In this document: positions 1-43,465 of the stretch, in pieces
Position numbering within the stretch: position 1 is the first letter of the stretch
How the letters are laid out: every line of letters starts with the position of its first letter
Virus record (IMG/VR): IMGVR_UViG_2563366823_000003
Strand: one strand, 5' to 3'
DNA length: 43,465 nucleotides
Origin: a virus
Lineage: Duplodnaviria; Heunggongvirae; Uroviricota; Caudoviricetes
The notes under the pieces: generated by a model
Told to the model about the DNA's origin: nothing
The model's database searches: none
What the model saw: the letters and a program-made list of their open reading frames with translations, nothing else
Made by a program: the position numbers and the translations under genes

Positions 1-84
1 ATGGCGGGTTATTTGTCCGGGTTATTCCCCCGTTGTAAAATCTCTCCTAAACTTAACGGTACGGCACCACACTTCGGGGATGAA

Positions 85-276
85 ATGTTCGCGCTGGTAC
101 TTTTTGTTTGCTACCTGGATGGCGGTTGTGAAGACATTGTTGTGGATATCTACAACACGGAACAGCAGTGTCTTTATTCTATGAGCGATCAACGGATCCG
201 CCATGGCGGTTGTTTTCCGATTGAGGATTTTATAGATGGTTTCTGGCGACCTGCACAGGAGTACGGTGATTTTTAA
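85..276 (+). CDS. yebW: small conserved host protein, 63 aa (YebW-like); the ORF is also open in frame from nt 1
   Basis: ATG at 85 with GGGGA 4-5 nt upstream; 63-codon ORF convergent with pphA, in the position and of the size recalled for K-12 yebW (not searched). Confidence 0.5.
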   Translation: MFALVLFVCYLDGGCEDIVVDIYNTEQQCLYSMSDQRIRHGGCFPIEDFIDGFWRPAQEYGDF

Positions 277-936
277 TTATTGCAATTGCACAAGAGTCAG
301 TTCTCCCCCAAAGACAGCACCGGTATCAATATAATGCAGGTTGCCAATATCCACGCGATGGCGCAAAGGTGTATGACCAAACCAGAAATGATCAGCACCT
401 GCAATTCCCTGCCCTTTTTGGCGTTCACCTAATCGCGAGCGGCTCCACAAGACCTGATGCAAATCGACGTCCTTTTGCCATTCATAGACATCATCTGGAT
501 AATCGGCATGAGCAATAACATGTTTGCCGGTGCGACTGTGTAATTCAAGAATAAAGGGCAAATGCTGACATTTTTCCAGCGCCGTTTTCGCTTGTTTCTG
601 TTGATTATCTGCCAGCGCAATAAACCAGTCGCCGCCATTTATCAACCATAAAGACATCTGCCGGGATGCCAGCGCATCCATCGCCATCTGTTCATGATTG
701 CCTCTTACCGCACGAACCCAATGTTGTTCCAGTAACTGCAGGCAACGTAAACTTTGCGGCCCACGATCGATAACGTCTCCCACTGAGATAAGTAAATCTC
801 GCCACGGATCAAAACGACAATGCCATAATTTGCGGCGCAACTGCTCAAGACAACCGTGTATATCGCCTGAAAGCCAGATATGTCGCCATTGATGACCCGC
901 AATTCTCTGATAAACGGGCGCAGGCTGTTTCATCAA
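277..936 (-). CDS. pphA: serine/threonine protein phosphatase 1 (calcineurin-like metallophosphoesterase)
   Basis: 218-aa product with GDIHG, GDVIDRG and GNHE metallophosphatase motifs; near-identical to E. coli PphA/PrpA as recalled. Confidence 0.9.
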   Translation of the reverse strand: MMKQPAPVYQRIAGHQWRHIWLSGDIHGCLEQLRRKLWHCRFDPWRDLLISVGDVIDRGPQSLRCLQLLEQHWVRAVRGNHEQMAMDALASRQMSLWLINGGDWFIALADNQQKQAKTALEKCQHLPFILELHSRTGKHVIAHADYPDDVYEWQKDVDLHQVLWSRSRLGERQKGQGIAGADHFWFGHTPLRHRVDIGNLHYIDTGAVFGGELTLVQLQ

Positions 937-1067
937 TATTTTCCTCCCGCGCTAAAGATCACATAATCTTAACAAGAATGTTAAAAAACGCTGGACTCAG
1001 ACAGTAGAGTGTGTGTTATGGTTGACTATAAAGTCAGCGAAGGGAATGCTTCTGGCTTTTAACAGAT

Positions 1068-1098
1068 AAAAAGAGACCGAACACGATTCCTGTTTTCG
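1068..1098. repeat. attL: left copy of the att core (3'-terminal segment of sdsR)
   Basis: aaaaagagaccgaacacgattcctgttttcg repeats 42864-42898 with 2 mismatches and one indel; host-type end ggtctcttttt retained on the minus strand. Confidence 0.7.
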
Positions 1099-1397
1099 TC
1101 AACAAACAACAAAATCTTTTAGAATTAATGTGTTAAATAAATTTATGCTCATCTTTTAATCCCTAACACATACCATTACATATTAATACATTCAATTAGT
1201 TACCATTTTTTTCGAGTTTTTTAGAGAAATTTTCGGGAATATTTCAGATCAATCCATGCATACACAAGCAATTCCTGTATTGAATAATTCCGTAGCAATT
1301 ATGTAAAATCACCTCCGGCTGATTTTCATTCAAACTCGCGCTATCGAACGTCCATCAGCCAGCCGTGGCACGTTCTTGCATACGACGTGCTACGGTT

Positions 1398-1527
1398 TCA
1401 TTTATCTCCGACCGGAAACTTCTTATACAAAGTCGATACGCCAACATCATAGATGATCGCCACCTTCTGGCGAGAAACTCCTGATGCAATTAGTCGTCCA
1501 GCCTGCGCCCATTGCTCCGGCGTGAGA
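1398..1527 (-). pseudogene. pin: 3' remnant of a Pin/Gin/Hin-family DNA invertase (C-terminal HTH only)
   Basis: Minus-strand translation LTPEQWAQAGRLIASGVSRQKVAIIYDVGVSTLYKKFPVGDK* matches the recalled C-terminus of E. coli Pin; no N-terminal resolvase domain upstream. Confidence 0.7.
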
Positions 1528-1610
1528 GTAAGACAGTAAACTGTAGAAAAATCTCATTAAACTTAATATAATAATAAGTTACAGAATTATCTTTACTGAA
1601 TAATAGATAT

Positions 1611-2156
1611 ATGAACATTAGTGAACTTAAAAACTGTATACACTATGAAGTAATAGGTTATAAACGCCCTTTCTCCTGGCGAAAAGCAATTGTTCGCGCA
1701 ATAAAACACAGAAGATTACGTTATTTATTTTGGTGGCGCATAGCAAAATATCTTTTTGATAAAGGCGGATACCGGCGAAAGGTTGCAGGAAAAATAGAAC
1801 GCTTCATTCTTGATAAATACAATGTAACCGTTCCCTTAACTGTAAATATTGGTAAAGGGTTCGACATATCTTATCTCAATGGCGTTGTTATCGGTCACAA
1901 AGTTACAATAGGTGAAAATTGTTCAATTAAGCCTGGAGTAACTATTGGACTTCGCGGTGAATTTAATGATATGGATATTGTCATAGGAAATAATGTAACC
2001 ATCGGCTGTAACGCCACCATCCTTGGTGGCAAAGTGCATATAGGGAATAATGTAAAAATAGGAGCTCATGCATTAGTACTGCATGACATTCCTGATGACT
2101 CCACATTCATTACTAAATTTCACTCTGAAATTATTTATAACTCATCTCACACATAA
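1611..2156 (+). CDS. hexapeptide-repeat (left-handed beta-helix) acyl/acetyltransferase; low-GC cargo gene
   Basis: 181 aa with repeated [LIV]G-x-x-x-x hexapeptide units (VIGHKVTIGENCSIKPGVTIG, VIGNNVTIGCNATILGGKVHIGNNVKIG); AT-rich relative to flanking phage genes. Confidence 0.75.
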   Translation: MNISELKNCIHYEVIGYKRPFSWRKAIVRAIKHRRLRYLFWWRIAKYLFDKGGYRRKVAGKIERFILDKYNVTVPLTVNIGKGFDISYLNGVVIGHKVTIGENCSIKPGVTIGLRGEFNDMDIVIGNNVTIGCNATILGGKVHIGNNVKIGAHALVLHDIPDDSTFITKFHSEIIYNSSHT

Positions 2157-2238
2157 TTCCGTTTAATCACAGCTCTGGCCATACGATATCCGGGGCTGTA
2201 TTTATATCAATCCGACTCACTAATACCCGGTATTTTTT

Positions 2239-2739
2239 CTAGGAAGATAGCATCGAGACTTCCTCATCAGTTGCCATTTCAAAATTAACAGCATCCTGCA
2301 GAATTGTTATGTTATCAGTCGCTTCCTGGATTAATCTTGCCTTTTTCTCTTCCGCCTCCCGGATCCGGAACAGTTTTTCTGCTTCTGCATCTTTCACCCA
2401 AGCTGTGCCGTTCCACTTCTGAAACTCCCCATCCGGCGACAACCAGGTGACATTTTCCGGTAATGGGCCAAGTTCAGAAATAAATAACGCGTCCCCTGAT
2501 GCCACGTCATAAACCGTTTTACCCCGATGGTCTTCAACGAGATGCCACGATGCCTCATCACTGTTGAAAACAGCCACAAAGCCAGCCGGAATATCTGGCG
2601 GTGCAATATCGGTACTGTTTGCAGGCAGACCTGTATGAGGCGGAATATATGCGTCACCTTCACCAATAAATTCATTAGTTCCGGCCAGCAGGTTATAAAT
2701 TTTTATGGTCCGTGCTTGTTCACTCATTCTGAATGCCAT
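2239..2739 (-). CDS. tfa: tail fibre assembly protein (lambda Tfa family)
   Basis: N-terminus [57 protein letters not shown] closely matches recalled lambda Tfa; ATG overlaps the stop of the upstream fibre gene. Confidence 0.85.
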
Positions 2740-3836
2740 TATGCGAGCCTCACAATATAGTTAAATGCGATGTTTTTGACGGTGTTTTCCGCGTTACCAG
2801 CAGCGTTAACGGTGATGGTGTGTCCATGTGAACCAATCGCAACAGAGTGCGTATGTGCACCAATAGCGACAGTATGTGTATGCGCCCCAGCACTTGCTGC
2901 AGTACCTGATACTGAGTGGGTATGCGCGCCAGCAGAATTCGTTGCACCTAAGTGAGTTTGAGCAGAGTTCGACGAAGCTACTCTACCGGAGCTAACGTTA
3001 GCATTATCCCCCTGAGATATCGGATGCGTATGTGCACCTGCTGAAGCTGCTGTTCCGCTAACGCTATGGGTATGCGCACCAGTGTTATTCGTAGATTTAG
3101 TTCCATAATCAAACGATGATGTGTTTTTTGTCCCTAAATCTGTATTGGAAGCACTGGCGCTGTGGGTGTGCGATTTAATGCCGTCCTGTTCCTGGCTAAG
3201 AACATCACGTCCACTTGCAGGCTTACCTTTGATTGTCCAGCCACGCATATCAGGGATCACGCCTGACGGATAAGCGGCTGCAAGTTTCGGGTATGCAGAC
3301 TTGTCAAAAGTCTGTCCCTGCATCAGAGCATAACCAGATGGAACTGTATCTGATGGCCACGGGATCGGGGCACCTACAGGAAAGGTCGAATTATTTTCCA
3401 AACCAAGATATTTAAGGACATCAGCAACAGAGCTTTTTGCCAAAATATCTCGCCCAACCTGTGTCAGGTCAGCCAAATTAGCGGTATCTTGATTGGTAAA
3501 ATACGGTAATTTGTTTTCGGATGCTGAAAGATTAGCAAGTGCGGTAAGTATGGCATTAATTCTCTGATAGTTCTTATCTAATGCAGACGACATTTTTGCG
3601 ATAAATCCGGCCTGATCGCCATCGTCCTGTACATCCAGTCCACTTTCATTTGCTGTATATTGTGCCATTGCAGATGCAATAAAGCTGGCCTGCCGAATAA
3701 CCTTATTGACTTGCGCACTGGATGCTTTCCCTGCTGTAAATCCGGATAAAAGCGCAGGTAATGCTTCCCATTCCTCCTGCGACATAACATTGGCATTCCG
3801 ATCAGTTGCAAACGCTTTAAAGTCATTTTTCGCCAT
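2739..3836 (-). CDS. side tail fibre protein with His-rich C-terminal repeats (GAHTHS x5)
   Basis: 365-aa ORF immediately upstream of tfa; repeated [15 protein letters not shown] units; start placed at ATG 3836 overlapping the upstream stop (TGATG). Confidence 0.8.
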
Positions 3837-4516
3837 CAGAGTAATACTCCCCATGCCCCTACATCAAAACCACTGATAAATTCGTTATCCATATCAAAAC
3901 CAAAAAATTTTGAGCCTTCCGATGGAGTTTCCACCGAAGGTGTTTCAATGCCACCCGCCCACACCCCGGCGGCTTTTACTGTGAGATATCCCTGTTTAAT
4001 TGCAGCAATTAACTCACGCGATACATCTGAAATATCAGTATCAGGAAAGACCCAGACCGATATCGTCATGTCCTGGTTATCGACAATCTGCATTCGCAGC
4101 CCGGATCCTGCTGTCGCCGCGTCAAGAATTGCTGGAAGCGAATCATTCCGTCCGTCCCAGTTATTAATCGCAATCTTCGCTTTAAGGATGGCACGATAAG
4201 TTTCATCGCTGAGGTACATGTATCCGGAATCAGGATCGTATGGTCCCTGCCATACACCCTGATCATATCCAAGCCCGTCGGTATCCCAGCTGAAATAGAC
4301 ACCTGAGATAGGCTGGCTGACAACACGGCTACGTCCGATCCACAATCCCAGAATGTCAAGTTGCACACCAACCGCAGAGTCAATATCAAATGCAGTAATC
4401 AGCCCTCTGGTGGCAGCCGCAACATCAATAAGCGGCCGGGTCATCAGATCAACATGTGCAAGAAATTTAGGTTTGGTGGCGTGATAGTTTGTGATTAGTT
4501 CGGTGTATTTGCTCAT
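3836..4516 (-). CDS. putative tail/baseplate protein (Mu gp48-like position, YmfQ-like)
   Basis: 226-aa ORF between the baseplate J-like gene and the tail fibre gene, overlapping both; family assignment from recall only. Confidence 0.5.
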
Positions 4517-5712
4517 GACTCCACCGTTATAACGATATTTTCCGGGGTACAGGACGCAGATTCGTTATATCTGATATCAATGTTTGATGACGACAAAGCC
4601 CCCGGGGATTTCCCAATCGTCAGTTCCTGAATATCGTAATAGCGTGCATTCCCGCCACTCGCCACGCCAAGATTCGCCGGTGAGTAAATGCGACTTAAAA
4701 GGACTGAATCACCAATCGTCAGACTATTGATATAGTCGGAAATAGCCTGCTGGATCTGCTGCCCTATCTGTGAGGTATAACCCGTAAAAACTTTTAATTT
4801 AATCCGGGCATAAACAGGCACATCACTGGAACGCGAGAATTTGATTACATGGGGATTGCCGTATTTATCCGGAACCGTAACGGATGTTGTACCGTGAGTG
4901 GCTGTCCCCTGGCCTTTATTCCCTCTGATAGCCTGAGCAATATCCGTCACATCACCGCCATCCACAATTACAGCAACAGAGTGTGGCGGTAACCCGTTAC
5001 CGTCCTCCGAACCAGTATCGTTTTCATAGAGTTTGTGGCGGGTTACACCGGTAACATTAGAAACAGCACCATCCAGTGCTTCAAATGGGGTTATTGATGG
5101 CAACGCAACACTTTGCGACTGGCGGATACGTAACTCCGCGTCAGTTTCTGCCGGAGTGCCCACAGTAGCCGCAGCAGGATTAGTTACCGAAACCCAGCCA
5201 CGGGTTGGCGTATTAATTTCAGTGATAGTTCCAGCCAGCGCCGCCACTGCACCACTGACGGAACATGTTGCGGTCACCATCACTGTACCATCCACGCCGA
5301 CCACCACTGAAGCAGGCAAACGCCATATCACATTATTACTGTCTTTCACGCTGCCATTAATGATGGTTGTTCCGGCAGTTCCTGTAAGAAGCAAATCAAC
5401 CGTAGAATTCGTCGCGCCTTTACGTGAAATACCATTTATTTTCACGTTACTGGTCAGTGCGGCCCCATAGCCGGTTGCTGGTGAAAAACAGTTGTAGACA
5501 GTTATCGCCATATTATTGGCATCATGAATCGCCAGCGCTATCAGAGCCACCATCTGACCGTCTTTACTGTCCGGTTCGAGGTAGGCATCACTACCATAAA
5601 TCTGCTGAAAATAGCTAATCAGGGTGCTGAGTATCGTCTGATAATCAGGCGCACTGATCCCCTCCGCGGTTACCTTTGCAGATAAACCGAGAGAATCAAG
5701 GTTCAGAGCCAT
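4513..5712 (-). CDS. baseplate J-like protein (Mu gp47 / P2 gpJ family)
   Basis: 399-aa ORF in conserved baseplate gene order; size and position typical of baseplate J. Confidence 0.6.
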   Translation of the reverse strand: MALNLDSLGLSAKVTAEGISAPDYQTILSTLISYFQQIYGSDAYLEPDSKDGQMVALIALAIHDANNMAITVYNCFSPATGYGAALTSNVKINGISRKGATNSTVDLLLTGTAGTTIINGSVKDSNNVIWRLPASVVVGVDGTVMVTATCSVSGAVAALAGTITEINTPTRGWVSVTNPAAATVGTPAETDAELRIRQSQSVALPSITPFEALDGAVSNVTGVTRHKLYENDTGSEDGNGLPPHSVAVIVDGGDVTDIAQAIRGNKGQGTATHGTTSVTVPDKYGNPHVIKFSRSSDVPVYARIKLKVFTGYTSQIGQQIQQAISDYINSLTIGDSVLLSRIYSPANLGVASGGNARYYDIQELTIGKSPGALSSSNIDIRYNESASCTPENIVITVES

Positions 5713-6065
5713 TACGCCTCCGATGTAACAGTCGTTATTCCATAGAGAGTGTCGATTTCAGCGGAAAACATGACACGTCGGGTCGTGGTATCCACCGTCG
5801 TATTGAAAGAGAGGATTGATTTAACGCCCCGCGTTTCGAGGATGCGCTTACGGATCGCCAGGTTGTAGGTTTCCGGCTTCTGCTTACCGAGCACGGACTG
5901 GATCCACGGAGTCCCTTCGGTGGTGTCGAGAAACCATTGCCCATACCACAATTCGAATCGCGTTTTCACAGCCTGTGCTACGGCCTCAGGCGAGTTAATC
6001 AGCCAGGTGTCATCACCGCTGCCAAAGGTGTAATCGCCATCGGCGTCTTCACGTCTGTATCGCAT
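5712..6065 (-). CDS. putative baseplate protein (Mu gp46-like position)
   Basis: 117-aa ORF translationally coupled to flanking baseplate genes. Confidence 0.45.
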   Translation of the reverse strand: MRYRREDADGDYTFGSGDDTWLINSPEAVAQAVKTRFELWYGQWFLDTTEGTPWIQSVLGKQKPETYNLAIRKRILETRGVKSILSFNTTVDTTTRRVMFSAEIDTLYGITTVTSEA

Positions 6066-6817
6066 CAGTTTACCCCATCGGTATTGCTTCCACCGCGCTG
6101 AACACCACCATGAGTGTGCGTATCATCGATTGGCTTGCCGTTAGCCTTCACGCTCCCCAAAAACTCAACAGCACCAGTGATTTTTGAAGCCACACCAGAA
6201 ACCACAGACCCCACCATGCCCCCCAACCAGGTTAACAGGCCATGAATGGTTACTTTCTCAGAAAAATCAGCCAGAGGGGCAACCACATCAAGACCACCCG
6301 GAGCGACAATTTTAATTTTCCCGGTATCAGGATTAAGCTCAAAATAGGTGCTGCCATCGTCACTACGCAACTGTGTGGCACTGGTATTAATACCGCTAAT
6401 CTTCCTAGCCTGCGACTGGGGACCGACAATACAAAACGCATCCGATAAATCATGCATTCTGTCATCAACAGGCTCCTGTATCCCGCCGTTCTGCCACCAG
6501 AAATCAATACAACGATCGGCAAAAACGACAAGACACTCATCCCCAGCTTTTACCGGAAAAGTCAACGTACAGCCTCCGCCGCGCGGGAATACCACTGGCA
6601 CATCCACCAGCAATGGGTAATTTTTGGTAATGCGGTTACCGTAGTTATCCTTTTCAACCGAACGGATAGCTGGCTGCACAACCGCCGTCACCGCGTCAGG
6701 ATCGAATGACTGAATAATGCCAGGCAAGGCGACGCGGATCTGGTTCTTTGTTGTTTCCCGCTCGGACTTGAATGTTTCGGCAAGGTCACCGCTACGAGTC
6801 TGGTCTGATATGGCCAT
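6065..6817 (-). CDS. putative baseplate spike/hub protein (Mu gp45-like position)
   Basis: ORF with AGGAG 8 nt upstream of ATG 6817; the track start at 6850 is less likely. Confidence 0.45.
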   Translation of the reverse strand: MAISDQTRSGDLAETFKSERETTKNQIRVALPGIIQSFDPDAVTAVVQPAIRSVEKDNYGNRITKNYPLLVDVPVVFPRGGGCTLTFPVKAGDECLVVFADRCIDFWWQNGGIQEPVDDRMHDLSDAFCIVGPQSQARKISGINTSATQLRSDDGSTYFELNPDTGKIKIVAPGGLDVVAPLADFSEKVTIHGLLTWLGGMVGSVVSGVASKITGAVEFLGSVKANGKPIDDTHTHGGVQRGGSNTDGVN

Positions 6818-6830
6818 TTGATAAACTCCT

Positions 6831-6858
6831 GAAAACAAAAAACCCGCCAAGTGGCGGG
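6831..6858 (-). terminator. rho-independent terminator closing the inserted moron
   Basis: Perfect 7-bp stem acccgcc/ggcgggt with 4-nt loop, followed on the minus strand by TTTTTTGTTTT. Confidence 0.6.
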
Positions 6859-6878
6859 TCTACAGGAACAACTCTAAG

Positions 6879-7050
6879 TTTATTTTTTCTGTTTAAAATT
6901 GTCCAACTCAGGTTCTTTAACGCTTTCTGTCATGTAATCCAATCCATCAAAAGGTACTTCAAGCATTATACTGCTTTCATAATCAGCCATGGATTGCTCT
7001 GCTTGCGTTGGCTTACTTTGCTGTGAGTTGTCATTATTTGATGTTGTCAT
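6879..7050 (-). CDS. small acidic hypothetical protein (56 aa), distal gene of the moron
   Basis: ORF MTTSNNDNSQQSKPTQAEQSMADYESSIMLEVPFDGLDYMTESVKEPELDNFKQKK, below the track size cutoff; starts 3 nt after the upstream stop and is followed by the terminator. Confidence 0.35.
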
Positions 7051-7053
7051 CAA

Positions 7054-7608
7054 CTATGCCTTATTTATCAAAAGAAAAGTAACCGATAATATGAAAAAAC
7101 CGAAAGATAACGCAATTCCTTCAAAAAGATAACGAGCATAAACTGCCTTTTCTTTATGAAGACTTTCGATCAATTCAACAGCTTTACCATACTGAAACAT
7201 ATGGTATCTAAGCGTTTTAATTTTATCACCGTAAAGTAAAAAATCATGCTCTTCTTTTCGCTTATGAATAGGCATTTTTGGTATATCTTTCAGTCCCCAA
7301 GTACGCCATAGGAAAAAAAAGCACATAACAATACAAACAAAGCACAGATATGCACAAAGTATAGATAATGTTAAAAACCAATTACTCTTTAGCCCACTTT
7401 TGAAATCAACAGTCCCAAATACAGCCAGTAGAGCAGAGGTTTCTACAGCTAAAATAGCAAGAAGGTAGTTAACTTTGTCCTCAAGACGACGATATGTTGA
7501 TTTTGCTTCCTCATATCTATCTTTATAATATGACGAAATAAAATCAGCGCCTATAGTCTCAATTGCCTTTTGTTCTTCTGTTGTATCTATTGGCGAACGC
7601 TTGCTCAT
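7054..7608 (-). CDS. hypothetical integral membrane protein (2-3 predicted TM helices); low-GC moron
   Basis: 184 aa with hydrophobic stretches LLAILAVETSALLAVFG, FLTLSILCAYLCFVCIVMCFFFLW and IALSFGFFILSVTFLLI; markedly AT-rich compared with flanking baseplate genes. Confidence 0.6.
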   Translation of the reverse strand: MSKRSPIDTTEEQKAIETIGADFISSYYKDRYEEAKSTYRRLEDKVNYLLAILAVETSALLAVFGTVDFKSGLKSNWFLTLSILCAYLCFVCIVMCFFFLWRTWGLKDIPKMPIHKRKEEHDFLLYGDKIKTLRYHMFQYGKAVELIESLHKEKAVYARYLFEGIALSFGFFILSVTFLLINKA

Positions 7609-7615
7609 TTCTTAA

Positions 7616-7963
7616 TCAACCAACAACTTTCTTACACGGGAAAGAGCCAATAATTTTCGGAGCATCCATGCTGTTCTGCAACAACTGGACGTTCAGGAAA
7701 CGCGTTTTAGTGCCCGGTCGATGGATATACTCGAACCCATAATTGTTGCCATCTTTGGCAGGCATCAGCTCCATTTTGATCTGCATGCCTGTACCGTCTT
7801 TACCCAACATTTTTACTTTTTGGGACGTTACTGTTTCGCCATTGATTTTAAATAATGAGTCAGGGATCGCATCCATACGAAAGTTGCCGCATTGCATCGT
7901 TATGGTGTTTGCACTTACACCAACAGACACTAACGCCAGCAATGAAAATATCCATCGTTTCAT
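7616..7963 (-). CDS. hypothetical secreted/periplasmic protein (115 aa) with Sec signal peptide
   Basis: Start at ATG 7963 (GAGAGGA upstream) gives MKRWIFSLLALVSVGVSA signal peptide; two Cys in the mature part; the track's longer N-terminus is unlikely. Confidence 0.55.
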   Translation of the reverse strand: MKRWIFSLLALVSVGVSANTITMQCGNFRMDAIPDSLFKINGETVTSQKVKMLGKDGTGMQIKMELMPAKDGNNYGFEYIHRPGTKTRFLNVQLLQNSMDAPKIIGSFPCKKVVG

Positions 7964-7965
7964 TT

Positions 7966-9030
7966 CTATAATCCTCTCTGCAAAGCAGTGCTGGATGGCA
8001 TATCCTGCGCACCGCGCGCTTCGCACATCATATCCATGTACCACGCCTGGCCCCTTGTGTCGCCAGTGTACATAATCCCGCGCACAATATAAACGCCATC
8101 CGTTGCGATGCTGGCAGGCTGCGATGTGGTGCCGCTTAGCGTGATATTTCCATCCGTGTTCTGGTCGGTGATCTGACCACCAGCCATCGCAATATCGTTG
8201 TTCGACAACGCGGTACGATACACTGAAACCTGATCCAGCTGAATGAGTCCGTTAACCCGGATGTTCGGATTAATAAGCGCGCGGACGTTTACGCCGTTAC
8301 CGATAGTCTGCTGCGGCATGCCAATAAGCCCGGTAGCGCTGTTGAGCACAATCGCTTCATGAACATATTCGTTATTCGCCACCATCTGGCGCTGGCCGTC
8401 CACGAATTGCCATGTTGCGCCACATTGCCCGGCTACGTTATCCATTAGATGCCGCGTCATGCCAAAGAGTACCCGCCCCCGGGGGAATACAGTAGCAGGC
8501 ATTTCAGGCGTCAGGCCTTCGGTCGCGCCTTTGGCTTCGAAGTCTTTCATCAGCGCACGGCTCACATCAGCGACCGTGTAACCGGCAGCCAGCGTCTGTG
8601 AGGTTATACTGGTGGCAAAAGCCAGATCTGTATCGGCTGCCTGAATCAGGACGTAGGTATCAACCGGACTGTCTTTTCCTGTGACCGAGTAGCGAATTTC
8701 ACCGCTGAAAATCAGTCCGTAGTTGCGGCCATCACTCTGGCCCACGTCCGCCGCGTCAACTTCCCGCACTGTCCCGACGTCGCTTGCCGACACCTCCGGC
8801 GCGATACCGTCGTAACCCGCAATCAGACGCACTTTCGAAAACTCCTGCCCGGTGATTCGGTTCACAGTATCTGCCGAGAGGTTATAAATTTTGATAGTCC
8901 CTACCCGGGACGCGCTGCTGATGTTGAACCAGTCGATCGTAAAGGTGACTTTAAAATCACTTAGCTCAATTCCCTGACCGTTCCCGTCCACAAGCTGCAG
9001 CTCGAAATGTCTCATCCAGTTCTGTGACAT
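7966..9030 (-). CDS. putative baseplate hub protein (Mu gp44-like position)
   Basis: ORF in the tail module; ATG 9030 preceded by GGAG, immediately after the upstream stop. Confidence 0.5.
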   Translation of the reverse strand: MSQNWMRHFELQLVDGNGQGIELSDFKVTFTIDWFNISSASRVGTIKIYNLSADTVNRITGQEFSKVRLIAGYDGIAPEVSASDVGTVREVDAADVGQSDGRNYGLIFSGEIRYSVTGKDSPVDTYVLIQAADTDLAFATSITSQTLAAGYTVADVSRALMKDFEAKGATEGLTPEMPATVFPRGRVLFGMTRHLMDNVAGQCGATWQFVDGQRQMVANNEYVHEAIVLNSATGLIGMPQQTIGNGVNVRALINPNIRVNGLIQLDQVSVYRTALSNNDIAMAGGQITDQNTDGNITLSGTTSQPASIATDGVYIVRGIMYTGDTRGQAWYMDMMCEARGAQDMPSSTALQRGL

Positions 9031-9032
9031 GC

Positions 9033-9335
9033 TTACTCCGTTGATACCAGTAAATGACTGCAACCGCCCAAGTCAGTTTTCGTGGGATAATCCTGTGTGT
9101 TGTCATCGCAGACCACCACCAGCTTAAAACCAAGCCCCATACAGGCGTACTGCGCCAGCAAGTCAGCACCAGTGACGAGAGGAATACCGGAGATTACCGG
9201 CTCCCCTCTGTCGTTCTGCAGGTCCATAATCCAGTAAAGATCGCGCCATATGATGCTAATCCGCCAGGTGACACCACCCAGGACGATGCTGAACTGCTGA
9301 TTGTCCGCTGTCAGCGGAATTTCCTGAATTGTCAT
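9033..9335 (-). CDS. hypothetical tail protein
   Basis: 100-aa ORF coupled between tail genes. Confidence 0.4.
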   Translation of the reverse strand: MTIQEIPLTADNQQFSIVLGGVTWRISIIWRDLYWIMDLQNDRGEPVISGIPLVTGADLLAQYACMGLGFKLVVVCDDNTQDYPTKTDLGGCSHLLVSTE

Positions 9336-9922
9336 TATCCGCCTCCCAGTAATGACGCCACGTTACCCGTGATGCTTTTCAGCAGTGAAGTATCTGGAGG
9401 CTTTGTGGTTTTGTTGCCGCTATTCTGTACCGCCGACGTGCTGGCCCCTTCCTTCATGTTGGTTTTATCCGCGACGGTAATCTGCTGTGTCCGGGAGATA
9501 AGGACCTCCCTCAGGGTGAGGACGGCGGACAGGACGTTTTCGGTTGTCTTGTCCGTCGTCACTTCCAGCGCCCGGATCAACATGTTGCTGTACAGTCGTT
9601 TACCGGTTACCACATCGAAGGGGATACGGCTTTCCTGCAGATCCAGTAGCTCCTGATACGTCTGCTGAGGACTCAGGCCGAGCAGGCTGGTAGCCGTCAG
9701 GTTACTGGCAAAATCCAGCAATGTGCCGCCACCGGCGAAACCAACCTCCATCACCACTTCTGACGGTTTTTTATAGGCATGATCAGCGACAGCAGCCCCG
9801 ACCTCTACCGGATGCTCGGTTATTTCAAGCATATCTGTATGCTTCTCTGAAATAACAACACCGGGAACAATCATTCCTATTTTTCTGCTCTGCTGATGAA
9901 AAAGTGTAGAGAGAATATCCAC
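9335..9922 (-). CDS. hypothetical tail protein (immediately downstream of tape measure)
   Basis: 195-aa ORF; its start abuts the tape-measure stop. Confidence 0.4.
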   Translation of the reverse strand: MDILSTLFHQQSRKIGMIVPGVVISEKHTDMLEITEHPVEVGAAVADHAYKKPSEVVMEVGFAGGGTLLDFASNLTATSLLGLSPQQTYQELLDLQESRIPFDVVTGKRLYSNMLIRALEVTTDKTTENVLSAVLTLREVLISRTQQITVADKTNMKEGASTSAVQNSGNKTTKPPDTSLLKSITGNVASLLGGG

Positions 9923-11910
9923 TAACCCACCCTCACCTGATTACTTCGCATGACCTGAGCATTTGCAGACTGTTGCCGACGTGCAACCTCATTACCGACA
10001 GCGTGCGGATCTCCGCCACCGTAAATGTGGTAGGTATTTTGCTGGTTAACCTCTGTCACTTTGCCACTAATTCCTGCCACGGCAGCCTTATTAATCAGCT
10101 CTCGGGAATAGATATTTCTTCCATTTTCATGCTGGATAATACTGCTCATCAATGCTGACATGGTTTGCGGATCGCTCATATTCAGGGCAGCCCGGGGATC
10201 CACTCCCAGTCGTTGCGATACAGCCCTGATATACGCAGTTGTGTTGTTATTATCAGACGCAGGTGCCCAGGTAGAGATAATTTTCTCCACACTGTTTATT
10301 CCCCGTCCGGCGTACAGCATTAACTGACGAGCAAGAGCCCGTAATCCATCAAAGGCAGTTTCAAATCTGGCAAATCGCCCGCCCGGGCGTTCAAGAGAAG
10401 CCCCTGCCTGACCAGCAAAATTAAGGTTTCCCGGATTGTTATTCCGTTCTCCTCGTTTCGTAGCCTGTGCATGTTGTTCCGGCTCATCATCACCAAACCA
10501 GCTGCGTACCGTCCGGCCCACGCTACGGGGCTCGAATCCCCAGTGCTCTTTAATCCAGTCGGCAGTACTGTTAGCGCTGTCTGTAACCATCGGCATCGCT
10601 GACGGATTTTCGCTGCCCTGATTAAGTATCTGTTTGCCGATGCTGACGGCATCATCCCAGCGGCCATCTTTGATAGCGTTGAGCAGGTCGGCGATCATGT
10701 TCAGCATTTTGCTGAATTCGCCCATCTGGTCGATGAAGTTGCTGAAATCCCACTTCAGGGACCATGATTTGGGGTCAATATTGAGTAGTTTCGCCAGCGC
10801 TTTCGCCAGGTCGTTAACGGTTGTTTTAAGGTCACGAACCATCTTCAACGCGGCATCGACCTCCGGTTTCCACTTGCCCCAGTCAATCAGGCTGTCGCCG
10901 CCTTCCTTCCAGGTCTGATAGTCCTCCCACAGAAGGGCAATCCCCGCCGCCAGCGCAGTAATGAGGCCAACCGGCGACATCCAGAACGTACTGTTCAGAA
11001 TGCGCAGCGCAATCGTCAGTGCGCCAAACAGCGAGATCAACTCCCGCGTTTGCTTATCCAGCGATTGCCACCAGGTGATGAGGCCTGATGTTCCTTCAAT
11101 CAGTCTGAAGAACAGCCGCCCGATAATATCCCCGAGCGCCAGAATGCCTTTTATGGCTTTCGTCAGGGTCTGCTCGATACGAGGGAAGTTGTCCAGGATA
11201 TGGCGGCGCAGGGTGTCCAGCGAACCCGCAAGCCCACCCGCAAGATTAGAGCCGATTTTGTCACGGGCCATGCCTGCCATCGCGCTAAACTCACGCAGGG
11301 AGGTCATAAATTTGTTGGAGCTTCTGGCCGCCTCGTCAGCATTGAAGCCGATAGCTTTCGCCATTGCGCTGTACTGCCCGGAGAAACCACCCACACCCCG
11401 ACGCATCGCCATAAGGGTATTTTCGTCAATGCCCAGCATCTGCGCATACTGGTTAGCCCGGTAATACGGCATACCGCTGAGCTTCTGGCCTACACCTGTA
11501 AAAATAGCGGCCATGTCACGCATGTTACCGCTGGCATCCCGTGTCTGTACCCCCAGACGATTCAGAAATCCCTCAGCCCCGGGGTTATTACGGATAAAAC
11601 GGGCAAGGCTCTCCAGTGACCCGCGCGCAGCGTCTGCACTGCCGCCAACCTGCGAAACCGCATAGCCAATAGACTGAATTCCATGGACCGTCGCGCCGGT
11701 GCGCTGTGACGCCCAGTAAAGATTATCCAGACCGGAGGCGATCTTAGCCGTGAAGGCCACCACGGACAGTGCAGTTCCTTCAACGGCCAGCCCCATTTTG
11801 ATGACATTTGCAGTTGTACCGGCGAGGACAGAACCGAACTTTTTCGCTCCTGCATCATCCACACTGAAGCCAAGCGAGACGAGGAAATCTTTAATAGTTT
11901 CAGCGTTCAT
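9922..11910 (-). CDS. tail tape measure protein
   Basis: ~663 aa, Ala/Gly-rich with predicted helical and TM-like central region, downstream of tube and chaperone genes; ATG 11910 with GGAGAGAGGA upstream. Confidence 0.8.
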   Translation of the reverse strand: MNAETIKDFLVSLGFSVDDAGAKKFGSVLAGTTANVIKMGLAVEGTALSVVAFTAKIASGLDNLYWASQRTGATVHGIQSIGYAVSQVGGSADAARGSLESLARFIRNNPGAEGFLNRLGVQTRDASGNMRDMAAIFTGVGQKLSGMPYYRANQYAQMLGIDENTLMAMRRGVGGFSGQYSAMAKAIGFNADEAARSSNKFMTSLREFSAMAGMARDKIGSNLAGGLAGSLDTLRRHILDNFPRIEQTLTKAIKGILALGDIIGRLFFRLIEGTSGLITWWQSLDKQTRELISLFGALTIALRILNSTFWMSPVGLITALAAGIALLWEDYQTWKEGGDSLIDWGKWKPEVDAALKMVRDLKTTVNDLAKALAKLLNIDPKSWSLKWDFSNFIDQMGEFSKMLNMIADLLNAIKDGRWDDAVSIGKQILNQGSENPSAMPMVTDSANSTADWIKEHWGFEPRSVGRTVRSWFGDDEPEQHAQATKRGERNNNPGNLNFAGQAGASLERPGGRFARFETAFDGLRALARQLMLYAGRGINSVEKIISTWAPASDNNNTTAYIRAVSQRLGVDPRAALNMSDPQTMSALMSSIIQHENGRNIYSRELINKAAVAGISGKVTEVNQQNTYHIYGGGDPHAVGNEVARRQQSANAQVMRSNQVRVG

Positions 11911-12142
11911 TATCCTCTCTCCATTTCTCAATGCGCCGCTGGTTATCCGCTTTTACCGCCAGATGGTCATTCAAAAGAGCAATATCGTACAAATCGACAG
12001 AGCCATCTTTAAGTGCTGTATAAGGAATTAACCCGGCGTCAACCGGATTGAGAAGGTAGGACAGCCCGTCCGGCAGGCTGTTAAACGTCAGCCCTGTTGC
12101 AGGCTCTGCGTCGTGCTGGTAAGGGGTGTAGGCAAAAAATTT
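11900..12142 (-). CDS. -1 frame extension of the tail assembly chaperone (G-T-like product)
   Basis: Heptamer A-AAT-TTT at 12136-12142 in the zero frame; the -1 frame stays open ~75 codons and stops at TGA overlapping the tape-measure start. Confidence 0.5.
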   Translation of the reverse strand, partial: KFFAYTPYQHDAEPATGLTFNSLPDGLSYLLNPVDAGLIPYTALKDGSVDLYDIALLNDHLAVKADNQRRIEKWREDNER

Positions 12143-12540
12143 CCCAGCGAATCGGCGACCACCCGCGCCACCAGATGAAGCATGACCAGCAGGTCAATAT
12201 CATCAAACATCAGTTCGCCCCGGGTAAATACCGGCACCCATCCGTCCATATGACGCCGCGACACCACCGCAAGACAGGGATGAATAATCGCATCGGTGTC
12301 ATCTTCGGTCAGGGAAGACAGTTCCTCAGCGATACGCGGGAGCATGGTTTCAAACACCGGTTTTAACTGCTCAAATTTCACGGTGTCGATTTTGCCGTCA
12401 GCAGGCAAACGGGAGCGAATGCTCCCGAAATCTGACATCATTCCCGCCAGTACCGGCAGAAGTTTGCGGGTCACTTTCAGCTGGTCAAAAACGCTGAGTT
12501 TTGCCACGCGATATTTCACGCCTTTGATTTCGAATTCCAT
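12088..12540 (-). CDS. tail assembly chaperone (lambda G-like)
   Basis: 150-aa ORF between tube and tape-measure genes with a slippery site near its 3' end. Confidence 0.6.
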   Translation of the reverse strand: MEFEIKGVKYRVAKLSVFDQLKVTRKLLPVLAGMMSDFGSIRSRLPADGKIDTVKFEQLKPVFETMLPRIAEELSSLTEDDTDAIIHPCLAVVSRRHMDGWVPVFTRGELMFDDIDLLVMLHLVARVVADSLGNFLPTPLTSTTQSLQQG

Positions 12541-12543
12541 GTA

Positions 12544-12984
12544 TTAAAACTCCCCGAGAACCTGGTCAATCTTGCCGCAGTCAAACACCCACGGCATCGT
12601 ATTACCGGTTTTAGCGTTGGCGTTATCCGGTTGTTTCTGGAACGCAACACTGCGTGCCGTGATGATGTCGCCGCTGACCTTGTTGCGGATCACGATAACG
12701 TTATTCCCCCATGTGGCAGAAGACTGGCTCTGTGCGTTATACGCCAGCGACAATTTTTTATTTGTCGGTGATGTCTTCAGAAGGTTAACGGTAATCGTCC
12801 CGCTTTTATCTGCATGGAGACTGTGCATCACTTCGCCATCAGCACCGATGGTCATGGTGTTTTTAGGACCGCCCATCGCAACCACAATCCCCTCTTCAGA
12901 ACTTGCCGAACCGTACCCGAGGTCAATCGAACCGGTCGGCCCGGTCAGCGTCGCAGTGACATCCATAAAAGAATAGGTAGACAT
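12544..12984 (-). CDS. tail tube protein
   Basis: 146-aa ORF directly downstream of the sheath gene. Confidence 0.55.
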   Translation of the reverse strand: MSTYSFMDVTATLTGPTGSIDLGYGSASSEEGIVVAMGGPKNTMTIGADGEVMHSLHADKSGTITVNLLKTSPTNKKLSLAYNAQSQSSATWGNNVIVIRNKVSGDIITARSVAFQKQPDNANAKTGNTMPWVFDCGKIDQVLGEF

Positions 12985-12994
12985 TCACTTCCCC

Positions 12995-14140
12995 TTAGCG
13001 AACAACGTTAATCAGTACGTCAGCGTAATGAACCGCGCCTGCAAGTTTTATTGCAGCCTGAATCACCGGGGCCTTACGGGCTTCACGTTCTGATTGTGCC
13101 TGTTCATCCAGCGGCTGGGCGTATACGTAATAACCTTTGGGCAGTGTGTCACCTGATGACAACTGACCAAGGTCGCCCCCGTTCCATACGCCCGGAGCAA
13201 TCAGTCCATTCTGAACGGCCTGATCCAGTGATTTTTCAACATTTGATAACAGTCGGGTAATACCGGCTTCAGTCTGGGGAACTTTCGTGGTGCTGGTATA
13301 AAGCAGGTTATAGAGGTTGGTCTGCACATAATTCTGTAACCAGTCCAGGCCGTGGCGTTCATCAAAGAAATCGCCGTTAGCCATCACTCCCTGCTGGAGG
13401 ATAGCTGTATCATTCTGGTAGTACACGAACACATTGCAGTTTTTTGCATCAAGTGCCGATGCCTGGCTGACTGTCAGTGTTTCATACCCGACACCCGGCT
13501 CCTGCTTAAACTTGAGCGTAATCGCGGTATTACTGCCATTGAAATTAACCGTGAATGCCCGGCCAAATGCAGATAACGCAGCGTATTTATTACCCGATGA
13601 ATACTGAATAAAACTGCGTGAATATCCGGCGGTTTTCAGTTTTGATGCCAAATCATCGCTGGATGCAGTCTGCAGGCATTTCTCATCGCTTGTCGTAATC
13701 GCCAGAATACGGCTTACAGAAGAGGATTCGATCGCCGCAGCCACTTTCAGCCAGTCTGCATCCGGAATATCTTCATCGTCTGCAATCCCCAGCCCATACC
13801 ATGAAGTATAATCGAGCATGGCATTCACAGCCTGCTCCAGCGTCTCAGGCGTGGCCTGTTCGCTGTCTCCCTTCGTTTTCACCCAACGACCAACAAAAAC
13901 CTCCTGAGGTTTCGGTGATTGTGAGAAAAACACCTGCGCAGCCTTATATTCTGGTGATTCCACGCCAAAATCTTTTCCAATATCTTCCGCGGCAGAATAA
14001 CGACGAATGCGCTCACTTACCGGAATGATTGTGGACGGGCCGAGAATGAGTAATGCACCAAAATTTCGCCCTGATGCTGCACGCGGCGACATGATCACAT
14101 CAACATTAACAACGTTTGATACAGGCAAGCCCTGTGCCAT
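12995..14140 (-). CDS. tail sheath protein
   Basis: 381-aa ORF upstream of the tube gene in a contractile-tail cluster. Confidence 0.6.
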
Positions 14141-14143
14141 AGC

Positions 14144-14752
14144 TTAATCTCCGAAAAAGATGACTGGTGCTTCCACCAGCGATTTAATACCGTACTCGCG
14201 CACAACCTTTCGGCGCAGACGCACCGTCATATCGTAGCGGCGGACCCATTGCTGATTAATAAGTTCAGGGAAGGGAGTCAGACCTGTGTAATCGCCAAGA
14301 GACAGCCCCAGCGCATTCAGTGCTGCGTTGTTCTGCGGTACAGATATACCGTCACGAAACCGGGACGCATACACCATCCCCGCCGGACCATAAAACGAAG
14401 CCATACACTCAATCGTTTCATGCCGCCAGAGCTGAGAGCCATCATCGGTCTGTCTGGTGAATGCCGGACTGTCATCACCTGACCATCCGATAACCCCAAA
14501 CGCACACCAGTTCGTTTCAGCCGGTAGCAGTGGCGGCTGCTCTTTCTGCCAGCGCGGGCGAACCATCCCGGCAGACAGACCGGAAACGTTACGCATCCAC
14601 TGGCTTAACAGCCTGTCGAGCGCTTCGTCATAATCCGGATCGCCACTGGTTGGTATCAGCCATCCGCGCTCTGTGCTGGTGTTATTGCTCAACCGGAATT
14701 CCCCCATCAAACGGCAGCAACTCACAATGCGCCTGAACGAATCCGGCACCAT
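14144..14752 (-). CDS. hypothetical virion protein (tail completion/neck?)
   Basis: ORF between head-tail joining genes and sheath; start uncertain (ATG at 14752 or 14707, neither with a clear SD). Confidence 0.4.
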   Translation of the reverse strand: MVPDSFRRIVSCCRLMGEFRLSNNTSTERGWLIPTSGDPDYDEALDRLLSQWMRNVSGLSAGMVRPRWQKEQPPLLPAETNWCAFGVIGWSGDDSPAFTRQTDDGSQLWRHETIECMASFYGPAGMVYASRFRDGISVPQNNAALNALGLSLGDYTGLTPFPELINQQWVRRYDMTVRLRRKVVREYGIKSLVEAPVIFFGD

Positions 14753-15071
14753 ACGCTGTATACGGGTCGACGAAAGTCACACGATAATCACGGCCCTGAT
14801 ACGTCACGATATCGGCATCACGGCCAGTCTGTCCCTGCGTCAGTCGCTCAGTCGTCACAATCAGAATTGCACCACTGATTACCTGCCCGGCCTGCATACG
14901 ACGGTTTTCCAGAGAGCGATCAACAGTTACGACTCCGGCAAACTGCTTTTTAACTTCGCTGTCGCTGCCGATCCCGTCCTCATCCACCGTTTGCACACGG
15001 CGTGTTACCCACAAATTGAAGTCGCAAAAATCGGGGTCAAAAAGCACATCTGTTACATCAAGAGTCGGCAT
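14682..15071 (-). CDS. hypothetical head-tail joining protein
   Basis: 129-aa ORF in the connector region, overlapping its neighbours. Confidence 0.4.
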   Translation of the reverse strand: MPTLDVTDVLFDPDFCDFNLWVTRRVQTVDEDGIGSDSEVKKQFAGVVTVDRSLENRRMQAGQVISGAILIVTTERLTQGQTGRDADIVTYQGRDYRVTFVDPYTAYGAGFVQAHCELLPFDGGIPVEQ

Positions 15072-15612
15072 TTTTATCCCTCACAACATGGGTAATCGCT
15101 CTGCGATATTGCCCGGTGTCAATTAATGGTTTCGCCAGTTCGGTTCCCGGGGATTCGCCAGCAGCACGCCGGGCAAGTTCCAGTGTTGCCCCCTTGCGCC
15201 CCCGACGAGCCCGGGCTTCAACAGTACTGTCAGCAAGCGGCGTAAAGCCGGTAATGGTCATGTAACGCCTGACGCCATTAGCGGCCAGTGTTCCGGCACG
15301 GTTGAGTGCGCTTTCTGCTCCCGCAGCATTACCATCAAGAGCAGCCTGCGCCGCGGCTTTGAGCTGCGGCACCGTCTGCTCTTCTGCCGATTTAACGCCG
15401 GGGACCAGGTGAGGTCGTGGCGGGATGTTCTGCTCTGGTGAGCCGTATTCGTTGAGGTAACCGATGCCCGCATTACCAAACGGAACATCATCCCGCCCGC
15501 TGTCTTCCGAAGGGATGCCGACCAGCACATCTTTTTTGGTTAACGACCTGAGCGCATCCAGAATGGCCTTAGCGTTATCCACCCTCGTTGTTACACCGCT
15601 TTTGAAACTCAT
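15058..15612 (-). CDS. hypothetical head-tail joining protein
   Basis: 184-aa ORF in the connector region. Confidence 0.4.
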
Positions 15613-16016
15613 AGCTGGCGACCACCTGCACCGAACATCGTGATCAACTGATAAAATTCAGCGCCATATCGGGTGTTATTCCAGAAACCTGCATCAGGAT
15701 TCAGCGTCGCGCTGGTGTCATAGCTGACGCTTACCTTATCAACGGACTTTGAGGACTGAACACCATTGGTTGAACCGCCCGGACCACCAGCCAGAATAGC
15801 CCGGCTGTCTGCCGCCCAGAGCGTCATGTAATGCGCAACGAACAACCCGGCAAAGTACGGAAACAACTTTTTGCCGGTGACATTTTCGCTCAGCAGTTCA
15901 TCGGCCAGATTCAGACGGAACCCGATTTGGGCGTCGGGATATTTTGCCGGGTCAGCAAACTGCGGGAAGTCGCGGCGAAAATCACTTACCGCTGGCAGAC
16001 TTTGATTCTTTGGCAT
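15609..16016 (-). CDS. hypothetical head completion protein
   Basis: Start re-placed at ATG 16016 (MPKNQSLP...); the track N-terminus looks non-coding. Confidence 0.4.
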
Positions 16017-16350
16017 CTTTAGCCCCATTACCGCCAGTCCGGGCGGCAGTAATCTGCGCCTGCAGGCTATCGTTCTGCTCCTGCAGTTTGAGCAATGCAT
16101 CTTTCAAATCGGCAATCAGCTTATCTTTGTCGGCAATCTGCGCTTGCAGGCCGTCGATAATGGGTTGCAGATCATCGGTGTCGCTAATCACGCTTTCGGA
16201 AATTTCAGAGTGCGCCTGGGTGAACCAGTGCGACGCGACCTCTTCCGGTACGTTATGTCGTCCCCGGCCAAACTCCTGTTTTGACTGATCGCCGAGCGTC
16301 AGCGTAAACGGGGTGTGAACATGGATGGTAACCAGTTTTTCTTTCGCCAT
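15982..16350 (-). CDS. hypothetical head protein with C-terminal coiled coil
   Basis: Start re-placed at ATG 16350 ([10 protein letters not shown]...) with AGGAAA upstream; the track N-terminus is Cys/Arg-rich and unlikely coding. Confidence 0.45.
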
Positions 16351-16390
16351 TTCAGTTTCCTTCAGGCCCCTTTCGGGGCCATTCTGGTTA

Positions 16391-17332
16391 TCAGATACCG
16401 TCCACATAGGACAGAGTTTCTTTATACACTGGCTCGACTGCACCCAGCTTGCCGTAGTAAGTGACGATCTGATACAGACCGCGATACTGCACCGGCACGC
16501 TCTGAAGCGGAACCAGCGGGTAACGGACGTATTTTTTATCGTTGGTGTACGCAATCATGCGATCCTTATTCCCCACACCACGGCCTTTCAGCCATTTAAC
16601 CGCGCGGATATTCAGCGGAACACCGTTCTGGTGATAGCTGATGGTGTTGGTCTGAAGGTACGTCAACAGGGACTGGTTACCCGCAGATGAAACGATGATG
16701 CTGGACAACAGAGCAAACTGCTCAGGCGGGATCAGCAAATCACGCGGAACCACAGAGTAACCAGAAGCGGCCCACGCATCAGACAGCACCTGGTTAATAC
16801 TTGCGCGGATTTCGTCCGGTGTTGAGGTTGCCCACGTTTTGGCAGCGTTGTTGACAGGCACGCCGTCCAGGGTAACAAGGCCTTTCAGGTTTAATGCGGA
16901 ATCGCCAACATATACCTGTTCATCGTTATCCATCTGCCATTTCAGTTGCATACCGTCATACTTCTGCGTATCAATCGGGCGGCCGACCTGCTGAGCAGCC
17001 TGCAATTCTATGACCGTCCAGCCAAGTTCCATCCCCCACAGGTTCAGCGGGTTACCAGATTTGCCGATATCCACGTTCACGCCAGCAATAGCGGTTGAGT
17101 CTTTGCCTACCCAGTTTTTGCCATTCGGATTTGCACCAGTACCCGCAGCGGCGAAGCTGGTATTCGTCCAGCTGGAAATGTCATCTGCGATGGAGACATC
17201 TTCACGCAGTTGGATATCGCGGGTCCAGGTGTACCCCACCAGTGGCAGGTTCAGCGTCTGGTCGAGTCGCTCCAGCTCCCCGATGAGAAAGGCACCAGAG
17301 CTGTCAACGGTTGCCTGATCAAAAGTAATCAT
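16391..17332 (-). CDS. major capsid protein
   Basis: 313-aa ORF downstream of the protease/scaffold gene, at the major-head position. Confidence 0.6.
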   Translation of the reverse strand: MITFDQATVDSSGAFLIGELERLDQTLNLPLVGYTWTRDIQLREDVSIADDISSWTNTSFAAAGTGANPNGKNWVGKDSTAIAGVNVDIGKSGNPLNLWGMELGWTVIELQAAQQVGRPIDTQKYDGMQLKWQMDNDEQVYVGDSALNLKGLVTLDGVPVNNAAKTWATSTPDEIRASINQVLSDAWAASGYSVVPRDLLIPPEQFALLSSIIVSSAGNQSLLTYLQTNTISYHQNGVPLNIRAVKWLKGRGVGNKDRMIAYTNDKKYVRYPLVPLQSVPVQYRGLYQIVTYYGKLGAVEPVYKETLSYVDGI

Positions 17333-17343
17333 TCGTCTGTTCC

Positions 17344-17850
17344 TTAAATCTTCCAGGAAATTTCTGCATTGCCGTCAGCATCACCGGCACCTGTGAATTC
17401 AGCGTTGGTCAGCACCACGTTTTTGCCACTGACTGACGTGGCCATGAATCCACCCAGCGGCACTTTGATGGATTCATCAGTGGAGACGACAACGTATACC
17501 GGGTCGCCTTTTTTGATGGTGCTGGCATCAAAATCAGAACCGAGGTTAACGGTCACGTAGCCACGCTTCATGGCGTCGCCCGGGAAGTTCTTGCCACTCC
17601 CCACCTGGCGAACCATGTCCGGCTGCGACGTGGTAGGATAAGGGCGCACGTAGATCCCCTTCACCTTGTCTGCGGTATCACCATCTGCCAGCGGCACGAA
17701 AAAACCGTCATCATCGTATTTACCAGCCAGCCCATAGGCAGCGAAGGCGTTATCGGATTTAAGGACCACCGGTTCGACGGTTAAGTCCTGCGGGCGAGAG
17801 ACAGCCCCGGCAATGCCAACAGGCATCCGGTACAGAAATACATTATTCAT
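17344..17850 (-). CDS. hypothetical head protein (decoration/accessory?)
   Basis: 168-aa ORF between the scaffold and capsid genes. Confidence 0.4.
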   Translation of the reverse strand: MNNVFLYRMPVGIAGAVSRPQDLTVEPVVLKSDNAFAAYGLAGKYDDDGFFVPLADGDTADKVKGIYVRPYPTTSQPDMVRQVGSGKNFPGDAMKRGYVTVNLGSDFDASTIKKGDPVYVVVSTDESIKVPLGGFMATSVSGKNVVLTNAEFTGAGDADGNAEISWKI

Positions 17851-17853
17851 TTT

Positions 17854-19074
17854 TTACCCTTTACGGTTTGCCCAGAATTCAGCGTTTTGTTTGTTCAGGG
17901 AAGCGATACTGGTCATGCCCATGTTTAGGCGCTGTGCATCGCCGGTGGTGGCGCGGGTGTTTCGCCCTTTGGCAATCTCAGACACGGCATTAAACGCCAT
18001 GTCGACCGATTGTTTCGGCAATTTGCGGATATCCGCATCACCGACTATCTGGCGAACCAGCGTTTTGTCAGCAGAAGCCAGAACCTCGCGTTTGAACGCG
18101 GTCGGTTTCATCTTACGGCTCAGATCGATACCCGGAACGATAACTTCGGCACGCCAGGCTGAGTCACCAGTAATCGTGGTTTCCTCTTCATCGTCCTCGC
18201 CGTCACCGGCCGGATTATCGTCAGGCTTATTGCCGTTATCGCCCGTCACATTTCCTTCCAGCTTAGCCAGCAGGGCTTTCAGTAATGTTTTGAGGTCATC
18301 ATCACTGTCACCGGTTGGACCTCCGCCCATCTCTGGTGCTTTGTCCGGTAGCGGTTGCTGCGGGGACAGGTTGATGTTGAGATTAACGCCCTGCGGCAAA
18401 TCCCCCTCATCTCCTGTAACCGATGCGGGAGCCGATTCCACCAGTTCGTTCATGGTGTCAGCGTCACCCGTTTTGATGGCCGTGCGCATGCGGGTCCACC
18501 AGCTTTTCTTTTGATTTGCCATTGTGTCTCTGTCTCCAATTGCACAACGATTTCCGGCTCTGCCTTTAGGGACAAGAGCCACATGGTTTCCGGTAATATC
18601 GACCTGCTGAGCCTTACCCGGCTCAGCCTGTTTATATTCCGCGTCATAGCCACACGACACTTCGCGCAGGCCATCTTCGATCAGCTGAATGGCGTTTTCG
18701 TCTTTGACGATAAGGTCAGCCAGCATCAAATCAGACTGCACACCCGTCCCGCGCCGGACATTCTGAAGATGCCCGACCGCGAGCTCTTTCCAGTTCTCTG
18801 GATTCACCAGCCGTACATCCCCGTTTTCATCCTCGGGATGCAACACCGTGATACTCATTCCTTCGAATGAGGCAAGCGTGGCGGGATGGAATACCTGCTC
18901 AGGAGAACGCGTGACGACTATTTCACCGAACTTATCGGGTTTCAGTTTTGGCAGGTCATCAGCACCATAGAGCTGCTTACCTGTTCGTCCTATCGGCACG
19001 TCTTTGCACAGCAACGAGCCGTCAGCCAGCTGATAGCGGGTTTCCCCCAGCCGGGTATTGAAAAAATAATTCAT
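17854..19074 (-). CDS. head maturation protease with probable nested scaffold (Mu gpI/gpZ-like)
   Basis: 406-aa ORF; in-frame internal Met (MANQKKSWW...) followed by an acidic/helical C-terminal half suggests a nested scaffold. Confidence 0.55.
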   Translation of the reverse strand: MNYFFNTRLGETRYQLADGSLLCKDVPIGRTGKQLYGADDLPKLKPDKFGEIVVTRSPEQVFHPATLASFEGMSITVLHPEDENGDVRLVNPENWKELAVGHLQNVRRGTGVQSDLMLADLIVKDENAIQLIEDGLREVSCGYDAEYKQAEPGKAQQVDITGNHVALVPKGRAGNRCAIGDRDTMANQKKSWWTRMRTAIKTGDADTMNELVESAPASVTGDEGDLPQGVNLNINLSPQQPLPDKAPEMGGGPTGDSDDDLKTLLKALLAKLEGNVTGDNGNKPDDNPAGDGEDDEEETTITGDSAWRAEVIVPGIDLSRKMKPTAFKREVLASADKTLVRQIVGDADIRKLPKQSVDMAFNAVSEIAKGRNTRATTGDAQRLNMGMTSIASLNKQNAEFWANRKG

Positions 19075-19088
19075 GTGTTACCTGCGAT

Positions 19089-19862
19089 TCAGGCGGGATA
19101 AGAATGGAAGGTGGGAAAAACGATTTCTTTATAACAACGACAATTCGGGAGCTCGCCAGCATGACCGGTCATGCCGTCAAGCGTTGGAGGTTTGCCCCAT
19201 TCGACAAATTTACCTTCCATTTCCTGATGAGAATGCCTGACATCACCATCTTCGGCTGTACGCCAGATATAACCATTCGAACCAATTGACAGCGCACGCG
19301 CCTGATCCAGCGCGCCGGTTGCACGTCCAAGTTCAGTACGGGCAATCAGGTCAGCTCTGGACTTTGCTATATCACCCGATGCGGCTATTTCTTTAGCAAA
19401 ATGTTCCGCTCTCCCACCAGTAACAACAGCTTCTGTCGCCCGATTCTGGATGTCGTACACCCTGTCAGCCGCCTCGAGGGGGAGCGATTTGATGTACTTA
19501 ACCTGTTCAGCAACGATGGATTTCATCACCTGCCCTGGAGGGGCACTGTTTACCAGATTGCGTAGCTCACGGCTGATGGTTTTGCTGTGTTTACGCCACT
19601 GATCATCATTCTTGCGCACAATGTCGGCGGTAAAGTTTTCCGCGACCTTTGTCGCCCAGGGGGTGATTATTTCACTGTAGCGTTCCAGCGCCTCAATAAT
19701 TTCCGTGATACTGTCATTTGAACCATCGTAGTGACCATTTACGATGTCCCCGACCGCCCGCGCTATCCTGCGTAGGCTGGTTCGATACCGGATTTCCGCC
19801 TGACGGTTCCTGCGGTTCGTCATCAGGTTCGCCGATGCCGGGCGGCGCTTCGTCTTCGGCAT
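19089..19862 (-). CDS. head morphogenesis protein (Mu gpF / SPP1 gp7 family)
   Basis: 257 aa, downstream of portal; overlaps the portal 3' end by ~150 nt so the true start may be an internal Met. Confidence 0.6.
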   Translation of the reverse strand: MPKTKRRPASANLMTNRRNRQAEIRYRTSLRRIARAVGDIVNGHYDGSNDSITEIIEALERYSEIITPWATKVAENFTADIVRKNDDQWRKHSKTISRELRNLVNSAPPGQVMKSIVAEQVKYIKSLPLEAADRVYDIQNRATEAVVTGGRAEHFAKEIAASGDIAKSRADLIARTELGRATGALDQARALSIGSNGYIWRTAEDGDVRHSHQEMEGKFVEWGKPPTLDGMTGHAGELPNCRCYKEIVFPTFHSYPA

Positions 19863-21180
19863 TCTCGATGTCCTCGTCGGTAATGGATGCCCCGATGCCG
19901 GTTACGTCAGAATTTTCGCGCAAATCAGTCATAGCGGCTTTCAGTGTCATCAGACCATCACCCAGCGCAGTACTGATTGCGTTGGTGGTGTTTAACGCCA
20001 CCGTTGAGCGATCGACATCAGACATTTGCCAGAGCGGGTTAAACTCAAACGTGAAATCGTCCGGTAGCGGCTTGCCAAGTTCCGAACGATGCATGATGTC
20101 CAGTATCCGCCGCACCGGAAGACGTAAACGTCTCTCCTGCAGCGAGCTTACCCGATCGTAATAGTTGGCAAGGTCTGCATCGCCGGTAGAAAATCCTTTC
20201 GGGGACTGTCCGAACAACCGCACCAGTGGGATACCAACAGCGCCACTAATCTGTTCTGCAAACTGCGAAAGGATGTCATCCAGACCACTGAAGCTGTACT
20301 GATGGGTTTCAAACTTATCCCGCGAGTCCATGAGCGTCATGCCTTCATTGCTCTGGAACTGTCGAATCAGGTCGATATTCTTCAGCAACGCTTCATACGC
20401 AGGACCACCAAGTGCGATAAGCTCGCGTAGCTTCTCCACGCTGTAGGTACGCAAATGCGCCTTGTAGACCAGCTGCGCCGCGCCGACAGTAGCGCTGTCG
20501 AACGCGGTAAGACGATCCCAGATACGCTCTACAACCGACATTTCCCATTCGTTCTCGGTCATCTTCTGCTGGAATGGCAGCGTGACGCCATCAAAGCGAA
20601 TCAGACGACTGTGATGAATGCGCCAGGCAGGAATTCCCGTTGCTGTGGTCACCACATCGTAAAACTCAGGTTTACCCAGGTCCGGCCCCATATCTTTAAT
20701 GCGGCGGGTCAGCACTGGGTTAATCATCCAGCGGTCGAGCGGGAGAATGCCCTTAAACTTGCCTTCTCCAATGGTTTCGAGCCGCAGCGGGGTCATTGGT
20801 GCCTGCCCCTCAATCATGATGAAACCCACCGCGCCGCCATAGAGGCGCGACCATTTCAGCACGTCATTCAGCGCATCCCAGATTTGCAACTCATCCAGTT
20901 GTGATTCGAGAATGCCGCGATCTTTTGCATCAATTTCCGAAGTGATGCGAATGCCTTTGCGGGTCATATCATCCGGGATAGCATCGACCGCTTCGCCGAT
21001 GATCCAGGACGAACGATAGGACCATTCCACCAGCATGCGGTTACGACTGGTGAAATTAGCCCGGTAGGTGGATGCTGAGTGCTGGTTAGGTGTCTGCATC
21101 CCTACGCGGGCAATAAAATTCTCATAACCATCAGCTGTGGCCTGCGCAGTTCGCCGCAGGGCTTGTTTGTTTCGTGCCAT
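19714..21180 (-). CDS. portal protein
   Basis: 488-aa ORF immediately downstream of terminase large subunit; acidic C-terminus. Confidence 0.65.
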   Translation of the reverse strand: MARNKQALRRTAQATADGYENFIARVGMQTPNQHSASTYRANFTSRNRMLVEWSYRSSWIIGEAVDAIPDDMTRKGIRITSEIDAKDRGILESQLDELQIWDALNDVLKWSRLYGGAVGFIMIEGQAPMTPLRLETIGEGKFKGILPLDRWMINPVLTRRIKDMGPDLGKPEFYDVVTTATGIPAWRIHHSRLIRFDGVTLPFQQKMTENEWEMSVVERIWDRLTAFDSATVGAAQLVYKAHLRTYSVEKLRELIALGGPAYEALLKNIDLIRQFQSNEGMTLMDSRDKFETHQYSFSGLDDILSQFAEQISGAVGIPLVRLFGQSPKGFSTGDADLANYYDRVSSLQERRLRLPVRRILDIMHRSELGKPLPDDFTFEFNPLWQMSDVDRSTVALNTTNAISTALGDGLMTLKAAMTDLRENSDVTGIGASITDEDIENAEDEAPPGIGEPDDEPQEPSGGNPVSNQPTQDSAGGRGHRKWSLRWFK

Positions 21181-22583
21181 CAGGCCTGTCTCCCCAGCTG
21201 TTCCCAGATATCCAGCGATGTATCAATTGGCGCGAAGGCCATAATGAATGCGTCAGCAACGTTTGGTGACGGTATCTCGCGTTTTGCGAGGTCTTTTTTA
21301 CTTTCGACCATCACACGTCCGTTACGGTCAAAATCGCGATGAGGTGTTGTCAGTTCCAGTTTCAGCTTTTCAAGCAACGGACAACTAGAATCTATGCTGA
21401 TCAGCTCATCCACAGGATACTTTTCTCCGTTGTTAATGGCGTTAAACGTATTTCTGAAACGGTCAGCCACCAGCCACCATGCCTGAGCCTTAAGATTTGC
21501 GAAAAAGTCTTTGTTGGGGATGCCGTTGTATTCGTCATCTGGCTCATGCACACCAGCACCGGCGTTAAACCTCTGGTAATTCACACGTCGCGCGTATGCA
21601 TTCTCGCTCTTCCGGTCAGCGTTAATTTCAGAGAATTTAGCACCGGCAGACGCACCAACACCGATAGAGTCGTAAACAATATCTGCTTCACGCTCCAGCG
21701 CCGCCTGATAAGTACGCTGGCAGCTCTTCAGTAATTCATCTTCTTTGGCCTTCCATTCGTCGGCCCAGAAAACAACGGATCCGTGACGGTAAACGTTAGC
21801 GCACTTATCTGTACCACTGTCAGCCACGTCAAAGCCAATACGCTTTCTTCCACTGGGTTCGAAATTTAACGTTTTGTGCGCATCCACTGCGGCTTCTATC
21901 CAGGACAGTTTGATGATTGCCGCATCATCATCAGACTCCGGAACGCCCTCATACACATGCTTAAAACCATCCGGATCACGGCGTCGCGCCGCGTCGATAA
22001 CCTTAAGCATGGTGTCAGACAGAAACGGATTTTCGTCGTAGTTAATTTTGCGGATGAGAGTACCTTCGGGCGGATCAACAACGAAGTTGCGCCAGACGAA
22101 ATCAGTAACAAGTCCGGGGTTGAATATGAACCAGCATTCCGAACCCTCTTTACGGATCGTTGGCTCCAGAATTTTCCACTGGTATTCCGTCAGTGCGTGG
22201 GCTTCTTCCAGCCACAACACATCGATCCCCTCCAGTGACTTAATTTCTTCGATGTTGCGCCATAATCCATAAAAAACAAATTCCGAGCCAGTAACCCGGT
22301 TAATGATTTTGTTGTTCAGAATACGGAAACGGTGCCGCAGGCCAAACCTGTCTATCTGAATTTTGAGCAGGGTATACACCGACTCTTCGATTTTATTCTG
22401 GATCTGACGGGCACAACAAAAACGCAGGGTGTATTTATTCGACAGAAATATGGCAATGCCAGCGGCATCCCATGATTTTGACGATGACCGGCCACCATAA
22501 AGCACTTTGTTACGTGCCCGCGTAGTCCAGAAACTACGTAAAGCCGGATTAAGCGTCGGTTTGGATGTCAGAGTAGAAGTCAT
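21180..22583 (-). CDS. terminase large subunit
   Basis: Walker A-like GGRSSSKSWD and nuclease-domain acidic residues; start placed at ATG 22583, the track's earlier start overlaps the small subunit more. Confidence 0.8.
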   Translation of the reverse strand: MTSTLTSKPTLNPALRSFWTTRARNKVLYGGRSSSKSWDAAGIAIFLSNKYTLRFCCARQIQNKIEESVYTLLKIQIDRFGLRHRFRILNNKIINRVTGSEFVFYGLWRNIEEIKSLEGIDVLWLEEAHALTEYQWKILEPTIRKEGSECWFIFNPGLVTDFVWRNFVVDPPEGTLIRKINYDENPFLSDTMLKVIDAARRRDPDGFKHVYEGVPESDDDAAIIKLSWIEAAVDAHKTLNFEPSGRKRIGFDVADSGTDKCANVYRHGSVVFWADEWKAKEDELLKSCQRTYQAALEREADIVYDSIGVGASAGAKFSEINADRKSENAYARRVNYQRFNAGAGVHEPDDEYNGIPNKDFFANLKAQAWWLVADRFRNTFNAINNGEKYPVDELISIDSSCPLLEKLKLELTTPHRDFDRNGRVMVESKKDLAKREIPSPNVADAFIMAFAPIDTSLDIWEQLGRQA

Positions 22584-23298
22584 TGAGGTCACGCTCTCCA
22601 TTGCCATCATCAATACCTGCATCACGGCGAAGACGATCAGCCTCCAGAGACACCTTATCAGTGGCGGCCTTGCGGTAGGCTGTATCAGCAAATATTTTTC
22701 CTACCGTCGCAAGCGTGCCAACGATGGACTCAATACGAACTGTATTGCGCATCATTGCTTTCTCGGCGGCGCTGATATTTTCCATCAGCATCTTCCTTTC
22801 CTGGTCCCCATTAGCATCTTCCAGCGACACCAACCACCGACCAATATTCTCTGCAGCGACAAGGTTGTTAGCACGAAGGCGAAATAATTCGTCCTCGAGC
22901 GTCAACGCTTTAGCATCCTCTATCACCTCATCTTTGAGCAGAAGGCGACGGGCATAACCACCGTGTTTTAATGCCTGCTGGTTACCGGGTTGGAATGGGT
23001 TAGTCGGGGGATCGGTACGCATTCCGCGTATCGGTTTCGTATCCGGTGTAGGTTCTGTTTTTGGTTGCGTACCTTTTTGTGTAAGGTCAGTAATGGCAGG
23101 CTTTCTGCTGGTACGCACTTTTCTTTTTTGCGTACCATTTTTGCAAACCTGCGTACCGCCACTGCGTACCCAACCAAGCTTTTTAGCCCTCTTCCTGATA
23201 GCCCCTTCTGTTACGCCGTATTTCTCGCCTATATCACGGAGGCTAAGGACTCCGGCCCGGTATGCCGATTCGATGGCCTCCCAGTCCGGTTTTGCCAT
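22549..23298 (-). CDS. terminase small subunit (HTH DNA-binding)
   Basis: 249 aa with N-terminal HTH-like LSLRDIGEKYGVTEGAIRKRAKKLGW, upstream of the large subunit. Confidence 0.6.
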   Translation of the reverse strand: MAKPDWEAIESAYRAGVLSLRDIGEKYGVTEGAIRKRAKKLGWVRSGGTQVCKNGTQKRKVRTSRKPAITDLTQKGTQPKTEPTPDTKPIRGMRTDPPTNPFQPGNQQALKHGGYARRLLLKDEVIEDAKALTLEDELFRLRANNLVAAENIGRWLVSLEDANGDQERKMLMENISAAEKAMMRNTVRIESIVGTLATVGKIFADTAYRKAATDKVSLEADRLRRDAGIDDGNGERDLNDFYSDIQTDA

Positions 23299-23355
23299 GA
23301 ATTTTTCCTCTTAGTGACATTATCGAAGCCCCTTATCAAAGGAGCTTCTGTAATG

Positions 23356-23541
23356 TCAGTCCCGAACGAACGTAACCTTCGTGTTTGTCGCTCGCCTTAC
23401 AAGGCGCGCCGCTTCGCGTTGCATTTCATCGATAACTTTTGGCGTCATCGGCTGATGCGCATATTTACGTTCAATCTCTGCAAAAATCCCGTTCATCGTT
23501 TCGCTGTCTGGTGGGATAACTTCAACGTTTAATCGTGCCAT
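23356..23541 (-). CDS. small hypothetical protein (~61 aa)
   Basis: ORF between lysis and terminase genes; start at internal ATG (MARLNVEV...). Confidence 0.3.
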   Translation of the reverse strand: MARLNVEVIPPDSETMNGIFAEIERKYAHQPMTPKVIDEMQREAARLVRRATNTKVTFVRD

Positions 23542-23800
23542 TGGTTTGTGCTGCCCTGTTTTTCTCAAAAGTCCTGATATCGGCCTTATCCCTGTTGCAC
23601 TGTGCTAACGCTGACAGCAACGCAACATTCAGGTTAAGGCTGGCTCCCCACGTAAACGGGTCGGGTAAATCTGGCTGGGGTGTTTCATCCGTCAGACTGG
23701 CTGGCAACGGAACGACCGGCACCGACACGTATACCGTTCGCGTATTCGTGCAACCGCTTAACTGCGCCAGAAGGAACGATACGAACAGCGCAATCATCAT
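23522..23800 (-). CDS. Rz1-like outer-membrane spanin lipoprotein
   Basis: Alternate-frame ORF overlapping the 3' end of the Rz-like gene; lipobox LSGC after a hydrophobic signal; Pro-rich mature region. Confidence 0.5.
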   Translation of the reverse strand: MMIALFVSFLLAQLSGCTNTRTVYVSVPVVPLPASLTDETPQPDLPDPFTWGASLNLNVALLSALAQCNRDKADIRTFEKNRAAQTNGTIKR

Positions 23801-24077
23801 CCGCAACAGCCACTTTGATATCTTCCTGGGTTCTCTGTGACTCCAGTGCGATCTGCTGTTTTGCATGCTGGTTAGCCTCTATAACTGTATTGATGATTTG
23901 CAGTGATTGCAGGACGTTACTGGTAATGGCTGTTGCAGATTCAGCATTTCGTACAGCCTCATCAGCACGCTCCTTTTCGTGCTGATATTTGCTGTAGTAA
24001 TGCCCGGCAGACCAGATGAAAGAACCGATGACGGTAACAAAGGAGGCAACAATAACCAGCTTATATCTCGGCTTCAT
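23685..24077 (-). CDS. Rz-like inner-membrane spanin
   Basis: 130 aa with N-terminal TM helix and coiled-coil body, directly downstream of and overlapping the endolysin. Confidence 0.6.
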   Translation of the reverse strand: MKPRYKLVIVASFVTVIGSFIWSAGHYYSKYQHEKERADEAVRNAESATAITSNVLQSLQIINTVIEANQHAKQQIALESQRTQEDIKVAVADDDCAVRIVPSGAVKRLHEYANGIRVGAGRSVASQSDG

Positions 24078-24537
24078 TTACCACCCCACCAGCTTCTTTA
24101 AATCGGGCAATCAGGTCACCGACTCTATGTTCATACTGACCGTAACCAGCACCCGGCAACGAAGCCCAGATATTGCTGCAACGGTCGATTGCCTGATGGA
24201 TATCGCCGCGGTCAATCATCGGTAAAGCACCACGCTCTTTAATCTGCTGCAATGCCACTGCGTCCTGGCTTTTCGGAGAGAAGTCTTTCAGCCCAAGCTG
24301 CTTACGGTAGGCATCCCACCAACGGGAAAGAAGCTGGTAACGTCCGGCAGCTGTTGATTTGAGTTTCGGATTTAGCATGACAAGTTTGCGGGGGTGATCG
24401 GAGTAATCAGTGAACAGTTCGCCACCGACAATAACATCATAACCGTGATTTCTGGTTTTCTGCCGTCTGTTATCTGTTCCTTCTGACCACGCCACCATAT
24501 CAAGGAAAGCTTTACGCTGGGAATTAAGTGTCTGCAT
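24061..24537 (-). CDS. R: endolysin, lambda R-type lytic transglycosylase
   Basis: 158 aa; NSQRKAFLDM.AWSEGTDN.RQKTRNHGYDVIVGGELFTDYSDHPRK matches recalled lambda R along its length. Confidence 0.9.
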   Translation of the reverse strand: MQTLNSQRKAFLDMVAWSEGTDNRRQKTRNHGYDVIVGGELFTDYSDHPRKLVMLNPKLKSTAAGRYQLLSRWWDAYRKQLGLKDFSPKSQDAVALQQIKERGALPMIDRGDIHQAIDRCSNIWASLPGAGYGQYEHRVGDLIARFKEAGGVVNEAEI

Positions 24538-24540
24538 TAA

Positions 24541-24876
24541 TTACTCCTTATGGGCACCGAACTTGTTACCGATGACCCTCATTGCTGCACCACGAATAGC
24601 ATCAACACCAATCAGCCCCACCCCACCACCAATGGCAACAGAAAGTGATTTAGGCCATCCGACATACTCAAGCGCGGATGCAAAGGTCAGCGTCAGGGCA
24701 CCACAGAGCAAAATCTCAAGCGTTTTTCGTTTCCAGCCCCCATCACCGCCAAAATAGGCGATGCGCAAACCAGCCATAACGATCGACATAATCACTGCGC
24801 CCAGCGGAGTGTCTCCACGCCACCAGCTCTGAAACAACTCCAGCCAGTCCGGCCAGGTATTTGGGTTATGAGGCAT
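24541..24876 (-). CDS. holin
   Basis: Small membrane protein upstream of the endolysin with hydrophobic segments; two in-frame starts (24900 and 24876). Confidence 0.6.
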   Translation of the reverse strand: MPHNPNTWPDWLELFQSWWRGDTPLGAVIMSIVMAGLRIAYFGGDGGWKRKTLEILLCGALTLTFASALEYVGWPKSLSVAIGGGVGLIGVDAIRGAAMRVIGNKFGAHKE

Positions 24877-25240
24877 TTCATCATCTCTCACCTCGCACAT
24901 ATCGCGGGTGCAAATTGAGGGAATAAAAAATCCCCGAATATTCCAGGAGCGGAAACGGGGAAAGGCGTTGCACTAAATGGGCCTGTCTGCGGCCTTAAAT
25001 AAAAAACCCCGGCAAATGCCGAGGTCAGTTAATCGTTGCCGCTGTGAGTGCCGCGGCGCACTATCTCTTTATCAGGCCACTTACGCGTTAAACCGGGTGC
25101 CAACCGTAACTCAGTGATGCTTTACGCTTCCTCTCCCTCACTACGTCGCCATGGGAGCCCGACCAGATTAACGCTGTCGTCGCGTTGCCAATATTTGGCA
25201 TCCAATGCATTCTTTTTATTTAGCTATTTCATTTTTCTAT

Positions 25241-25276
25241 CCGTCAGAAACAACAAAACCCGCTCAATGGCGGGTT
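25241..25276 (-). terminator. tR'-like terminator downstream of Q
   Basis: 7-bp stem aacccgc/gcgggtt followed on the minus strand by TTTTGTTGTTTCTG, ~90 nt downstream of the Q stop. Confidence 0.5.
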
Positions 25277-25359
25277 CTGGTAAAGTTCATGCGCTTGGTT
25301 CGCCTCGCGATACAGCTTTGCGAAGCATACCGGAATTGAAGCAGTTTATGCGTAAAAAA

Positions 25360-25902
25360 TCAAGCTATTTTTTGAGCAAATGATTCTCGCATGGGAATAT
25401 ATAGGGCATACTCAGCAACAGCCAACCAATTAGCAATTCGCTTTTCGCATGTGCTAAAACACCACTCAGGATGTGCATCATTTAGCAATTCAGCCATTTT
25501 GCGCTTAGCCATCCCCCGTCCTTCATACCGTTGCCGGAGGACACTAATCAATCCAGGATGCTCTGCCAGCACCTCACTTATGACTCTATCAATACATAAC
25601 GCCTCTGCATCAGTACAATGCGCCAGCCAGGTCTTTTGCTTGCCATTGATCATCTCTCGCAAAAACGCTTCCAGCTCAGGTTTCTCTATTCCCGCTTTTT
25701 TCATCCTGCGCAGGGCTTCATTGACGGCTGTTTTCGTCAATTTTTGGGATGCCAGCAACTGGTTAAACATATTTCCCGTCTTACCGCCGCCAATATACGA
25801 CCAGCGCCCCCACATGCGCAGTTTTCCCTGAATCCAGACACTTTCCAGCGTGGTGAGACGAAGGTGTTCCCCGCTTTTGCCTGTATTTGTTGGGTAAATC
25901 AT
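25360..25902 (-). CDS. late-gene antiterminator Q
   Basis: ORF upstream of the lysis cassette; ATG 25902 with AAGGAAGG upstream and ATGA overlap with the preceding gene; family from recall. Confidence 0.6.
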   Translation of the reverse strand: MIYPTNTGKSGEHLRLTTLESVWIQGKLRMWGRWSYIGGGKTGNMFNQLLASQKLTKTAVNEALRRMKKAGIEKPELEAFLREMINGKQKTWLAHCTDAEALCIDRVISEVLAEHPGLISVLRQRYEGRGMAKRKMAELLNDAHPEWCFSTCEKRIANWLAVAEYALYIPMRESFAQKIA

Positions 25903-26189
25903 AAATAACCTTCCTTTCTCCAGATTTCTTGTGTGCGAAAAACACCTTCTGCATGCATCAGGCGTAATTCTTCTTTGGTGTAATCGCTGTTTTTTACCCG
26001 CCCGTCGATTAAATCGTGGCATGAGCTACAGGCAATCGCTGCCTGCATATCGTGTGGTTTTGTCGCTGTTCCGCACGTCCCCGCCAGCCTGTAATGCGCC
26101 AGCACAGATGTTTCGGGATTGTGATTGCAGTAGCCAGGAATTCTGACGGTGCACATCTGCCCCCGCGCCGCTTTACGTAAATCCACCAT
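25899..26189 (-). CDS. YbcO-like protein (DUF1364), putative Zn-binding nuclease
   Basis: 96 aa; MVDLRKAARG...RIPGYCNHNPETSVLAH...KPHDMQAAIACSSCHD resembles recalled DLP12 YbcO. Confidence 0.6.
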   Translation of the reverse strand: MVDLRKAARGQMCTVRIPGYCNHNPETSVLAHYRLAGTCGTATKPHDMQAAIACSSCHDLIDGRVKNSDYTKEELRLMHAEGVFRTQEIWRKEGYL

Positions 26190-26788
26190 TACGCAAACTC
26201 CAGTAACTGCGCGGCCACATTTTCGACTTCCTCCGGAGAGGAAAATTTACGGAACAGTATCCAGTTCCACAGCACATTCAGTACAGATTTATAAACCTGC
26301 TGAAACTCGGTTTCGTCCATGTTCGCAAATGCGATAGATTTTGCCCTGCGCCCACGACTACCGTCCGGATAAAAATGTTCGGTGTAAAATCCGGCCTGAA
26401 TGGTTACCCATTCGCGAAAAGCGTCAAAGGACTTGAGTAAGGCCGTATCCCGGGTTCTGCAAGTCGCAACGGTGTTAAGGTATTGCTCTGCGGCATCACT
26501 CAGGGCTGGCGTATGTTCCCGACCTACTGATTCGCACAGGAAATCAACGAAACCGGACACCAGTTCTCGTTCGCGAGGCGTGATCGCCCCACCGACCGGA
26601 GTCCAGTAATCGAATCCCAGTTGCAGGAGTTTGAAAAAACGCTTGTGGAATGCGTAGTTACGCACTCGCTTAAATTCCGCGTGTATCCACTCACCTATTT
26701 TGATTTGATGTAAAAAATCGCAACTCTCCGGCGTCGCCGGGAGAAGTAATCCAGAAGAGGTTTGTTTGACCAGTTGTATATGCGCCAT
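26189..26788 (-). CDS. phage protein of the nin region (DUF1367-like)
   Basis: 199-aa ORF upstream of the ybcO-like gene; family by recall only. Confidence 0.45.
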   Translation of the reverse strand: MAHIQLVKQTSSGLLLPATPESCDFLHQIKIGEWIHAEFKRVRNYAFHKRFFKLLQLGFDYWTPVGGAITPRERELVSGFVDFLCESVGREHTPALSDAAEQYLNTVATCRTRDTALLKSFDAFREWVTIQAGFYTEHFYPDGSRGRRAKSIAFANMDETEFQQVYKSVLNVLWNWILFRKFSSPEEVENVAAQLLEFA

Positions 26789-26859
26789 CGTAGTTCTCCG
26801 CTGGCGCAGTAGAATGGGTGTTCAGCCCGTTATGTAGTATACCAGAATTAATGCCAATA

Positions 26860-27111
26860 CTAACAGGATGCTCTGACTCGCAATTCATCCTGCAGTTTAT
26901 CATTTCCCATAATGTCACTTACCCTCATCGGTAAAAAAATTGCCTTTCGACCATTACGATACATCATTGATTTTTTGGTTTCAGGGAAGTAATCCATTTC
27001 GACTATAACTGACAGGTCATCACGACGTATGACTGCATATTTGCTACTAAATGGTTTCTTTATTTTTTCCACGATGCCTCCAGGTTTATAAGTACAAACG
27101 GTTATATCCAC
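26860..27111 (-). CDS. hypothetical protein (83 aa), AT-rich
   Basis: ORF in the low-GC region next to hokD; no recognisable motifs. Confidence 0.35.
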   Translation of the reverse strand: MDITVCTYKPGGIVEKIKKPFSSKYAVIRRDDLSVIVEMDYFPETKKSMMYRNGRKAIFLPMRVSDIMGNDKLQDELRVRASC

Positions 27112-27379
27112 ATAGAGACAAAAATATTAATCTGAAAAATATTTATTTCACGTCGTATATTTGATTATTTAATGTGCAGGTGCAATGACTTTTATTTTTT
27201 GTTGTGTATATAATCAAATATATGGTTATTTTTCACCCTGCGCATTCAGCGCGCAACAAAAAACCCGCCGAAGCGCTGAGGGATCCCCATAAATCAGCGC
27301 TGAAGCGGGTTAAGTGCGGGTGCGTTGAGGATGCCTGACTCATCAGAGGTGGCGAGGGATTTCTCCCTCGCCTGGTCTC

Positions 27380-27535
27380 TTACTCCTCAGGTTCGTAAGC
27401 TGTGAAGACAGCGACCTCCGTCTGGCCGGTTCGGATTCGTACCTCGCAGAGGTCTTTCCTCGTTACCAGTGCCGTCACTATGACGGTTAAACAGATGACG
27501 ATCAGGGCGATTAACATCGCCTTTTGCTGCTTCAT
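27380..27535 (-). CDS. hokD: Hok/Gef-family membrane toxin (type I toxin-antitoxin)
   Basis: 51 aa MKQQKAMLIALIVICLTVIVTALVTRKDLCEVRIRTGQTEVAVFTAYEPEE matches recalled HokD/RelF; hairpin-rich 3' UTR and in-frame upstream extension. Confidence 0.8.
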   Translation of the reverse strand: MKQQKAMLIALIVICLTVIVTALVTRKDLCEVRIRTGQTEVAVFTAYEPEE

Positions 27536-27677
27536 AGCCTGCTTCTCCTTGCCTTTCGGCACGTAAGAGGCTAACCTACATGTGCAAAGCATGAAATTGG
27601 CCTCAGATTAATGTTAAGCGTCTTGCCGGACGCGTAATGTTAACTGGGGCTTTTCTCTATCTGCCTTTGGTGTTCGT

Positions 27678-27717
27678 GCCCGAGGCAGATAGCCTCAAGC
27701 ACCCGCCGTGATTCTAC
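27678..27717. repeat. left copy of a ~40-bp imperfect direct repeat flanking the AT-rich cargo island
   Basis: gcccgaggcagatagcctcaagcacccgccgtgattctac versus gcctgagacagacaacctcaagcacccgcagcaattctac at 29698-29737, ~82% identity. Confidence 0.6.
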
Positions 27718-27942
27718 AAAAACATTACCCACCTTTCCAGCAATTCACAACAACTCCATGCAAATAGTAAGTAGAATAATAAGTTATTAGTATTAGCAAT
27801 TTACTTAGTTTCTAATTTGTGCCAATGATTTTCATTTTTGCATGAAAAATACCTTAACATTTTATATTTACTTACTATTTGTAAGCCCCATCAGTTCTTT
27901 CTGATGGCGGCTGGTATTTCAGTTCCAGATATAGTATATGCT

Positions 27943-28971
27943 TTACGCCTTAATAGGGTTAATCACATTTCCGCTATCCGTACCATAGTATTTTTTTGTA
28001 GTCATGCCTTGTTTATAATAATCATTTAACAGTTTGAGAAAGTTTCTTCCTTGCCTCTCATCTTCTATGACTAATTTACCATGCTCATTGGTCTTAAACT
28101 CTTCGTTCTGAAACATTTTTAACACATCATTCATAGCTTGAACATCATTCTTTTCCAGAGCCGTATGGTTACCTTTCTCAGCGATATGAGTGAGAATTTT
28201 TCTCAGTGATGGCTTATGAAGAATAGCTTGTTCAATAACATCTAAACCTTCAATAAGATCAAGTTCTTTAATTGTATTTAATGTTTTTTGTGCAGCTTCT
28301 GTAAACTCAACCTCCAAGCCTACAATAGCCTCAAAACTTTTCTTATGAAATACATAAAATTGATCTTTTATATAAATACAATCGATTTTGTCATCAAAAT
28401 TGACTGCGCTGCCATCAAATGATCTTAACTCTTTATCTGTTTTATCAAACAAAGCGAATACGCGCTGAGTCATATTTTGTGGTTCATTTGTTGTGACTTT
28501 CCCCCTGCTGATTTTTCGGAAAGAATAAGTGACGTCAGCCCCCTTTTGGACTTTAATACAATAGGCCCACAAATCATTCTGAACCTCAGCAAGAGAGGTA
28601 AGTACAACTGGTTTATCATTCTTTATATCGTTATTAATAACTTTTGAAAACGATATCGCGTTATTCATAGCATAGGCATAAATCTTATTGTCAATATCAT
28701 CATCAATAACAGTATACTTTTTCATCACAATATCATCTTTCGAAGCATGAGAAATAATCTGGTTTGATAAAGTATACTTAAAAAATTTAGCAATATCTGG
28801 AGCGATAGGAGCTTTAATGATTTTAAAATCGAATTTATCAACAACTCTTGCGGTTCTACTCATACCCGCTTTAAGATGTCTAGTAATGAAATACAACGAT
28901 ATTTTCGCCGCATCATCATCCTTAAGTTGCTCAGCATACTCTAATAATTCTTCAAGCTTTAACATTTTCAT
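27943..28971 (-). CDS. 342-aa soluble hypothetical protein; candidate defence effector (KwaB-like?)
   Basis: Very AT-rich ORF; its ATG overlaps the stop of the upstream membrane ORF (ATGA); Kiwa assignment is hypothesis only. Confidence 0.55.
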   Translation of the reverse strand: MKMLKLEELLEYAEQLKDDDAAKISLYFITRHLKAGMSRTARVVDKFDFKIIKAPIAPDIAKFFKYTLSNQIISHASKDDIVMKKYTVIDDDIDNKIYAYAMNNAISFSKVINNDIKNDKPVVLTSLAEVQNDLWAYCIKVQKGADVTYSFRKISRGKVTTNEPQNMTQRVFALFDKTDKELRSFDGSAVNFDDKIDCIYIKDQFYVFHKKSFEAIVGLEVEFTEAAQKTLNTIKELDLIEGLDVIEQAILHKPSLRKILTHIAEKGNHTALEKNDVQAMNDVLKMFQNEEFKTNEHGKLVIEDERQGRNFLKLLNDYYKQGMTTKKYYGTDSGNVINPIKA

Positions 28972-29583
28972 TCCTTATGGGATTCAGCATAAAAAAGTTT
29001 TGGGCCCACGTCCTCAACATCAAGAAGATCATCTTCCTCCAAATACTTGGATTTAGTCAAAACCATACCAGTGCGTTTTTTGTCGCTTTCTAAATCCAAA
29101 TATGTAACTTGATATAAAGTATAATTAATACTTATTGTAGGATTTATAAGTATCATGCTTGAATTAATATATATTAAAGCCGTTACCGTTAACAATATTG
29201 CTATAGGTATAACATTAGTTAAATGTGGATAGGTCCTGAAATACAAACGGAATTATATATGTAAAAAGATAGCTTATTGATTCATTGTTTTTATTTTCAA
29301 TATCTATAACTCTTACAGTTCTACCACTAGTGGCGCATCGACGTTTTATATTTTTTAAAAAAATTGTTAATCCTACAATACCAAATAATGATAATACACC
29401 AATGACACTGACCGCGCCAAAGTATTTAAAGAAAATAGTTAATGATTCAACACTTATACCTTTCCAATTTAAATAGCTTCTATAAGTATACAATTGCACA
29501 AAACACATGATAAAGAATAGGGGAAGGTATGACACTATAAATAGCGAAACTCTAGCACCTAAATGTAGTTTATTTACTCTCAT
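28968..29583 (-). CDS. multi-pass membrane protein (~205 aa, 4 TM) apparently split by a frameshift; KwaA-like?
   Basis: Two overlapping ORFs (29215-29583 and 28968-29252) each with two hydrophobic helices; second frame has no ATG at its head (TTG). Confidence 0.45.
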
Positions 29584-29697
29584 AACTACCCCACAGCCTA
29601 CACGTCTAGTATTTTATGTTATTTCGAATAATTATGCATCAGATTACCATCCTACAATTGTGCATAAAACGAGCATTTTGCTGATTTTTCTGCGGAT

Positions 29698-29737
29698 GCC
29701 TGAGACAGACAACCTCAAGCACCCGCAGCAATTCTAC
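29698..29737. repeat. right copy of the direct repeat flanking the cargo island
   Basis: See the left copy at 27678-27717. Confidence 0.6.
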
Positions 29738-29845
29738 TTAACTCTCCTTTTCCCGCAAACCGTTTTTATCCCCAGCGGCAAATCGAATACACCACCAGCG
29801 CCACCGCCATCGCAATTCCTACCGTGGTGAATGCTTCAGGCCAGG

Positions 29846-30361
29846 TCATCGCAAAACATCCTCCGCGCTTATCAGTTCGTTCCGCTTCAGGTAGTCCATC
29901 GCCTTCTCCGGTAATTTGCAGTCCGGCTTAGCTTTTTCCAGTTGGCTGGCCAGTCGTTTAACCCACATTGTTAATTCGCTAACCTGATTGCCGGATGCTG
30001 ATGGATTGTCGGCTTTACCCAAAATGGCAGCACAGCAGACCTCTTTGAGCACCCAGTCAATGGCGTCTTTCCATGCTCCGGTTTCAACTGGCGGATTCTC
30101 ACGCCGTACCTGTTCATAAAAGCGCACAGCTTTAACCAGTCCTTCTGATGTCACCGGGGCTGGCGGGGCCGTGAATAACGCCTGAATTTCATAGTTTGGT
30201 CTGTCGTTACAATCTTCTTTTGTCGGGACATATTTCCAGTCACCAGCCCACTGCTTCCCCTGAAAGTCTGTAACGTCTTTTTTCACGTAGCGATATCGCC
30301 ATGCAACTGGTTTTGCCTGCCCTGCCGTTTCATGCCCTTCCTGATAATTAATCTCGCTCAT
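29846..30361 (-). CDS. hypothetical phage early protein (171 aa)
   Basis: ORF with ATGA start/stop overlap to the upstream small gene. Confidence 0.5.
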   Translation of the reverse strand: MSEINYQEGHETAGQAKPVAWRYRYVKKDVTDFQGKQWAGDWKYVPTKEDCNDRPNYEIQALFTAPPAPVTSEGLVKAVRFYEQVRRENPPVETGAWKDAIDWVLKEVCCAAILGKADNPSASGNQVSELTMWVKRLASQLEKAKPDCKLPEKAMDYLKRNELISAEDVLR

Positions 30362-30534
30362 TCATCGCCCCACTCATCACAATATGCTTCTACCGGAGTT
30401 TTTCCTGCTTCGTAGTCATCACTCCAGGCTTCAGCATCAGCAGCACTTCCACCACGTAACTCTGCATAGTTCATTAACAGTTCATGCCATTCTTCAAAAC
30501 TGACGTTGTATTTAGTTGAACCAAAATCAGCCAT
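30358..30534 (-). CDS. small hypothetical protein (58 aa)
   Basis: MADFGSTKYNVSFEEWHELLMNYAELRGGSAADAEAWSDDYEAGKTPVEAYCDEWGDE; below track cutoff; coupled to both neighbours. Confidence 0.4.
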   Translation of the reverse strand: MADFGSTKYNVSFEEWHELLMNYAELRGGSAADAEAWSDDYEAGKTPVEAYCDEWGDE

Positions 30535-30709
30535 TTTGTTCTTCCTCTTCGTCTTTTATTTCGTGATATGAATAATTGCAGTAGTTAAAGAAAATTTCTT
30601 TTGCTTCGTCATGAATTTCATCAGGTGTTGCGTCATCGTCCACTTCGAATACATCCTCAAAATCTCCACCAGCTATTCCCGTTTCAATAATTATTTTGAA
30701 CTTTCGCAT
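30527..30709 (-). CDS. small acidic hypothetical protein (60 aa)
   Basis: ORF in a chain of coupled small early genes. Confidence 0.35.
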   Translation of the reverse strand: MRKFKIIIETGIAGGDFEDVFEVDDDATPDEIHDEAKEIFFNYCNYSYHEIKDEEEEQNG

Positions 30710-30799
30710 TTCACTACCGCCATTTCGAACGGCCTCCTGATGTTTTGAGGGTGCAGAAATCCCTCCGGTTAAGGATTATATTTTCAATAATAATGTTGA

Positions 30800-31213
30800 T
30801 TATTCGGGGCCAAGTTTTGTCGCCCTGCGTATCCGCGCTTTCACATTACGCTCAATCTGAATTAGCTTTTCTATATTTTTACGTCTTTCCCGCTCCTCCT
30901 GACGCAATTGTTTTACATCATCTGCCAGTCTGGTTTCTCTTTTCGCCACAGAGAGCATCCAGTCAAATGGCTCCACAACTGCGCCACATATTTTGCAGCG
31001 GACCTGACGCTCTTTTTCATCAACCCTGACAGAAGCGTGATGGCAATATGGTTTCTCCGATGGCTCATAAAGAAAATTAACCTGATTACGTGGGTCATCA
31101 TCTTTTACCGGAAATAAAACAATATTCCCGGACTCATCTTCTGGGGTTATTTCCACGTCACTCTCCTTTGATGCGAATGCCAGCGGCAATTGAAGCCTGA
31201 TAGCTGATTTCAC
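30800..31213 (-). CDS. hypothetical protein (137 aa) with Cys/His cluster
   Basis: ORF with C-H-H...C-x2-C arrangement suggesting a small Zn-binding module. Confidence 0.45.
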   Translation of the reverse strand: MKSAIRLQLPLAFASKESDVEITPEDESGNIVLFPVKDDDPRNQVNFLYEPSEKPYCHHASVRVDEKERQVRCKICGAVVEPFDWMLSVAKRETRLADDVKQLRQEERERRKNIEKLIQIERNVKARIRRATKLGPE

Positions 31214-31636
31214 TCACAGCACCACCTCCTGAAAATTCCCCTGATAAAACGCCAGCACGCGCTGCATAACTTCGCTCTTCCGGCACTCGCTACAGATTAT
31301 GTTCTGACGCCTGTCATAACGACGTATTTCTCCGTCTGGCAATGACCAGATTAGGTTTGGATCTACCACAACCGGTTTCTTCACCTTTGCCCTCGATAGC
31401 TTTTTGCGGGCGTTTTGCCAGTCTTTACGAGCCTGTTCAGAGGGAAATAACCCGTAGCCAGAGTTGTATACATCACCACTAGCAACCAGCTCTCTGGCGA
31501 GAACACTCATCAGATATCTTGTCGCACCTGTTTTCGCTTCCAGTTGCCGTAACGTCTCGCGACCGCTCAGACGTACAAGTTCAACAACCTGCCCTTTAAT
31601 TTTTTCCCGCTCTTCTGGTGTAAATACTTTTGCCAT
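31214..31636 (-). CDS. hypothetical phage protein (140 aa)
   Basis: ORF adjacent to the upstream gene (ATG follows its stop). Confidence 0.45.
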   Translation of the reverse strand: MAKVFTPEEREKIKGQVVELVRLSGRETLRQLEAKTGATRYLMSVLARELVASGDVYNSGYGLFPSEQARKDWQNARKKLSRAKVKKPVVVDPNLIWSLPDGEIRRYDRRQNIICSECRKSEVMQRVLAFYQGNFQEVVL

Positions 31637-31651
31637 AGGTGCCTCCGATAA

Positions 31652-32464
31652 TCACTTTTCCGACACAATACGACTGGAGGAATCGACAATCTGTCGGACA
31701 ATATCCCGGTGCTTGTTCAGCTCCCGCAGCGCGGCGCAGACTCGCTCCCACTTCTGGACATGATTTTTCGCCCGACGAAGTTCGCGGTTTGCCATTTGCA
31801 GCGATGGTAAAATCAGGTCATCCGCTTGCGTTTCGGTGAACGATGGCAGCGACTGCACAATGTCCGCCACAGTTTCTGTTTTAATATCTTCCTGTGTTGC
31901 AGCTTCCTGTACTGGTAACGCAACACATGCAGGCTGAGGAAAGGCTTTACCATCAGTTTCCGCTACCGATGCCGCTTTCGGCTCTGCTGGTAAATTATCG
32001 CCCGGCATGCAGTAACGAAATTTACCGTTCTGATTAACGCGAATCAGACGACCTTTGCTGATTGCCATTGCCAGCGTTGAAGCCACTTTGCGGGATGTTG
32101 TACCGAACAGCGTAGCCAGTTCATCCGCCGTTTGTGGTCCGCGTTGTTCAATCGTCGCGGTTAAATCGCACTCTGAGATTTTCGCTACTGTCGCCGTGGT
32201 GGTTTCTTCCGGCTGTTCTTCTGGCGCTGGCTGTTCCTGCTGAACGTTGTTATCAGCCACACGCCAGGTGTATACGCTTTTATCAACGCAGCCAGCCTTT
32301 TTCAGTTCCCACAGCTCGTTCAGTACTTCTTCACGACTGATATCAAGTCGCGCAGCCAGCTCTACCGACGTGGCTTTTCCCATCGCTTTCAGTGCGTCAA
32401 AAACAGTCTCCATTAAAATTTCCTCCCGGTAAAAATCACTTCGCAATTCCTTGCTGGACGACAT
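31652..32464 (-). CDS. hypothetical protein with two winged-helix-like segments (270 aa)
   Basis: Track ORF; start uncertain (internal Met 18 METVFDALK... would remove the overlap with the DnaC-like gene). Confidence 0.4.
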
Positions 32465-33182
32465 TCGGACGCCAGCTCTCCCAGTTAAAATTCACCCATC
32501 GCCCGCCGTTCATGGTCATGCGATCCATAATCCGCTCGCCGAGCAATGTTTTCATGGCCTCATAGTTCAGGTTTGTCAGCATCCCCACGCTGCGCATCGA
32601 CGCTGTCCGGCGATCAACAATCTGGTGCAGCACCACCTGCTCGTTTTTCGTCTCGCGCTGAATGCCAATTTCATCAAGAACCAGCAGATCCACTTCGCAC
32701 AGCTCCCGCAAAAATTTTTCGCCTGACTGCCCGTCGTCATAGCTGGCGTGCAGGGCGCTCATAACATCAGCCACGGTAACCACAATCACTGTCTGACCGT
32801 CTTTCAGCAGGCGATTCCCGATAGCTGCCGCTAAGTGATTCTTCCCGGTACCAGGTTTTCCGCTGAACGCAAAATTTGTACACCCGGTCATCAGTTCATC
32901 GGCGATGGATTTCGCCTGGCTTAACGCGTACCGCTGGCCGTCGTTCTGCACCTGGTAATTCGCAAACGAGCATTTACGGTGCAACGGCTGGATGCCTGAA
33001 CGATTCAGAATTTTTTCCACCCGCAACTGGCGATTCAGGCGGTTGATCTCCTCGCTACGTTTCTGGCCTTCAGCAAGTTGCCACTCGCGCCACTCCGCTA
33101 CCGTTCTGAATGGGGCGGTTACATGTGGCGGGGTCAGTCGGCGGATGCGTTCCAGAACGCCGCCTGTCGCAATATTTTTCAT
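32436..33182 (-). CDS. DnaC-like helicase loader (IstB-like AAA+ ATPase)
   Basis: Walker [16 protein letters not shown] and Walker B LLVLDEIG; downstream of the O-like initiator. Confidence 0.8.
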
Positions 33183-33188
33183 GGTCCA

Positions 33189-33983
33189 TTACCCCCTGAA
33201 GCCTGGCGGGATCGCACTGTCCGGCAACGAGACAGTGTTAACCTGTCGGAGCAACGTCTCAGGCCGAACACCTTTCGGCGCGAACAGGCCCTGGTATTCA
33301 TTGGCGATGCTGTGTCGAATCACCTGCTCAGGTGTAAAACCCTGCTGACGGAATTTTTCCAGCTCCCGTATCGCCCCGTTAGCGCCCTGCTCCGTTCGAA
33401 TCGGTTTTCGCAATGCCTGCCTGAACTTAACCCACTCATGCCAGAGTGTTTCCGGCAACCAGTCAGGCAGCTCGATAGCCTCCGGCTCGAATTTTTTAGA
33501 CGCTCGTTTTTGGCGAGGGGGATTTAGGGGGAGATCAGTATTTATATCTTCCTCTTCCTCTTCCTCTTCCTCTGGTAACGCTTTTTGATCCGTTTGTGTA
33601 ACGCTGCCAGCGTTACCTTTTCGTTTCAGTTCGCGTATTTTTGTAACTCGCTCGTTTGTAACCGCCCGTTTTTTAGAGCTTTTTCCGTTATGACGTTCAA
33701 AGTTAGGTAGAGAAAGCCCACCGTCATTTTCGACCAGCCATCCAACCTGAATTAACGCATCAGCAAAACCAGCCATAAAAGTGATGCGGTCTATTGCACT
33801 TTTTGTAACGCCGCGAGCGTTACAATCTGCATTACCGTCTATCATTTGTTGATCCGCCCATGCCCAGAAGCGAATAACCTTCCCTAATGCGGCATCTGGA
33901 TCAATATTCAGAATCTCAGCAAGCCTGAATATTTCCGGCTTATCCGGCGTAATAACCTCGAGCTTTATCCAGTTTGAAGCCAT
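33189..33983 (-). CDS. replication initiator, O-like (YdaU/DUF1376-like)
   Basis: 264 aa with central poly-Glu linker, upstream of the DnaC-like gene; carries inverted-repeat motifs. Confidence 0.6.
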   Translation of the reverse strand: MASNWIKLEVITPDKPEIFRLAEILNIDPDAALGKVIRFWAWADQQMIDGNADCNARGVTKSAIDRITFMAGFADALIQVGWLVENDGGLSLPNFERHNGKSSKKRAVTNERVTKIRELKRKGNAGSVTQTDQKALPEEEEEEEEDINTDLPLNPPRQKRASKKFEPEAIELPDWLPETLWHEWVKFRQALRKPIRTEQGANGAIRELEKFRQQGFTPEQVIRHSIANEYQGLFAPKGVRPETLLRQVNTVSLPDSAIPPGFRG

Positions 33984-34060
33984 TTGTTTTCACCTTGTAA
34001 CGCTCGCAGCGTTACATTTAACTGATACCGAACAAAACAATCCGGCACGATTAATTTCAA

Positions 34061-34483
34061 TCAATGCACTACGACAGAATCGCCGGGCGACCCACCACCG
34101 CTGAAATGTGCTTTCCGGTAAACGGCCTGGACTGCATCATCATGCGCATCAATTGCCGTACTCAATGCTTCCTGCGCCGCCAGTAATGCACGGCGTTCCA
34201 GGGTATCGAAGATACAGAGTCGGTGACGCAGCTCGCGCGGAAGAATTGCCAGAACCGCAGGGATCAGTTTCTGAATTTTTTCCCTTTGCGCTTTCGTTTC
34301 ACCTTTCAACCAACGGTGATAGATATTCTGCTGATTGTTCCAGTCCTTGCCTGGTACAAGGGGCAATTCGCCGCCCCCCTGGCGCAGATATTCTTCAGTA
34401 ATTGCGTTAGCGACCCACGCCTGCCCTTTTTCGGCTGCCAGGGCCAACAACACTGATTCGATATGCTCATGCCTGATTTTCAT
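34061..34483 (-). CDS. YdaT-like protein (CII-position regulator)
   Basis: 140-aa ORF immediately downstream of the cro-like gene, same size and position as Rac ydaT (recalled). Confidence 0.5.
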   Translation of the reverse strand: MKIRHEHIESVLLALAAEKGQAWVANAITEEYLRQGGGELPLVPGKDWNNQQNIYHRWLKGETKAQREKIQKLIPAVLAILPRELRHRLCIFDTLERRALLAAQEALSTAIDAHDDAVQAVYRKAHFSGGGSPGDSVVVH

Positions 34484-34722
34484 GAATCAACCGCTCCTAT
34501 GCTGTTTTCGCTATGCTTACCGTCTGGGGGGAATACATCGTCAAGTCCACAATGAGCGCCAAGCCGATTAAGGGTAGAAACAATTTTTCTGCACTCCTCT
34601 AGCCCAGGGGTACGAAAATTTGCTTCGTAATTTGCCAGTCGGCTTTGTATCCACCCTAACTGAACAGCGAGTTGTCTTTGAGACAACCCAAGCTGTTTTC
34701 GATATGTTGAAATTTTGTTCAT
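34480..34722 (-). CDS. Cro/YdaS-like HTH regulator
   Basis: 80 aa with HTH LGLSQRQLAVQLGWIQSRLANYE; divergent from the repressor gene. Confidence 0.6.
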   Translation of the reverse strand: MNKISTYRKQLGLSQRQLAVQLGWIQSRLANYEANFRTPGLEECRKIVSTLNRLGAHCGLDDVFPPDGKHSENSIGAVDS

Positions 34723-34818
34723 TGAAAACCTCCGATGACAATTTTAAACACACATTGTGTTATATTGTCAAGCTATTTTGTGTTTTATGTAAATCACGAT
34801 TCGTGATACAAGGATGCA
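34723..34818. promoter_or_regulatory. divergent promoter/operator region between repressor and cro-like gene
   Basis: Palindromes aacacaCATtgtgtt (about 34746-34760) and atcacgaTtcgtgat (34791-34805) in a 96-bp intergenic region. Confidence 0.55.
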
Positions 34819-35238
34819 ATGGAAAAAGAAAACGAAAAAATTGCCGCTAGTAGGCTCAATGACAAAATTGCAATGCGTCTTAAAGAGCGCAGGCAGAAGC
34901 TTGGTTTATCTCAAGGAAAACTTGCTGAAATCTGCGGATGGACGCAATCGCGTATAGGTAACTATGAGGCGGGCAGCAGAAATGTTGGAGTGCATGACGC
35001 TGTCGTATTGGGAAAGGCTCTTGGCATATCTCCTCCTGAGCTCCTCTTTGGAGAACAGGAATCTTCTGAATTGTGGTTAAATGAATCCCAACGAAAACTT
35101 CTTGAGTTGTTTAACCAGCTACCGGGCTCAGAACAACAACGAATGATTGAGCTATTTGAAGTCCGGCTAAAAGAAATCGATGAGTATGTAGAAAAATATT
35201 TGAGAGGCAGGCTTAAAGATAATCCCCCACCGGAGTAA
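34819..35238 (+). CDS. prophage repressor, RacR-like (XRE-family HTH)
   Basis: 139 aa with HTH LGLSQGKLAEICGWTQSRIGNYE; no peptidase domain; divergent from cro-like gene. Confidence 0.7.
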   Translation: MEKENEKIAASRLNDKIAMRLKERRQKLGLSQGKLAEICGWTQSRIGNYEAGSRNVGVHDAVVLGKALGISPPELLFGEQESSELWLNESQRKLLELFNQLPGSEQQRMIELFEVRLKEIDEYVEKYLRGRLKDNPPPE

Positions 35239-35268
35239 TGATCTTGCTATCACAGTAATATGCCAATC

Positions 35269-35293
35269 AGCCCGCTATCAGCGGGCTTTTTTG
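35269..35293 (+). terminator. rho-independent terminator after the repressor gene
   Basis: Stem agcccgc/gcgggct with 5-nt loop followed by TTTTTT. Confidence 0.65.
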
Positions 35294-35543
35294 TACCATC
35301 ATCATATGACACCCACCACAAAACACATTTCGTGTTGACACAAGAAAACGCATTGTGTTTAATAAGCATATCCAAACAACGCCCCACCAGAGAACGGCAG
35401 GACAATACCTCGAGTTATCCAGCCACTGAACAGGGCTAAGTAGCCAGCCTGAGGCATACGAACATGACGGCAGTTGTTGATTGATACAAAGCGCAGTAGA
35501 TAAAACGTTCCGCCACCCGGCGTTAAGGGGAAATGAGGTCAAC

Positions 35544-35699
35544 ATGGATACTATCGATCTTGGCAACAACGAATCTCTGGTATGTGGCGTGTTTCCCAAT
35601 CAGGACGGCACATTCACCGCCATGACATATACCAAAAGCAAAACGTTTAAAACCGAAGCTGGCGCACGTCGTTGGTTGGGAAGACATTCAGGTGAGTAA
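35544..35699 (+). CDS. small hypothetical protein (51 aa)
   Basis: ATG-initiated ORF MDTIDLGNNESLV... downstream of operator-like palindromes. Confidence 0.4.
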   Translation: MDTIDLGNNESLVCGVFPNQDGTFTAMTYTKSKTFKTEAGARRWLGRHSGE

Positions 35700-35700
35700 A

Positions 35701-35904
35701 ATGAACGAGACAGAATTAAAACACGTTATCGCTCTACTCCTAGAAGATGCAAAACGCCTCCAGCAACTGGAGCCAAATGCAGGCACTGGGGCACGCATCT
35801 GGCTGGCTAAAGAAGCGCTGGAATCTGGCGATTATGATAGCGAAGAAGCCTTCTACAAAGCAGAAGGCCGTGCAGGATATTCACCGGGTCTTGGCGGGGT
35901 ATAA
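35701..35904 (+). CDS. small hypothetical protein (67 aa)
   Basis: ATG 35701 with AGGTGAG upstream; the track start at 35692 is GTG. Confidence 0.4.
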   Translation: MNETELKHVIALLLEDAKRLQQLEPNAGTGARIWLAKEALESGDYDSEEAFYKAEGRAGYSPGLGGV

Positions 35905-35994
35905 ATACCATGCGCATTGACTGAATTCGCAAACAAAAACAGACGCGCGATATCTGGATAGTCGGTCTGCATAGTCAGATATCTGGCTGCGAAT

Positions 35995-36171
35995 TTAATA
36001 AATATCACCGCCCTTTTCGGAAACATAAGTTCCGTCCGGGAGTTGATTATACGAACCATCTCCATGGGGGATCGTTCTCCTGAATCCTAGTGAGAGCATA
36101 TATTTATGAAGCCCTTCGTAATCCTCTGGCTCAGCATTATATAGTTCTACTCTGGCGAGATACGTTGGCAT
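35995..36171 (-). CDS. small hypothetical protein (~58 aa) in the sieB-equivalent position
   Basis: Minus-strand ORF MPTYLARVELYNAEPEDYEGLHKYM... with AAGGAA upstream of ATG 36171; only opposite-strand gene in the early-left operon. Confidence 0.4.
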   Translation of the reverse strand: MPTYLARVELYNAEPEDYEGLHKYMLSLGFRRTIPHGDGSYNQLPDGTYVSEKGGDIY

Positions 36172-36571
36172 ATTCATTTCCTTACTGGTTGTGTGAGAAC
36201 TCCAGTAAAGATACCACCAAAGCCCGGAGGTGGTGAAATAAAACCGGGCACAACACGAAGGCGCATTTCTGGTATCCATAAAGAGTCGGTCTTGTCTGTT
36301 AAATTTAAATGGTGGGAGTGCGCCTCCGGTTGTAAATAACGACATTGCTTTGTGTAGTCTTTGGCGGCATCAGTTCTACTCCGTGGCTGCCCTGCCGCCC
36401 CTTTTTAAAGTGAATTTTGTGATGCGGTGAATGCGGCTAAGCGCACGCGGAACAGTTAAAAGCATCAGTGTTATGGGTGGATTATCCGGCGTTAATTGTT
36501 AACTGGTTAACGTCACCTGGAGGCACCAGGCACCGCATCGACAAAATTCATTTGTAAAAATGGAGATAATT

Positions 36572-36793
36572 ATGATTGCTCATCACTTCGGAACTGATGA
36601 AATACCACGTCAGTGTGTGACCCCTGGCGATTATGTTCTTCATGAAGGTCGGACATATATCGCCTCGGCAAACAATATTAAAAAGCGAAAACTTTATATT
36701 CGTAGCCTGACTACAAAAACATGCATTTCTGACTGCATGATTAGAGTCTTCCTCGGTCGTGATGGTTTACCTGTAAAGGCGGAGTCATGGTAA
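36572..36793 (+). CDS. KilR-like small protein (73 aa)
   Basis: ATG 36572 with GGAGA upstream; size and position match Rac kilR (identity not verified). Confidence 0.45.
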
Positions 36794-36963
36794 TGACTAA
36801 GAAAATAAAATGTGCTTATCACCTTTGCAATAAAGAAATTGAAGAAAGCAAAATCATTACAAGACCACTTCATTTCATGCGTGGAGTTATACCAACGACG
36901 GAAATGAAAAAATATTGTAGTGAAATCTGTGCCGAAAAAAACCAGATGGCACACGAACTTTAA
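36794..36963 (+). CDS. small Cys-rich protein (56 aa), YdaE-like
   Basis: [12 protein letters not shown]...KYCSEICAEKNQMAHEL; below track cutoff; between kilR-like and racC-like genes. Confidence 0.5.
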
Positions 36964-37037
36964 TTAACTGACTATCCGAAACTGAATTTATGCCAGCAAT
37001 GGCAGGGATTCGCTCAACCTTAATTAAGGAGAAAAAC

Positions 37038-37313
37038 ATGATTACCAGTTATGAAGCCACTGTTGTTACTACTGATGACATTGTTCACGAAGTCAGCCTG
37101 GAAGGAAAACGTATTGGCTACGTGATTAAGACAGAAAATAAAGAAACCCCATTCACTGTGGTTGATATCGACGGTCCATCAGGCAACGTTAAAACACTTA
37201 ACGATGGTGTTAAAAAAATGTGTCTGGTGCACATAGGAAAGAATCTGCCCGCAGAAAAAAAAGCCGAATTTCTGGCAACTCTGATTGCAATGAAATTAAA
37301 AGGTGAAATCTGA
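37038..37313 (+). CDS. RacC-like protein (91 aa)
   Basis: ATG 37038 with AAGGAG 7 nt upstream; size and position upstream of recE match Rac racC. Confidence 0.5.
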   Translation: MITSYEATVVTTDDIVHEVSLEGKRIGYVIKTENKETPFTVVDIDGPSGNVKTLNDGVKKMCLVHIGKNLPAEKKAEFLATLIAMKLKGEI

Positions 37314-37412
37314 AAAAAAGAAAGCCTGCACACTGTGCAGGCCTGAGTGAAGAACCTGGGACATTTATTCATCACTCGCAGTAATTTTAATCTGAGTTGA
37401 GGTTAAAAAACA

Positions 37413-40067
37413 ATGAGCACCGATAAACAAGTTTACCCACTGTATTACGAAGCAAAAAATGACAAAGTAAGAAAACGTCTCGGTATTAAAGGCGGTTTCT
37501 ACTGGGCTGAAGCGAAAAAATTATCCATTGCCATCTCCCGTGGTGCTGTTGCGATTGACGATGCTGGCTACGATGAAGATGACTTTAAAAAACCTGTTCG
37601 CGTCAATTTGCCCGTTGTTGATGACCTTCCACCAGAAGGCGTATTTGATACGGAATTCTGCAACCGTTACGAAAAAGGCGGGGAAGATGGCATCACAATG
37701 GTATTTGTCGCGCCCTCACCCTCTGCGCAGGACAAACCAGCCAGCACTGACAATACCAATGTTAATGGCGAAGACATGACGGAGATTGAGGAAAATATGC
37801 TACTCCCGATTTCCGGTCAGGAGCTGCCCATTCGCTGGCTTGCTCAACACGGCAGCGAAAAACCGGTAACGCACGTTTCACGCGACGAACTCCAGGCATT
37901 ACACATTGCACGGGCTGAAGAACTACCAGCTGTTACTGCCCTGGCTGTTTCCCACAAAACCAGCCTGCTCGACCCGCTGGAAATTCGCGATCTCCATAAA
38001 CTGGTGCGTGATACTGACAAAGTTTTCCCTAATCCAGGCAATTCAAGCCTGGGGCTGATGACTGCTTTTTTCGAAGCATACCTGGACGCAGACTACACCG
38101 ATCGCGGTCTGCTGACAAAAGAGTGGATGAAAGGAAATCGTGTTTCACGCATCACGCGCACGGCTTCCGGTGCTAATGCTGGCGGCGGGAACCTCACCGA
38201 TCGCGGCGAAGGTTTCGTTCACGATCTGACGTCACTGGCGCGCGACGTAGCCACTGGCGTACTGGCTCGTTCAATGGACGTGGACATTTATAACCTTCAT
38301 CCGGCACACGCTAAACGTGTCGAGGAAATTATCGCTGAAAATAAACCGCCCTTTTCTGTTTTCCACGACAAATTCATCACCATGCCTGGCGGGCTGGATT
38401 ATTCCCGCGCCATCGTGGTTGCTTCCGTAAAAGAAGCACCAATTGGGATCGAGGTCATCCCCGCACACGTCACTGAATATCTGAACAAAGTACTGACTGA
38501 AACCGATCATGCCAACCCTGATCCGGAAATTGTGGATATTGCCTGCGGTCGCTCCTCTGCCCCAATGCCGCAGCGTGTAACAGAAGAAGAAAAACAGGAT
38601 GATGAAGAAAAACCGCAACCATCTTGCGCAATGGCAGATGAACAGGCAACGGCTGAAACAGTGGAACCGGATGCAACTGAACATCATCAGGACACGCAGC
38701 CGCTGGATGCTCAGTCACAGGTAAATTCTGTTGATACGAAATATCAGAAACTGCGGGCAGAACTCCATGAAGCCCGGAAAAACATTCCGCCCCAAAATCC
38801 TGTCGATGCAGACAAATTACTGGCTGCCTCTCGCGGAGAATTTGTTGAAGGGATTAGCGACCCGAATGATCCGAAATGGGTTAAGGGGATCCAGACCCGC
38901 GATTCTGTGTACCAGCATCAGCCAGAAACGGAACAGAACGACCTAAAATCGGAACAAAACGGCCAAAATGCGCGACAAAATGAACCAGAAGCGCAACAGG
39001 AACTGGAAAAAGTCTGCCATGCCTGCGGTCAGTCTGATGGAGATAACTGCCCTGATTGTGGCGCGGTGATGGGCGACATCACGTATCAGGAAACCTTTAA
39101 TGAAGAAAATCTGGATGAATCTCAGGAAAAAGATCCGGAGGAAATGGAAGGCCCTGAACATCCGCACAATGAGAATGCTGGCAGCGATCCGCATCGCGAT
39201 TGCAGTGATGAAACTGGCGAAGTCGCAGATCCCGTAATCGCAGGAGACATAGAGCCTGGTATTTATTACGGAATTTCGAATGAGAATTACCACGCGGGTC
39301 CCGGTGTCAGTAAGTCTCAGCTCGACGACATTGCTGATACTCCGGCGCTGTATTTGTGGCGTAAAAATGCCCCAGTGGACACCACAAAGACAAAAACGCT
39401 CGATTTAGGAACCGCTTTCCACTGCCGTGTACTTGAACCGGAAGAATTCAGTAACCGCTTTATCGTGGCACCTGAATTTAACCGCCGTACAACCGCCGGA
39501 AAAGAAGAAGAGAAAGCGTTTCTGATGGAATGCGCAAGCACAGGAAAAACGGTTATCACTGCCGAAGAAGGCCGGAAAATTGAACTCATGTATCAGAGCG
39601 TTATGGCTTTGCCGCTGGGTCAATGGCTTGTTGAAAGCGCCGGACACGCTGAATCATCAATTTACTGGGAAGATCCTGAAACAGGAATTTTGTGTCGGTG
39701 CCGTCCGGACAAAATTATCCCTGAATTTCACTGGATCATGGACGTGAAAACCACAGCGGATATTCAACGATTCAAAACCGCTTATTACGACTACCGCTAT
39801 CACGTTCAGGATGCATTCTACAGTGATGGTTATGAAGCACAGTTTGGAGTGCAGCCAACTTTCGTTTTTCTGGTTGCCAGCACAACTATTGAATGCGGAC
39901 GTTATCCGGTTGAAATTTTCATGATGGGCGAAGAAGCAAAACTGGCAGGCCAGCAGGAATATCACCGCAATCTGAGGACCCTGGCTGACTGCCTGAATAC
40001 CGATGAATGGCCAGCTATTAAAACGTTATCACTGCCCCGCTGGGCTAAGGAGTATGCAAATGACTAA
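37413..40067 (+). CDS. recE: exonuclease VIII (RecE)
   Basis: 884 aa; C-terminal nuclease domain [22 protein letters not shown]...DVKTTADIQ...YHVQDAFY; immediately upstream of recT with ATGA overlap. Confidence 0.85.
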
Positions 40068-40869
40068 GCAACCACCTATCGCAAAAGCCGATCTGCAAAA
40101 AACCCAGGGAAACCGTGCACCAGCAGCAGTAAAAAATAACGACGTGATCAGCTTTATTAATCAGCCATCAATGAAAGAGCAACTGGCAGCAGCTCTCCCA
40201 CGCCATATGACGGCTGAACGAATGATACGTATCGCCACCACAGAAATTCGTAAGGTTCCGGCGCTAGGAAACTGTGACACCATGAGTTTTGTCAGTGCGA
40301 TCGTTCAGTGTTCACAGCTCGGCCTTGAGCCAGGTAGCGCCCTCGGCCACGCATATTTACTGCCTTTTGGTAATAAAAACGAAAAGAGCGGTAAAAAGAA
40401 CGTTCAGCTAATCATTGGTTATCGCGGCATGATTGATCTGGCTCGCCGTTCTGGTCAAATCGCCAGCCTGTCAGCCCGTGTTGTCCGTGAAGGTGACGAG
40501 TTTAGTTTTGAATTTGGCCTTGATGAAAAGTTAATACACCGCCCGGGAGAAAACGAAGATGCAGCAGTGACCCACGTCTATGCTGTCGCAAGACTGAAAG
40601 ACGGAGGGACTCAGTTTGAAGTTATGACGCGCAAACAGATTGAGCTGGTGCGCAGCCAGAGTAAGGCTGGTAATAACGGGCCGTGGGTAACTCACTGGGA
40701 AGAAATGGCAAAAAAAACGGCTATTCGTCGCCTGTTTAAATACCTGCCTGTCTCAATTGAAATCCAGCGTGCAGTATCAATGGATGAAAAGGAACCACTG
40801 ACAATCGATCCGGCGGACTCCTCTGTATTAACCGGGGAATACAGTGTAATCGATAATTCAGAAGAATAA
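40060..40869 (+). CDS. recT: single-strand annealing recombinase RecT
   Basis: 269 aa from [14 protein letters not shown]; matches recalled E. coli RecT. Confidence 0.9.
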
Positions 40870-40913
40870 TTCAGCCTGGCGGTGTAATGCACCGCCAACG
40901 TGAGACAGTTTTT

Positions 40914-41120
40914 ATGACAAAAATTATGAGATATGACGATGTTAAACCATGTCCGTTTTGTGGTTGTCCATCTGTTACGGTGAAAGCAATTTCAGGATAT
41001 TACCGGGCAAAATGCAACGGATGCGAATCCCGAACTGGCTATGGTGGAAGTGAAAAAGAAGCGCTCGAAAGATGGAATAAACGAACCACTGAAAATATTA
41101 ATGGAGGCGTTCATGTATAA
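40914..41120 (+). CDS. ralR: restriction alleviation protein Lar/RalR
   Basis: MTKIMRYDDVKPCPFCGCPSVTVKAISGYYRAKCNGCESRTGYGGSEKEALERWNKRT matches recalled Lar. Confidence 0.7.
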   Translation: MTKIMRYDDVKPCPFCGCPSVTVKAISGYYRAKCNGCESRTGYGGSEKEALERWNKRTTENINGGVHV

Positions 41121-41301
41121 AATTACTGCTACAATTGAAAAGGAAGGTGGCACTCCTACTAACTGGACAAGATATTCAAAATCTAAACTAACGAAATCAG
41201 AATGCGAAAAAATGCTCTCAGGGAAAAAAGAAGCAGGCGTTTCCAGAGAGCAGAAAGTAAAACTGATAAATTTTAATTGCGAGAAACTTCTGTCATCGTG
41301 A
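41113..41301 (+). CDS. small hypothetical protein (62 aa)
   Basis: ATG 41113 overlapping the lar stop; the track start upstream is non-ATG. Confidence 0.4.
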   Translation: MYKITATIEKEGGTPTNWTRYSKSKLTKSECEKMLSGKKEAGVSREQKVKLINFNCEKLLSS

Positions 41302-41407
41302 GTTACATCATATCCAAATTAGAACTTCATAGCTGATTATTAAAAATCAACCACACCCGCCAGTATTCTGTATATTTACTGGCGGTCATATCGTAAGAGG
41401 TATGGCA

Positions 41408-41689
41408 ATGAATCTTGTGACACTCAAAACTTGGGGAAGACTCAGATATCCGGATAACCCACCATCAATATCAACACTGAGACGATGGGCAAGGAATGGA
41501 AACATTTATCCTGCACCTGAACTACACGGGAGGAGTTACAGGGTGGTTCCGGAGGCTTTCTATATCAACCCAAATAAGGTTGATACCGATATAACACACC
41601 ACCAGCCTAATGGGCGACAAGGGAGAGACAGTCCGTTAATGGAGAAGTTAAAACATGCAGCGGAAAAAATACGATCCCAATTTGCCTAG
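41408..41689 (+). CDS. xis: excisionase (Xis-like)
   Basis: Small basic ORF overlapping the integrase start; AAGAGG 8 nt upstream of ATG 41408. Confidence 0.6.
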   Translation: MNLVTLKTWGRLRYPDNPPSISTLRRWARNGNIYPAPELHGRSYRVVPEAFYINPNKVDTDITHHQPNGRQGRDSPLMEKLKHAAEKIRSQFA

Positions 41690-42731
41690 AAACTTAACAT
41701 ATCGAAGGAGAGACAAAGCATATTACTGGCGCAACCCTCTCACGAAAGAAGAATTTACACTAGGTAAAATTTCAAGAAGAGATGCAGTAGCGCAGGCAAT
41801 TGAAGCAAATCATTATATATACAAAAACTACTCTCCTGCTGCCTTAATTGAAAAGCTGAAAGGGTTCGACTCATTTACTATGGCAGACTGGATTGAACGT
41901 TACAAAACGATTCTTATAAGGAGAAAAGTGTCCAGAAATACTTATAAAATTCGGGTAAATCAACTGGAGACAATAAAAGAAAAATTGGGAGGGATTTTAC
42001 TGACAGAAATAACCACTCGCCATATTGCTGAGTTTCTTGATTTGTGGATTGAAGGAGGGAAAAACACGATGGCAGGATCAATGCGTTCTGTGTTATCTGA
42101 TATGTTCCGCGAGGCCATTGTTGAAGGACGTATATCTCAAAATCCAGTAACGCCAACAAGAGCACCGAAAATAGTAGTTACAAGAGAACGACTGAAACTA
42201 AAGACATACAACTGCATCAGGGAGGCAGCAGATCAACTTCCGGCATGGTTCCCATTAGCTATGGATTTAGCCCTTGTAACAGGACAACGTCGCGAAGACA
42301 TAACGAATATGCGGTTCAGTGATATTTATGATGATCGTCTCCACATCAGGCAAATTAAGACAGGAATGATGATTGCTATCCCCCTGTCACTCAGACTTCC
42401 TGTCGCTGGTCTACGGCTTGGTACAGTAGTTGAACGCTGCCGCCTGGTAAGCCGGGGAGATTATCTAATCAGTGCCGGGATTAGAAAAAACAGCCCTGAC
42501 GGCAGCATTCACCCGGATGGCCTGACAAAAAAATTTGTCGCAGCCAGAAAATTAACAGGTATCCAGTTCAGTGAAAACCCACCAACTTTTCACGAGATCA
42601 GAAGTCTGGCTGGACGATTGTACAAAGAAACATGTGGAGAAGAATTTGCTCAGCGTCTACTTGGCCACACATCGGAGAAGACAACAAAAATGTATCTTGA
42701 TGAGAGAGAAAAAACGTACTTACTGCTCTGA
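41655..42731 (+). CDS. int: tyrosine integrase (lambda Int family)
   Basis: 358 aa; collinear with recalled lambda Int ([40 protein letters not shown] catalytic region); GGAGAAG upstream. Confidence 0.9.
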
Positions 42732-42863
42732 TTTTAACGTAAATGGATTGTTAAATGCATTTTGGTTGTGATATAACCAAAAAAGACCGGAATACAGAAA
42801 TTCGAGTAAATTTCGGGGAATTTCGGGGGAGACGTTTGCAACTGATTGATTTTAAATACAATT

Positions 42864-42898
42864 AAAAAAAGACCGAATACGATTCCTGTATTCGGTCC
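42864..42898. repeat. attR: right copy of the att core inside the sdsR terminator stem
   Basis: aaaaaaagaccgaatacgattcctgtattcggtcc matches 1068-1098. Confidence 0.7.
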
Positions 42899-42966
42899 AG
42901 GGAAATGGCTCTTGGGAGAGAGCCGTGCGCTAAAAGTTGGCATTAATGCAGGCTTAGTTGCCTTGC
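42864..42966 (-). ncRNA. sdsR: SdsR (RyeB) small RNA; antisense RyeA/SraC overlaps on the plus strand
   Basis: Minus-strand gcaaggcaactaagcctgcattaatgccaacttttagcgcacggctctctcccaagagccatttccctggaccgaatacaggaatcgtattcggtcttttttt matches recalled SdsR incl. terminator. Confidence 0.8.
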
Positions 42967-43123
42967 TCTTTAAGAATAGATGACGACGCCAGGTTTTCCA
43001 GTTTGCGTGCAAAATGGTCAATAAAAAGCGTGGTGGTCATCAGCTTAAATGTTAAAAACCGCCCGTTCTGGTGAAAGAACTGAGGCGGTTTTTTATTGGA
43101 AATCAAAAGGCTATTTTAGGTAA

Positions 43124-43465
43124 TTAACAGAGTTTTTCAGCTCGCTCTATAAACGGTGCCAGACTCATTTTTTCGCCGGGATTGTTAGGATCATCAATCT
43201 GAATCACCGAAATGGGTTGGGCTTTAGTCTTCCCACTGGCAACTTCCTTTTGTGCGATATCGTTTAAAGGATACTGCACGAGGGTACTTGGGTTAATGAC
43301 ATACAAAGCATTACCCGGTCGGCAAGTCAGCATCACCTCTTCGCGATTAAACGCCCATTTGTCTTTACCCACTTCAAAACGGCTGACGGTAATCACCTGC
43401 GGTGCCGCCAGCGCAGCTGCAGAACTGGTGAGTAACAGAAACGCCAGAATACTTTTTCTCATCAT
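43124..43465 (-). CDS. yebY: periplasmic protein YebY (DUF2511)
   Basis: 113 aa with signal peptide [22 protein letters not shown]; near-identical to recalled K-12 YebY; start codon at the window end. Confidence 0.85.

Follow-up and report, generated by a model that had tools for sequence, protein, structure and literature searches.

The window analysed here, a 43,465-nucleotide stretch of DNA from the viral record IMGVR_UViG_2563366823_000003, holds a prophage lying between two host genes, pphA to the left of the insertion and yebY to the right. The small RNA locus between them, consisting of sdsR (ryeB) and the antisense gene ryeA (SraC), is divided by the insertion. The features on which the analysis rests are as follows, with the sources of each assignment in brackets.

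277-933, minus strand: pphA, protein Ser/Thr phosphatase (identical DNA annotated in other genomes, translation)
1017-1030, plus strand: native ryeA promoter, left at attL, its -10 element following TGT
1030-1093, plus strand: orphaned RyeA 5' segment, now fused to phage DNA (K-12 annotation, alignment)
1066-1098, no strand: attL, where the host sdsR 3' end (1068-1093) meets the phage P' arm (alignment)
1094-42878, no strand: prophage body, ~41.8 kb (Pfam, PGAP annotation of the CD45 prophage, phage matches)
1398-1526, minus strand: remnant of a Pin/PinE tail-fibre invertase, the C-terminal 42 codons and stop codon (translation, alignment)
1611-2156, plus strand: hexapeptide-repeat acyltransferase ORF, a moron, GC 35% (Pfam Hexapep)
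41402-41689, plus strand: excisionase Xis, overlapping the start of int (Pfam PF07825, E = 1e-13)
41655-42731, plus strand: lambda-type tyrosine integrase, 358 aa, transcribed toward attR (Pfam)
42769-42777, plus strand: TGaTATAAC, extended -10-like, a candidate replacement promoter facing the ryeA body (sequence reading)
42808-42829, plus strand: two tandem AAATTTCGGGG repeats, candidate integrase arm-type sites
42839-42851, minus strand: predicted IHF site, a match to the IHF consensus WATCAANNNNTTR (AATCAATCAGTTG) (sequence reading)
42862-42895, no strand: attR, phage P arm joined to the host sdsR body (alignment)
42864-42967, minus strand: sdsR (ryeB), reconstituted (Rfam RF00111, terminator scan, folds, K-12 coordinates)
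42890-43096, plus strand: ryeA body (K-12 nt 65-272) with its own terminator (RF00101, K-12 annotation, alignment)
43124-43465, minus strand: yebY, conserved, upstream of sdsR

Structure of the attachment sites

Alignment of the window with two empty pphA-sdsR-yebY sites, from K-12 and from strain FDAARGOS_497, reveals a host/phage chimera at both junctions. At the left junction the host sequence runs up to 1093, and from 1094 the sequence is that of the phage, with T in place of A followed by a 1-nt deletion. At the right junction phage sequence, with A instead of G at 42870 and T instead of C at 42878, extends to 42878, and host sequence begins at 42890. A four-way alignment confines strand exchange to an 11-bp common segment, ACGATTCCTGT, at window positions 1083-1093 and 42879-42889, which is also the longest unbroken identity in an imperfect att repeat (1066-1098 versus 42862-42895; 29 of 33 positions identical, plus one indel) whose copies are separated by 41,796 bp. 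In its left copy, this segment is situated 16-26 nt from the 3' terminus of sdsR (position 1068), and the last ~31 nt of the gene fall within the homology. Joining the two host halves in silico rebuilds attB, identical to the empty site; joining the two phage halves yields an attP that occurs unbroken in phage record PP818812.1, adjoining the gene for a 358-aa lambda-type integrase, and also in one piece in IMG/VR contigs. These two identities, of attB with the empty site and of attP with PP818812.1, show that the att match is not a product of chance. The same three results (empty-site alignment, attB and attP) bear out the placement of a prophage in the 3' end of sdsR by a first-pass annotation of this DNA, whose description of the junctions stands in part. 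It took the att core to be a duplicate of the last ~30 nt of sdsR, for which there is indeed ~33 nt of homology, but with four differences and an indel around an identical core of 11 bp; and it took attL to be host-type over 1068-1098, which is correct as far as the exchange segment, but not for 1094-1098.

The sdsR terminator has a 7-nt loop, GATTCCT, flanked by perfect 10-bp inverted repeats, and this loop falls within the exchange segment. In RNA genes used as integration targets, the symmetric stem-loop of the 3' end supplies the integrase core site. We infer that the loop would serve as the overlap region and the stem arms as inverted core-type integrase sites; the alignment bounds the overlap to 11 bp, and other tyrosine integrases provide the analogy for placing it in the 7-bp loop. 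The integrase itself carries catalytic, central and arm-binding domains (PF00589, E = 1e-16; PF22022; PF09003, E = 2e-6, above its cut-off), and S. flexneri and a further E. coli have copies 95% identical to it in the same position. The AAATTTCGGGG repeats are kept as aaatttcgaggaatttcgagg in a diverged arm family, and over the whole window the motif is no more frequent than expected by chance; the IHF-consensus match is retained in the Salmonella-type arm as AATCAATGGGTTA. The arrangement resembles lambda attP in having an Int with arm-binding N-terminal and catalytic domains, an adjacent Xis and, as predicted here, arm repeats with an IHF-consensus match between arm and core, although the core sequence and the target differ from those of lambda. 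A temperate phage of ~41.8 kb very probably entered the Rho-independent terminator of sdsR by site-specific recombination, with the attendant consequences for the locus; its attP core would imitate the last ~33 nt of sdsR, with strands exchanged within ACGATTCCTGT.

SdsR, RyeA and pphA after integration

A full-length match to Rfam RF00111 (42864-42963, minus strand, 118 bits) and a terminator stem-loop located by scanning at 42870-42898 mark the restored sdsR. Its last 15 nt (42864-42878) are phage-derived. Judged from the sequence, attR restores SdsR with two bases changed to those of the phage and, according to the folds, with a terminator of predicted stability equal to that of K-12 (-15.8 kcal/mol); the U-tract is longer at attR. 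Tyrosine integrases acting at the 3' ends of tRNA, tmRNA and sRNA genes (e.g. ryeE in E. coli) have attP cores that copy the end of the gene, which is thereby restored (PMC3603311 for the tRNA and sRNA targets). Unlike those targets, sdsR overlaps a second, antisense RNA gene, and restoring SdsR therefore necessarily truncates RyeA.

The RyeA start and its sigma-70 promoter were mapped experimentally by Choi et al. 2019 (PMC6610125), and in the RefSeq K-12 annotation the first base of ryeA is 38 nt outside the 3' end of sdsR. Transferred by alignment, the K-12 coordinates put +1 at window 1030 and the -10, TATGGT, at 1017-1022. RyeA nt 1-53 are certainly host-derived at attL and nt 54-64 fall in the shared segment, whereas the ryeA body now sits downstream of int and the phage arm, 41.8 kb from its promoter. 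As placed by these alignments, the promoter and nt 1-53 (or 1-64) stay at attL and read into phage DNA, so that the native 272-nt RyeA cannot be made. No terminator was predicted downstream of the orphaned 5' segment by the terminator scan, and no stable hairpin at attL by folding. The first-pass annotation had anticipated both the terminator rebuilt with phage bases and a RyeA promoter and 5' segment ~41.8 kb from the body; K-12 annotation, alignment and the published mapping agree with it, and the unlysogenised locus puts the insertion inside ryeA, 53 nt past +1. Transcription of ryeA interferes with sdsR (PMC6610125). With the ryeA promoter displaced, this convergent transcription would no longer do so, and less RyeA with more or earlier SdsR would be expected in the lysogen, in line with the altered balance proposed by the first-pass annotation and with what is reported for lysogens of Salmonella phage ΦW104. 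A further effect, absent from the first-pass reading, concerns pphA, which is transcribed by read-through from PsdsR (PMC6610125). The gene is now 41.8 kb from the sdsR promoter, which implies that the insertion deprives it of its main promoter.

A severed RyeA need not be a lost RyeA, in that a chimera could come from the phage arm or from int read-through; that the arm may supply a substitute ryeA promoter is likewise absent from the first-pass reading. That a chimeric RyeA whose 5' end comes from the phage is still made, from the element at 42769-42777 or by such read-through, is a possibility to which we give somewhat less than an even chance. We regard with similar reserve the reading in which RyeA function is kept, through an outward promoter in the P arm at 42769-42777 with a start near 42784; the resulting chimera of ~313 nt would still cover all of SdsR, and the sponge/antitoxin would be re-wired rather than removed. 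Salmonella-type attP arms with the same core, found in phage and IMG/VR records, form a sequence family distinct from the arm of this phage; Salmonella phage OK490361.1, which has this core, shows ~79% DNA identity across the int 3' end and the arm. Between these two diverged families TGaTATAAC is nearly invariant, which favours a promoter, and the stretch from it up to a conserved upstream TGTTAAA is variable. The predicted RyeA would be ~41 nt longer than that of K-12, comparable with the SraC of Shigella and Salmonella, which Fröhlich et al. report to be ~35 nt longer, with a -10 box ~35 bp further upstream (PMC3333887), and S. flexneri has the same int and arm fused to sdsR. Nevertheless, the element was missed by the sigma-70 scan because its -10 lacks the final T and its -35 is poor, and its conservation could stem from Int, Xis or IHF binding sites in attP; the adjoining conserved block is accounted for by the IHF consensus. 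Promoter-like matches in the P arm are no commoner than in shuffled sequence, and a second such site, TTTGCA-16-TACAAT at 42835-42862, has no conserved counterpart in the diverged arm family. That the attP arm evolved to re-wire the locus, with a phage-driven chimeric RyeA, an sdsR freed of interference and a pphA disconnected from its sigma-S promoter, appears unlikely. Were it so, lysogeny would reset a stationary-phase toxin/antitoxin-like sRNA pair together with a stress phosphatase in ~4% of E. coli and in Shigella, and a re-wiring arm would account for the published observation that SraC is longer and peaks earlier in Shigella and Salmonella.

Completeness of the prophage and the Rfam match to RyeA

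The early region of the prophage is Rac-like (recE, recT, ralR/RalA, kil, cI/cro-like and replication genes), and the late genes, on the minus strand, are of myovirus type (lysis, PBSX-type TerL, portal, sheath/tube, baseplate and tail fibres). ORFs, Pfam matches and the gene-by-gene PGAP annotation of the CD45 prophage, to which this one is 96-98% identical, account for a full set of modules, from integration, immunity and replication to lysis, packaging, head and tail, with the exception of the truncated pin, whose translated remnant matches residues 142-184 of CD45 PinE. The acyltransferase ORF stands in for most of pin. It lies downstream of the orphaned ryeA promoter and in the same direction, has its own promoter-like site at 1544-1572, and has CysE/WcaB-like NCBIfam matches at sub-threshold scores only.

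The replacement of pin, a split kwaA and mosaic differences from the closest relatives would fit a defective, fixed prophage remnant in which the repeat has decayed to a scar and is no functional att pair. We consider this improbable, as int (358 aa, as in the free phage), xis and the recombination, immunity, replication, lysis, terminase, head, tail and baseplate genes are all uninterrupted ORFs, and both att sites retain the exact chimeric structure of a single clean integration. The uninterrupted site is present in 5,191 of 5,426 complete E. coli genomes. Because 96% of E. coli genomes thus have no insert there, one whose left flank is identical among them, the insertion is taken to be recent.

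It is far less plausible still that RyeA escaped severing and lies, functional, entirely on the attR side: the 145-nt SraC_RyeA model of Rfam is matched at full length there (RF00101, 42860-43004, plus strand, 180 bits; gathering score 37), and an RNase III-processed SraC species of ~150 nt has been described (PMC3333887), but the latter is a processing product of the long transcript, and the mapped promoter and start, at which a -10 mutation removed RyeA (PMC6610125), lie upstream of the sdsR 3' end and remain at attL, which refutes this reading for the primary transcript. On K-12, RF00101 matches locus positions 1301-1445 of an annotated ryeA at 1267-1538. Because the model spans only RyeA nt 35-179, leaving out the 5' end and promoter, such a match is no test of transcript integrity; the match at attL is sub-threshold (24.8 bits).

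Related insertions and distribution

The insertion site and its effect have been known since 2008 from Salmonella phages, and the E. coli prophage is an ordinary example. Balbontín, Figueroa-Bossi, Casadesús and Bossi (J Bacteriol 2008;190:4075) report the ryeA/ryeB locus as an insertion hot spot. According to later accounts, the att site of ΦW104 is located within the final ~23 bp of ryeB (sdsR), internal to ryeA, the 5' part of which is replaced on integration (PMC7380047, PMC3333887, PMC3603311); as summarised in PMC7380047, lysogeny lowers ryeA and raises ryeB. The present prophage shares with that type an att core within the last ~23-30 bp of sdsR/ryeB, a site internal to ryeA with the 5' portion replaced (here +1 lies 53 nt before the exchange segment) and an sdsR reconstituted intact on integration, here by its RF00111 score and terminator. 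It differs in its E. coli host, where pphA is directly downstream of sdsR and dependent on its promoter, so that a further gene is affected. The ryeAB locus is likewise the integration target of Pectobacterium ΦPCC21_1 and of the Citrobacter island Cfr111.52.RyeB (PMC3737339, PMC10111431), which involve other genera and phages and are reported there without RNA-level analysis. To this the window contributes a clean E. coli case, with junctions resolved to the base, and the E. coli-specific prediction for pphA.

SdsR, an abundant RpoS-dependent sRNA, represses tolC, mutS and yhcB, as well as ompD in Salmonella; unless held in check by RyeA, it is toxic (PMC6610125). If the RyeA/SdsR ratio is altered and pphA silenced, lysogens could show shifts in stationary-phase mutagenesis, efflux and envelope stress responses; among the lysogens are pathogenic lineages such as O26:H11 11368, O55:H7 and Shigella flexneri. 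The int-attR junction is found in 228 of the 5,426 complete E. coli genomes (~4%). The same attR junction occurs in 72 IMG/VR and related arms, and the same attL chimera in strain CD45 and 38 IMG/VR contigs.

Junctions at the sdsR 3' end

The window is the E. coli pphA-ryeA/sdsR-yebY locus carrying an insert of ~41.8 kb, with yebW'-pphA at its left end and yebY at its right end. Both small RNAs, of which RyeA (SraC) runs antisense across sdsR (ryeB), are matched by Rfam models at the right junction:

42864-42963, minus strand: sdsR (Rfam, 118 bits)
42860-43004, plus strand: SraC/RyeA conserved core (Rfam, 180 bits)

A first-pass annotation had placed a prophage at the 3' end of sdsR. This is borne out by alignment to the empty locus of K-12 MG1655 and that of FDAARGOS_497 (the latter identical to the window in its left flank), in which both junctions are host/phage chimeras. 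As the four-way alignment shows, attL, the left junction, is host-type through 1093 and phage-type from 1094 (T for A, a 1-nt deletion, and unrelated sequence beyond), and attR, the right junction, is phage-type through 42878 (A for G at 42870, T for C at 42878) and host-type from 42890. The longest unbroken identity between the junctions is ACGATTCCTGT, an 11-bp segment at 1083-1093 and 42879-42889, and the switch points on either side imply that strand exchange took place inside it. The junction repeat as a whole is imperfect (1066-1098 versus 42862-42895, 29/33 positions identical plus one indel). The att core, described earlier as a copy of the last ~30 nt of sdsR, is thus such a copy in terms of homology, but not of unbroken identity.

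Joining the two host halves gives the empty site, and joining the two phage halves gives a predicted attP of …AAAAAAAGACCGAAT-ACGATTCCTGT-TTTCGTCAAC…. The predicted arrangement is present, exact and unsplit, in the phage record PP818812.1, 146 bp downstream of the gene for a 358-aa integrase, and also occurs in several IMG/VR contigs. These one-piece sites are independent confirmation of a true att pair, as against a chance repeat. The 11-bp segment includes the 7-nt loop of the sdsR terminator, GATTCCT, with perfect 10-bp stem arms on either side; we infer that the loop serves as the overlap region and the arms as core-type integrase sites.

Divided RyeA, rebuilt SdsR and the predicted fate of pphA

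In the K-12 RefSeq record, ryeA occupies 1923066-1923337 and sdsR 1923104-1923207, and the sigma-70 ryeA promoter and 272-nt RyeA were mapped experimentally by Choi et al. 2019 (PMC6610125). Carried through the alignment, these coordinates put the RyeA transcription start at window 1030 and its -10 element, TATGGT preceded by TGT, at 1017-1022. The exchange segment, as aligned to the unlysogenised locus, falls within RyeA after nt 53. This leaves the promoter and RyeA nt 1-53 (up to 64) at attL and nt 65-271 at 42890-~43096, the division originally proposed. The observation itself is confirmed, and at the DNA level the interpretation of RyeA as severed is supported. A full Rfam match to RyeA at attR is compatible with such a split, since the 145-nt model corresponds on K-12 to RyeA nt 35-179 only. 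The first ~20 consensus positions of this model, RF00101 (AauUAAAAAaAGaCCGaauac), are closer to the phage-type attR arm (42860-42880) than to K-12, and the window scores 180.0 bits versus 175.1 for K-12. This suggests a seed dominated by loci with a phage- or island-derived left arm.

Downstream of attL no terminator is predicted, and folding of both strands gave no stable hairpin. A hybrid terminator there, shielding pphA or halting the orphan RyeA, was accordingly dropped, and transcripts are expected to run on from the orphaned ryeA promoter. These should pass antisense across a remnant of the pin invertase gene and then sense into an acyltransferase ORF. The remnant consists of the last 42 codons and stop of Pin/PinE, a tail-fibre invertase (1398-1526, minus strand); the lost portion is replaced by the ORF at 1611-2156 (plus strand, 35% GC), a hexapeptide-repeat protein with CysE/WcaB-like matches that fall short of the family cut-offs. 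The ORF has a promoter-like site of its own in addition to lying downstream of the orphaned promoter.

SdsR is rebuilt at attR, with the phage supplying its last 15 nt. Two differences from K-12 result: the terminator stem has U-A where K-12 has a U·G pair, and the tail reads UCUUUUUUU in place of UCUCUUUUU. The earlier proposal that phage bases restore the terminator holds, with these two substitutions and a predicted hairpin stability equal to that of K-12 (-15.8 kcal/mol). At the other end of the gene, window 42967, the annotated first sdsR nucleotide, differs by one base from both K-12 and FDAARGOS_497, with A instead of G in the RNA sense; counted from the start that Choi et al. 2019 mapped, it is position -1.

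According to Choi et al. (PMC6610125), RyeA and SdsR undergo mutual degradation, the sdsR promoter is subject to interference from transcription initiated at the ryeA promoter, and read-through from the sdsR promoter (PsdsR) accounts for most pphA transcription. Given this circuit, the insertion would be expected to abolish native RyeA, to lift transcriptional interference on sdsR, and to cut pphA off from its main promoter. SdsR would then rise or appear earlier, and pphA mRNA would drop strongly and no longer depend on RpoS. The consequence for pphA had not been raised by the first-pass annotation. PphA is described as resembling the phage lambda phosphatase (PMC6610125), and what lies 3' of sdsR differs among enterobacteria (PMC3333887). 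The gene (277-933) sits exactly where the left end of any element in this hot spot would be expected; speculatively, pphA and the K-12 ryeA promoter could be relics of an older insertion.

Candidate replacement promoter in the phage arm

The P arm, the phage DNA running from the int stop codon to the core, was compared between the diverged E. coli-type and Salmonella-type arms, which have several conserved blocks in common, a conservation partly imposed by the search pattern used. One block holds an extended -10-like element, TGaTATAAC (42769-42777), oriented toward the core. A start near 42784 is predicted to yield a RyeA of ~313 nt, ~41 nt longer than that of K-12. A neighbouring conserved block matches the IHF consensus, so the conservation may merely reflect protein-binding sites of attP, and its value as promoter evidence was downgraded. 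SraC of Shigella and Salmonella is reported to exceed that of E. coli by ~35 nt, its -10 box lying ~35 bp farther upstream and its expression peaking earlier (Fröhlich et al. 2012, PMC3333887). On these sequence features, a phage-supplied promoter for the antisense RNA at 42769-42777 is suggestive only.

A second candidate, the sigma-70-like TTTGCA-16-TACAAT (42835-42862), was rejected: it is not conserved in the Salmonella-type arm, and promoter-like matches in this region are no commoner than in shuffled sequence. Across the window, AATTTCGGGGA occurs 20 times versus 15 ± 3.8 expected, which is no enrichment, and the motif is noteworthy solely as a tandem pair beside the core. A partial second copy of the left half of the core, AAAAAAGACCG[G]AATAC, occurs at 42779-42795 (compare 42865-42880), 86 bp upstream of the true core and within a block conserved between the arm families. 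It could be an additional core-type integrase site or the relic of an older junction.

Precedents, relatives and prophage content

Later accounts (PMC7380047, PMC3333887, PMC3603311) credit Balbontín et al. 2008 with the finding that, in Salmonella, foreign DNA inserts recurrently in the final 23 bp of ryeB, a stretch that lies inside ryeA and serves phage ΦW104 as its attachment site; ΦW104 lysogeny is reported to alter the 5' part of ryeA, with ryeA down and ryeB up. The type of event, the att site and the effect on the sRNA pair are thus already known from Salmonella. Prophages in ryeAB have also been noted in Pectobacterium (PMC3737339), and RyeB appears as the catalogue name of an island in Citrobacter (PMC10111431). 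No published description of the E. coli case or of its consequence for pphA was found in the literature searched, although this prophage type is common at the site in public E. coli genomes. Modestly new here are the junctions of the E. coli phage type resolved to single bases, the prediction that pphA loses its coupling to PsdsR, and a candidate, open to testing, for a ryeA promoter brought in by the phage.

In 5,191 of 5,426 complete E. coli genomes the site is unbroken, as judged with a 141-bp probe that has the exchange point at its centre. For this type of phage, the int-attR junction occurs, at a coverage of at least 80%, in 228 E. coli genomes, including O26:H11 11368 and O55:H7 strains. 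In one Shigella flexneri genome, sdsR is joined to this same integrase and arm; an integrase search of genome contigs returned two loci only. Approximately 46 complete E. coli genomes (two inspected, NZ_CP025849.1 and NZ_CP169224.1) have an empty attB with the phage-type T allele at the equivalent of 42878 (GACCGAAT, not GACCGAAC), which changes the U·G pair of the SdsR terminator to U-A. This is either a standing polymorphism or the footprint of past integration and excision.

Arm-binding, central and catalytic domains of lambda type make up the integrase, whose start is overlapped by the excisionase ORF. The early region is Rac-like, with recE, recT, ralR and the RalA antitoxin RNA, kil, cI/cro-like regulators and ydaUVW-type replication genes, together with a DicF-like RNA and a hok/sok pair. 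Three regulatory RNAs typical of the cargo of Rac/Qin-like lambdoid prophages were identified by Rfam:

27530-27704, minus strand: sok RNA, with a hok-type ORF at 27380-27592
36349-36400, plus strand: DicF-like sRNA
41119-41297, minus strand: RalA, antitoxin of RalR

The late genes, on the minus strand, are of myovirus type (PBSX-family TerL, portal, sheath/tube, baseplate J and tail fibres). Among complete E. coli genomes, the closest prophages occupy the same site and are 96-98% identical across 84-88% of the late half. Every module consists of uninterrupted ORFs except for the truncated pin invertase, and by its sequence the prophage would seem a recent acquisition that may be functional.

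The baseplate module contains a 35%-GC insert (6864-8001) lacking from the closest relative, strain CD45. Its two minus-strand ORFs (7054-7608 and 7616-8044) had no match in Pfam or NCBIfam, and only a weak PADLOC match to PycTM (E = 9e-4). In the nin region, a Kiwa anti-phage defence pair lies at 27943-29583 (minus strand). KwaB is intact (342 aa, PADLOC E = 1e-159), and KwaA occupies two overlapping ORFs, 29215-29583 (profile positions 2-122) and 28968-29246 (positions 116-204), probably through a frameshift or a sequencing error. PP818812.1 is deposited as 'Actinobacillus phage vB_Apl-pPE4', host A. pleuropneumoniae, and its early region is closely related to that of the window prophage. 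This host attribution looks doubtful, because its attP targets enterobacterial sdsR and the DNA that it has in common with the E. coli prophage is ~93% identical.

Follow-up and report, generated by a model that had tools for sequence, protein, structure and literature searches.

A probably complete prophage at the Escherichia coli sdsR locus joins Rac/Qin-type early genes to an SEN34-type contractile-tail virion module

Introduction

A preprint is said to describe phages located in clinical E. coli isolates, a series (vB_Eco..., ON4705xx-ON4706xx) that includes 611R5 and 666R9, two of the records compared here. The Salmonella phage SEN34 (Brunovirus) is a lambdoid myovirus that was induced with mitomycin and forms plaques; electron microscopy shows a contractile tail, and its regulatory region resembles that of lambda (PMC5261728). 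The 3' end of the small-RNA gene sdsR is already known as a phage attachment site, and integration of this kind has been published for Salmonella phage PhiW104 (PMC7380047). Here we analyse a window of 43,465 nucleotides, the whole stretch of DNA under study, whose initial annotation described a mosaic in which the ends and lysis genes were lambda-like, the early region Rac-like and the head and contractile tail Mu-like.

Results

Integration site and overall layout

The empty pphA-yebY site of K-12 aligns to window positions 1-1098 and 42863-43465, with an overlap of 32 bp that is duplicated. When both junctions are aligned with K-12, the resulting att repeats prove imperfect, with 29 of 32 positions identical. 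The element is a single prophage of 41.8 kb that occupies the E. coli sdsR 3' end, at the sdsR/ryeA small-RNA locus between pphA and yebY, and the span originally assigned to it, 1068-42898, is right.

1067..1098, no strand: att repeat at the int-distal junction (attR by the lambda convention), from the overlap with the empty K-12 site
41402..42731, plus: excisionase and lambda-family tyrosine integrase with arm-binding domain (Pfam Exc, Arm-DNA-bind_1, Phage_int_M, Phage_integrase)
42863..42894, no strand: att repeat at the int-proximal junction (attL), which makes the 3' end of an intact sdsR gene

Rfam places SdsR_RyeB at 42864-42963 (minus strand, 118 bits) and SraC_RyeA at 42860-43004 (plus strand), while the promoter of ryeA, together with roughly 69 nt from the start of RyeA, remains host-side of attR. 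A lambda-family Int, together with Xis, would have recombined attP with the 32-bp core at the sdsR 3' end, a core that lies within the antisense gene ryeA, between pphA and yebY. The label "lambda-type" fits int and xis as regards family and domain architecture, but protein identity to the lambda counterparts is only 39% (Int) and 34% (Xis), and the att site differs from lambda's. Int is ~41% identical to HK022 Int and 98% identical to Int of vB_Apl-pPE4; in protein comparison Rac IntR gave no match to it.

The genes are arranged as in a lambda prophage. From one att to the other come int-xis, the leftward early operon, a repressor that faces a cro-like gene, the genes for replication, a nin-type region, a Q-like antiterminator, the lysis, terminase, head, tail and tail fibre genes, and a moron. 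With one int/xis pair, one att pair and every function present once, we read the element, at a probability of roughly 0.85, as a single temperate phage genome of ~41.8 kb, integrated site-specifically and built like lambda, with Rac/Qin-type early genes and an SEN34-type contractile-tail virion module.

That the genome is a mosaic is borne out, in that the nearest relative differs from segment to segment. The FP4 prophage of E. coli, at the same integration site, covers 84% of the prophage DNA at 96% identity; coverage is 41% at 94% for 611R5, 39% at 80% for SEN34, 27% at 92% for 666R9 and 20% at 90% for Rac, and falls to 4% for Qin, 3.9% for lambda, 3.2% for SfV, 0.6% for e14 and 0% for Mu.

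Early region, immunity and replication

36560..41301, plus: Rac-type early-left operon, kilR, ydaE, racC, recE, recT, ralR (lar) and rcbA (Rac protein identity 72-98%)
41119-41297, minus (opposite the early-left operon): RalA antitoxin RNA (Rfam RalA, 213 bits)
36349-36400, plus: DicF/KilS-type small RNA (Rfam DicF, 63.5 bits), at the Rac kilS position by blastn alignment
35481..36400, plus: start of the leftward early operon, DUF1391, YdaF/YdfA-like (Pfam DUF1391; 88-90% DNA identity to Qin)
34819..35238, plus: repressor, 139 aa (Pfam HTH_3 alone; S24 autocleavage domain absent)
34061..34722, minus: ydaT (140 aa; YdaT 95% identical to Rac) and a cro-position HTH_3 gene (80 aa, 34480-34722)
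31652..33983, minus: replication genes for a YdaW-like protein (DUF1627), YdaV (DnaC/IstB-like loader) and a YdaU-like initiator (Pfam IstB_IS21; PHROG 2509, replication initiation)

The Rac likeness proposed for kilR, racC, recET, lar and ydaT is upheld at 87-98% protein identity: kilR 94%, racC 95%, recE 87%, recT 98%, ralR 91%, with rcbA at 94%. The lowest Rac match in the operon is ydaE, at 72% against 87-98% for the others. DNA identity to Rac is 87.6-93.3% across 36210-41351, except for an unmatched gap at 37421-37750 in the 5' part of recE. Among the replication proteins, YdaV is 96% identical to Rac, the YdaW-like protein 92% over 62% of its length and the YdaU-like protein 81% over 46%. 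The genes for recombination, kil and restriction alleviation are Rac-type, along with ydaT, ydaV and portions of the ydaU- and ydaW-like genes; short patches are Qin-type.

The immunity genes are another matter. A racR-like repressor and a ydaS-like gene had been proposed; the repressor has no similarity to RacR and no match in Rac, and the 80-aa cro-position gene matches nothing in Rac (YdaS included) or lambda. With Qin DicA the repressor shares 29% identity (E=1e-12), and its homologue in a related record is named DicA. The immunity pair is distantly DicA/DicC-type.

nin region, late control, lysis and cargo

29846..31636, minus: nin-region ORFs of 171, 58, 60 (DUF7167), 137 and 140 aa (DUF977) (Pfam; PHROG 660)
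27943..29583, minus: cargo, Kiwa defence genes kwaB and kwaA (PADLOC)
27380..27704, minus: hok/sok type I toxin-antitoxin (Pfam HOK_GEF; Rfam sok, 113 bits; 98% DNA identity to Qin hokD)
25360..26788, minus: late control, DUF1133 (Q-like antiterminator), YbcO and DUF1367 (Pfam DUF1133, Phage_antitermQ, YbcO, DUF1367)
23522..24900, minus: lysis, holin, endolysin, Rz-like spanin and embedded Rz1-like (LysC) spanin (88.8% DNA identity to SfV over 23595-24911)
1611..2156, plus: cargo (moron), hexapeptide-repeat acetyltransferase, 181 aa (Pfam Hexapep, E=1e-13)

The late-control region is 94.6% identical in DNA to the Rac-type record vB_EcoS-666R9. The lysis proteins match SfV throughout (holin 97%, R 94%, Rz 84%, Rz1 74%). 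What remains of "lambda-like lysis" is the endolysin, the sole lysis protein close to lambda (87% to lambda R); the spanins are not lambda's, nor is the holin, which shares Pfam family PF05106 with lambda S but shows no pairwise match to it. The cassette as a whole is SfV-type. Given also lambda's small overall coverage and the divergent integrase with its other att site, "lambda-like ends and lysis" was an overstatement.

Within the Kiwa pair kwaB is intact (27943-28971; PADLOC KwaB E=1.5e-159), and kwaA is broken by a frameshift into two ORFs (29215-29583 and 28968-29246) that match KwaA profile positions 2-122 and 116-204. The stretch 27717-30709 is missing from FP4, and 666R9 matches only 29770-29994 of it. 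The acetyltransferase gene, also missing from FP4, lies in a low-GC stretch (GC 0.36), is oriented against the late operon and has a promoter-like site nearby at 1544-1572. Cargo insertions had been said to coincide with module boundaries; of the three blocks only the acetyltransferase, at the end of the prophage, does so, and the other two lie inside modules.

Terminase, head and contractile tail

21180..23298, minus: large and small terminase subunits (Pfam Terminase_3; PHROG 370, terS)
19714..21180, minus: portal protein (Pfam Phage_portal_3, E=4.5e-103; PDB matches to Pam3 and E217 portals; SEN34 92%)
16391..19862, minus: head, major capsid, cement/minor capsid, DUF2213 and Mu F-like morphogenesis protein (Pfam PF09950, E=2.5e-87; XM1_gp53/Phage_cement; DUF2213; Phage_Mu_F)
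14144..16100, minus: neck/connector, neck terminator, head-tail adaptor, Neck1-type protein and DUF4054 (Pfam Phage_tail_terminator_9, DUF4054; PHROG 939, 222)
12088..14140, minus: tail assembly chaperone, tail tube and contractile sheath (Pfam Phage_TAC_15, KPP10_Orf10, DUF3383, E=3.5e-101)
9922..11931, minus: tape measure protein, 669 aa (91% to the SEN34 tape measure protein)
7616..9922, minus: inner baseplate, 142-aa protein, hub, plug and Dit-like (Pfam E217_GP41, weak; Pam3_gp18; Dit_like)
6880..7608, minus: variable slot within the baseplate module, two ORFs of 57 and 184 aa (full-length matches to PHROG 18231 and 18554, neither with an assigned function)
3836..6850, minus: outer baseplate, DUF2612, Baseplate_J, wedge subunit (117 aa) and central spike (Pfam DUF2612, Baseplate_J, PF18352, Apex motif; PHROG 120, baseplate wedge)

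Sheath, tube and baseplate genes are present, so the tail is indeed of the contractile type. The virion module is 80% identical in DNA to SEN34. In the inner baseplate, the hub, plug and Dit-like proteins are 81-91% identical to SEN34 and the 142-aa protein 61%; the outer baseplate proteins reach 68-91%, each over its full length. The nearest solved structures to the virion proteins are those of Pam3, XM1, E217 and phi92, including the Pam3 capsid (8hdt) for the major capsid protein, the XM1 sheath (7kh1, E=1.5e-41) for the sheath, and the Pam3 sheath and tube. Portal through baseplate make up an SEN34-type virion module of the Pam3/XM1/E217 structural type, not a Mu one. The two ORFs of the variable slot (GC 0.38) have no match in FP4, 611R5 or SEN34. 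In FP4, the homologue of the tape measure protein carries the PGAP name lytic transglycosylase.

DNA identity to 611R5 and SEN34 ends at about 21270, and TerL is 36% identical to theirs but 92% identical to that of Klebsiella Wanchaivirus-type phages. The terminase has another source than the remainder of the virion module, being of a type found in Klebsiella temperate myoviruses.

Tail fibre end

2739..3854, minus: chimeric tail fibre (tblastn; DNA source switch)
2239..2739, minus: Tfa tail fibre assembly chaperone (Pfam Caudo_TAP)
1363..1491, minus: Gin/Pin-family DNA invertase relic, C-terminal ~42 codons, translating as LTPEQWAQAGRLIASGVSRQKVAIIYDVGVSTLYKKFPVGDK and then a stop (tblastx to Mu gin 63% over 38 aa, E=1e-12)

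The N-terminal baseplate-attachment part of the fibre is SEN34/FP4-type, and residues 157-371 are of the lambda/Rac/Qin Stf type. By tblastn, FP4 matches at 73% but covers only 25% of the protein, Rac StfR matches at 82% over aa 157-371 and lambda stf at 60% over aa 33-371; the DNA source changes between about 3517 and 3540. The fibre has its own end for baseplate attachment; its receptor-binding end is of the lambda/Rac Stf type, and the Tfa chaperone matches that end. Endolysin and tfa had both been called lambda-type, and identities to lambda of 87% and 86% agree with this, but the identity of tfa to Rac TfaR and to Qin TfaQ is also 86%. The invertase relic is the remnant of a former invertible tail-fibre segment.

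Discussion

The prophage is probably complete. Each of the 25 virion ORFs for which SEN34, FP4 or 611R5 has a counterpart is full length by comparison. We would expect it to be inducible and to yield myovirus particles. Its repressor, which lacks a LexA-like cleavage domain by Pfam, would presumably be inactivated indirectly; no antirepressor was identified, nor were an N-type antiterminator or a packaging site in the prophage.

Might it instead be a defective, cryptic prophage like K-12 Rac, kept for its cargo and recombination genes after phage production was lost? K-12 Rac, the closest relative of the early region, is itself cryptic, in the related FP4 prophage recT is frameshifted and the tail fibre truncated, the repressor has no autocleavage domain, and the prophage shows signs of decay (the frameshifted kwaA and the 42-codon invertase relic). 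However, these defects are confined to accessory genes; recT and the tail fibre are intact here, att repeats are retained at both ends, and all compared virion, lysis, terminase, replication and int/xis ORFs are full length, including against plaque-forming SEN34. We regard a cryptic prophage as unlikely.

Far less probable is a three-way mosaic in which lambda provided the ends and lysis genes, Rac the early region and a Mu-like phage the head and contractile tail, with cargo marking the joins. The order of the virion genes (terS, terL, portal, F-like, scaffold-position gene, capsid, neck, sheath, tube, chaperone, tape measure, hub, spike, wedge, J, fibre, tfa) does parallel Mu, and this part of the Mu claim stands. 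Both a Phage_Mu_F domain and a Baseplate_J protein occur, the latter (J) with 26% identity to Mu gp47 (E=1.5e-4); the Rz1-like spanin shares 48% identity with the Mu gp23 region, the invertase relic is Gin-like, and the lambda identity of endolysin and tfa fits as well. Yet a Mu-parallel gene order is generic for simple myoviruses, and the homology that it might imply does not hold. Blastn finds nothing of Mu in the head and tail; by tblastn these give only the J match, itself marginal, and a match of tfa to Mu U over 40 residues (E=1.2e-4), while terminase, portal, capsid, sheath, tape measure, hub and spike have none at E<0.05, and capsid and tube none even at E<5. Among Mu virion proteins yielding a Pfam family, only 2 of 8 families (Phage_Mu_F and Baseplate_J) are shared: Mu has Portal_Mu, Mu-like_Pro, Mu-like_gpT, Phage_sheath_1, Tail_tube and GpP/GPD, the prophage Phage_portal_3, DUF2213, PF09950, DUF3383, KPP10_Orf10 and E217_GP41. 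The prophage has no Mu A or B transposase gene, and the Mu-like tail genes of SfV do not match it. As homology, a Mu-type virion is refuted by these comparisons, and lambda's 3.9% coverage, the SfV-type lysis cassette and the position of two of the three cargo blocks inside modules weigh against the remainder.

That the mosaic is an artefact, whether of two adjacent prophages, a prophage plus a remnant or a chimeric assembly, is hardly credible: the best phage-record match does differ by half (611R5 for the virion, 666R9 for the early genes), but a lone att pair flanks the whole, a single integrase is present and no function is duplicated, the gene order is continuous and lambda-type, and the same join of halves recurs in complete genomes that were assembled independently, from isolates of dogs, pigs, chickens, cattle and humans.

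A single temperate phage genome of this composition would have arisen by ordinary modular recombination among enterobacterial temperate phages, each block occurring elsewhere with other partners. Among 5426 complete E. coli genomes, the structural core occurs in 305 and the int/xis pair in 226, with at least 80% of window 1-25000 found in only 22 genomes and at least 80% of window 20000-43465 in only 9. The same virion module is paired with a different early region in 611R5 (polymerase/helicase) and in SEN34 (lambda O/P-Red), and vB_Apl-pPE4 combines the same Int with a Rac-like early region but is not among the 25 matches listed for the virion half. A close full-length match to one characterised phage would have spoken against mosaicism; in the collection searched, no single phage record covers 80% of either window half. 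The exact variant is known only from this window, because no prophage in the genome collections searched covers >87% of either half. Temperate coliphages are commonly patchworks of this kind, and the arrangement is not unique: relatives such as the FP4 prophage, at the same site, share it.

A mosaic lambdoid prophage at a known attachment site

The element inserted between pphA and yebY is real and mosaic, but several of the labels that it received in the initial annotation are wrong. It is an ordinary lambdoid myovirus of the kind represented by Salmonella phage SEN34, with an early region of Rac and Qin type and an attachment site at a small RNA gene that is itself familiar. What follows from this goes little beyond correct annotation: the virion module is of SEN34/Brunovirus type, the lysis cassette of SfV type and the immunity region distantly DicA-like.

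E. coli core genes occupy both ends of the window, yebW and pphA on the left and yebY on the right. Against the empty K-12 site, positions 1-1098 align at 98.2% and positions 42863-43465 at 97.5%, and the two alignments overlap by 32 bp of K-12 sequence. This overlap is the att core, found at 1067-1098 and 42863-42894 in copies that agree at 29 of 32 bases. Because it is duplicated at both ends, the prophage spans 1099-42862, about 41.8 kb, and the limits originally proposed (1068-42898) were essentially right. The core lies at the 3' end of sdsR (ryeB), within the antisense gene ryeA, between pphA and yebY; a complete SdsR is recognized by Rfam at 42864-42963 (-). The type of site is already known from Salmonella phage PhiW104, whose integration occupies the final 23 bp of ryeB (sdsR), a stretch internal to ryeA (PMC7380047). 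That is the end of sdsR at which our 32-bp core is found. A tRNA attachment site was ruled out, as ARAGORN finds no tRNA or tmRNA gene in the window and the att site is in an sRNA gene instead. The location also differs from attB of lambda, between gal and bio, and from the Rac insertion site in ttcA.

Read from the integrase end, the genes follow the order of a lambda prophage (ORF map with Pfam, PHROG and tblastn assignments). After att come int (41655-42731), xis and a leftward early operon comprising rcbA, ralR/RalA, recT, recE, racC, ydaE, kilR, a DicF/KilS-type RNA and a DUF1391 gene, and then a repressor gene facing a gene in the cro position and ydaT. There follow replication genes (ydaU-like, ydaV and ydaW-like), a nin-type region with cargo, DUF1367 and YbcO genes and a DUF1133 Q-like antiterminator gene; then holin, endolysin, Rz/Rz1, terS, terL, portal, head, neck, sheath, tube and tape measure; and finally baseplate, tail fibre, tfa, an acetyltransferase moron and the second att copy. 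The gene set is complete, with full-length genes serving integration, excision, immunity, replication and late control as well as lysis, packaging and the formation of a contractile-tail virion. The idea of two prophages lying side by side is rejected, as there is a single att pair and a single integrase and the same join is present in other genomes.

The description of int and xis as lambda-type is correct as regards domain architecture (Pfam Arm-DNA-bind_1, Phage_int_M and Phage_integrase, plus an Exc excisionase) but goes no further: identity to lambda is only 39% for Int and 34% for Xis, and the att site differs. Int is about 41% identical to HK022 Int, and Rac IntR gives no tblastn match to it.

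Comparison of the whole prophage with its relatives

Comparing the whole prophage with lambda, Rac, e14 and Mu upholds the mosaic reading, with Mu covering 0% and e14 0.6%.

Table. DNA coverage of the prophage by each reference, with the identity of the part that is covered.
E. coli FP4 prophage, same site: coverage 84%, identity 96%
vB_EcoM-611R5: coverage 41%, identity 94%
SEN34: coverage 39%, identity 80%
vB_EcoS-666R9: coverage 27%, identity 92%
Rac (K-12): coverage 20%, identity 90%
Qin (K-12): coverage 4.2%, identity 89%
lambda: coverage 3.9%, identity 84%
SfV: coverage 3.2%, identity 89%
e14 (K-12): coverage 0.6%, identity 80%
Mu: coverage 0%

A close full-length match to one characterised phage would speak against a mosaic; in the phage collection neither half of the window is covered to 80% by any record, so there is no such match. 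The ON4705xx-ON4706xx series is reportedly named in a preprint whose subject is phages in clinical, carbapenemase-producing isolates of E. coli, and we did not treat 611R5 and 666R9, two phage-collection records of that series, as characterised viruses.

The nearest relatives are uncharacterised E. coli prophages at the same site, for example that of strain FP4 (NZ_CP072686.1, 2256944-2299561). In common are the site, int/xis (97-98%), the immunity pair (100%), the terminase (99-100%) and early genes of Rac type, together with a lysis cassette like that of SfV and a virion module like that of SEN34. The FP4 prophage lacks the acetyltransferase gene, the lambda/Rac-type fibre end with its tfa, the ORFs at 6880-7608 and the Kiwa block; conversely, it has an ORF6N gene between the Q-like gene and the holin gene, and its recT and tail fibre are damaged.

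Among 5426 complete E. coli genomes, 305 contain the structural core (12000-19000) and 226 contain int/xis, in each case at a coverage of at least 80%, while at least 80% of 1-25000 is present in 22 and at least 80% of 20000-43465 in nine. Isolates with this combination come from dog, pig, chicken, cattle and human sources, which marks it as a lineage rather than a one-off. Modules shared with different partners are what modular exchange is expected to leave: 611R5 combines this virion module with a polymerase/helicase early region, and SEN34 combines it with lambda-type genes for O/P replication and Red (exo/bet/gam), both different from the early region here, whereas vB_Apl-pPE4 has the same Int (98%) and a Rac-like early region but is absent among the 25 matches listed for the virion half. 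The prophage is thus a clear example of module exchange, with a virion module found in about 6% of complete E. coli genomes and combined with at least three different early regions. As an aside, vB_Apl-pPE4 (PP818812.1) is labelled an Actinobacillus pleuropneumoniae phage; with this integrase at 98% and an early region of Rac type whose DNA is 93% identical, it looks in sequence like an E. coli prophage, and the host label may be wrong.

The virion module is of SEN34 type

The head and contractile tail had been called Mu-like, and this label has to be given up. Mu matches none of the prophage DNA in blastn, and most virion proteins lack a Mu counterpart: in tblastn, terminase, portal, capsid, sheath, tape measure, hub and spike have no match with E<0.05, and capsid and tube have none even with E<5. 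Matches are confined to baseplate J (26%, E=1.5e-4), tfa, which aligns with Mu U (E=1.2e-4), and the Rz1-like spanin (48%). Protein families tell the same story. Mu has Portal_Mu, Phage_Mu_F, Mu-like_Pro, Mu-like_gpT, Phage_sheath_1, Tail_tube, GpP/GPD and Baseplate_J, against Phage_portal_3, Phage_Mu_F, DUF2213, PF09950, DUF3383, KPP10_Orf10, E217_GP41 (weak) and Baseplate_J here, so that two of eight are common to both. Portal, protease/scaffold (I) and capsid (gpT) of Mu type are replaced by Phage_portal_3, DUF2213 and PF09950, and sheath (L), tube (M) and hub (P) by DUF3383, KPP10_Orf10 and E217_GP41. The two families in common, those of the Mu F-like head protein (PF04233) and of the gp47-type baseplate J protein (PF04865), are widespread outside Mu and therefore not diagnostic of it, and Mu gp47 (9ki1) is the weakest J match in a search of PDB sequences (E=0.003). 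No ORF in the window matches the Mu A/B transposase, and the element has att repeats and an integrase where Mu transposes replicatively. The order of head and baseplate genes does follow that of Mu by function, as had been noted, but the same order is found in SEN34 and other simple myoviruses and is generic rather than specific to Mu. Blastn, tblastn down to E=5, Pfam on both sides and the PDB sequence search thus all reject a relationship to Mu, the exceptions being the two widespread domains and the weak gp47 match.

What the module does resemble is SEN34. From the portal gene (21180) to the N-terminus of the fibre (about 3540), DNA identity is 80% to SEN34, over a match of about 16 kb, and 93-96% to 611R5 and FP4. 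The virion ORFs that have a counterpart, 25 in number, are each full length, and for 23 of the 25 proteins the SEN34 counterpart fits (61-96% identity, collinear), the two that do not being terL (36%) and terS (49%). At the level of the whole genome the picture is different: coverage multiplied by identity amounts to 30.8%, far below the genome-wide nucleotide similarity of at least about 70% by which the ICTV delimits genera. By this measure the prophage as a whole would fall outside Brunovirus, the genus in which the ICTV has placed SEN34.

In the literature SEN34 is the prototype for a new cluster of lambda-like phages, 'temperate 26'; it is induced by mitomycin C, forms plaques, has a contractile tail by electron microscopy and possesses a lambda-like regulatory region (PMC5261728). 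The two share a lambdoid layout with a contractile-tail virion, predicted here from the genes, and differ in integrase, immunity region, lysis genes, terminase (36%) and tail-fibre end.

Matches to solved structures extend the comparison. In the PDB sequence search the capsid matches 8hdt, the portal 8hds and 8fvh, the sheath 7kh1 (E=1.5e-41) and 8hdr, the tube 8hdr, and the wedge 7kh1, 7yfz and 8env. Taking Pfam and PDB sequences together, capsid, cement, portal, sheath, tube, plug and wedge all belong to families of the myoviruses Pam3, XM1 and E217, which infect cyanobacteria, Vibrio and Pseudomonas, respectively. These are distant relatives (E=1e-9 to 1e-41) with other genome layouts. Judged by sequence, then, the virion module is SEN34/Brunovirus-type and of the Pam3/XM1/E217 structural class.

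We infer that the prophage is inducible and makes SEN34-like myovirus particles; if so, it would be a live phage carrying recET and kil genes of Rac type. Visible decay is limited to accessory parts, namely kwaA and an invertase relic.

Lysis, early and immunity regions

The lysis genes had been considered lambda-like. The endolysin is indeed 87% identical to lambda R, but the cassette as a whole is of SfV type, with 88.8% DNA identity over 23595-24911 and protein identities of 97% (holin), 94% (R), 84% (Rz) and 74% (Rz1). The holin falls in the lambda S Pfam family, yet has no pairwise match to lambda S. The assignment of tfa to the lambda type holds (86% to lambda tfa), the gene being equally near to Rac TfaR and Qin TfaQ. 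Lambda is shared only as patches (R 87%, tfa 86% and stf 60% in protein, 3.9% of prophage DNA). Shigella phage SfV is alike in combining a lambda-type layout, a contractile tail and nearly the same lysis cassette, but its tail is a genuine Mu-like one, with genes annotated as homologues of Mu L, N, P and gp45-48 that differ from those found here. As the head and tail proteins have no match in SfV and the lysis cassette alone does, SfV was rejected as the source of a Mu-like tail. A relation to e14 was likewise rejected, e14 being no closer than lambda (0.6% DNA coverage; Int 40%, Xis 37% and tfa 34% in protein).

The early region was described as Rac-like, and for most of its genes this is borne out by protein identities of 94% (kilR), 95% (racC), 87% (recE), 98% (recT), 91% (ralR, or lar), 94% (rcbA), 95% (ydaT) and 96% (ydaV). 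The early-left operon of Rac (recE-recT, kilR, racC and ralR/RalA-rcbA) is present in full, RalA being identified by Rfam, and 36210-41351 shows 87.6-93.3% DNA identity to Rac apart from an unmatched gap at 37421-37750. The likeness is not uniform: ydaE, interposed among genes at 87-98%, is 72% identical in protein, and the alignment with Rac extends over 62% of the ydaW-like protein and 46% of the ydaU-like one. Rac-type early genes and the DicF/KilS-type RNA are shared with both Rac and 666R9. Rac, however, uses IntR in ttcA, and 666R9 has lambda-type tail-tip genes M, L, K and I with a P22-type coat, which suggests a non-contractile tail.

It is in the immunity region that the comparison with Rac fails. 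Neither the repressor (34819-35238) nor the gene in the cro position (34480-34722), proposed to be racR-like and ydaS-like, has detectable similarity to RacR or YdaS in tblastn; RacR-type immunity is accordingly rejected, a different repressor/cro pair having replaced RacR/YdaS, and ydaT alone fits. With HTH_3 as its only domain, the repressor has 29% identity to Qin DicA, and the DUF1391 gene and DicF-type RNA beside it show 88-90% DNA identity to Qin. The region is distantly DicA-like, not RacR. Since there is no S24 domain in the repressor, induction would have to proceed through an antirepressor or some other indirect route.

The DicF match (36349-36400, +; 63.5 bits, Rfam) has 90% DNA identity to Qin dicF and occupies the position of the Rac sRNA annotated as kilS (blastn alignment). 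Because it lies upstream of kilR, the early-left operon may target FtsZ with an RNA as well as with a protein, KilR.

Possible effects on the SdsR/RyeA/pphA circuit

The insertion site could affect the host's SdsR/RyeA/pphA circuit. With the prophage inserted, the ryeA promoter and the initial ~69 nt of RyeA (about 1030-1098) are cut off from the sdsR-overlapping part of ryeA (42860-43004), and 41.8 kb of phage DNA now lie between sdsR (42864-42963) and pphA (277-936). In K-12, pphA is reportedly transcribed mainly by read-through from the sdsR promoter, and the ryeA promoter reportedly restrains SdsR through antisense RNA and transcriptional interference (PMC6610125). Given these two separations, the circuit could change in lysogens of this lineage: the toxin sRNA SdsR could be de-repressed, pphA could be severed from its promoter, and the ryeA promoter would read into the phage end, toward the co-oriented acetyltransferase gene. 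A scan finds no terminator on the + strand between that promoter and the acetyltransferase gene; it also finds an independent promoter-like site, so that the presumed read-through from ryeA would not be needed. We regard actual rewiring of the circuit as a tentative and rather doubtful proposition. A related effect of PhiW104 on ryeA/ryeB has been published in Salmonella (PMC7380047); rewiring here, if true, would extend an effect of that type to E. coli and introduce no new principle.

Joins and cargo

Segments of the prophage trace to different nearest relatives, as a mosaic requires, and the joins between them can be placed.

Table. Joins and variable positions.
about 3517-3540: tail-fibre join; N-terminal part SEN34/FP4-type, residues 157-371 82% to Rac StfR, matching the Tfa downstream
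6859-7625: variable slot within the baseplate module
about 21270: join at the portal/terL boundary; terL 36% to SEN34, 92% to Klebsiella Wanchaivirus type
about 23600 and 24900: limits of the lysis cassette
27717-30709: cargo in the nin region
about 34491 and 35372-36210: limits of the immunity region
about 41351: rcbA/xis join

The tail fibre has a swapped receptor end, and this lambda/Rac-type end would set the receptor. The terminase genes (21180-23298, -) have a history different from that of the rest of the virion module, terL being only 36% identical to SEN34 and 611R5 but 92% to temperate phages of Klebsiella (Wanchaivirus type).

Table. Cargo blocks.
1611-2156, +: hexapeptide acetyltransferase gene, GC 0.36, between tfa and att
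6880-7608, -: two ORFs inside the baseplate module
27380-30709: hok/sok, Kiwa and small ORFs, with Rac/666R9-type sequence on both flanks

Module boundaries had been said to coincide with the cargo insertions. This is true of one block in three, the acetyltransferase gene at the prophage end, but the other two lie inside modules.

Adjoining the acetyltransferase gene is a relic of a Gin/Pin-family invertase (1363-1491, -; 42 C-terminal codons, 63% to Mu Gin, E=1e-12). An invertible tail-fibre segment was probably present in the ancestor; 611R5 still has it in part, and here it has been lost.

The ORFs at 6880-7608 (57 and 184 aa) have low GC and sit in a slot between the baseplate hub genes and the spike gene; FP4, 611R5 and SEN34 do not have them and carry other small genes at this place. 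They match PHROG 18231 and 18554, families without functional annotation. We did not accept a defence role for them, the sole match in that direction being PycTM-like and too weak to be trusted (E=9e-4).

The nin region contains a Kiwa anti-phage defence pair (27943-29583, -) in which kwaB is intact (PADLOC E=1.5e-159) and kwaA is frameshifted near 29215-29246, its two ORFs corresponding to profile positions 2-122 and 116-204; kwaA is either a pseudogene or the victim of a sequencing error. Two type I toxin-antitoxin pairs are present in the prophage: ralR/RalA at 41119-41297 (-), and hok/sok at 27380-27704 (-), which has 98% DNA identity to Qin hokD.

Follow-up and report, generated by a model that had tools for sequence, protein, structure and literature searches.

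Some temperate phages carry an invertible tail-fibre segment, and the locus described here raises the question of what has become of such a switch and what the gene now found beside its remnant is for. The window, by which we mean the whole stretch of 43,465 nucleotides that was analysed, holds a temperate myovirus prophage of E. coli, ~41.8 kb in length, inserted at the 3'-end of sdsR and adjoining pphA. In blastn comparisons with K-12, positions 1-1098 correspond to the pphA side and positions 42863-43465 to the sdsR/yebY side, with an overlap of 32 bp; SdsR and RyeA are placed by Rfam at 42860-43004. The paired att repeats at 1067-1098 and 42863-42894, which have ACGATTCCTGT as their longest exact stretch in common, thus set the extent of the prophage at about 1099-42862. 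An early look-alike of a crossover site, TTCCTGTTTTCG at position 1089, was ruled out, as it is a piece of the sdsR terminator and of the att repeat. The features of the left end are collected in Table 1.

Table 1. Features at the left end of the prophage (window coordinates)
Feature	Position	Strand	Remarks
Left att repeat	1067..1098	.	Imperfect copy of the sdsR 3'-end (terminator); partner at 42863-42894
AT-rich non-coding prophage arm	1099..1397	.	34% GC; 96% identical in the sister prophage L007
Exchangeable cassette	~1326..3602	.	Invertase scar, acyltransferase, tfa and receptor-binding part of the fibre
Gin/Pin/Cin-type serine invertase scar	1398..1526	-	42 C-terminal codons (helix-turn-helix) and stop at 1398-1400
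16-bp filler AGTAAGACAGTAAACT	1527..1542	.	Between scar and acyltransferase unit; identical or nearly so in lambdoid copies
Promoter-like site TAGAAA-17 nt-TATAAT	1544..1572	+	Left edge of acyltransferase unit; 10/12 positions, best consensus match in 1050-2800
Acyltransferase-like protein with hexapeptide repeats (predicted left-handed beta-helix)	1611..2156	+	181 aa; PHROG 2154; convergent to tfa
tfa, tail fibre assembly gene (lambda Tfa type)	2167..2739	-	Caudo_TAP, E 2e-22
Tail fibre gene	2739..3854	-	371 aa; Pfam Collar and Phage_fiber repeats

The late operon ends distally in the gene order fibre, tfa, invertase, as it does in the G segment of Mu (Gin), the C segment of P1 (Cin) and the P segment of e14 (Pin), but the window has no catalytic domain, crossover site, alternative fibre or alternative tfa and cannot invert. 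The translation of the scar (1401-1526, minus strand), LTPEQWAQAGRLIASGVSRQKVAIIYDVGVSTLYKKFPVGDK, matches the resolvase domain HTH_7 of Pfam (E 8e-12, 45.5 bits, cut-off 23.8) and falls in PHROG 125, 'DNA invertase'. Its closest counterpart in the comparison is a Pin/Gin-like invertase pseudogene of full length in L007, a sister prophage at the same att site (strain CE0021a), with 97.6% identity over residues 141-182; the scar is 66% identical to the helix-turn-helix of Cin from the P1-like phage-plasmid JL22. Only the equivalent of these residues is left: the match to full-length invertases stops at ~1526, the N-terminal resolvase catalytic domain with its serine nucleophile is absent, and the invertase promoter and the neighbouring crossover site are also gone. 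The frame of the scar has no ATG, stop codons lie in frame upstream, and in RM8082 RefSeq labels the scar 'incomplete, missing N-terminus'. The original prediction of a truncated Pin-family invertase is thus borne out, and its coordinates for the scar and for the acyltransferase-like gene are right to within 1 base.

Searching the whole 43-kb window by tblastn with two full-length invertases revealed no second copy. Residual gix/pix-like repeats were sought with a consensus for the 26-bp gix/pix/cix/hix-like sites, which returned none at up to three mismatches in the whole window and none at up to four in its first 8 kb; the same pattern recovered both sites in each of the positive controls, vB_EcoM-611R5 (hereafter 611R5) and JL22, and one site each in the e14-like prophage L008 and in the P1-like elements L003, L013 and L060. 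An inverted-repeat search across 900-4200 gave chance-sized pairs only, no fibre-like gene was found among the ORFs of 1099-2240, and a custom Tfa profile run over positions 1-8000 detected a single tfa and no alternative one. The sister phage 611R5, which is 97% identical to the window over the structural genes, has the classic invertible layout, with tfa'/fibre' in the slot that the acyltransferase-like gene occupies here and with two gix-like sites of 26 bp. In relatives of the prophage, a switch of the Mu/P1/e14 type has an invertase flip a segment carrying two fibre tips and their assembly proteins; in the prophage itself the switch is dead. Of the invertase it has kept just the helix-turn-helix tail, it has a single fibre tip with a single tfa, and both crossover sites are gone. 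On this evidence, the predicted loss of host-range switching stands: switching is lost for good and the host range of the prophage is fixed. As the crossover sites are missing in cis, help in trans from the invertase of another prophage could not make the segment invert either.

The single tfa is itself altered. An amber codon at 2239-2241 (W167*) leaves an open frame of 2239-2739 only, that is, 166 aa against 190 aa in relatives; position 2240 is T in the window and C in L001, L014 and L015. The amber codon probably impairs fibre assembly.

How the scar and the acyltransferase-like gene came to lie side by side can be read from the distribution of the block around them. The left arm of the prophage, which contains no ORF of 60 aa or more between 1099 and 1397, is particular to this prophage lineage over 1099-1325 and already belongs to the common cassette over 1326-1397. 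Homology to L007 stops at 1526 and picks up again at 3603, across a graded mosaic boundary at 3600-3675, so that the N-terminal part of the fibre (~3603-3854) is native to the lineage and the stretch from 2739 to ~3602 is imported; because homology to the sister prophage also breaks inside the fibre gene, the fibre tip and tfa arrived together with the acyltransferase-like gene. In lambdoid prophages, the cassette is found with an identical junction and at 96-99% identity. Window positions 1326-2931 match lambdoid prophages integrated at prfC/dinI and at lambda att with 95.7-96.7% identity, the left edge of the cassette in lambdoid prophages corresponding to window 1303-1326; for positions 1537/1543-3380, P1-like plasmids and phage 613R2 show an identity of 82-84%. 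A crossover site at the right cassette edge (~3380) was considered and rejected, since cix in the P1-like plasmid lies 2 kb from that edge. Of 5,426 complete E. coli genomes, at least 64 have the junction between scar and acyltransferase-like gene, and 91 have the acyltransferase-like gene; a block common to so many E. coli prophages is ordinary. Its identity in lambdoid prophages at other att sites implies that the whole cassette entered by recombination, and comparative sequence evidence indicates that it was imported ready-made, not created in this prophage. A pre-assembled cassette of fibre tip, tfa, acyltransferase-like gene and invertase scar circulates among lambdoid and myovirus prophages; its entry here probably relied on homology at two places, the 3'-end of the invertase gene and the conserved 5' portion of the fibre gene. 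The original prediction had the acyltransferase replace the alternative fibre module; this is right as to place, with tfa'/fibre' in exactly that slot in 611R5, but not as a single local event, given the junction shared with lambdoid prophages.

The acyltransferase-like ORF matches Pfam Hexapep in two stretches (E 1e-13, 50.6 bits, cut-off 27) and the profile of PHROG 2154 over its full length (E 1.2e-77; residues 1-180 on positions 4-184 of 185). Its GC content is 35.9%, and that of the 84 bp upstream 20%, against 48.1% for the prophage, in agreement with the earlier description of a low-GC hexapeptide-repeat acyltransferase convergent to tfa. The lambdoid copies L002 and L006 and the P1-like copy L003 retain both hexamers of the promoter-like site, which is also where homology to the P1-like and 613R2 copies starts; no terminator is predicted between the convergent acyltransferase-like gene and tfa. 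The gene therefore bears the marks of a cargo gene, or 'moron': an atypical GC content, a promoter-like site (a consensus match only) and an orientation opposite to the late operon, from which we infer that it is probably expressed in the lysogen. Strong purifying selection on its subclade (dN/dS 0.07-0.16) indicates a functional protein that is still in use.

Linkage to the fibre module is usual in the family. Among 86 evaluable loci, 66 have a convergent Tfa ORF that starts -30 to +56 bp from the acyltransferase stop, and in three more loci a fibre gene is directly convergent to it; the tail-to-tail arrangement with one or other of these genes persists in homologues of as little as 35% protein identity, is seen in the annotated phages yong2, phiNP, JL22, Ro157c2 and 613R2, and spans P1-like, P2-like, lambdoid and other phages. 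The gene would be a self-contained cargo gene of a phage-specific family that habitually lies tail-to-tail with tfa or the fibre gene. A scan of species-representative genomes yielded a few Enterobacterales family members, followed by generic CysE/EpsC-like proteins, and no member of the window's subclade. Proteins of the hexapeptide-repeat superfamily form beta-helix trimers whose active sites lie between subunits. An AlphaFold2 monomer model of the window protein built from a 33-sequence alignment reached a mean pLDDT of 73.5, with only 49-72 per 10-residue block in the repeat region, and this model, of low confidence in the repeats, gave no significant Foldseek match in the PDB (best, CysE at E 0.45). 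In the full-text literature, we found no functional study of the family and only passing mentions (JL22, phiNP and the 987-group phages of S. thermophilus).

The most informative homologue lies in the 'sacF' region of JL22, where a protein 37% identical (tblastn) is encoded tail-to-tail with a lambda-type tfa and stf; the authors of that study noted the acyltransferase gene but could give no reason for its presence (PMC9603915). JL22 has an intact cin and both cix sites, which places its acyltransferase gene inside the invertible segment, adjoining S' and U'. Judging from this homologue, which coexists with both a complete invertase and alternative fibre genes, acyltransferase gain and invertase loss are separable events. 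Unlike the members of the window's subclade, the JL22 protein retains a Glu/His catalytic pair.

A cargo gene of E. coli K1 prophage CUS-3, neuO, encodes a hexapeptide-repeat capsule O-acetyltransferase whose substrate is the very surface polysaccharide to which the phage binds; NeuO is of the maltose/galactoside acetyltransferase type and its activity has been demonstrated. By analogy, NeuO may be the nearest functional precedent for the role proposed here, although it belongs to another branch than the window protein, and no NeuO structure was among the 54 PDB matches at E ≤1e-3. Our best guess at this role is that the gene product would modify some part of the envelope connected with the receptor that the linked fibre recognises, so that related phages would be excluded. 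A frozen switch, an imported cassette and a cargo gene with an envelope-modifying role together make up the explanation that we prefer, with a probability of roughly 0.6.

Several other explanations were weighed against it. Taken by itself, the window would most simply be read as a direct insertion of the acyltransferase-like gene into the invertible region of this prophage, destroying the invertase locally and recently, and independent invertase truncations beside cargo do exist in L060, L008 and 611R5. Such an event is very improbable here, being already contradicted by the common junction: lambdoid prophages at prfC/dinI and lambda att have scar, 16-bp filler and promoter junction in the same form, at 96-97% identity, and the second break in L007 homology, within the fibre gene, marks fibre tip, tfa and acyltransferase-like gene as imported in one piece. 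The idea that the protein is a genuine CysE-like serine O-acetyltransferase, which would give the lysogen added capacity for cysteine synthesis, has even less to commend it. It draws on the RefSeq product name 'serine acetyltransferase', on matches to the NCBIfam cysE and EpsC models, and on the best PDB sequence matches, which are serine acetyltransferases (E 2e-13) and cover the beta-helix only. CysE and the polysaccharide acetyltransferases WcaB and EpsC, of the same superfamily branch, do share the predicted hexapeptide-repeat beta-helix after a short helical region and are the best family and PDB matches, but the window protein stays below every curated cut-off: 77.9 bits against 210.65 for cysE (TIGR01172), 52.8 against 397 for PRK11132, 85.5 against 150 for EpsC, and 60.3 against 196 and 59.3 against 194.65 for the WcaB models, with all NCBIfam matches below cut-off. 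Pfam shows Hexapep-type domains without SATase_N, in a protein of 181 aa against the 273 aa of CysE. In CysE (E. coli numbering), Asp143 and His158 are catalytic, and Asp157, Arg192 and His193 bind serine. HMMER and MAFFT alignments set Asp143, Asp157, His158, Arg192 and His193 against Thr73, Ser87, Tyr88, Met and Asp, respectively, so that the catalytic pair and the serine-binding positions, including the Arg-His, are all replaced. Serine acetyltransferase identity is therefore rejected.

The same residues bear on whether the protein is an enzyme at all. Every one of the 31 distinct proteins in the window's subclade has replaced both residues of the Asp/His pair, by Thr, Lys or Val and by Tyr, while the pair persists in all 55 of the more distant family members, in CysE and in WcaB; canonical catalysis is thus doubtful, also for the putative acetylation of the cell surface or of a metabolite put forward in the original prediction, any acetyltransferase model is weakened, and any chemistry must be non-canonical. 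This joint replacement, together with selection for a protein still in use, would suit a pseudoenzyme, a beta-helix acting by binding and not by acyl transfer. It might tie up CoA or acetyl-CoA, join or obstruct the beta-helix trimers of the host, or capture a precursor of the envelope. Some beta-helix N-acyltransferases function without a histidine base, however, so that loss of the pair is no proof of lost catalysis. The base could instead be the conserved Tyr88, and any binding partner is hypothetical. We regard a pseudoenzyme as unlikely, though as a more serious contender than either reading above. About as tentative is the proposal that members of PHROG 2154 are functional partners of the fibre/Tfa module, altering the host receptor of the fibre or fibre maturation, with the subclade as a re-engineered enzyme or a pseudoenzyme with a conserved Tyr. 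Two points count against the explanation that we prefer. Lambda-type fibres work without such an acyltransferase gene, which fibre function thus does not require. Moreover, the tail-fibre operon ends in a general cargo slot, filled by a ClpP-like gene in L008 and by an ORF of 281 aa in 611R5, so that the linkage could reflect location, not function. On that basis, and with hicAB beside the homologue in phiNP, the gene might act in anti-phage defence or in another non-surface function and owe its site to the slot. This seems rather improbable: PADLOC 2.0 returned no family at E ≤0.01, a full-text search for serine acetyltransferases in anti-phage defence gave a single title, which does not concern this family, and tight tfa/fibre linkage down to 35% identity across phage types exceeds what a common slot predicts.

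For a widespread prophage gene, then, the RefSeq name 'serine acetyltransferase' is unsupported and unfit for metabolic inference. The locus shows host-range modules moving between unrelated temperate phages as ready-made cassettes, with invertase remnants and conserved fibre 5'-ends serving as recombination handles, and invertase genes at fibre loci decaying repeatedly beside cargo insertions. If PHROG 2154 proteins are indeed partners of the fibre/Tfa module, receptors would be masked or rival phages excluded by a new mechanism, one that host-range cassettes carry with them among lambdoid, P1-like, P2-like and other phages.

The window comes from an E. coli chromosome. The prophage spans about 1099-42862, with the locus of interest at its far left end, as judged from the matches to the K-12 flanks, the Rfam assignments of SdsR and RyeA and the presumed integrase at the right end. 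The two K-12 flanks share 32 bp of K-12 sequence, in which the sdsR 3′ end is imperfectly repeated. In its structural genes the prophage is 97% identical to induced E. coli myoviruses, such as vB_EcoM-611R5 (hereafter 611R5), with a more distant relationship to Salmonella phage SEN34 and Yersinia phage YP3. Insertion in the sdsR 3′ end (1030-1098 and 42863-43004) places the SdsR/RyeA core to the right of the prophage and the 5′ part of K-12 ryeA (annotated start at about 1030) to its left, aimed inward at the acyltransferase gene; RyeA may thereby be uncoupled from its own promoter, and host transcription may read through into the prophage end. Three small RNAs that typify the lambdoid prophages Rac and Qin are also encoded here, in a phage with a myovirus-type tail: DicF, a sok antitoxin RNA and RalA, the antitoxin RNA for RalR.

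Features of the prophage, its left-end locus and its borders
Feature	Position	Strand	Remark
K-12 yebW/pphA side	1-1098		sequence match
Invertase scar	1401-1526	-	42-residue helix-turn-helix; Pfam HTH_7, E 8e-12
Promoter-like site, TAGAAA-17 nt-TATAAT	1544-1572		conserved in other copies
Acyltransferase ORF	1611-2156	+	Hexapep repeats above Pfam cut-off; convergent to tfa
Amber codon in tfa (W167*)	2239-2241	-	T at 2240
Baseplate J/gp47 gene, DUF2612 gene, 371-aa fibre gene, tfa		-	neighbours
sok antitoxin RNA	27530-27704
DicF	36349-36400
RalA	41119-41297
Presumed integrase	41655-42731		358 aa; beside sdsR end
SdsR and RyeA	42860-43004		Rfam
K-12 sdsR/yebY side	42863-43465		sequence match

The original prediction held that the invertase is truncated and that switching of the fibre has been lost, and both parts were borne out. 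The scar consists of the helix-turn-helix only, matches PHROG 125 ('DNA invertase'), has no start codon and is preceded by a closed frame. Strain CE0021a has a full-length invertase pseudogene at the same place, and the scar shares 97.6% identity with its residues 141-182; identity to Cin of phage JL22 is 66%. In strain RM8082, RefSeq labels the corresponding stretch an incomplete pseudogene. No second invertase was detected in all 43 kb by tblastn with two full-length invertase queries, the scar being the only match. Likewise, the 26-bp gix/pix/cix/hix consensus, searched for as a residual crossover site, was absent from the whole window when up to three mismatches were allowed, and from the first 8 kb with as many as four; this result is meaningful because the same pattern recovered the inverted pair of sites from each of 611R5 and JL22, and one site each in an e14-like prophage (L008) and in the P1-like elements L003, L013 and L060. 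Since both cis sites are absent, and since invertases of the Gin/Pin/Cin type are interchangeable, the locus could not be flipped even by an invertase from another prophage. At 3393-3418 (TTTTCCAAACC..., coding for KYLGLENN) the window resembles the left half of the gix-like site in the fibre gene of 611R5, which at the equivalent place codes for ALENLGLGE; with six mismatches to the full consensus, this half-site may be a relic or due to chance.

The slot that follows tfa is filled in 611R5 by a convergent tfa′ and a fibre′ fragment, with the invertase next, and it is exactly this place that the acyltransferase occupies in the window. 611R5 (region 3408-4608) retains the two crossover sites as well as the alternative fibre module. 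Decay of the invertase beside cargo has recurred independently: the ORF of the 611R5 invertase, truncated at its C-terminus, diverges after about 92 residues and is followed, on the opposite strand, by a 281-aa ORF; L060 keeps residues 1-79 of Cin, adjoining an acyltransferase homologue; and in L008 (E. coli 124611; 6074-7324), where a single pix-like site remains, this slot is taken by a ClpP-like protease gene, flanked by an N-terminally truncated invertase on one side and a tfa′ fragment on the other. The P1-like plasmid pTA13-2 (L003) has group II intron fragments (5236-5505; Rfam RF02001 and RF01998) within an unannotated stretch of about 1 kb that runs from the holin gene to the acyltransferase, whereas P1 has lydC, cin, S′ and U′ there.

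The sister prophage of CE0021a, at the same attachment site, is 96% identical to the window over 1-1526 and again from 3603 onward; in the intervening part it has the remainder of the invertase, and its tfa and fibre tip differ from those of the window. The right boundary is a graded mosaic within the fibre gene (3600-3675), of a kind typical of homologous recombination. Lambdoid prophages that carry stfR, lom and gpJ, integrated either at prfC/dinI or at the lambda att site, have a counterpart of window positions 1326-2931 that is 95.7-96.7% identical, and the junction of scar, 16-bp filler and promoter is common to the window and these copies. This junction recurs in lambdoid prophages at other sites, and 64 or more of the 5,426 complete E. 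coli genomes contain the stretch that spans it; the truncation therefore dates from a single event in an ancestor. The ancestral block of fibre tip, tfa, acyltransferase and scar then spread as a cassette, which the window prophage gained by recombination. A local insertion as the cause of switch loss was rejected, the junction being shared with the lambdoid prophages. The acyltransferase itself is present in 91 of the 5,426 genomes (65 chromosomal and 27 plasmid copies), the plasmid copies being 87% identical and mostly on plasmids about as large as P1 (94-119 kb). Homology to the P1-like plasmids and to phage 613R2 sets in at the promoter-like site, from 1537-1543, and nothing of an invertase is left in them.

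As predicted, the cargo is a low-GC hexapeptide-repeat gene (36% GC; prophage, 48%), and its product belongs over its full length to PHROG 2154 (E 1e-77). The acetyltransferase label is shaky. RefSeq names the product 'serine acetyltransferase', but all NCBIfam models scored below their cut-offs (EpsC, 85.5 bits against 150; CysE, 78 against 211; WcaB, 60 against 196), and Pfam detected no SATase_N domain. Asp143 and His158 of CysE, which together with Asp157, Arg192 and His193 have catalytic and substrate-binding roles, correspond to Thr73 and Tyr88 of the window protein, and the other three to Ser, Met and Asp, both in a HMMER alignment to solved serine acetyltransferases and in a MAFFT alignment with E. 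coli CysE and WcaB. Asp or Glu plus His is found in all 55 distinct family members at most 50% identical to the window protein, as well as in CysE and WcaB; Thr, Lys or Val plus Tyr is found in 31/31 distinct members of the window subclade (52-100% identity, including the copy of Hafnia phage yong2). The subclade is under purifying selection (dN/dS 0.07-0.16). The pattern of the catalytic pair, the dN/dS values and the promoter-like site mark it as an intact, selected cargo gene, probably expressed autonomously, with non-canonical chemistry or none.

The gene family is linked to tfa. A tail-to-tail arrangement with tfa is seen for homologues of 35-52% identity in Hafnia phage yong2, Citrobacter phage phiNP and the P1-like phages JL22 and Ro157c2. 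Of 86 evaluable loci, drawn from viral contigs, annotated phages and genomes, 66 have a convergent Tfa ORF whose start falls within -30 to +56 bp of the acyltransferase stop, and three more have a fibre gene directly convergent. In JL22 the invertible segment includes the homologue, placed between U′ and tfa; because it coexists there with an intact cin and both cix sites, gaining the acyltransferase and losing the switch are separable events. The view that the cargo replaced the alternative fibre module is therefore only partly upheld: the switch is dead and the cargo occupies the alternative-fibre slot of the sister phages, but the common junction shows that this was not a local event, and the family is a regular companion of tfa, not a fibre replacement. 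Distant hexapeptide 'serine acetyltransferase' homologues (26% identity) adjoin receptor-binding tail genes in 987-group phages of Streptococcus thermophilus, and the association may be broader than Enterobacterales.

In the window the acyltransferase is intact and the fibre gene open. The amber codon in tfa, a single-base difference from the C of three close relatives (L001, L014 and L015), deletes the conserved C-terminal 24 residues of Tfa, so that fibre assembly may be impaired in this strain; alternatively, the T may be a sequencing error.

PADLOC gave no match for the acyltransferase, its structure model was too weak to inform on its role, and published work mentions the gene only as unexplained. 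Enzymes that phages carry to modify the cell surface offer an analogy, as do its polysaccharide-acetyltransferase relatives, and on these grounds its most likely role would be to modify an envelope component tied to the receptor of the linked fibre. The locus belongs to a known kind, the mosaic host-range cassettes in which decayed invertases accompany cargo genes; the point of real interest, a small one, is a selected β-helix subclade that is without the catalytic pair and still linked to tfa.

Follow-up and report, generated by a model that had tools for sequence, protein, structure and literature searches.

The tail fibre gene described here ends in a region crowded with histidine-containing HxH motifs, and two questions follow from it: whether the motifs build a metal-coordinated receptor-binding tip such as those of T4 gp37 and lambda Stf, and whether the DNA that encodes them is a tandem array that recombines to vary the length of the fibre. 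We addressed both within a stretch of 43,465 nt, read on one strand (the window). We are highly confident that this is the tail fibre gene of a temperate myovirus prophage and that its product carries a T4 gp37/lambda Stf-type receptor-binding module. The reading of such a region as a metal-binding tip is already textbook; the reading of its DNA as a tandem array is unsupported for the present sequence.

The initial annotation placed the gene correctly (minus strand, 2739-3836; Table 1). The longest open reading frame runs from 3854 to the stop codon at 2739-2741 and encodes 371 residues; residue numbers throughout refer to this 371-aa frame and not to the 365-aa product. Translation likely starts at the ATG at 3836, in a TGATG overlap with the stop codon of the DUF2612 gene upstream, and the close database homologues all begin at the corresponding MAKNDF, giving a product of 365 aa. 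Homologues that are 98-99% identical have this same length and carry the name 'tail fiber protein', and among PHROGs phrog_295 (tail fiber protein) matches best, with E = 2e-135. The reading frame is intact and differs by 2 aa from its copy in a 98%-identical prophage (L001). The PGAP pseudogene flag carried by the fibre gene in relatives seems to be an annotation artefact, the L001 copy being an intact reading frame.

Table 1. Features of the fibre region and its surroundings (positions in the window; residues numbered in the 371-aa reading frame)
Feature	Position	Strand	Basis and remarks
Exchangeable block: collar and tip, tfa, acetyltransferase gene, invertase remnant	1326-3365		Comparison with lambdoid prophage
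tfa, tail fibre assembly chaperone, 166 aa	2239-2739	-	Pfam Caudo_TAP, E = 2e-22
Tail fibre gene, 365 aa from ATG at 3836	2739-3836	-	ORF list and sequence
C-terminal segment back to collar (aa 355-371)	2742-2792	-	Last 17 residues the same in T4 gp37 and lambda Stf
Return needle stem (aa 305-354), HxH 4-7	2793-2942	-	Aligned to T4 gp37 residues 960-1009
HxH 4, 5, 6, 7	2916-2924, 2874-2882, 2847-2855, 2820-2828	-	Sequence
Sole DNA-level tandem periodicity	2826-2889		27-bp unit, 2.4 copies, 78% match (Tandem Repeats Finder)
Head/tip loop (about aa 278-304)	2943-3023	-	Corresponds to T4 gp37 tip subdomain 932-959
Outward needle stem (aa 228-277), HxH 1-3	3024-3173	-	Aligned to T4 gp37 residues 882-931
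HxH 1, 2, 3	3162-3170, 3066-3074, 3024-3032	-	Sequence
Collar/knob, first part (aa 156-227)	3174-3389	-	Pfam Collar and 2XGF alignment; corresponds to T4 gp37 D10
N-terminal domain (aa 7-150)	3405-3836	-	Specific to prophage type
DUF2612 protein	3836-4516	-	Pfam PF11041, E = 4.5e-47
Baseplate_J protein	4513-5712	-	Pfam PF04865, E = 6.8e-16

The two ends of the fibre have different relatives. The N-terminal domain is conserved only among E. coli and Salmonella fibres whose genes adjoin those for DUF2612 and Baseplate_J proteins; phrog_11303 matched the fibre at aa 7-157, and a comparison of this domain with PDB sequences gave no match. Judged from gene position only, the domain presumably attaches the fibre to the baseplate. 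The baseplate region is syntenic with those of vB_EcoM-689R2 (96.9% identity) and SEN34, and identity over the virion module as a whole (3836 to about 21,200) is 97% with Escherichia phage vB_EcoM-689R2 and 82% with Salmonella phage SEN34. On sequence likeness, then, the prophage is a relative of these two phages and a temperate myovirus. A scan of the window for tRNA genes found none.

The C-terminal part belongs to the gp37 family. Residues 149-371 match residues 20-242 of PDB entry 2XGF with E = 2.6e-87 (phmmer against PDB sequences); this entry is the receptor-binding tip of T4 gp37, reportedly the subject of work by Bartual et al. in 2010. Over the tip, identity to T4 gp37 is 69% (223 aa); the Stf proteins of lambda and of the lambdoid phage PhiR29_2 are closer, at 77% and 84%. 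Pfam Collar (PF07484) is recognised at aa 161-208 (3231-3374; E = 2.2e-12, 47.2 bits against a cut-off of 24), and Pfam Phage_fiber (PF03335) scores 36.9 bits (cut-off 20) with three repeats. AlphaFold2 monomer models of the full-length protein (52 sequences) and of the C-terminal 223 aa (51 sequences) had pLDDT values of 36.4 and 41.0. The fold expected of this region is an intertwined, metal-bound trimer; the failed monomer models neither favour nor contradict the gp37 fold, and sequence homology is the stronger evidence.

Seven HxH motifs begin at aa 229, 261, 275, 311, 325, 334 and 343, and 14 of the 15 histidines of the whole protein lie in such pairs. The repeats first noticed here as five copies of GAHTHS are real, but the description needs correction: five of the seven motifs read GAHTH and only three read GAHTHS exactly, and what had been taken as a repeat unit opening with G(T/S) is a single 19-aa peptide that occurs twice (aa 259-277 and 309-327). 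The intervals between successive motifs are 32, 14, 36, 14, 9 and 9 residues, with 28 from the last motif to the C-terminus. T4 gp37 also has seven motifs, at intervals of 32, 14, 37, 14, 9 and 9, and lambda Stf has eight, at 42, 14, 48, 14, 9, 9 and 9, with the same 28 residues to the C-terminus in both. All seven motifs align in the same register with the iron-binding HxH motifs of the T4 gp37 tip, so that their assignment to the metal-coordinating kind seen in T4 gp37 and lambda Stf holds. The third aligns with T4 H929/H931, which are iron ligands in a needle that carries seven iron atoms along its length (PMC6957217; the same crystal-structure result is summarised in PMC11705849).

Chance does not account for this pattern. 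In 20,000 shuffles of the whole protein the mean number of HxH motifs was 0.56 and the maximum 4; when the C-terminal 150 aa were shuffled (20,000 trials), seven motifs appeared in 0.01% of cases. The notion that the motifs are simply the product of low-complexity composition, with no role in metal binding, can be set aside as extremely improbable: the region is indeed rich in Gly, Ala, Ser, Thr and His, and the monomer AlphaFold runs gave no usable structure model, but the motifs correspond one-to-one and at the same spacing to HxH motifs solved as iron ligands, a 52-sequence alignment shows invariant histidines in the first two motifs and the last three (five of the seven), and seven motifs were never reached in the whole-protein shuffles.

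The T4 structure also indicates how the chain would be arranged. The T4 gp37 stem comprises residues 882-931 and 960-1009, the tip (residues 932-959) is inserted in the stem, domain D11 is an insertion into D10, and the chain goes out along the needle and then back (PMC6957217). By homology to this structure we infer a trimer in which three chains would build first the collar and, beyond it, a needle of six antiparallel strands. Each HxH would contribute two histidines per chain, placing six histidines octahedrally around one metal ion (iron in T4), and seven such ions would be stacked along the fibre axis. Each chain would run outward through HxH 1-3, fold into a small distal head and return through HxH 4-7 to the collar. 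The receptor-binding module accounts for the C-terminal ~216 residues; the first ~145 would dock the fibre on the baseplate beside the DUF2612 and Baseplate_J proteins, and folding of the fibre would depend on the lambda-type Tfa encoded directly downstream.

This topology relocates the receptor-binding end. The initial annotation had taken the C-terminal region as the tip; since the chain folds back, its C-terminus would return to the collar, and the distal tip would be the loop between HxH 3 and HxH 4 (aa 278-304). The sequence around this loop behaves differently from the rest of the module: over aa 278-308, identity to T4, lambda and PhiR29_2 is 16-23% (6 of 31 positions in the comparison with T4), against 75-97% in the flanks, and a single N-terminal scaffold is found with several different heads. 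We therefore predict that the hypervariable head is the receptor-contacting distal end and the specificity determinant, which would place the determinant at 2943-3023 and not at the C-terminus. The T4 residues critical for recognition of LPS and OmpC fall in this loop (PMC6957217). The head here is unrelated to the T4 and lambda heads, which suggests that the receptor is probably one other than the LPS and OmpC used by T4. The conserved HxH stem on either side would offer safe junctions for head swaps, of use in host-range prediction and fibre engineering.

Apart from its unrelated head loop, the T4 gp37 tip (2XGF) shares with this fibre its collar, all seven HxH motifs and its final 17 residues, the spacing being off by one head-loop residue. 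In T4 the module sits on a 1026-aa distal half-fibre; the fibre that bears it here is 365 aa long and belongs to a temperate myovirus. The T4 chaperone is gp38, whereas here it is a lambda-type Tfa (86% identical to lambda Tfa and 32% identical to gp38). The gene order, with overlapping stop and start codons, is that of lambda Stf/Tfa, StfR/TfaR and StfQ/TfaQ. Lambda Stf differs in having eight HxH motifs, one additional 9-aa unit and one additional 10-aa SFDYGTK unit; its head is longer and unrelated, and its N-terminal two thirds are missing here and replaced by the short myovirus-specific domain. The T4 short tail fibre gp12 and other tail-collar fibres (PDB 1OCY and 9CUY) share the collar, with weak matches at aa 155-231, but these gp12-type matches cover the collar only (E = 1.6e-08 and 0.97) and leave the HxH needle unaligned.

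A further comparison is with the invertible fibre segments of Mu (G/Gin), P1 (C/Cin) and e14 (P/Pin), in which, as here, a variable fibre C-terminus and tfa stand beside sequence of invertase type. The resolvase/invertase-type HTH_7 fragment of the window (1398-1526) retains only the last ~42 residues of an invertase. Across the window, two sites resemble gix/hix crossover cores with a single mismatch each; both are distant from the fibre, and their number is what chance would give. Nothing like the AAACCNNGGTTT core is present close to the fibre, and the list of reading frames of the window holds no second fibre end or tfa. Unlike the Mu, P1 and e14 segments, the locus has no inverted alternative end and is at most a fossil of such a system. 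We therefore rejected an invertase-switched fibre segment of the Gin/Cin/Pin type, there being no intact invertase, no crossover sites and no alternative fibre end.

At the DNA level, the initial annotation had described a tandem repeat at about 2780-3000 that could recombine to vary length. A repeat does lie in this interval, but it is weak and short (Table 1), and the units that encode HxH extend over 2820-3170. The 27-bp periodicity encodes the 9-aa units HTHTVAIGA / HTHSVAIGS / HGH. Copies of the 18-nt repeat located by find_repeats are 72-89% identical, and any two of the seven 18-mers that encode HxH agree at 7 to 15 of their 18 bases. The two identical 19-aa peptides are encoded by sequences alike at 38 of 57 nucleotides, with a longest exact in-register run of 11 nt. 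Drawing synonymous codons at random for a duplicate of this length gave an expectation of 41.1 +/- 2.7 identical nucleotides (P = 0.16 for the observed 38); the likeness is that of independent synonymous codon choice, and the repeats are therefore kept by selection at the protein level. The same comparison was examined for selection against DNA likeness, which might guard the head from recombinational deletion, and the deficit was not significant. By these measures the DNA at present offers little for homologous recombination or slippage to act on.

It is accordingly unlikely that the region is an array prone to slippage or recombination that is now varying fibre length among close prophages, although the wider family gives the idea some footing. 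A comparison of repeat number across relatives, as had been proposed, gave 5 to 8 HxH motifs; fibres with the same N-terminus have 5, 6 or 7, with 3 or 4 consecutive terminal units. The additional 9-aa HxH unit of lambda Stf sits exactly at the 2826-2889 periodicity, and its additional 10-aa SFDYGTK unit lies on the outward strand. Unit gain and loss have thus left traces among relatives, which differ by 9- and 10-aa units, but the DNA copies have diverged, with synonymous sites that look saturated, and close alleles are uniform: all seven protein clusters with this head variant have a tip of 113 aa with six HxH motifs in the measured span, and no copy-number polymorphism was found among them. 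Where HxH number differs between relatives, the distal needle and head have been replaced as a whole, which has the look more of cassette exchange than of slippage. We conclude that diversity arises mainly through swaps of the whole tip together with tfa, and rarely through gain or loss of a 9- or 10-residue unit.

Another reading concerns the chaperone. The start codon of tfa overlaps the fibre stop codon (TAATG, 2737-2741), and its codon 167 is TAG here and TGG in the L001 prophage. The premature TAG removes 24 conserved C-terminal residues; Tfa is 190 aa long in relatives and 194 aa long in lambda. A passage in PMC9608196, citing North 2019, attributes both trimerisation and assembly to a conserved C-terminal helical domain of Tfa. 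Because those 24 conserved residues are removed, fibre assembly may fail in this strain and the fibre may go unfolded. Carried further, the fibre system would be a relic in which Tfa is truncated and the HxH needle is never assembled in the strain, and the truncated invertase remnant nearby shows that decay of the region has already taken place.

We regard such a relic as less likely than not. The fibre reading frame is intact, as noted above, and the prophage around it shows a long series of open reading frames, with a baseplate-to-terminase module ~97% identical to that of vB_EcoM-689R2 over 75% of a 20-kb query. The change in tfa is a single base that may be a sequencing error, an amber codon is suppressible in some hosts, and the 24 missing residues may be dispensable. 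The relic reading moreover bears on present activity and not on the identity of the module, which we continue to take as a gp37/Stf-type receptor-binding tip on a myovirus fibre.

The tip travels between myovirus and lambdoid prophages in company with tfa and an acetyltransferase gene. The exchangeable block aligns with the Stf end of an ETEC H10407 lambdoid prophage (L007) at 96.0% identity across 2042 bp, and the similarity ends at the start of the collar. Of 5426 complete E. coli genomes, 3992 contain relatives of the C-terminal ~640 bp, chiefly in StfR- and StfQ-type genes, and only 21 contain the full-length gene; the tip module occurs in 718 phage records. That phages exchange fibre ends horizontally is long known, and T4 itself acquired the end of gp37 together with g38 from a lambda-like phage (PMC3157838). 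The present block is a further example of tip-plus-chaperone cassettes crossing between myovirus and lambdoid prophages; this adds little beyond annotation, and the result on the fibre tip advances no open question.

The block also carries a hexapeptide acetyltransferase gene (1611-2156). The head loop could be a rare receptor-specificity cassette whose accompanying acetyltransferase may modify the surface that the head recognises, a proposal that we consider quite improbable; if true, the block would be a unit of adhesin and superinfection exclusion, mobile between phage types. The exact head variant is found in 31 of the 5426 complete E. coli genomes, on at least three unrelated fibre scaffolds: that of the myovirus type described here, a lambdoid StfR-type scaffold (e.g. 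ETEC H10407) and a 'tail-collar fiber' protein. Across these scaffolds the head variant is >96% identical, and in the two cases checked it is accompanied by tfa and the hexapeptide acetyltransferase gene.

The tail fibre assembly gene (tfa) of the window terminates at a TAG codon (minus strand), where L001, a 98%-identical prophage of E. coli 21KM1392, carries TGG (Trp). Owing to this substitution, the window Tfa comprises 166 residues rather than 190 and lacks the residues WKKYRVLVSRIDINTAPDIVWPEL. A 573-bp tfa is present in three of three relatives (STEC383, DETEC-P1056 and ETEC H10407).

The orthologues of the adjoining fibre gene are labelled by RefSeq/PGAP as pseudogenes, 'incomplete, missing N-terminus' (20001–21116 in L001; 2315–2959 in the related loci L005 and L006). 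Since the ORF is intact in L001 and differs from the window copy by only 2 residues, the label is probably an annotation artefact, with the mosaic N-terminus as its probable cause.

Features flanking the fibre gene and within the baseplate region
Feature	Position	Strand	Remark
DUF1482 protein gene	1–276	plus	left of the L001 similarity limit
Calcineurin-like phosphoesterase gene	277–936	minus	left of the L001 similarity limit
HTH_7 fragment, 42 aa	1398–1526	minus	resolvase/invertase domain match, E = 8e-12
Hexapeptide-repeat acetyltransferase gene	1611–2156	plus	just past tfa
tfa	2239–2739	minus	terminal codon TAG at 2239–2241
Small ORF	7054–7608	minus	within the baseplate gene string
Small ORF	7616–8044	minus	within the baseplate gene string

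A lambdoid prophage in ETEC H10407 has acquired the acetyltransferase gene, annotated in relatives as 'serine acetyltransferase', along with the exchangeable block of fibre tip and tfa; the gene may be a moron that alters a surface structure. The HTH_7 fragment is probably the remnant of a Pin/Gin-type invertase that formerly inverted a tail-fibre segment; a crossover-site core was looked for near the fragment and was not found.

Similarity to L001 ends at ~1354, leaving positions 1–1353 outside the match. The two genes located there are typical of lambdoid prophages, and the left prophage end may therefore adjoin another prophage or lie in an insertion context unlike that of L001, which adjoins yfhH.

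The two small ORFs among the baseplate genes appear to be cargo insertions and not genes for virion components. Hydrophobic stretches in the product of the first (7054–7608) suggest a membrane protein, and a DUF2335 protein is annotated at the equivalent place in L001.

Follow-up and report, generated by a model that had tools for sequence, protein, structure and literature searches.

A terminator-bordered cargo slot between the baseplate hub and spike genes of a SEN34-like prophage, and a membrane-protein cassette with a remote likeness to PycTM effectors

Gene content of the hub-to-spike interval

The window (the whole stretch of 43,465 nucleotides that was analysed) carries three small genes within its structural operon, enclosed by two conserved baseplate genes. 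From the left flank to the right flank, the interval is made up as follows:

7966..9030, minus strand: baseplate hub gene, the conserved left flank (phrog_196, E = 5e-89; weak match to PF22759, E217_GP41)
7616..7963, minus strand: gene for an exported 115-aa protein, a predicted beta-barrel of the STY1065/STY2022 family (phrog_3443, E = 1.4e-51 over residues 1-114 of 115)
7054..7608, minus strand: first cargo gene, for a 184-aa inner-membrane protein with three predicted TM helices (phrog_18554, E = 1e-129)
6880..7050, minus strand: second cargo gene, for a 56-aa hydrophilic partner (phrog_18231, E = 6.5e-44; annotated in RefSeq)
6831..6861, minus strand: intrinsic terminator, a stem-loop at 6861..6840 followed by a U-run (9-bp stem with 6 G-C pairs, loop of 4, tail TTTGTTTTCA)
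6065..6817, minus strand: gpV-type membrane-puncturing spike gene, the conserved right flank (PF18352, E = 2.4e-44; PF18946, Apex)

An earlier note on this DNA described three ORFs between baseplate genes, and both parts of that description stand: the ORFs are real and tightly packed on the minus strand (7963..7616, 7608..7054 and 7050..6880, for 115, 184 and 56 aa), and the flanks are a hub gene (phrog_196) and a gpV-type spike gene (PF18352 plus the Apex motif), the latter named "membrane-puncturing spike protein" in RefSeq. Hub and spike are the functional counterparts of Mu gp44 and gp45, respectively. Across all related loci the hub shares 60-100% amino acid identity. The gaps running from the hub through the three ORFs measure 2, 7 and 3 nt. 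The hub gene also contains the SD of the 115-aa gene. The products are also of the kinds first proposed, that is secreted (a predicted signal peptide), membrane-bound (three hydrophobic spans) and small and acidic (11 acidic and 5 basic residues); none of the three proteins has a match in Pfam or NCBIfam.

The membrane gene had been called strongly AT-rich, and the dip is confirmed against the surrounding late region. Its GC content is 0.339, that of the small gene 0.357 and that of the 115-aa gene 0.434. Taken together, the membrane and small genes have a GC content of 0.342 as against 0.509 +/- 0.039 in 750-bp windows across the late region (z = -4.3), and this two-gene cassette is the sole such dip in the late operon.

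Phage identity and control of late transcription

The phage is a SEN34-like lambdoid myovirus prophage with Q-dependent late transcription. Its closest phages are SEN34-type and its tail module is SEN34/Brunovirus-type; it encodes a tyrosine integrase, an early region of the RecE/RecT type, and a holin and endolysin region that is complete and has a lambda-type holin (PF05106, 24541..24900). The tape measure has an SLT domain (PF01464, found on a 669-aa homologue). The label "Mu-like" that the tail cluster had been given does not suit a phage with this integrase, holin, early region, tail type and Q. Regulation in SEN34-type phages has been described as lambda-like (PMC5261728), and the features relevant to late transcription in the window are the following:

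25360..26022, minus strand: candidate Q-type antiterminator gene (PF06576, DUF1133, E = 2e-108; PF06530, Phage_antitermQ, 26.2 bits with a cut-off of 26)
25425..25396, minus strand: pR'-like promoter, between Q and the holin gene
25279..25254 and 25026..25005, minus strand: two tR'-like terminator hairpins, between Q and the holin gene

An "antiterminator Q family protein" is annotated at the equivalent place in the prophage of one relative. Judged by its sequence, the window has the layout of a lambdoid Q-dependent late operon: Q, the pR'-like site and the two tR'-like hairpins, then the holin and all structural genes, all on the minus strand. SEN34-like prophages are frequent in pathogenic E. 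coli (EHEC O103, O45 and O55:H7; ETEC H10407), and also in Salmonella, in which SopE is among their genes.

An exported protein at the first position

The earlier note regarded all three ORFs as inserted. This applies to the membrane and small genes, but only these two are variable, since nearly all the relatives that were examined carry a homologue of the 115-aa gene behind their hub gene. A near-identical protein encoded at this locus bears the STY1065/STY2022 family name in RefSeq. The signal peptide is predicted as MKRWIFSLLALVSVGVSA|N, and the family has two invariant cysteines; the product of this first position is predicted to be an exported, disulfide-bonded periplasmic beta-barrel protein. 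PliC/MliC motifs are absent from it. In a Foldseek search of the barrel model against BFVD there was one unnamed match (E = 4.5e-4, TM-score 0.35) and no other below E = 0.02, and a literature search on STY1065, STY2022 and 8xMP gave nothing relevant.

The position is not reserved to this family. Unrelated exported proteins occupy it in the loci L007 (with a signal peptide) and L014 (a lipoprotein), and every occupant is exported. We considered the 115-aa protein as a structural partner of the hub or the spike and dropped the idea, as it does not co-vary with either of them. A virion role is unlikely because of the signal peptide, the two invariant cysteines, this absence of co-variation and the replacement by unrelated exported proteins. 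Conservation of the inserted proteins as virion components had been named as the outcome that would tell against a cargo reading; half of it was found, in that members across the phage group share the 115-aa protein, but it probably has no part in the virion.

That the cassette and the gene for the secreted protein assort independently of each other is shown by the combinations of alleles. In L031 the cassette is 99-100% identical to that of the window and the secreted protein is 66% identical; in L010, L012 and L039 the secreted protein is 94% identical and the cassette 53%/41%. The 115-aa allele of the window is also paired with other cargos, for example in L003. Its retention in nearly all relatives examined makes the exported barrel protein of interest in itself.

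A cargo slot with exact borders

Among 5426 E. coli genomes, 352 carry the tail module; the cassette is present in 21 of these and missing from the other 331. At least ten unrelated cargo sets were found among 14 slot variants, at least nine unrelated cargos being in genomes other than the cassette carriers. Small membrane proteins account for half of the alternative cargos, which also include a YafO toxin pair and HEPN-like pairs. With PADLOC, none of the sampled slot cargos was recognised as a defence system. Because the cassette occurs in only 21 of the 352 module genomes and is replaced by unrelated genes in the others, it is dispensable for virion production.

On the left the slot begins exactly at the stop codon of the 115-aa gene; on the right it is bounded by the terminator. 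We saw no empty site; every relative examined holds some other cargo. The hub-to-spike interval is thus composed of three separable elements: the position-1 gene, a swapped cargo slot and a fixed terminator. The earlier note had proposed lysogenic-conversion or superinfection-exclusion cargo, and this holds to the extent that the membrane and small genes are accessory cargo in a variability hotspot, but the three genes are not one unit. We found no description of a hub-to-spike hotspot in the searchable literature.

The terminator is the slot's fixed right border, since it is conserved in every relative. The hairpin core, the U-run and the spike RBS immediately downstream are present whatever the cargo, while the loop and the flanking stem bases vary; the terminator is kept even where the hub is only about 60% identical, and it is also found in Serratia and in L040. 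The 62-nt intergenic RNA containing the hairpin has a folding energy of -21.3 kcal/mol (z = -3.5), and on the minus strand of the 20-kb late region (positions 2000 to 22000) no terminator-like site is better than this hairpin. A search of positions 6000-9000 against Rfam gave only sub-threshold matches, on this same hairpin. The insert had been credited with a strong terminator of its own: the hairpin and U-run are real and strong, but they are common to all cargos and relatives and so belong to the slot and not to the insert. The conserved terminator would be a clean natural case of essential tail genes being insulated transcriptionally from accessory cargo.

No promoter above the background rate was found upstream of any of the three genes in a consensus scan, a method that a weak or atypical promoter in the upstream coding sequence could escape. 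Other cargos in the slot do have AT-rich leaders of 136-325 bp with promoter-like sites, such as TTGACT-18-TAAAAT. The earlier idea of an autonomous unit is therefore not borne out: no promoter was found for the three genes, which are separated by only a few nucleotides. These two observations, with the SD of the 115-aa gene inside the hub gene, make it certain that the three genes are co-transcribed with the tail genes.

The membrane protein and its small partner

Of special interest is the pair of genes in the slot. The 184-aa protein has hydrophobic spans at residues 46-69, 75-106 and 160-184, and its AF2 model (pLDDT 79) has helices at 9-66, 77-104, 118-126 and 129-183. The N-terminal cytoplasmic helix bears an invariant Y..RY.E...Y.RLEDK.N signature, and the C-terminus is periplasmic by predicted topology. 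The 56-aa protein, whose start lies 3 nt past the stop codon of the membrane gene, has an acidic body, a Lys-rich tail and the motif YE..IM..VPF.GL..MTES. Its ORF has a coding signature (pos2 < pos1 < pos3), and with no match to any Pfam family it gave no sign of a DNA-binding domain.

The membrane gene and the small ORF occur together in the slot in all 21 close-family loci; in 17 of these the small ORF was found by tblastn, and in Serratia and L040 it was read directly. The homologues of the 56-aa protein that stand behind the membrane gene include those of Salmonella (36-41% identity), Serratia and L040. This co-occurrence argues for a conserved pair that behaves as a unit. A single in-frame TAG separates the two proteins here, and read-through of this stop codon as a way of joining them was considered and rejected, because the frame relation differs in Salmonella, Serratia and the distant relatives. 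Truncated copies of the membrane gene exist, which could reflect toxicity or mere decay. A look-up of cluster names gave only "hypothetical protein", a PDB sequence search with both family profiles returned nothing meaningful, and a close-alignment locus search in species-representative genomes gave no matches.

Distant relatives and the link to PycTM

PycTM is reportedly the transmembrane effector of Pycsar, as described by Tal and colleagues in 2021. Matches to its models occur in the family of the 184-aa protein. The window protein itself matches the PADLOC PycTM model PDLC02365 at E = 9e-4, a weak match and to one model only. In the close family, 11 and 10 of 18 members match two PycTM models (best E = 1.6e-5); among 75 distant relatives, 21, 13 and 12 match PycTM models (best E = 1e-8). 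The size is also similar, with 184 aa against the 165 positions of the PADLOC model, and the protein is likewise small and multi-pass. Four Salmonella members carry precomputed matches to PF18967, but we dropped this label as proof of membership because the current Pfam PF18967 fails to reproduce it and matches no family member; nor did profile searches recover any annotated Pycsar effector. These matches are weak but reproducible, and they suggest that the membrane protein is remotely related to PycTM.

No pyrimidine cyclase lies in the slot of the 21 close-family loci or adjoins the membrane gene in ten distant relatives. PycTM has been reported to disrupt membrane integrity (PMC11224242), and the Pycsar system that a preprint reports from phages of ammonia oxidisers is a complete one, and not a set of orphan effectors.

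What accompanies the membrane protein in the distant relatives is a small protein. An abutting or overlapping small ORF is present in six of eight unfused distant relatives, and in about 10 of the 75 (~13%) a partner-like tail is fused to the C-terminus of the membrane protein. The fused tails have an internal Met, a phi-[T/L]-E-S-[Y/F] motif and a K-rich end. The partner is not always acidic in these relatives, and it is absent from the Zobellella and Methanobrevibacter copies. There is a conflict in topology here: the C-terminus of the membrane protein, to which the partner is fused in relatives, is predicted to be periplasmic, but the partner that stands alone lacks a signal peptide. Distant relatives occur in mobile or defence-type surroundings: beside TnsBCD in a Tn7-like transposon, in IS/integrase islands, in a phage/toxin-antitoxin region and beside a methyltransferase gene; an archaeal homologue of the membrane protein is located in the head (structural) module of a provirus.

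Possible functions of the cassette

The reading that we favour, to which we give slightly less than an even chance, is that the cassette encodes a cyclase-independent membrane effector and a small regulator which act in phage exclusion, carried in a terminator-bordered swap slot. By analogy with lambda, Q-modified RNA polymerase would read during lytic growth from pR' through tR' and the slot terminator, and all three genes would then be expressed along with the tail genes. In a lysogen without Q, the slot terminator would stop cargo-derived transcription from entering the spike and baseplate genes. The 184-aa protein would be a three-helix inner-membrane protein of the same broad stock as the pore-forming PycTM, with no cyclase partner, and the translationally coupled small hydrophilic protein might hold or tune it by way of the conserved cytoplasmic helices. 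When another phage infects, the membrane protein may perturb the inner membrane, leading to abortive infection or blocked entry, and the exported protein of position 1 would be a separate accessory factor acting in the periplasm. No promoter was seen for the cassette, whose genes are packed closely into the late operon. Its expression may be confined to the late phase of lytic growth, and this would suit the defence of a lysogen poorly.

An exclusion that does not kill the cell, acting at the envelope, is an unlikely alternative. The membrane protein and its partner would block genome entry at the inner membrane, like T4 Imm and HK97 gp15, and the exported barrel would act in the periplasm like T4 Sp, for example by inhibiting the lytic transglycosylase of an incoming tape measure or by masking a receptor. 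The export of all position-1 occupants, the SLT domain in the phage's own tape measure and the share of small membrane proteins among the alternative cargos are in line with it; expression from the late operon would shield the infected cell against further injection, and HK97 gp15 offers a precedent for exclusion by a moron of the tail operon (Cumby 2012, as cited in PMC10884400). However, the membrane family also resides on non-phage elements and in an archaeal provirus, which argues for a general function that is not tied to one injection machinery; no co-variation with the spike or the hub is seen for the secreted protein, and Imm, Sp and gp15 show no sequence similarity to the proteins here. 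Ordinary late functions in virion production or release, such as an assembly chaperone or a lysis-timing or membrane-conditioning factor, appear quite unlikely. They would suit the tight packing of the three genes and the absence of a promoter, the retention of the 115-aa family in nearly all relatives and the structural-module location of the archaeal homologue, but the scarcity of the cassette among the module genomes and its unrelated replacements speak against them, as do the unrelated exported proteins in L007 and L014. Moreover, the phage already has a complete holin and endolysin region, and virions assembled in the cytoplasm cannot take up exported proteins.

We consider it very unlikely that the pair is a toxin-antitoxin addiction module, in which a membrane toxin and a labile small antitoxin would stabilise the prophage or be purely selfish, with no anti-phage role. 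The translational coupling of a membrane and a small hydrophilic protein, the presence of YafO and HEPN-like pairs in the same slot elsewhere, the spread of the family on transposons and IS-rich islands and the truncated toxin-like copies would all be expected of such a module, but the fusions in ~13% of relatives are hard to square with addiction by differential stability, some lineages lack the partner, and no DNA-binding domain for autoregulation was detected in it. This explanation overlaps with our favoured reading, because many toxin-antitoxin modules of prophage hotspots act in defence. The original proposal of a single co-adapted, autonomously transcribed three-gene moron that arrived with its own terminator now seems extremely improbable. 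Its ORFs are contiguous and co-oriented, with GC below that of the flanks and a strong terminator at the end, and the same arrangement recurs at 99-100% identity in 21 E. coli genomes; on the other hand, the terminator is shared by all cargos and relatives, the 115-aa allele occurs with other cargos (L003; L010, L012 and L039), the cassette occurs with a different 115-aa allele (L031), and no promoter was found.

A wider claim can be built on a cyclase-independent membrane effector with a small regulator, and we hold it to be somewhat doubtful as a whole. The pair might be a new self-contained, cyclase-independent immune or toxin module that forms a sister branch of the Pycsar transmembrane effectors, with the small protein, sometimes fused to the effector, replacing the nucleotide signal; it would serve as swap-in cargo from enterobacterial prophage tail operons and Tn7-like transposons to an archaeal provirus, and the hub-to-spike interval would be a previously undescribed, terminator-insulated hotspot beside a second position for exported proteins. 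The pair offers a handle on how PycTM-like effectors can be controlled without a cyclic-nucleotide signal.

Comparison with known systems

Juhala and colleagues are said to have defined phage morons in 2000, for HK97 and HK022. Known examples (HK97 gp15 in the tail operon, lambda bor and lom, JBD26 Tab in the late operon) resemble the cassette in being genes of deviant composition between conserved late genes, with an intrinsic terminator behind them that should not stop Q-modified polymerase. The cassette accordingly shows the deviant base composition and the downstream factor-independent terminator of a moron, but no promoter of its own; promoter-like leaders are present in other slot cargos and lacking at the cassette. 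A further difference is that the terminator here is fixed and deeply conserved in the slot instead of being brought by each insert, and no empty-site relative was found.

PycTM (PF18967; PADLOC PDLC02363-5) is, like the 184-aa protein, a multi-helix membrane protein of about 165-185 aa. The cassette protein differs from it in having no adjoining pyrimidine cyclase, in being paired or fused with a small hydrophilic protein and in showing no current PF18967 match. T4 Imm and Sp and other envelope exclusion proteins likewise combine a phage-encoded inner-membrane protein with a small periplasmic one, but there is no sequence similarity here to Imm, Sp or PliC/MliC, the two genes assort independently at this locus, and they lie in a late operon and not an early one.

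The closest parallel to the slot itself is found in the accessory and defence hotspots of P2-like phages, the old/tin and Z/fun loci (Rousset et al., 2022, PMC9122126; iLund4u preprint, 10.1101/2024.10.15.618418). The slot differs from these in lineage (a SEN34/Brunovirus-type lambdoid myovirus), in position (hub to spike) and in that the cargos sampled here include no recognised PADLOC defence system. In both cases, unrelated cargos of one or two genes swap among near-identical prophages at a fixed site between structural genes, and toxin-like and membrane proteins are among them. A slot with such exact borders would permit a systematic harvest of candidate exclusion and defence genes, as for the P2 and P4 hotspots.

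A variable slot between the baseplate hub and spike genes

The hub and spike genes are the functional counterparts of Mu gp44 and gp45, as the earlier note held, and the interval that they border has the following layout:

7966..9030, minus strand: baseplate hub gene (phrog_196, E = 5e-89)
7963..7616, minus strand: 115-aa ORF, between the hub and spike genes
7608..7054, minus strand: 184-aa ORF (membrane gene), between the hub and spike genes
7050..6880, minus strand: 56-aa ORF (small gene), between the hub and spike genes
6861..6831: terminator, a hairpin with a 9-bp G+C-rich stem, then a U-run
6065..6817, minus strand: gpV-type spike gene (PF18352, E = 2e-44, plus Apex motif)

The Shine-Dalgarno sequence and ATG of the spike gene directly follow the hairpin and U-run. 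GC content is 0.339 in the membrane gene, 0.357 in the small gene and 0.434 in the 115-aa gene, for a late-region mean of 0.509 +/- 0.039; the membrane/small cassette (z = -4.3) is the sole such dip in the late operon. The ORFs, AT-richness and terminator first described here were thus correct in coordinates, GC and hairpin; what was mis-parsed was their reading as one three-gene autonomous moron.

Every relative examined has the same order: plug and hub come first, then a gene for a small exported protein (position 1), then one or two variable genes, and lastly the terminator and the spike. Position 1 is sometimes swapped, always for another exported protein, such as a signal-peptide protein (locus L007) or, in Serratia, a lipoprotein with an LSSC lipobox. 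The tail module is present in 352 of 5426 complete E. coli genomes, but the 184-aa and 56-aa genes in only 21 of these. In 18 further genomes, the same 115-aa allele is present at 95-97% identity and divergence sets in exactly at its stop codon (e.g., L003). In one locus (L031) the cassette proteins are 99-100% identical, the secreted protein 66% and the spike 68%; three others (L010, L012, L039) show 94% for the secreted protein and only 53%/41% for the cassette; and in L034 to L038 hub and spike reach 96-97%, the secreted protein 67% and the cassette 52%. Recombination has therefore shuffled the secreted-protein gene, the cassette and the structural flanks independently of one another, and the three genes do not form a single insert.

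Across 14 slot variants, we found at least 10 unrelated cargo sets, none of which matched a recognized PADLOC defence system.

Table. Cargo of the hub-to-spike slot
184-aa/56-aa pair (the window)
DUF2335 and DUF4282 membrane proteins
Two other single-pass proteins (SEN34, Mulock)
YafO toxin and a 190-aa partner
Two kinds of pair, the last protein weakly HEPN-like
Three further unrelated proteins

The Salmonella cassette variant (L010, L012; beside pncB) lies within a degraded SEN34-like prophage remnant that still has baseplate and tail-fibre genes and SopE. Its protein is listed in 1249 assembly-collection blocks, which makes it a very frequent one in Salmonella.

Terminator and late transcription

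All relatives, whatever their cargo, have the hairpin core ACCCGC-loop-GCGGGU, the U-run and the spike ribosome-binding site before the spike gene, and the loop and core-flanking base pairs differ among them. The terminator is also present in Serratia and L040, despite hub proteins only about 60% identical. Within the 20-kb late region, the coding strand has no stronger terminator-like site. Rather than being the insert's own, as had been proposed, it is part of the slot.

The window was previously called Mu-like, a classification contradicted by its tyrosine integrase, Q and lambda-type holin and by its SEN34-type kin. Its gene content identifies it as a prophage that combines lambdoid regulation with a contractile tail. 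Besides the integrase it has a RecE/RecT-type early region and a Q gene:

25360..26022: Q-type antiterminator (PF06530 at its cut-off, plus DUF1133)

A pR'-like site lies between Q and the holin, together with two terminator hairpins that are strong, and all lysis and structural genes lie downstream on the same strand as Q. The first of these tR'-like hairpins (25254-25279) has a stem, ACCCGCC ... GCGGGT, near-identical to that of the slot terminator (6840-6861). Antitermination by lambda Q is established. By analogy, and given the pR'/tR' arrangement of the window, Q would allow read-through of the slot terminator; without Q, the terminator would block cargo-initiated transcription from reaching the spike and baseplate genes. 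An efficient terminator ahead of an essential spike gene would make sense if Q antiterminates late transcription. Among phages with sequenced genomes, the nearest to the window are E. coli vB_EcoM-606R2 and kin, Yersinia YP3, Salmonella SEN34 (genus Brunovirus) and Klebsiella Mulock; SEN34 has been described as combining lambda-like regulation with myovirus morphology (PMC5261728).

For none of the three genes did a tool scan or a weight-matrix scan detect an upstream promoter-like site exceeding the background rate. The three genes sit close together (intergenic gaps of 2, 7 and 3 nt), and the 115-aa gene has its ribosome-binding site inside the hub gene. The description of an autonomous unit is accordingly not borne out, and expression of this cassette in the lysogen finds no support in the sequence. 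Other slot cargos have AT-rich leaders of 136-325 bp with good promoter-like sites (e.g., TTGACT-18-TAAAAT in L007); the slot as a whole therefore obeys the promoter-gene-terminator logic of morons.

The exported 115-aa protein

The 115-aa protein is a member of phrog_3443 (E = 1.4e-51), a large family with 386 clusters distributed over the Enterobacterales; its RefSeq name is 'STY1065/STY2022 family phage-derived protein'. The protein carries a signal peptide as well as two cysteines that are invariant, and its structure model is a small beta-barrel (pLDDT 83); BFVD and PDB sequence searches added nothing. Because the phage tape measure contains an SLT domain, a Spackle-like role is conceivable; against it, the fold match is a generic one and the 115-aa protein shows no co-variation with tail proteins. 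In the SEN34 record (L044, NC_028699, 2492-2835) the family's gene is annotated as 77 aa; the full-length ORF and signal peptide are intact.

The membrane protein and its small partner

The 184-aa protein has an N-terminal cytoplasmic helix bearing the family invariants Y27, R31, Y32, E34, Y39, R41-L-E-D-K45 and N47, followed by two TM helices, a turn (invariants P110, M112, P113), a helical stretch that is basic and cytoplasmic, and the last of the three TM helices. Its close family is small (22 clusters in Escherichia, Salmonella, Klebsiella and Serratia), occupies the same slot in every locus examined and, in the phage collection, is carried by no sequenced phage isolate. When 1.8 billion representatives were searched with a profile, 81 distant relatives emerged, 8 of them below 1e-10. 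PADLOC's three models of PycTM, the Pycsar membrane effector, have 21, 13 and 12 matches among the 75 aligned distant relatives (best 1e-8), a few of which match CBASS 2TM, CARF-TM or SLATT effectors. Two PycTM models match 11/18 and 10/18 close-family members (best 1.6e-5); the window's own protein scores E = 9e-4. A precomputed PF18967 label was not reproduced by current Pfam. The searches brought up neither a named Pycsar effector nor a solved structure, and no cyclase lies beside any examined copy of the gene. We therefore treat the protein as a remote, cyclase-less PycTM relative and not as a Pycsar member.

The distant relatives occur in mobile or defence-like contexts, among them beside the TnsBCD genes of a Tn7-like transposon, in IS/integrase islands, in a phage/toxin-antitoxin region, beside a methyltransferase, and in the portal/MuF-capsid interval of a Methanobrevibacter provirus. 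This archaeal homologue (L050-L052, Methanobrevibacter oralis and metagenomes, 5001-5528) lies between portal/MuF and the major capsid gene, without the small partner; insertion of the membrane family into viral structural modules is therefore seen repeatedly, and in more than one domain.

The 56-aa ORF is a genuine gene: RefSeq annotates it, it matches a PHROG family (E = 6.5e-44), homologues of it follow the membrane gene in Salmonella, Serratia and L040, and its substitutions are ordered pos2 < pos1 < pos3 (10/8/25 in the closest pair). In 6/8 unfused distant relatives with readable DNA, a hydrophilic ORF of 34-53 aa abuts or overlaps the stop codon; about 10/75 relatives instead have a hydrophilic C-terminal extension of 46-78 aa, several with an internal Met, and two of these checked at the DNA level have no abutting small ORF. 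Free partners and several fused tails have in common a phi-[T/L]-E-S-[Y/F] motif (e.g., MTESV, MTESF, CTESY, VTESY, CLESF, ALESY), and most end in a Lys/Arg-rich tail. The pair is conserved and at times fused. The partner is not acidic in every relative and is missing from the Zobellella and Methanobrevibacter copies.

In the window, TAG alone, with TTG ATG next (7054-7056 / 7051-7053), parts the membrane gene from the in-frame small ORF; read-through would yield a 242-aa fusion, like the natural fusions of distant relatives. This frame relation is not kept in Salmonella, Serratia or the distant relatives.

Possible function of the cassette

We propose that the cassette may encode a membrane effector and a small regulator acting in phage exclusion. 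This effector reading is weakened by the remoteness of the homology, the lack of a detected promoter and a topology conflict, and it competes with non-lethal entry exclusion, a pure addiction module and a role in the lytic cycle. The conflict is that the 184-aa protein is predicted N-in with three TM helices and C-out, i.e., with a periplasmic C-terminus, and the partner has no signal peptide when free, yet is fused to that terminus in about 13% of relatives (P0147, P0155, P0162, P0164, P0186, P0196, P0201, P0204, P0219). Truncated or frameshifted membrane-gene copies occur in E. coli strain 2000-3039 (H31) and as P0007, P0018, P0022 and P0145; they fit counter-selection of a toxic protein or ordinary prophage decay alike.

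Other features of the window

A Kiwa defence system lies on the minus strand (27943-29583) within an AT-rich island at about 27450-29600, whose GC of about 0.30 is the window minimum. KwaB is intact (27943..28971, PADLOC E = 1.5e-159); KwaA is in two ORFs (29215..29583, model positions 2-122; 28968..29246, positions 116-204), suggesting a frameshift near 29215-29246. A third AT-rich island, at about 850-1700, lies past the tail-fibre genes, and the ORF at 277..936 (minus) encodes a calcineurin-like phosphoesterase (PF00149, E = 1e-14). The immunity region has divergent YdaT_toxin-domain and repressor-like HTH ORFs (34061-34483 minus, 34819-35238 plus).

Relation to known systems

This analysis is most useful in two respects: it gives exact borders to a terminator-delimited cargo slot of a common prophage family, and it supplies a candidate two-gene membrane module. 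We found no description of a hub-to-spike hotspot in the searchable literature. The concept of accessory hotspots is well known from P2 and P4 (PMC9122126; 10.1101/2024.10.15.618418), and HK97 gp15 and Tab are precedents as morons (PMC10884400). Both kinds are already known, the slot being of the moron/hotspot kind and the cassette protein of the PycTM-like effector kind.

Follow-up and report, generated by a model that had tools for sequence, protein, structure and literature searches.

A probable programmed −1 ribosomal frameshift in the tail chaperone gene of a contractile-tail E. coli prophage: comparative evidence

The window, that is to say the whole stretch of 43,465 nucleotides that was analysed (IMG/VR virus record IMGVR_UViG_2563366823_000003), includes the tail module of a contractile-tail E. 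coli prophage, in which the genes follow the order sheath, tube, chaperone and tape measure. All features described below lie on the minus strand, a point absent from the earlier note on this DNA. The tail sheath protein (381 aa; 12995..14140) matches Pfam DUF3383 (3.5e-101) and phrog_205, "tail sheath" (2e-135). The tail tube protein (146 aa; 12544..12984), whose gene is directly 5' of the chaperone gene, matches Pfam PF11681 KPP10_Orf10 (8.8e-61), a family that also goes under the name Phage_Tube_PhiTE. The tail assembly chaperone (150 aa; 12088..12540), which is read in the 0 frame and ends at TGA 12090..12088, matches Pfam PF21822 Phage_TAC_15 (1.8e-30) and phrog_1688 (2e-61), and PGAP labels a 99.5%-identical homolog "phage tail assembly chaperone". 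We designate this protein the short form, or G. The tape measure protein (662 aa; 9922..11910) matches phrog_2276 (1.2e-281) and, weakly, PhageMin_Tail; its C-terminal region is lytic-transglycosylase-like, and its ATG (11910..11908) is the start at which PGAP places that of the homolog. Two overlapping ORFs, the second of which is in the −1 frame, occupy the interval between the tube and tape-measure genes, as in the G/GT arrangement.

The chaperone gene reads CTG GGA AAT TTT TTG at 12147..12133. Direct reading of this segment revealed a slip region, GGGAAATTTTTTG (12133..12145), composed of three overlapping in-frame X XXY YYZ heptamers: (i) G GGA AAT (12145..12139); (ii) A AAT TTT (12142..12136), the middle one; and (iii) T TTT TTG (12139..12133). 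The codons of the chaperone divide the A AAT TTT heptamer as X XXY YYZ; 15 sense codons separate it from the TGA stop, and T TTT TTG lies 14 codons ahead of the stop. In E. coli, the H_HH.U_UU.Y class, to which A_AA.U_UU.U belongs, ranks among the most efficient (PMC4066793). For in-frame heptamers with Y = A/T, the frequency is about 0.003 per codon, and no Rfam family matched at the slip site. The significance of the motif in the single window is not decisive (18 of 100 shuffles matched at ≤1 mismatch), and the case beyond chance is comparative. The opening of the −1 frame past the chaperone stop was rejected as a single-window statistic; in a packed operon that frame is often occupied by the following gene, so the measure carries no information.

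Overall, 97 codons are open in the −1 frame (12193..11903). Of these, 78 would follow a shift at A AAT TTT (11900..12136), which we designate the T part, and 77 a shift at T TTT TTG. The predicted fusion product is 213 aa long. The −1 stop codon (TGA 11902..11900) is located 8 nt downstream of the tape-measure ATG, within the tape-measure gene, so that the −1 ORF overlaps the start of that gene by 11 nt (ATGAACGCTGA); the ATGA at this overlap is out of frame, and there is no ATGA-type stop/start overlap. Residues 173–211 of the fusion (11909..12025, within the −1 extension) correspond to the DUF6889 domain (Pfam PF21829; 9e-20 when the fusion is scanned, 1.2e-20 for the extension by itself) and to phrog_4364 (1.4e-22). 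The −1 ORF of the window contains neither ATG nor GTG, and RefSeq/PGAP annotates a separate 54-aa DUF6889 ORF with a CTG start at 12064. Searches for solved structures and for NCBIfam models of the fusion protein found none. The features named in the earlier note are largely as described there: the heptamer A-AAT-TTT stands 15 codons before the chaperone stop, and the estimate of about 75 open codons in the −1 frame was about right. Two details are altered. The heptamer is part of a tandem, A AAT TTT TTG, in which T TTT TTN is the most conserved element, and the TGA, which had been placed in overlap with the tape-measure ATG, overlaps the start of the gene but lies past the ATG itself.

The comparative set consisted of 75 distinct contexts out of 80 species-level loci and spanned many enterobacterial genera; the relatives were gathered with two peptide patterns, one of which, RVVADSLGN, covers part of the slip site and was back-translated degenerately. 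Some loci, such as L013 and L080, are clearly decayed. The same two-frame arrangement was found in 79 of 80 IMG/VR prophages. The most conserved heptamer was T TTT TTN, retained in 74 of the 75 contexts, followed by A AAT TTT (70/75) and G GGA AAT (about 64/75, the least conserved), and T7 was present in 5 contexts. Codon use at the site is nearly fixed, with GGA in 70/75, AAT in 71/71, TTT in 74/74 and TTG in 68/69, that is to say 93–100% compared with a background of 9%, 37%, 54% and 12%, respectively. Unlike these codons, the neighbouring Asp and Ser codons vary freely. Synonymous entropy is lower at the slip-site codons than anywhere else in the gene (0–0.44 bits versus 1–2), and no base of the 13-mer differs in Mulock, SEN34 or YP3, phages at only 67–84% nucleotide identity.

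The −1 extension is 76–78 codons long in nearly all 75 relatives, compared with 2–60 codons for the +1 control. Among 73 relatives, conservation of the −1 protein sets in with the first codon past the slip, whereas the 0-frame tail is not conserved. In the segment that separates the chaperone stop from the annotated DUF6889 ORF, the entropy at codon positions 1, 2 and 3 of the −1 frame is 0.61, 0.48 and 1.46, so third-position periodicity is present upstream of any possible start; no start codon in the −1 ORF is conserved across the relatives. The 11-nt overlap with the tape-measure gene is common to 48 of the 65 relatives with a recognisable ATG. As read from these alignments, the patterns demonstrate selection at the nucleotide level on the slip site and show that, from there on, the −1 frame is under purifying selection. 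Three database proteins (P0001, P0121 and UniRef W1F673) in which TAC_15 and DUF6889 are joined in one frame were considered as ancestral fusions and rejected; they are the only fused proteins, and their sequences are near-identical. The one encoding contig that was read, L005 (for P0001), carries T7, not T6; these fused proteins are homopolymer indels or miscalls and do not represent an unshifted ancestor.

The downstream stimulatory structure that the earlier note had suggested looking for was found neither in the window nor among 49 relatives nor in their consensus fold. Minimum free energies compared with shuffles in folding spans of 93 nt and 171 nt were at background (z = −0.14 and +0.47), z averaged −0.19 in 70-nt fold tests over the 49 relatives, and their consensus fold amounted to −0.7 kcal/mol. 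The first solid hairpin (12081..12061) begins about 52 nt downstream of the site and is not conserved, and no dnaX/IS911-type hairpin or pseudoknot is present 5–9 nt past the heptamer. The missing downstream structure argues for low efficiency and not against a frameshift, and it agrees with lambda and P2.

On the upstream side, by contrast, an SD-like element of the kind known from dnaX/IS911-type sites is present. The sequence GGGUGG (12159..12164), a candidate stimulator, precedes G GGA AAU by 13 nt, A AAU UUU by 16 nt and U UUU UUG by 19 nt; the range in which PMC4066793 searched for upstream SD sequences was 6–17 nt before the heptamer. GGGUGG is the strongest conserved anti-SD binding site within the 430 nt scanned, with a mean duplex energy of −7.06 kcal/mol versus a gene-wide value of −1.24 ± 1.66, and a duplex of −5 kcal/mol or lower forms in 87% of 47 diverse relatives. 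Its codons are biased as well (Arg CGG 72% versus a background of 19%; Val GTG 90% versus 51%). Part of this conservation may reflect protein constraint, given the invariant R-V-V peptide, and shared ancestry.

The locus was compared with phage lambda, in which gpG and gpGT are related by a −1 frameshift at G GGA AAG (Levin 1993; Xu 2004, 2013 and 2014, as cited in PMC5009743). In lambda, and very probably at the present locus, two chaperone isoforms arise from one start, with a low-level −1 slip just before the tape-measure gene. As summarised in PMC5009743, the G/GT arrangement is conserved in long-tailed phages despite sequence divergence, and gpG and gpGT are both absent from the lambda virion. 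The heptamer G GGA AAN occurs in lambda and at the present locus, but that of lambda ends in AAG and belongs to the efficient E. coli class, whereas the present G GGA AAU is outside this class. Lambda also differs in being a siphovirus with other protein families.

A true homolog is found in Klebsiella phage Mulock (CPT_Mulock_014/015; MN098327; 67.8% nucleotide identity), which shares with the present locus both the 13-mer and the 11-nt overlap into the tape-measure gene. In MN098327, a two-piece joined "tape measure chaperone frameshift product" is given at the homologous site as an annotation only; the Mulock genome announcement (PMC6856289) does not mention the frameshift, and an exact look-up of both possible Mulock fusion sequences matched neither in the collection searched. 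A further likeness is with the chaperones of Pakpunavirus/Vandenendeviridae and Andersonviridae, for which a conserved −1 frameshift with an invariant GTTTTT has been argued (PMC12846349). These phages share the type of tail module with the present locus (KPP10_Orf10 tube, DUF3383 sheath), their downstream ORF is likewise routinely mis-annotated as a hypothetical protein, and in both cases the argument is the conservation of the −1 frame among relatives. They differ in being virulent, in infecting Pseudomonas or Acinetobacter and in the context of the motif, and the likeness drawn here is one of tail module.

A close parallel in architecture is phage P2, in whose FETUD tail operon E and E+E' are related by a −1 frameshift at TTTTTTG (Christie et al. 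2002, as cited in PMC3091744). The P2 frameshift is experimentally proven and operates without a downstream structure (PMC3091744; P2 record), whereas that of the present locus is supported by sequence comparison. Comparison of the two revealed that (i) both are contractile-tail E. coli phages with the order sheath, tube, chaperone and tape measure; (ii) T TTT TTG occurs a few codons ahead of the chaperone stop and encodes (G/N)-F-L; (iii) the −1 extensions are 50–78 codons long and end within the tape-measure gene, at 8 nt for P2 and 11 nt for the present locus; (iv) neither has a downstream structure; (v) an SD-like G-rich [RK]-V-V codon tract (GGUGGU) lies upstream; and (vi) both extensions contain the motifs SVD.L..A and I..WRE. 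By contrast, the SD-like tract of P2 is about 4–6 nt upstream, compared with 13–19 nt here, its chaperone has 91 aa instead of 150, and the present locus has the extended site A AAT TTT TTG with a fixed GGA and the Pfam families Phage_TAC_15 and DUF6889, which are other families than those of P2.

At the level of sequence similarity, no P2-family Pfam model matched the present fusion even at E ≤ 10, and blastp of the present protein against P2 gave E = 1.5, below significance. When a G-T profile of 73 sequences was aligned by hhalign with a P2-like profile of 14 sequences, the match was not significant (P = 0.014, probability 3.2%), but LPRI and the NFL/GFL slip codons fell in register; a reversed control gave P = 0.5. 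The P2-like profile drew on 13 diverse GenBank phages in place of an IMG/VR version that was dropped, whose 80 loci were all 99–100% identical to P2; NNT TTT TTG is carried by 10 of the 14 P2-like loci. We tentatively raise a twofold possibility, which we hold to be rather less than even. The stacked slippery run (A AAU UUU UUG, often after G GG) might give two to three successive chances of slipping, helped by the SD-like GGGUGG instead of a downstream structure, and thereby a higher or more robust G:GT ratio, and Phage_TAC_15 plus DUF6889 might be a very divergent homolog of P2 gpE/gpE'. If this homology were true, the position of the slip would have been inherited across myovirus lineages without detectable sequence similarity.

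Taken together, the Phage_TAC_15 identity of the chaperone, the constrained slip codons and the conserved −1 frame support the frameshift that the earlier note had proposed; that note had named a lack of −1 conservation in related phages as a possible refutation, and the frame proved to be conserved. We consider it very probable, on comparative grounds, that ribosomal frameshifting by −1 is programmed into the chaperone gene, in the manner of lambda G/GT and P2 E/E+E'. The majority of ribosomes would produce the 150-aa chaperone. A minority would slip backward by one base on the tandem A AAU UUU UUG (12142..12133), through tRNA-Asn and tRNA-Phe on A AAU UUU, tRNA-Phe and tRNA-Leu on U UUU UUG, or both, and would read 77–78 more codons in the −1 frame to yield the fusion that ends in the DUF6889 domain. 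Such a slip would involve no downstream RNA structure, and pairing of the SD-like GGGUGG with 16S rRNA may increase its frequency, which in turn would set the proportion of the two products. If lambda gpG/gpGT is taken as the model, the shared N-terminal part may coat the tape-measure protein encoded directly downstream, and the rare C-terminal domain may recruit tail-tube subunits.

Three other accounts of the −1 ORF have to be weighed against a ribosomal slip. The RefSeq annotation implies that the −1 ORF is an independent gene (a "DUF6889 family protein" of about 54 aa) that uses its own start without any frameshift. The annotated ORF itself speaks for this, as do an SD-like trough about 75 nt past the slip site and an ATG at extension codon 27–28 in roughly one-third of the relatives. 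However, PGAP resorts to the CTG at 12064 in the absence of ATG or GTG from the ORF of the window, the relatives share no conserved start, and the 26 codons before that CTG are conserved as −1 protein beginning at the slip site, with a periodicity equal in strength to that of the domain core. Moreover, initiation of its own would leave the extreme synonymous constraint on GGA AAT TTT TTG unexplained. We regard an independent gene as highly improbable. A fortuitous slippery run with a chance open −1 frame, or the decay of a once-continuous gene, would fit with the lack of significance of the 13-mer alone in one window (18% of shuffles at ≤1 mismatch) and with the decayed loci noted above. It does not fit with the recurrence of arrangement, site and extension length in the 75 contexts and in nearly all IMG/VR prophages, with purifying selection on both frames in the expected segments or with the finding that the only in-frame fusions are T7 variants of otherwise near-identical sequence, and it is effectively refuted by the comparative data.

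Transcriptional slippage would place the event in RNA polymerase, which would insert one U on the T6 run (A3T6), with normal translation thereafter. Productive bacterial transcriptional slippage usually takes runs of about 8–9 or more, which counts against this account. The T-run is nevertheless the most conserved element of the site (74/75), with T7 in 5 contexts, and the T7 allele that hard-codes the fusion recurs in public assemblies; the run is therefore indel-prone at the DNA or sequencing level. In addition, U7/A7 runs are depleted in all frames of E. coli genes, possibly as a result of slippage (PMC4066793). The fixation of GGA upstream of the T-run (93% versus a background of 9–19%) argues against polymerase slippage, because GGA is needed for tRNA re-pairing on A AAT TTT but has no bearing on a polymerase that slips on the T-run. 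The conserved SD-like element would be a signal directed at the ribosome, and the homologous-type site of P2, TTTTTTG, is established as translational (PMC3091744). We therefore judge slippage by the polymerase very unlikely and infer a slip by the ribosome.

The present locus is thus a well-supported and, judged from the comparisons above, unsurprising case of the well-known lambda/P2 frameshift, and knowledge of phage tail assembly is unchanged by the finding. Its main value lies in annotation. On this reading, DUF6889 and PHROG 4364 ("unknown function") both represent the C-terminal T domain that the tail chaperone gains by frameshifting. Stand-alone DUF6889 ORFs of RefSeq are present in about 6% of complete E. 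coli genomes and in many further Enterobacterales, and each should be joined to the chaperone ORF ahead of it and annotated as a product of ribosomal slippage. As a clean natural example in which overlapping heptamers go together with an SD-like element upstream but lack a structure downstream, the family could also serve to test the rules of bacterial −1 frameshifting.

The 150-aa chaperone ORF (12540..12088, minus strand) reads TCG CTG GGA AAT TTT TTG CCT (S-L-G-N-F-L-P) near its 3′ end, and the heptamer A AAT TTT (12142..12136) lies there in the correct X XXY YYZ register, 15 sense codons ahead of the stop TGA (12090..12088), as the earlier note had placed it. Together with the in-frame heptamers on either side, G GGA AAT (12145..12139) and T TTT TTG (12139..12133), it makes up a slippery 13-mer, GGGAAATTTTTTG. 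In the −1 frame no stop interrupts reading from 12193 until the TGA at 11902..11900; slipping contributes 77–78 codons, in line with the ~75 estimated previously, and gives a 213-aa product whose junction is ...GNFF-AYT... or ...GNFL-AYT..., set by the heptamer that slips. The TGA had been said to overlap the tape-measure ATG, which is in fact at 11910..11908; the stop is 8 nt inside the tape-measure gene, producing an 11-nt overlap, ATGAACGCTGA. Apart from this point and the strand (minus), which was left unstated, the earlier description was accurate.

The 150-aa protein is assigned to Phage_TAC_15 by Pfam (1.8e-30) and to phrog_1688, “tail assembly chaperone” (2e-61); for the −1 extension the hits are Pfam DUF6889 (9e-20) and phrog_4364, the function of which is listed as unknown. 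The product of the gene 3′ of the −1 ORF (9922-11910, minus strand) is a tape measure (phrog_2276, 1.2e-281) whose C-terminus is lytic-transglycosylase-like; the protein is a tape measure to which a cell-wall-degrading domain is fused. The endolysin/transglycosylase families phrog_873 and phrog_7182 match its C-terminal third, and under PGAP the entire protein goes by the name “lytic transglycosylase”. The tail module, with a KPP10_Orf10-type tail tube and a DUF3383 tail sheath 5′ of the chaperone and Dit-like, Pam3_gp18-like, and hub proteins downstream, belongs to a contractile-tail temperate phage.

The relatives comprised 80 species-level loci in GTDB genomes and another 80 in IMG/VR; together with the window and phages Mulock, SEN34, and YP3 these yielded 75 distinct 90-nt contexts with chaperone identities down to ~46%. 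Of the two peptide patterns with which the genome loci were gathered, one overlaps the site in part; its back-translation was degenerate and therefore introduces no codon-choice bias. The site uses GGA in 70/75 contexts (background 9%), AAT in 71/71 (37%), TTT in 74/74 (54%), and TTG in 68/69 (12%). Because binomial p-values ignore phylogeny, the freely varying neighbor codons are the proper control: the adjacent Asp splits 47:28, and a Ser position has eight different codons. The synonymous entropies of GGA/AAT/TTT/TTG (0.44/0/0/0.11 bits) are the lowest in the gene among all conserved residues scanned, compared with 1–2 bits elsewhere. T TTT TTN is kept in 74 of the 75 contexts, A AAT TTT in 70, and G GGA AAT in ~64; in four Erwinia/Kalamiella-type variants Asn is replaced by a residue whose codon still ends in T, so that T TTT TTN is kept. 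The T-run is interrupted only in Salmonella enterica strain s1 (CP191473), which has GGA AAT ATT TTG (N-I-L) and retains G GGA AAT; its 77-codon −1 ORF is intact. Here either slippage takes place at the weakest heptamer or the prophage was disabled recently. The only explanation for the fixation of GGA is selection on its final A, without which A AAT TTT would be incomplete. Because GGA is fixed while the Leu codon ending in G, on which G GGA AAT depends, is only mildly enriched (91% vs 69%), we take the selected unit to be A AAT TTT TTG, of which the heptamer singled out in the earlier note is part. Some copies have decayed or been rearranged. Of L013 and L080 (Apirhabdus apintestini CP138906), the former has an early frameshift in the chaperone and the latter several frame breaks and a T5 run; in L038 and L063 the −1 ORF is truncated to 37 codons and runs 256 codons, respectively.

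The −1 frame extends 60–65 codons past the chaperone stop in nearly all contexts (+1 control, 2 to 60). Its protein (consensus ARTPRQRD...GLT.DSLPDG..YLL.PVDAG.IPY.ALKDGSVDL.DIA.MND.L..KADN..RI..WRE.NER) is conserved from the first codon after the site, and past N-F-L the 0-frame tail shows little conservation; in the overlap, variability peaks at −1-frame position 3, which is 0-frame position 2. Conservation of this frame among relatives, on which the earlier note had let its claim depend, favors frameshifting, and conservation of both slip site and −1 ORF excludes chance or gene decay as the origin of the arrangement. RefSeq/PGAP lists the “phage tail assembly chaperone” and, as a protein of its own, a 54-aa “DUF6889 family protein”, whose homologous stretch in the window is 11900-12064 (minus strand) with a CTG start at 12064. 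Independent initiation of the −1 ORF is refuted as follows: (i) no start codon is conserved in it across relatives, and that of the window has neither ATG nor GTG; (ii) conservation begins at the site; and (iii) the 11 codons from the chaperone stop to the PGAP start (entropy at positions 1/2/3, 0.61/0.48/1.46) are as periodic as the DUF6889 core (0.77/0.64/1.40). The stand-alone CTG-started call seems to have arisen as an artefact when ORFs were called by homology within the frameshift extension; in the GenBank record of Mulock, a CDS joined from two pieces, “tape measure chaperone frameshift product”, covers precisely the homologous span.

Transcriptional slippage on the T6 run may contribute, in minor part, to the long protein, but it leaves the GGA fixation and the Shine-Dalgarno (SD)-like element described below unexplained. 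The exact 213-aa “FF” fusion also occurs as an ordinary ORF in public assemblies (proteins P0001, P0121, and P0122; UniRef W1F673, n=10; CDL28562.1 of E. coli ISC7). We rejected ancestral in-frame fusions in favor of homopolymer indels or miscalls: the one contig examined, which encodes P0001 (L005:1896-1909), has T7 instead of T6, GGGAAATTTTTTTG. The fused ORFs reflect either sequencing errors in the homopolymer or genuine GT-only alleles; the lambda precedent predicts that such alleles should be tail-assembly-defective.

For programmed frameshifting itself, the comparative data favor the T-run as the probable slip site, and the proven slip site of phage P2 is TTTTTTG (PMC3091744). According to the E. 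coli rules of Sharma et al. (PMC4066793), H_HH.U_UU.Y is among the most efficient motifs, and therefore so is A_AA.U_UU.U; U_UU.U_UU.G and G_GG.A_AA.U are outside this class. Most likely, A AAU UUU UUG would let the ribosome slip at one or the other of two successive positions, and residue 136 of the product, F or L, would distinguish them.

Downstream, where the earlier note had proposed looking for a stimulatory structure, folding is indistinguishable from that of shuffled sequence, both in the window (z = −0.14 and +0.47) and in 49 relatives of <90% identity (mean z −0.19; consensus fold −0.7 kcal/mol). The sole solid hairpin, a stable 8-bp ACAGCCUGCCGGACGGGCUGU (12081..12061, minus strand), lies just past the chaperone stop inside the −1 extension, starts ~52 nt after the slip site, and is unconserved in distant relatives; it is too distant to be a classical stimulator. 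An SD-like trough ~75 nt past the slip site overlaps this hairpin. Upstream, Arg-Val codons are unusually fixed (CGG 72% vs 19%, GTG 90% vs 51%) and create the SD-like GGGUGG (12164..12159, minus strand), the strongest conserved 16S-binding site in a sliding anti-SD duplex scan of 430 nt (mean duplex energy −7.06 kcal/mol vs −1.24 ± 1.66; ≤ −5 in 87% of relatives). GGGUGG lies 13, 16, and 19 nt from the three heptamers, and Sharma et al. searched for stimulatory SD sequences 6–17 nt upstream (PMC4066793). It is a plausible candidate stimulator, confounded with the invariant R-V-V peptide.

The lambda gpG/gpGT and P2 gpE/gpE+E′ systems have the same arrangement and inferred function (reviewed in PMC5009743), and by analogy the window locus would work like P2 E/E+E′. 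The P2 site is AAG GTG GTC GGT TTT TTG (K-V-V-G-F-L), and the E′ extension reaches its stop 8 nt into gene T and has SVD.L..A and I..WRE motifs resembling those of the window's −1 extension. Both loci have a G-rich [KR]-V-V codon tract upstream of the T-run, AAG GTG GTC in P2 (L166:1660-1690) and CGG GTG GTC in the window (12133-12167, minus strand), although that of P2 is only ~4–6 nt from the heptamer; the tract may be an SD-like signal common to both or a trace of shared descent. Homology to the P2 family is at most tentative: no Pfam cross-match between the window proteins and P2 families was found at E ≤ 10, and an hhalign alignment to a P2-like profile falls short of significance (P = 0.014, probability 3.2%; reversed control P = 0.5), although the slip codons are in register. 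NNT TTT TTG is present in 10 of 14 diverse P2-like phages; the exceptions include Escherichia phage 503458 (CP025874) with GTA AAT TTT, that is, A AAT TTT, and Mannheimia phage 587AP1 with G GGA AAG, two of the three heptamer types stacked in the window. On the same comparative grounds, a 2025 paper argued for T-run −1 frameshifting in KPP10/Pakpunavirus-type tail chaperones (PMC12846349).

The locus was found in 315 of 5,426 complete E. coli genomes, chromosomal every time, and is shared with induced Escherichia phages (97.5% identity), Yersinia phage YP3 (84%), Salmonella phage SEN34 (76%), and Klebsiella phages including Mulock (68%). Elsewhere in the window, Rfam matches above the gathering score lie at 41119-41297 (minus), 42860-43004 (both strands), 27530-27704 (minus), and 36349-36400 (plus), and the window has no tRNA gene. 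The families matched are the RalA antitoxin sRNA, the SraC/RyeA-SdsR/RyeB pair, the sok antitoxin RNA, and DicF, which suggests a lambdoid-type accessory region and a prophage end adjoining the ryeA/ryeB locus.

Judged from sequence comparison, the frameshift is a well-supported finding. It is an ordinary one, a computationally well-documented member of a long-known class for which one GenBank record already presents a homolog as a frameshift, and is modestly interesting for its stacked heptamers and conserved upstream SD-like tract. As a useful by-product, the T domain encoded through the frameshift can be identified with DUF6889 and phrog_4364.
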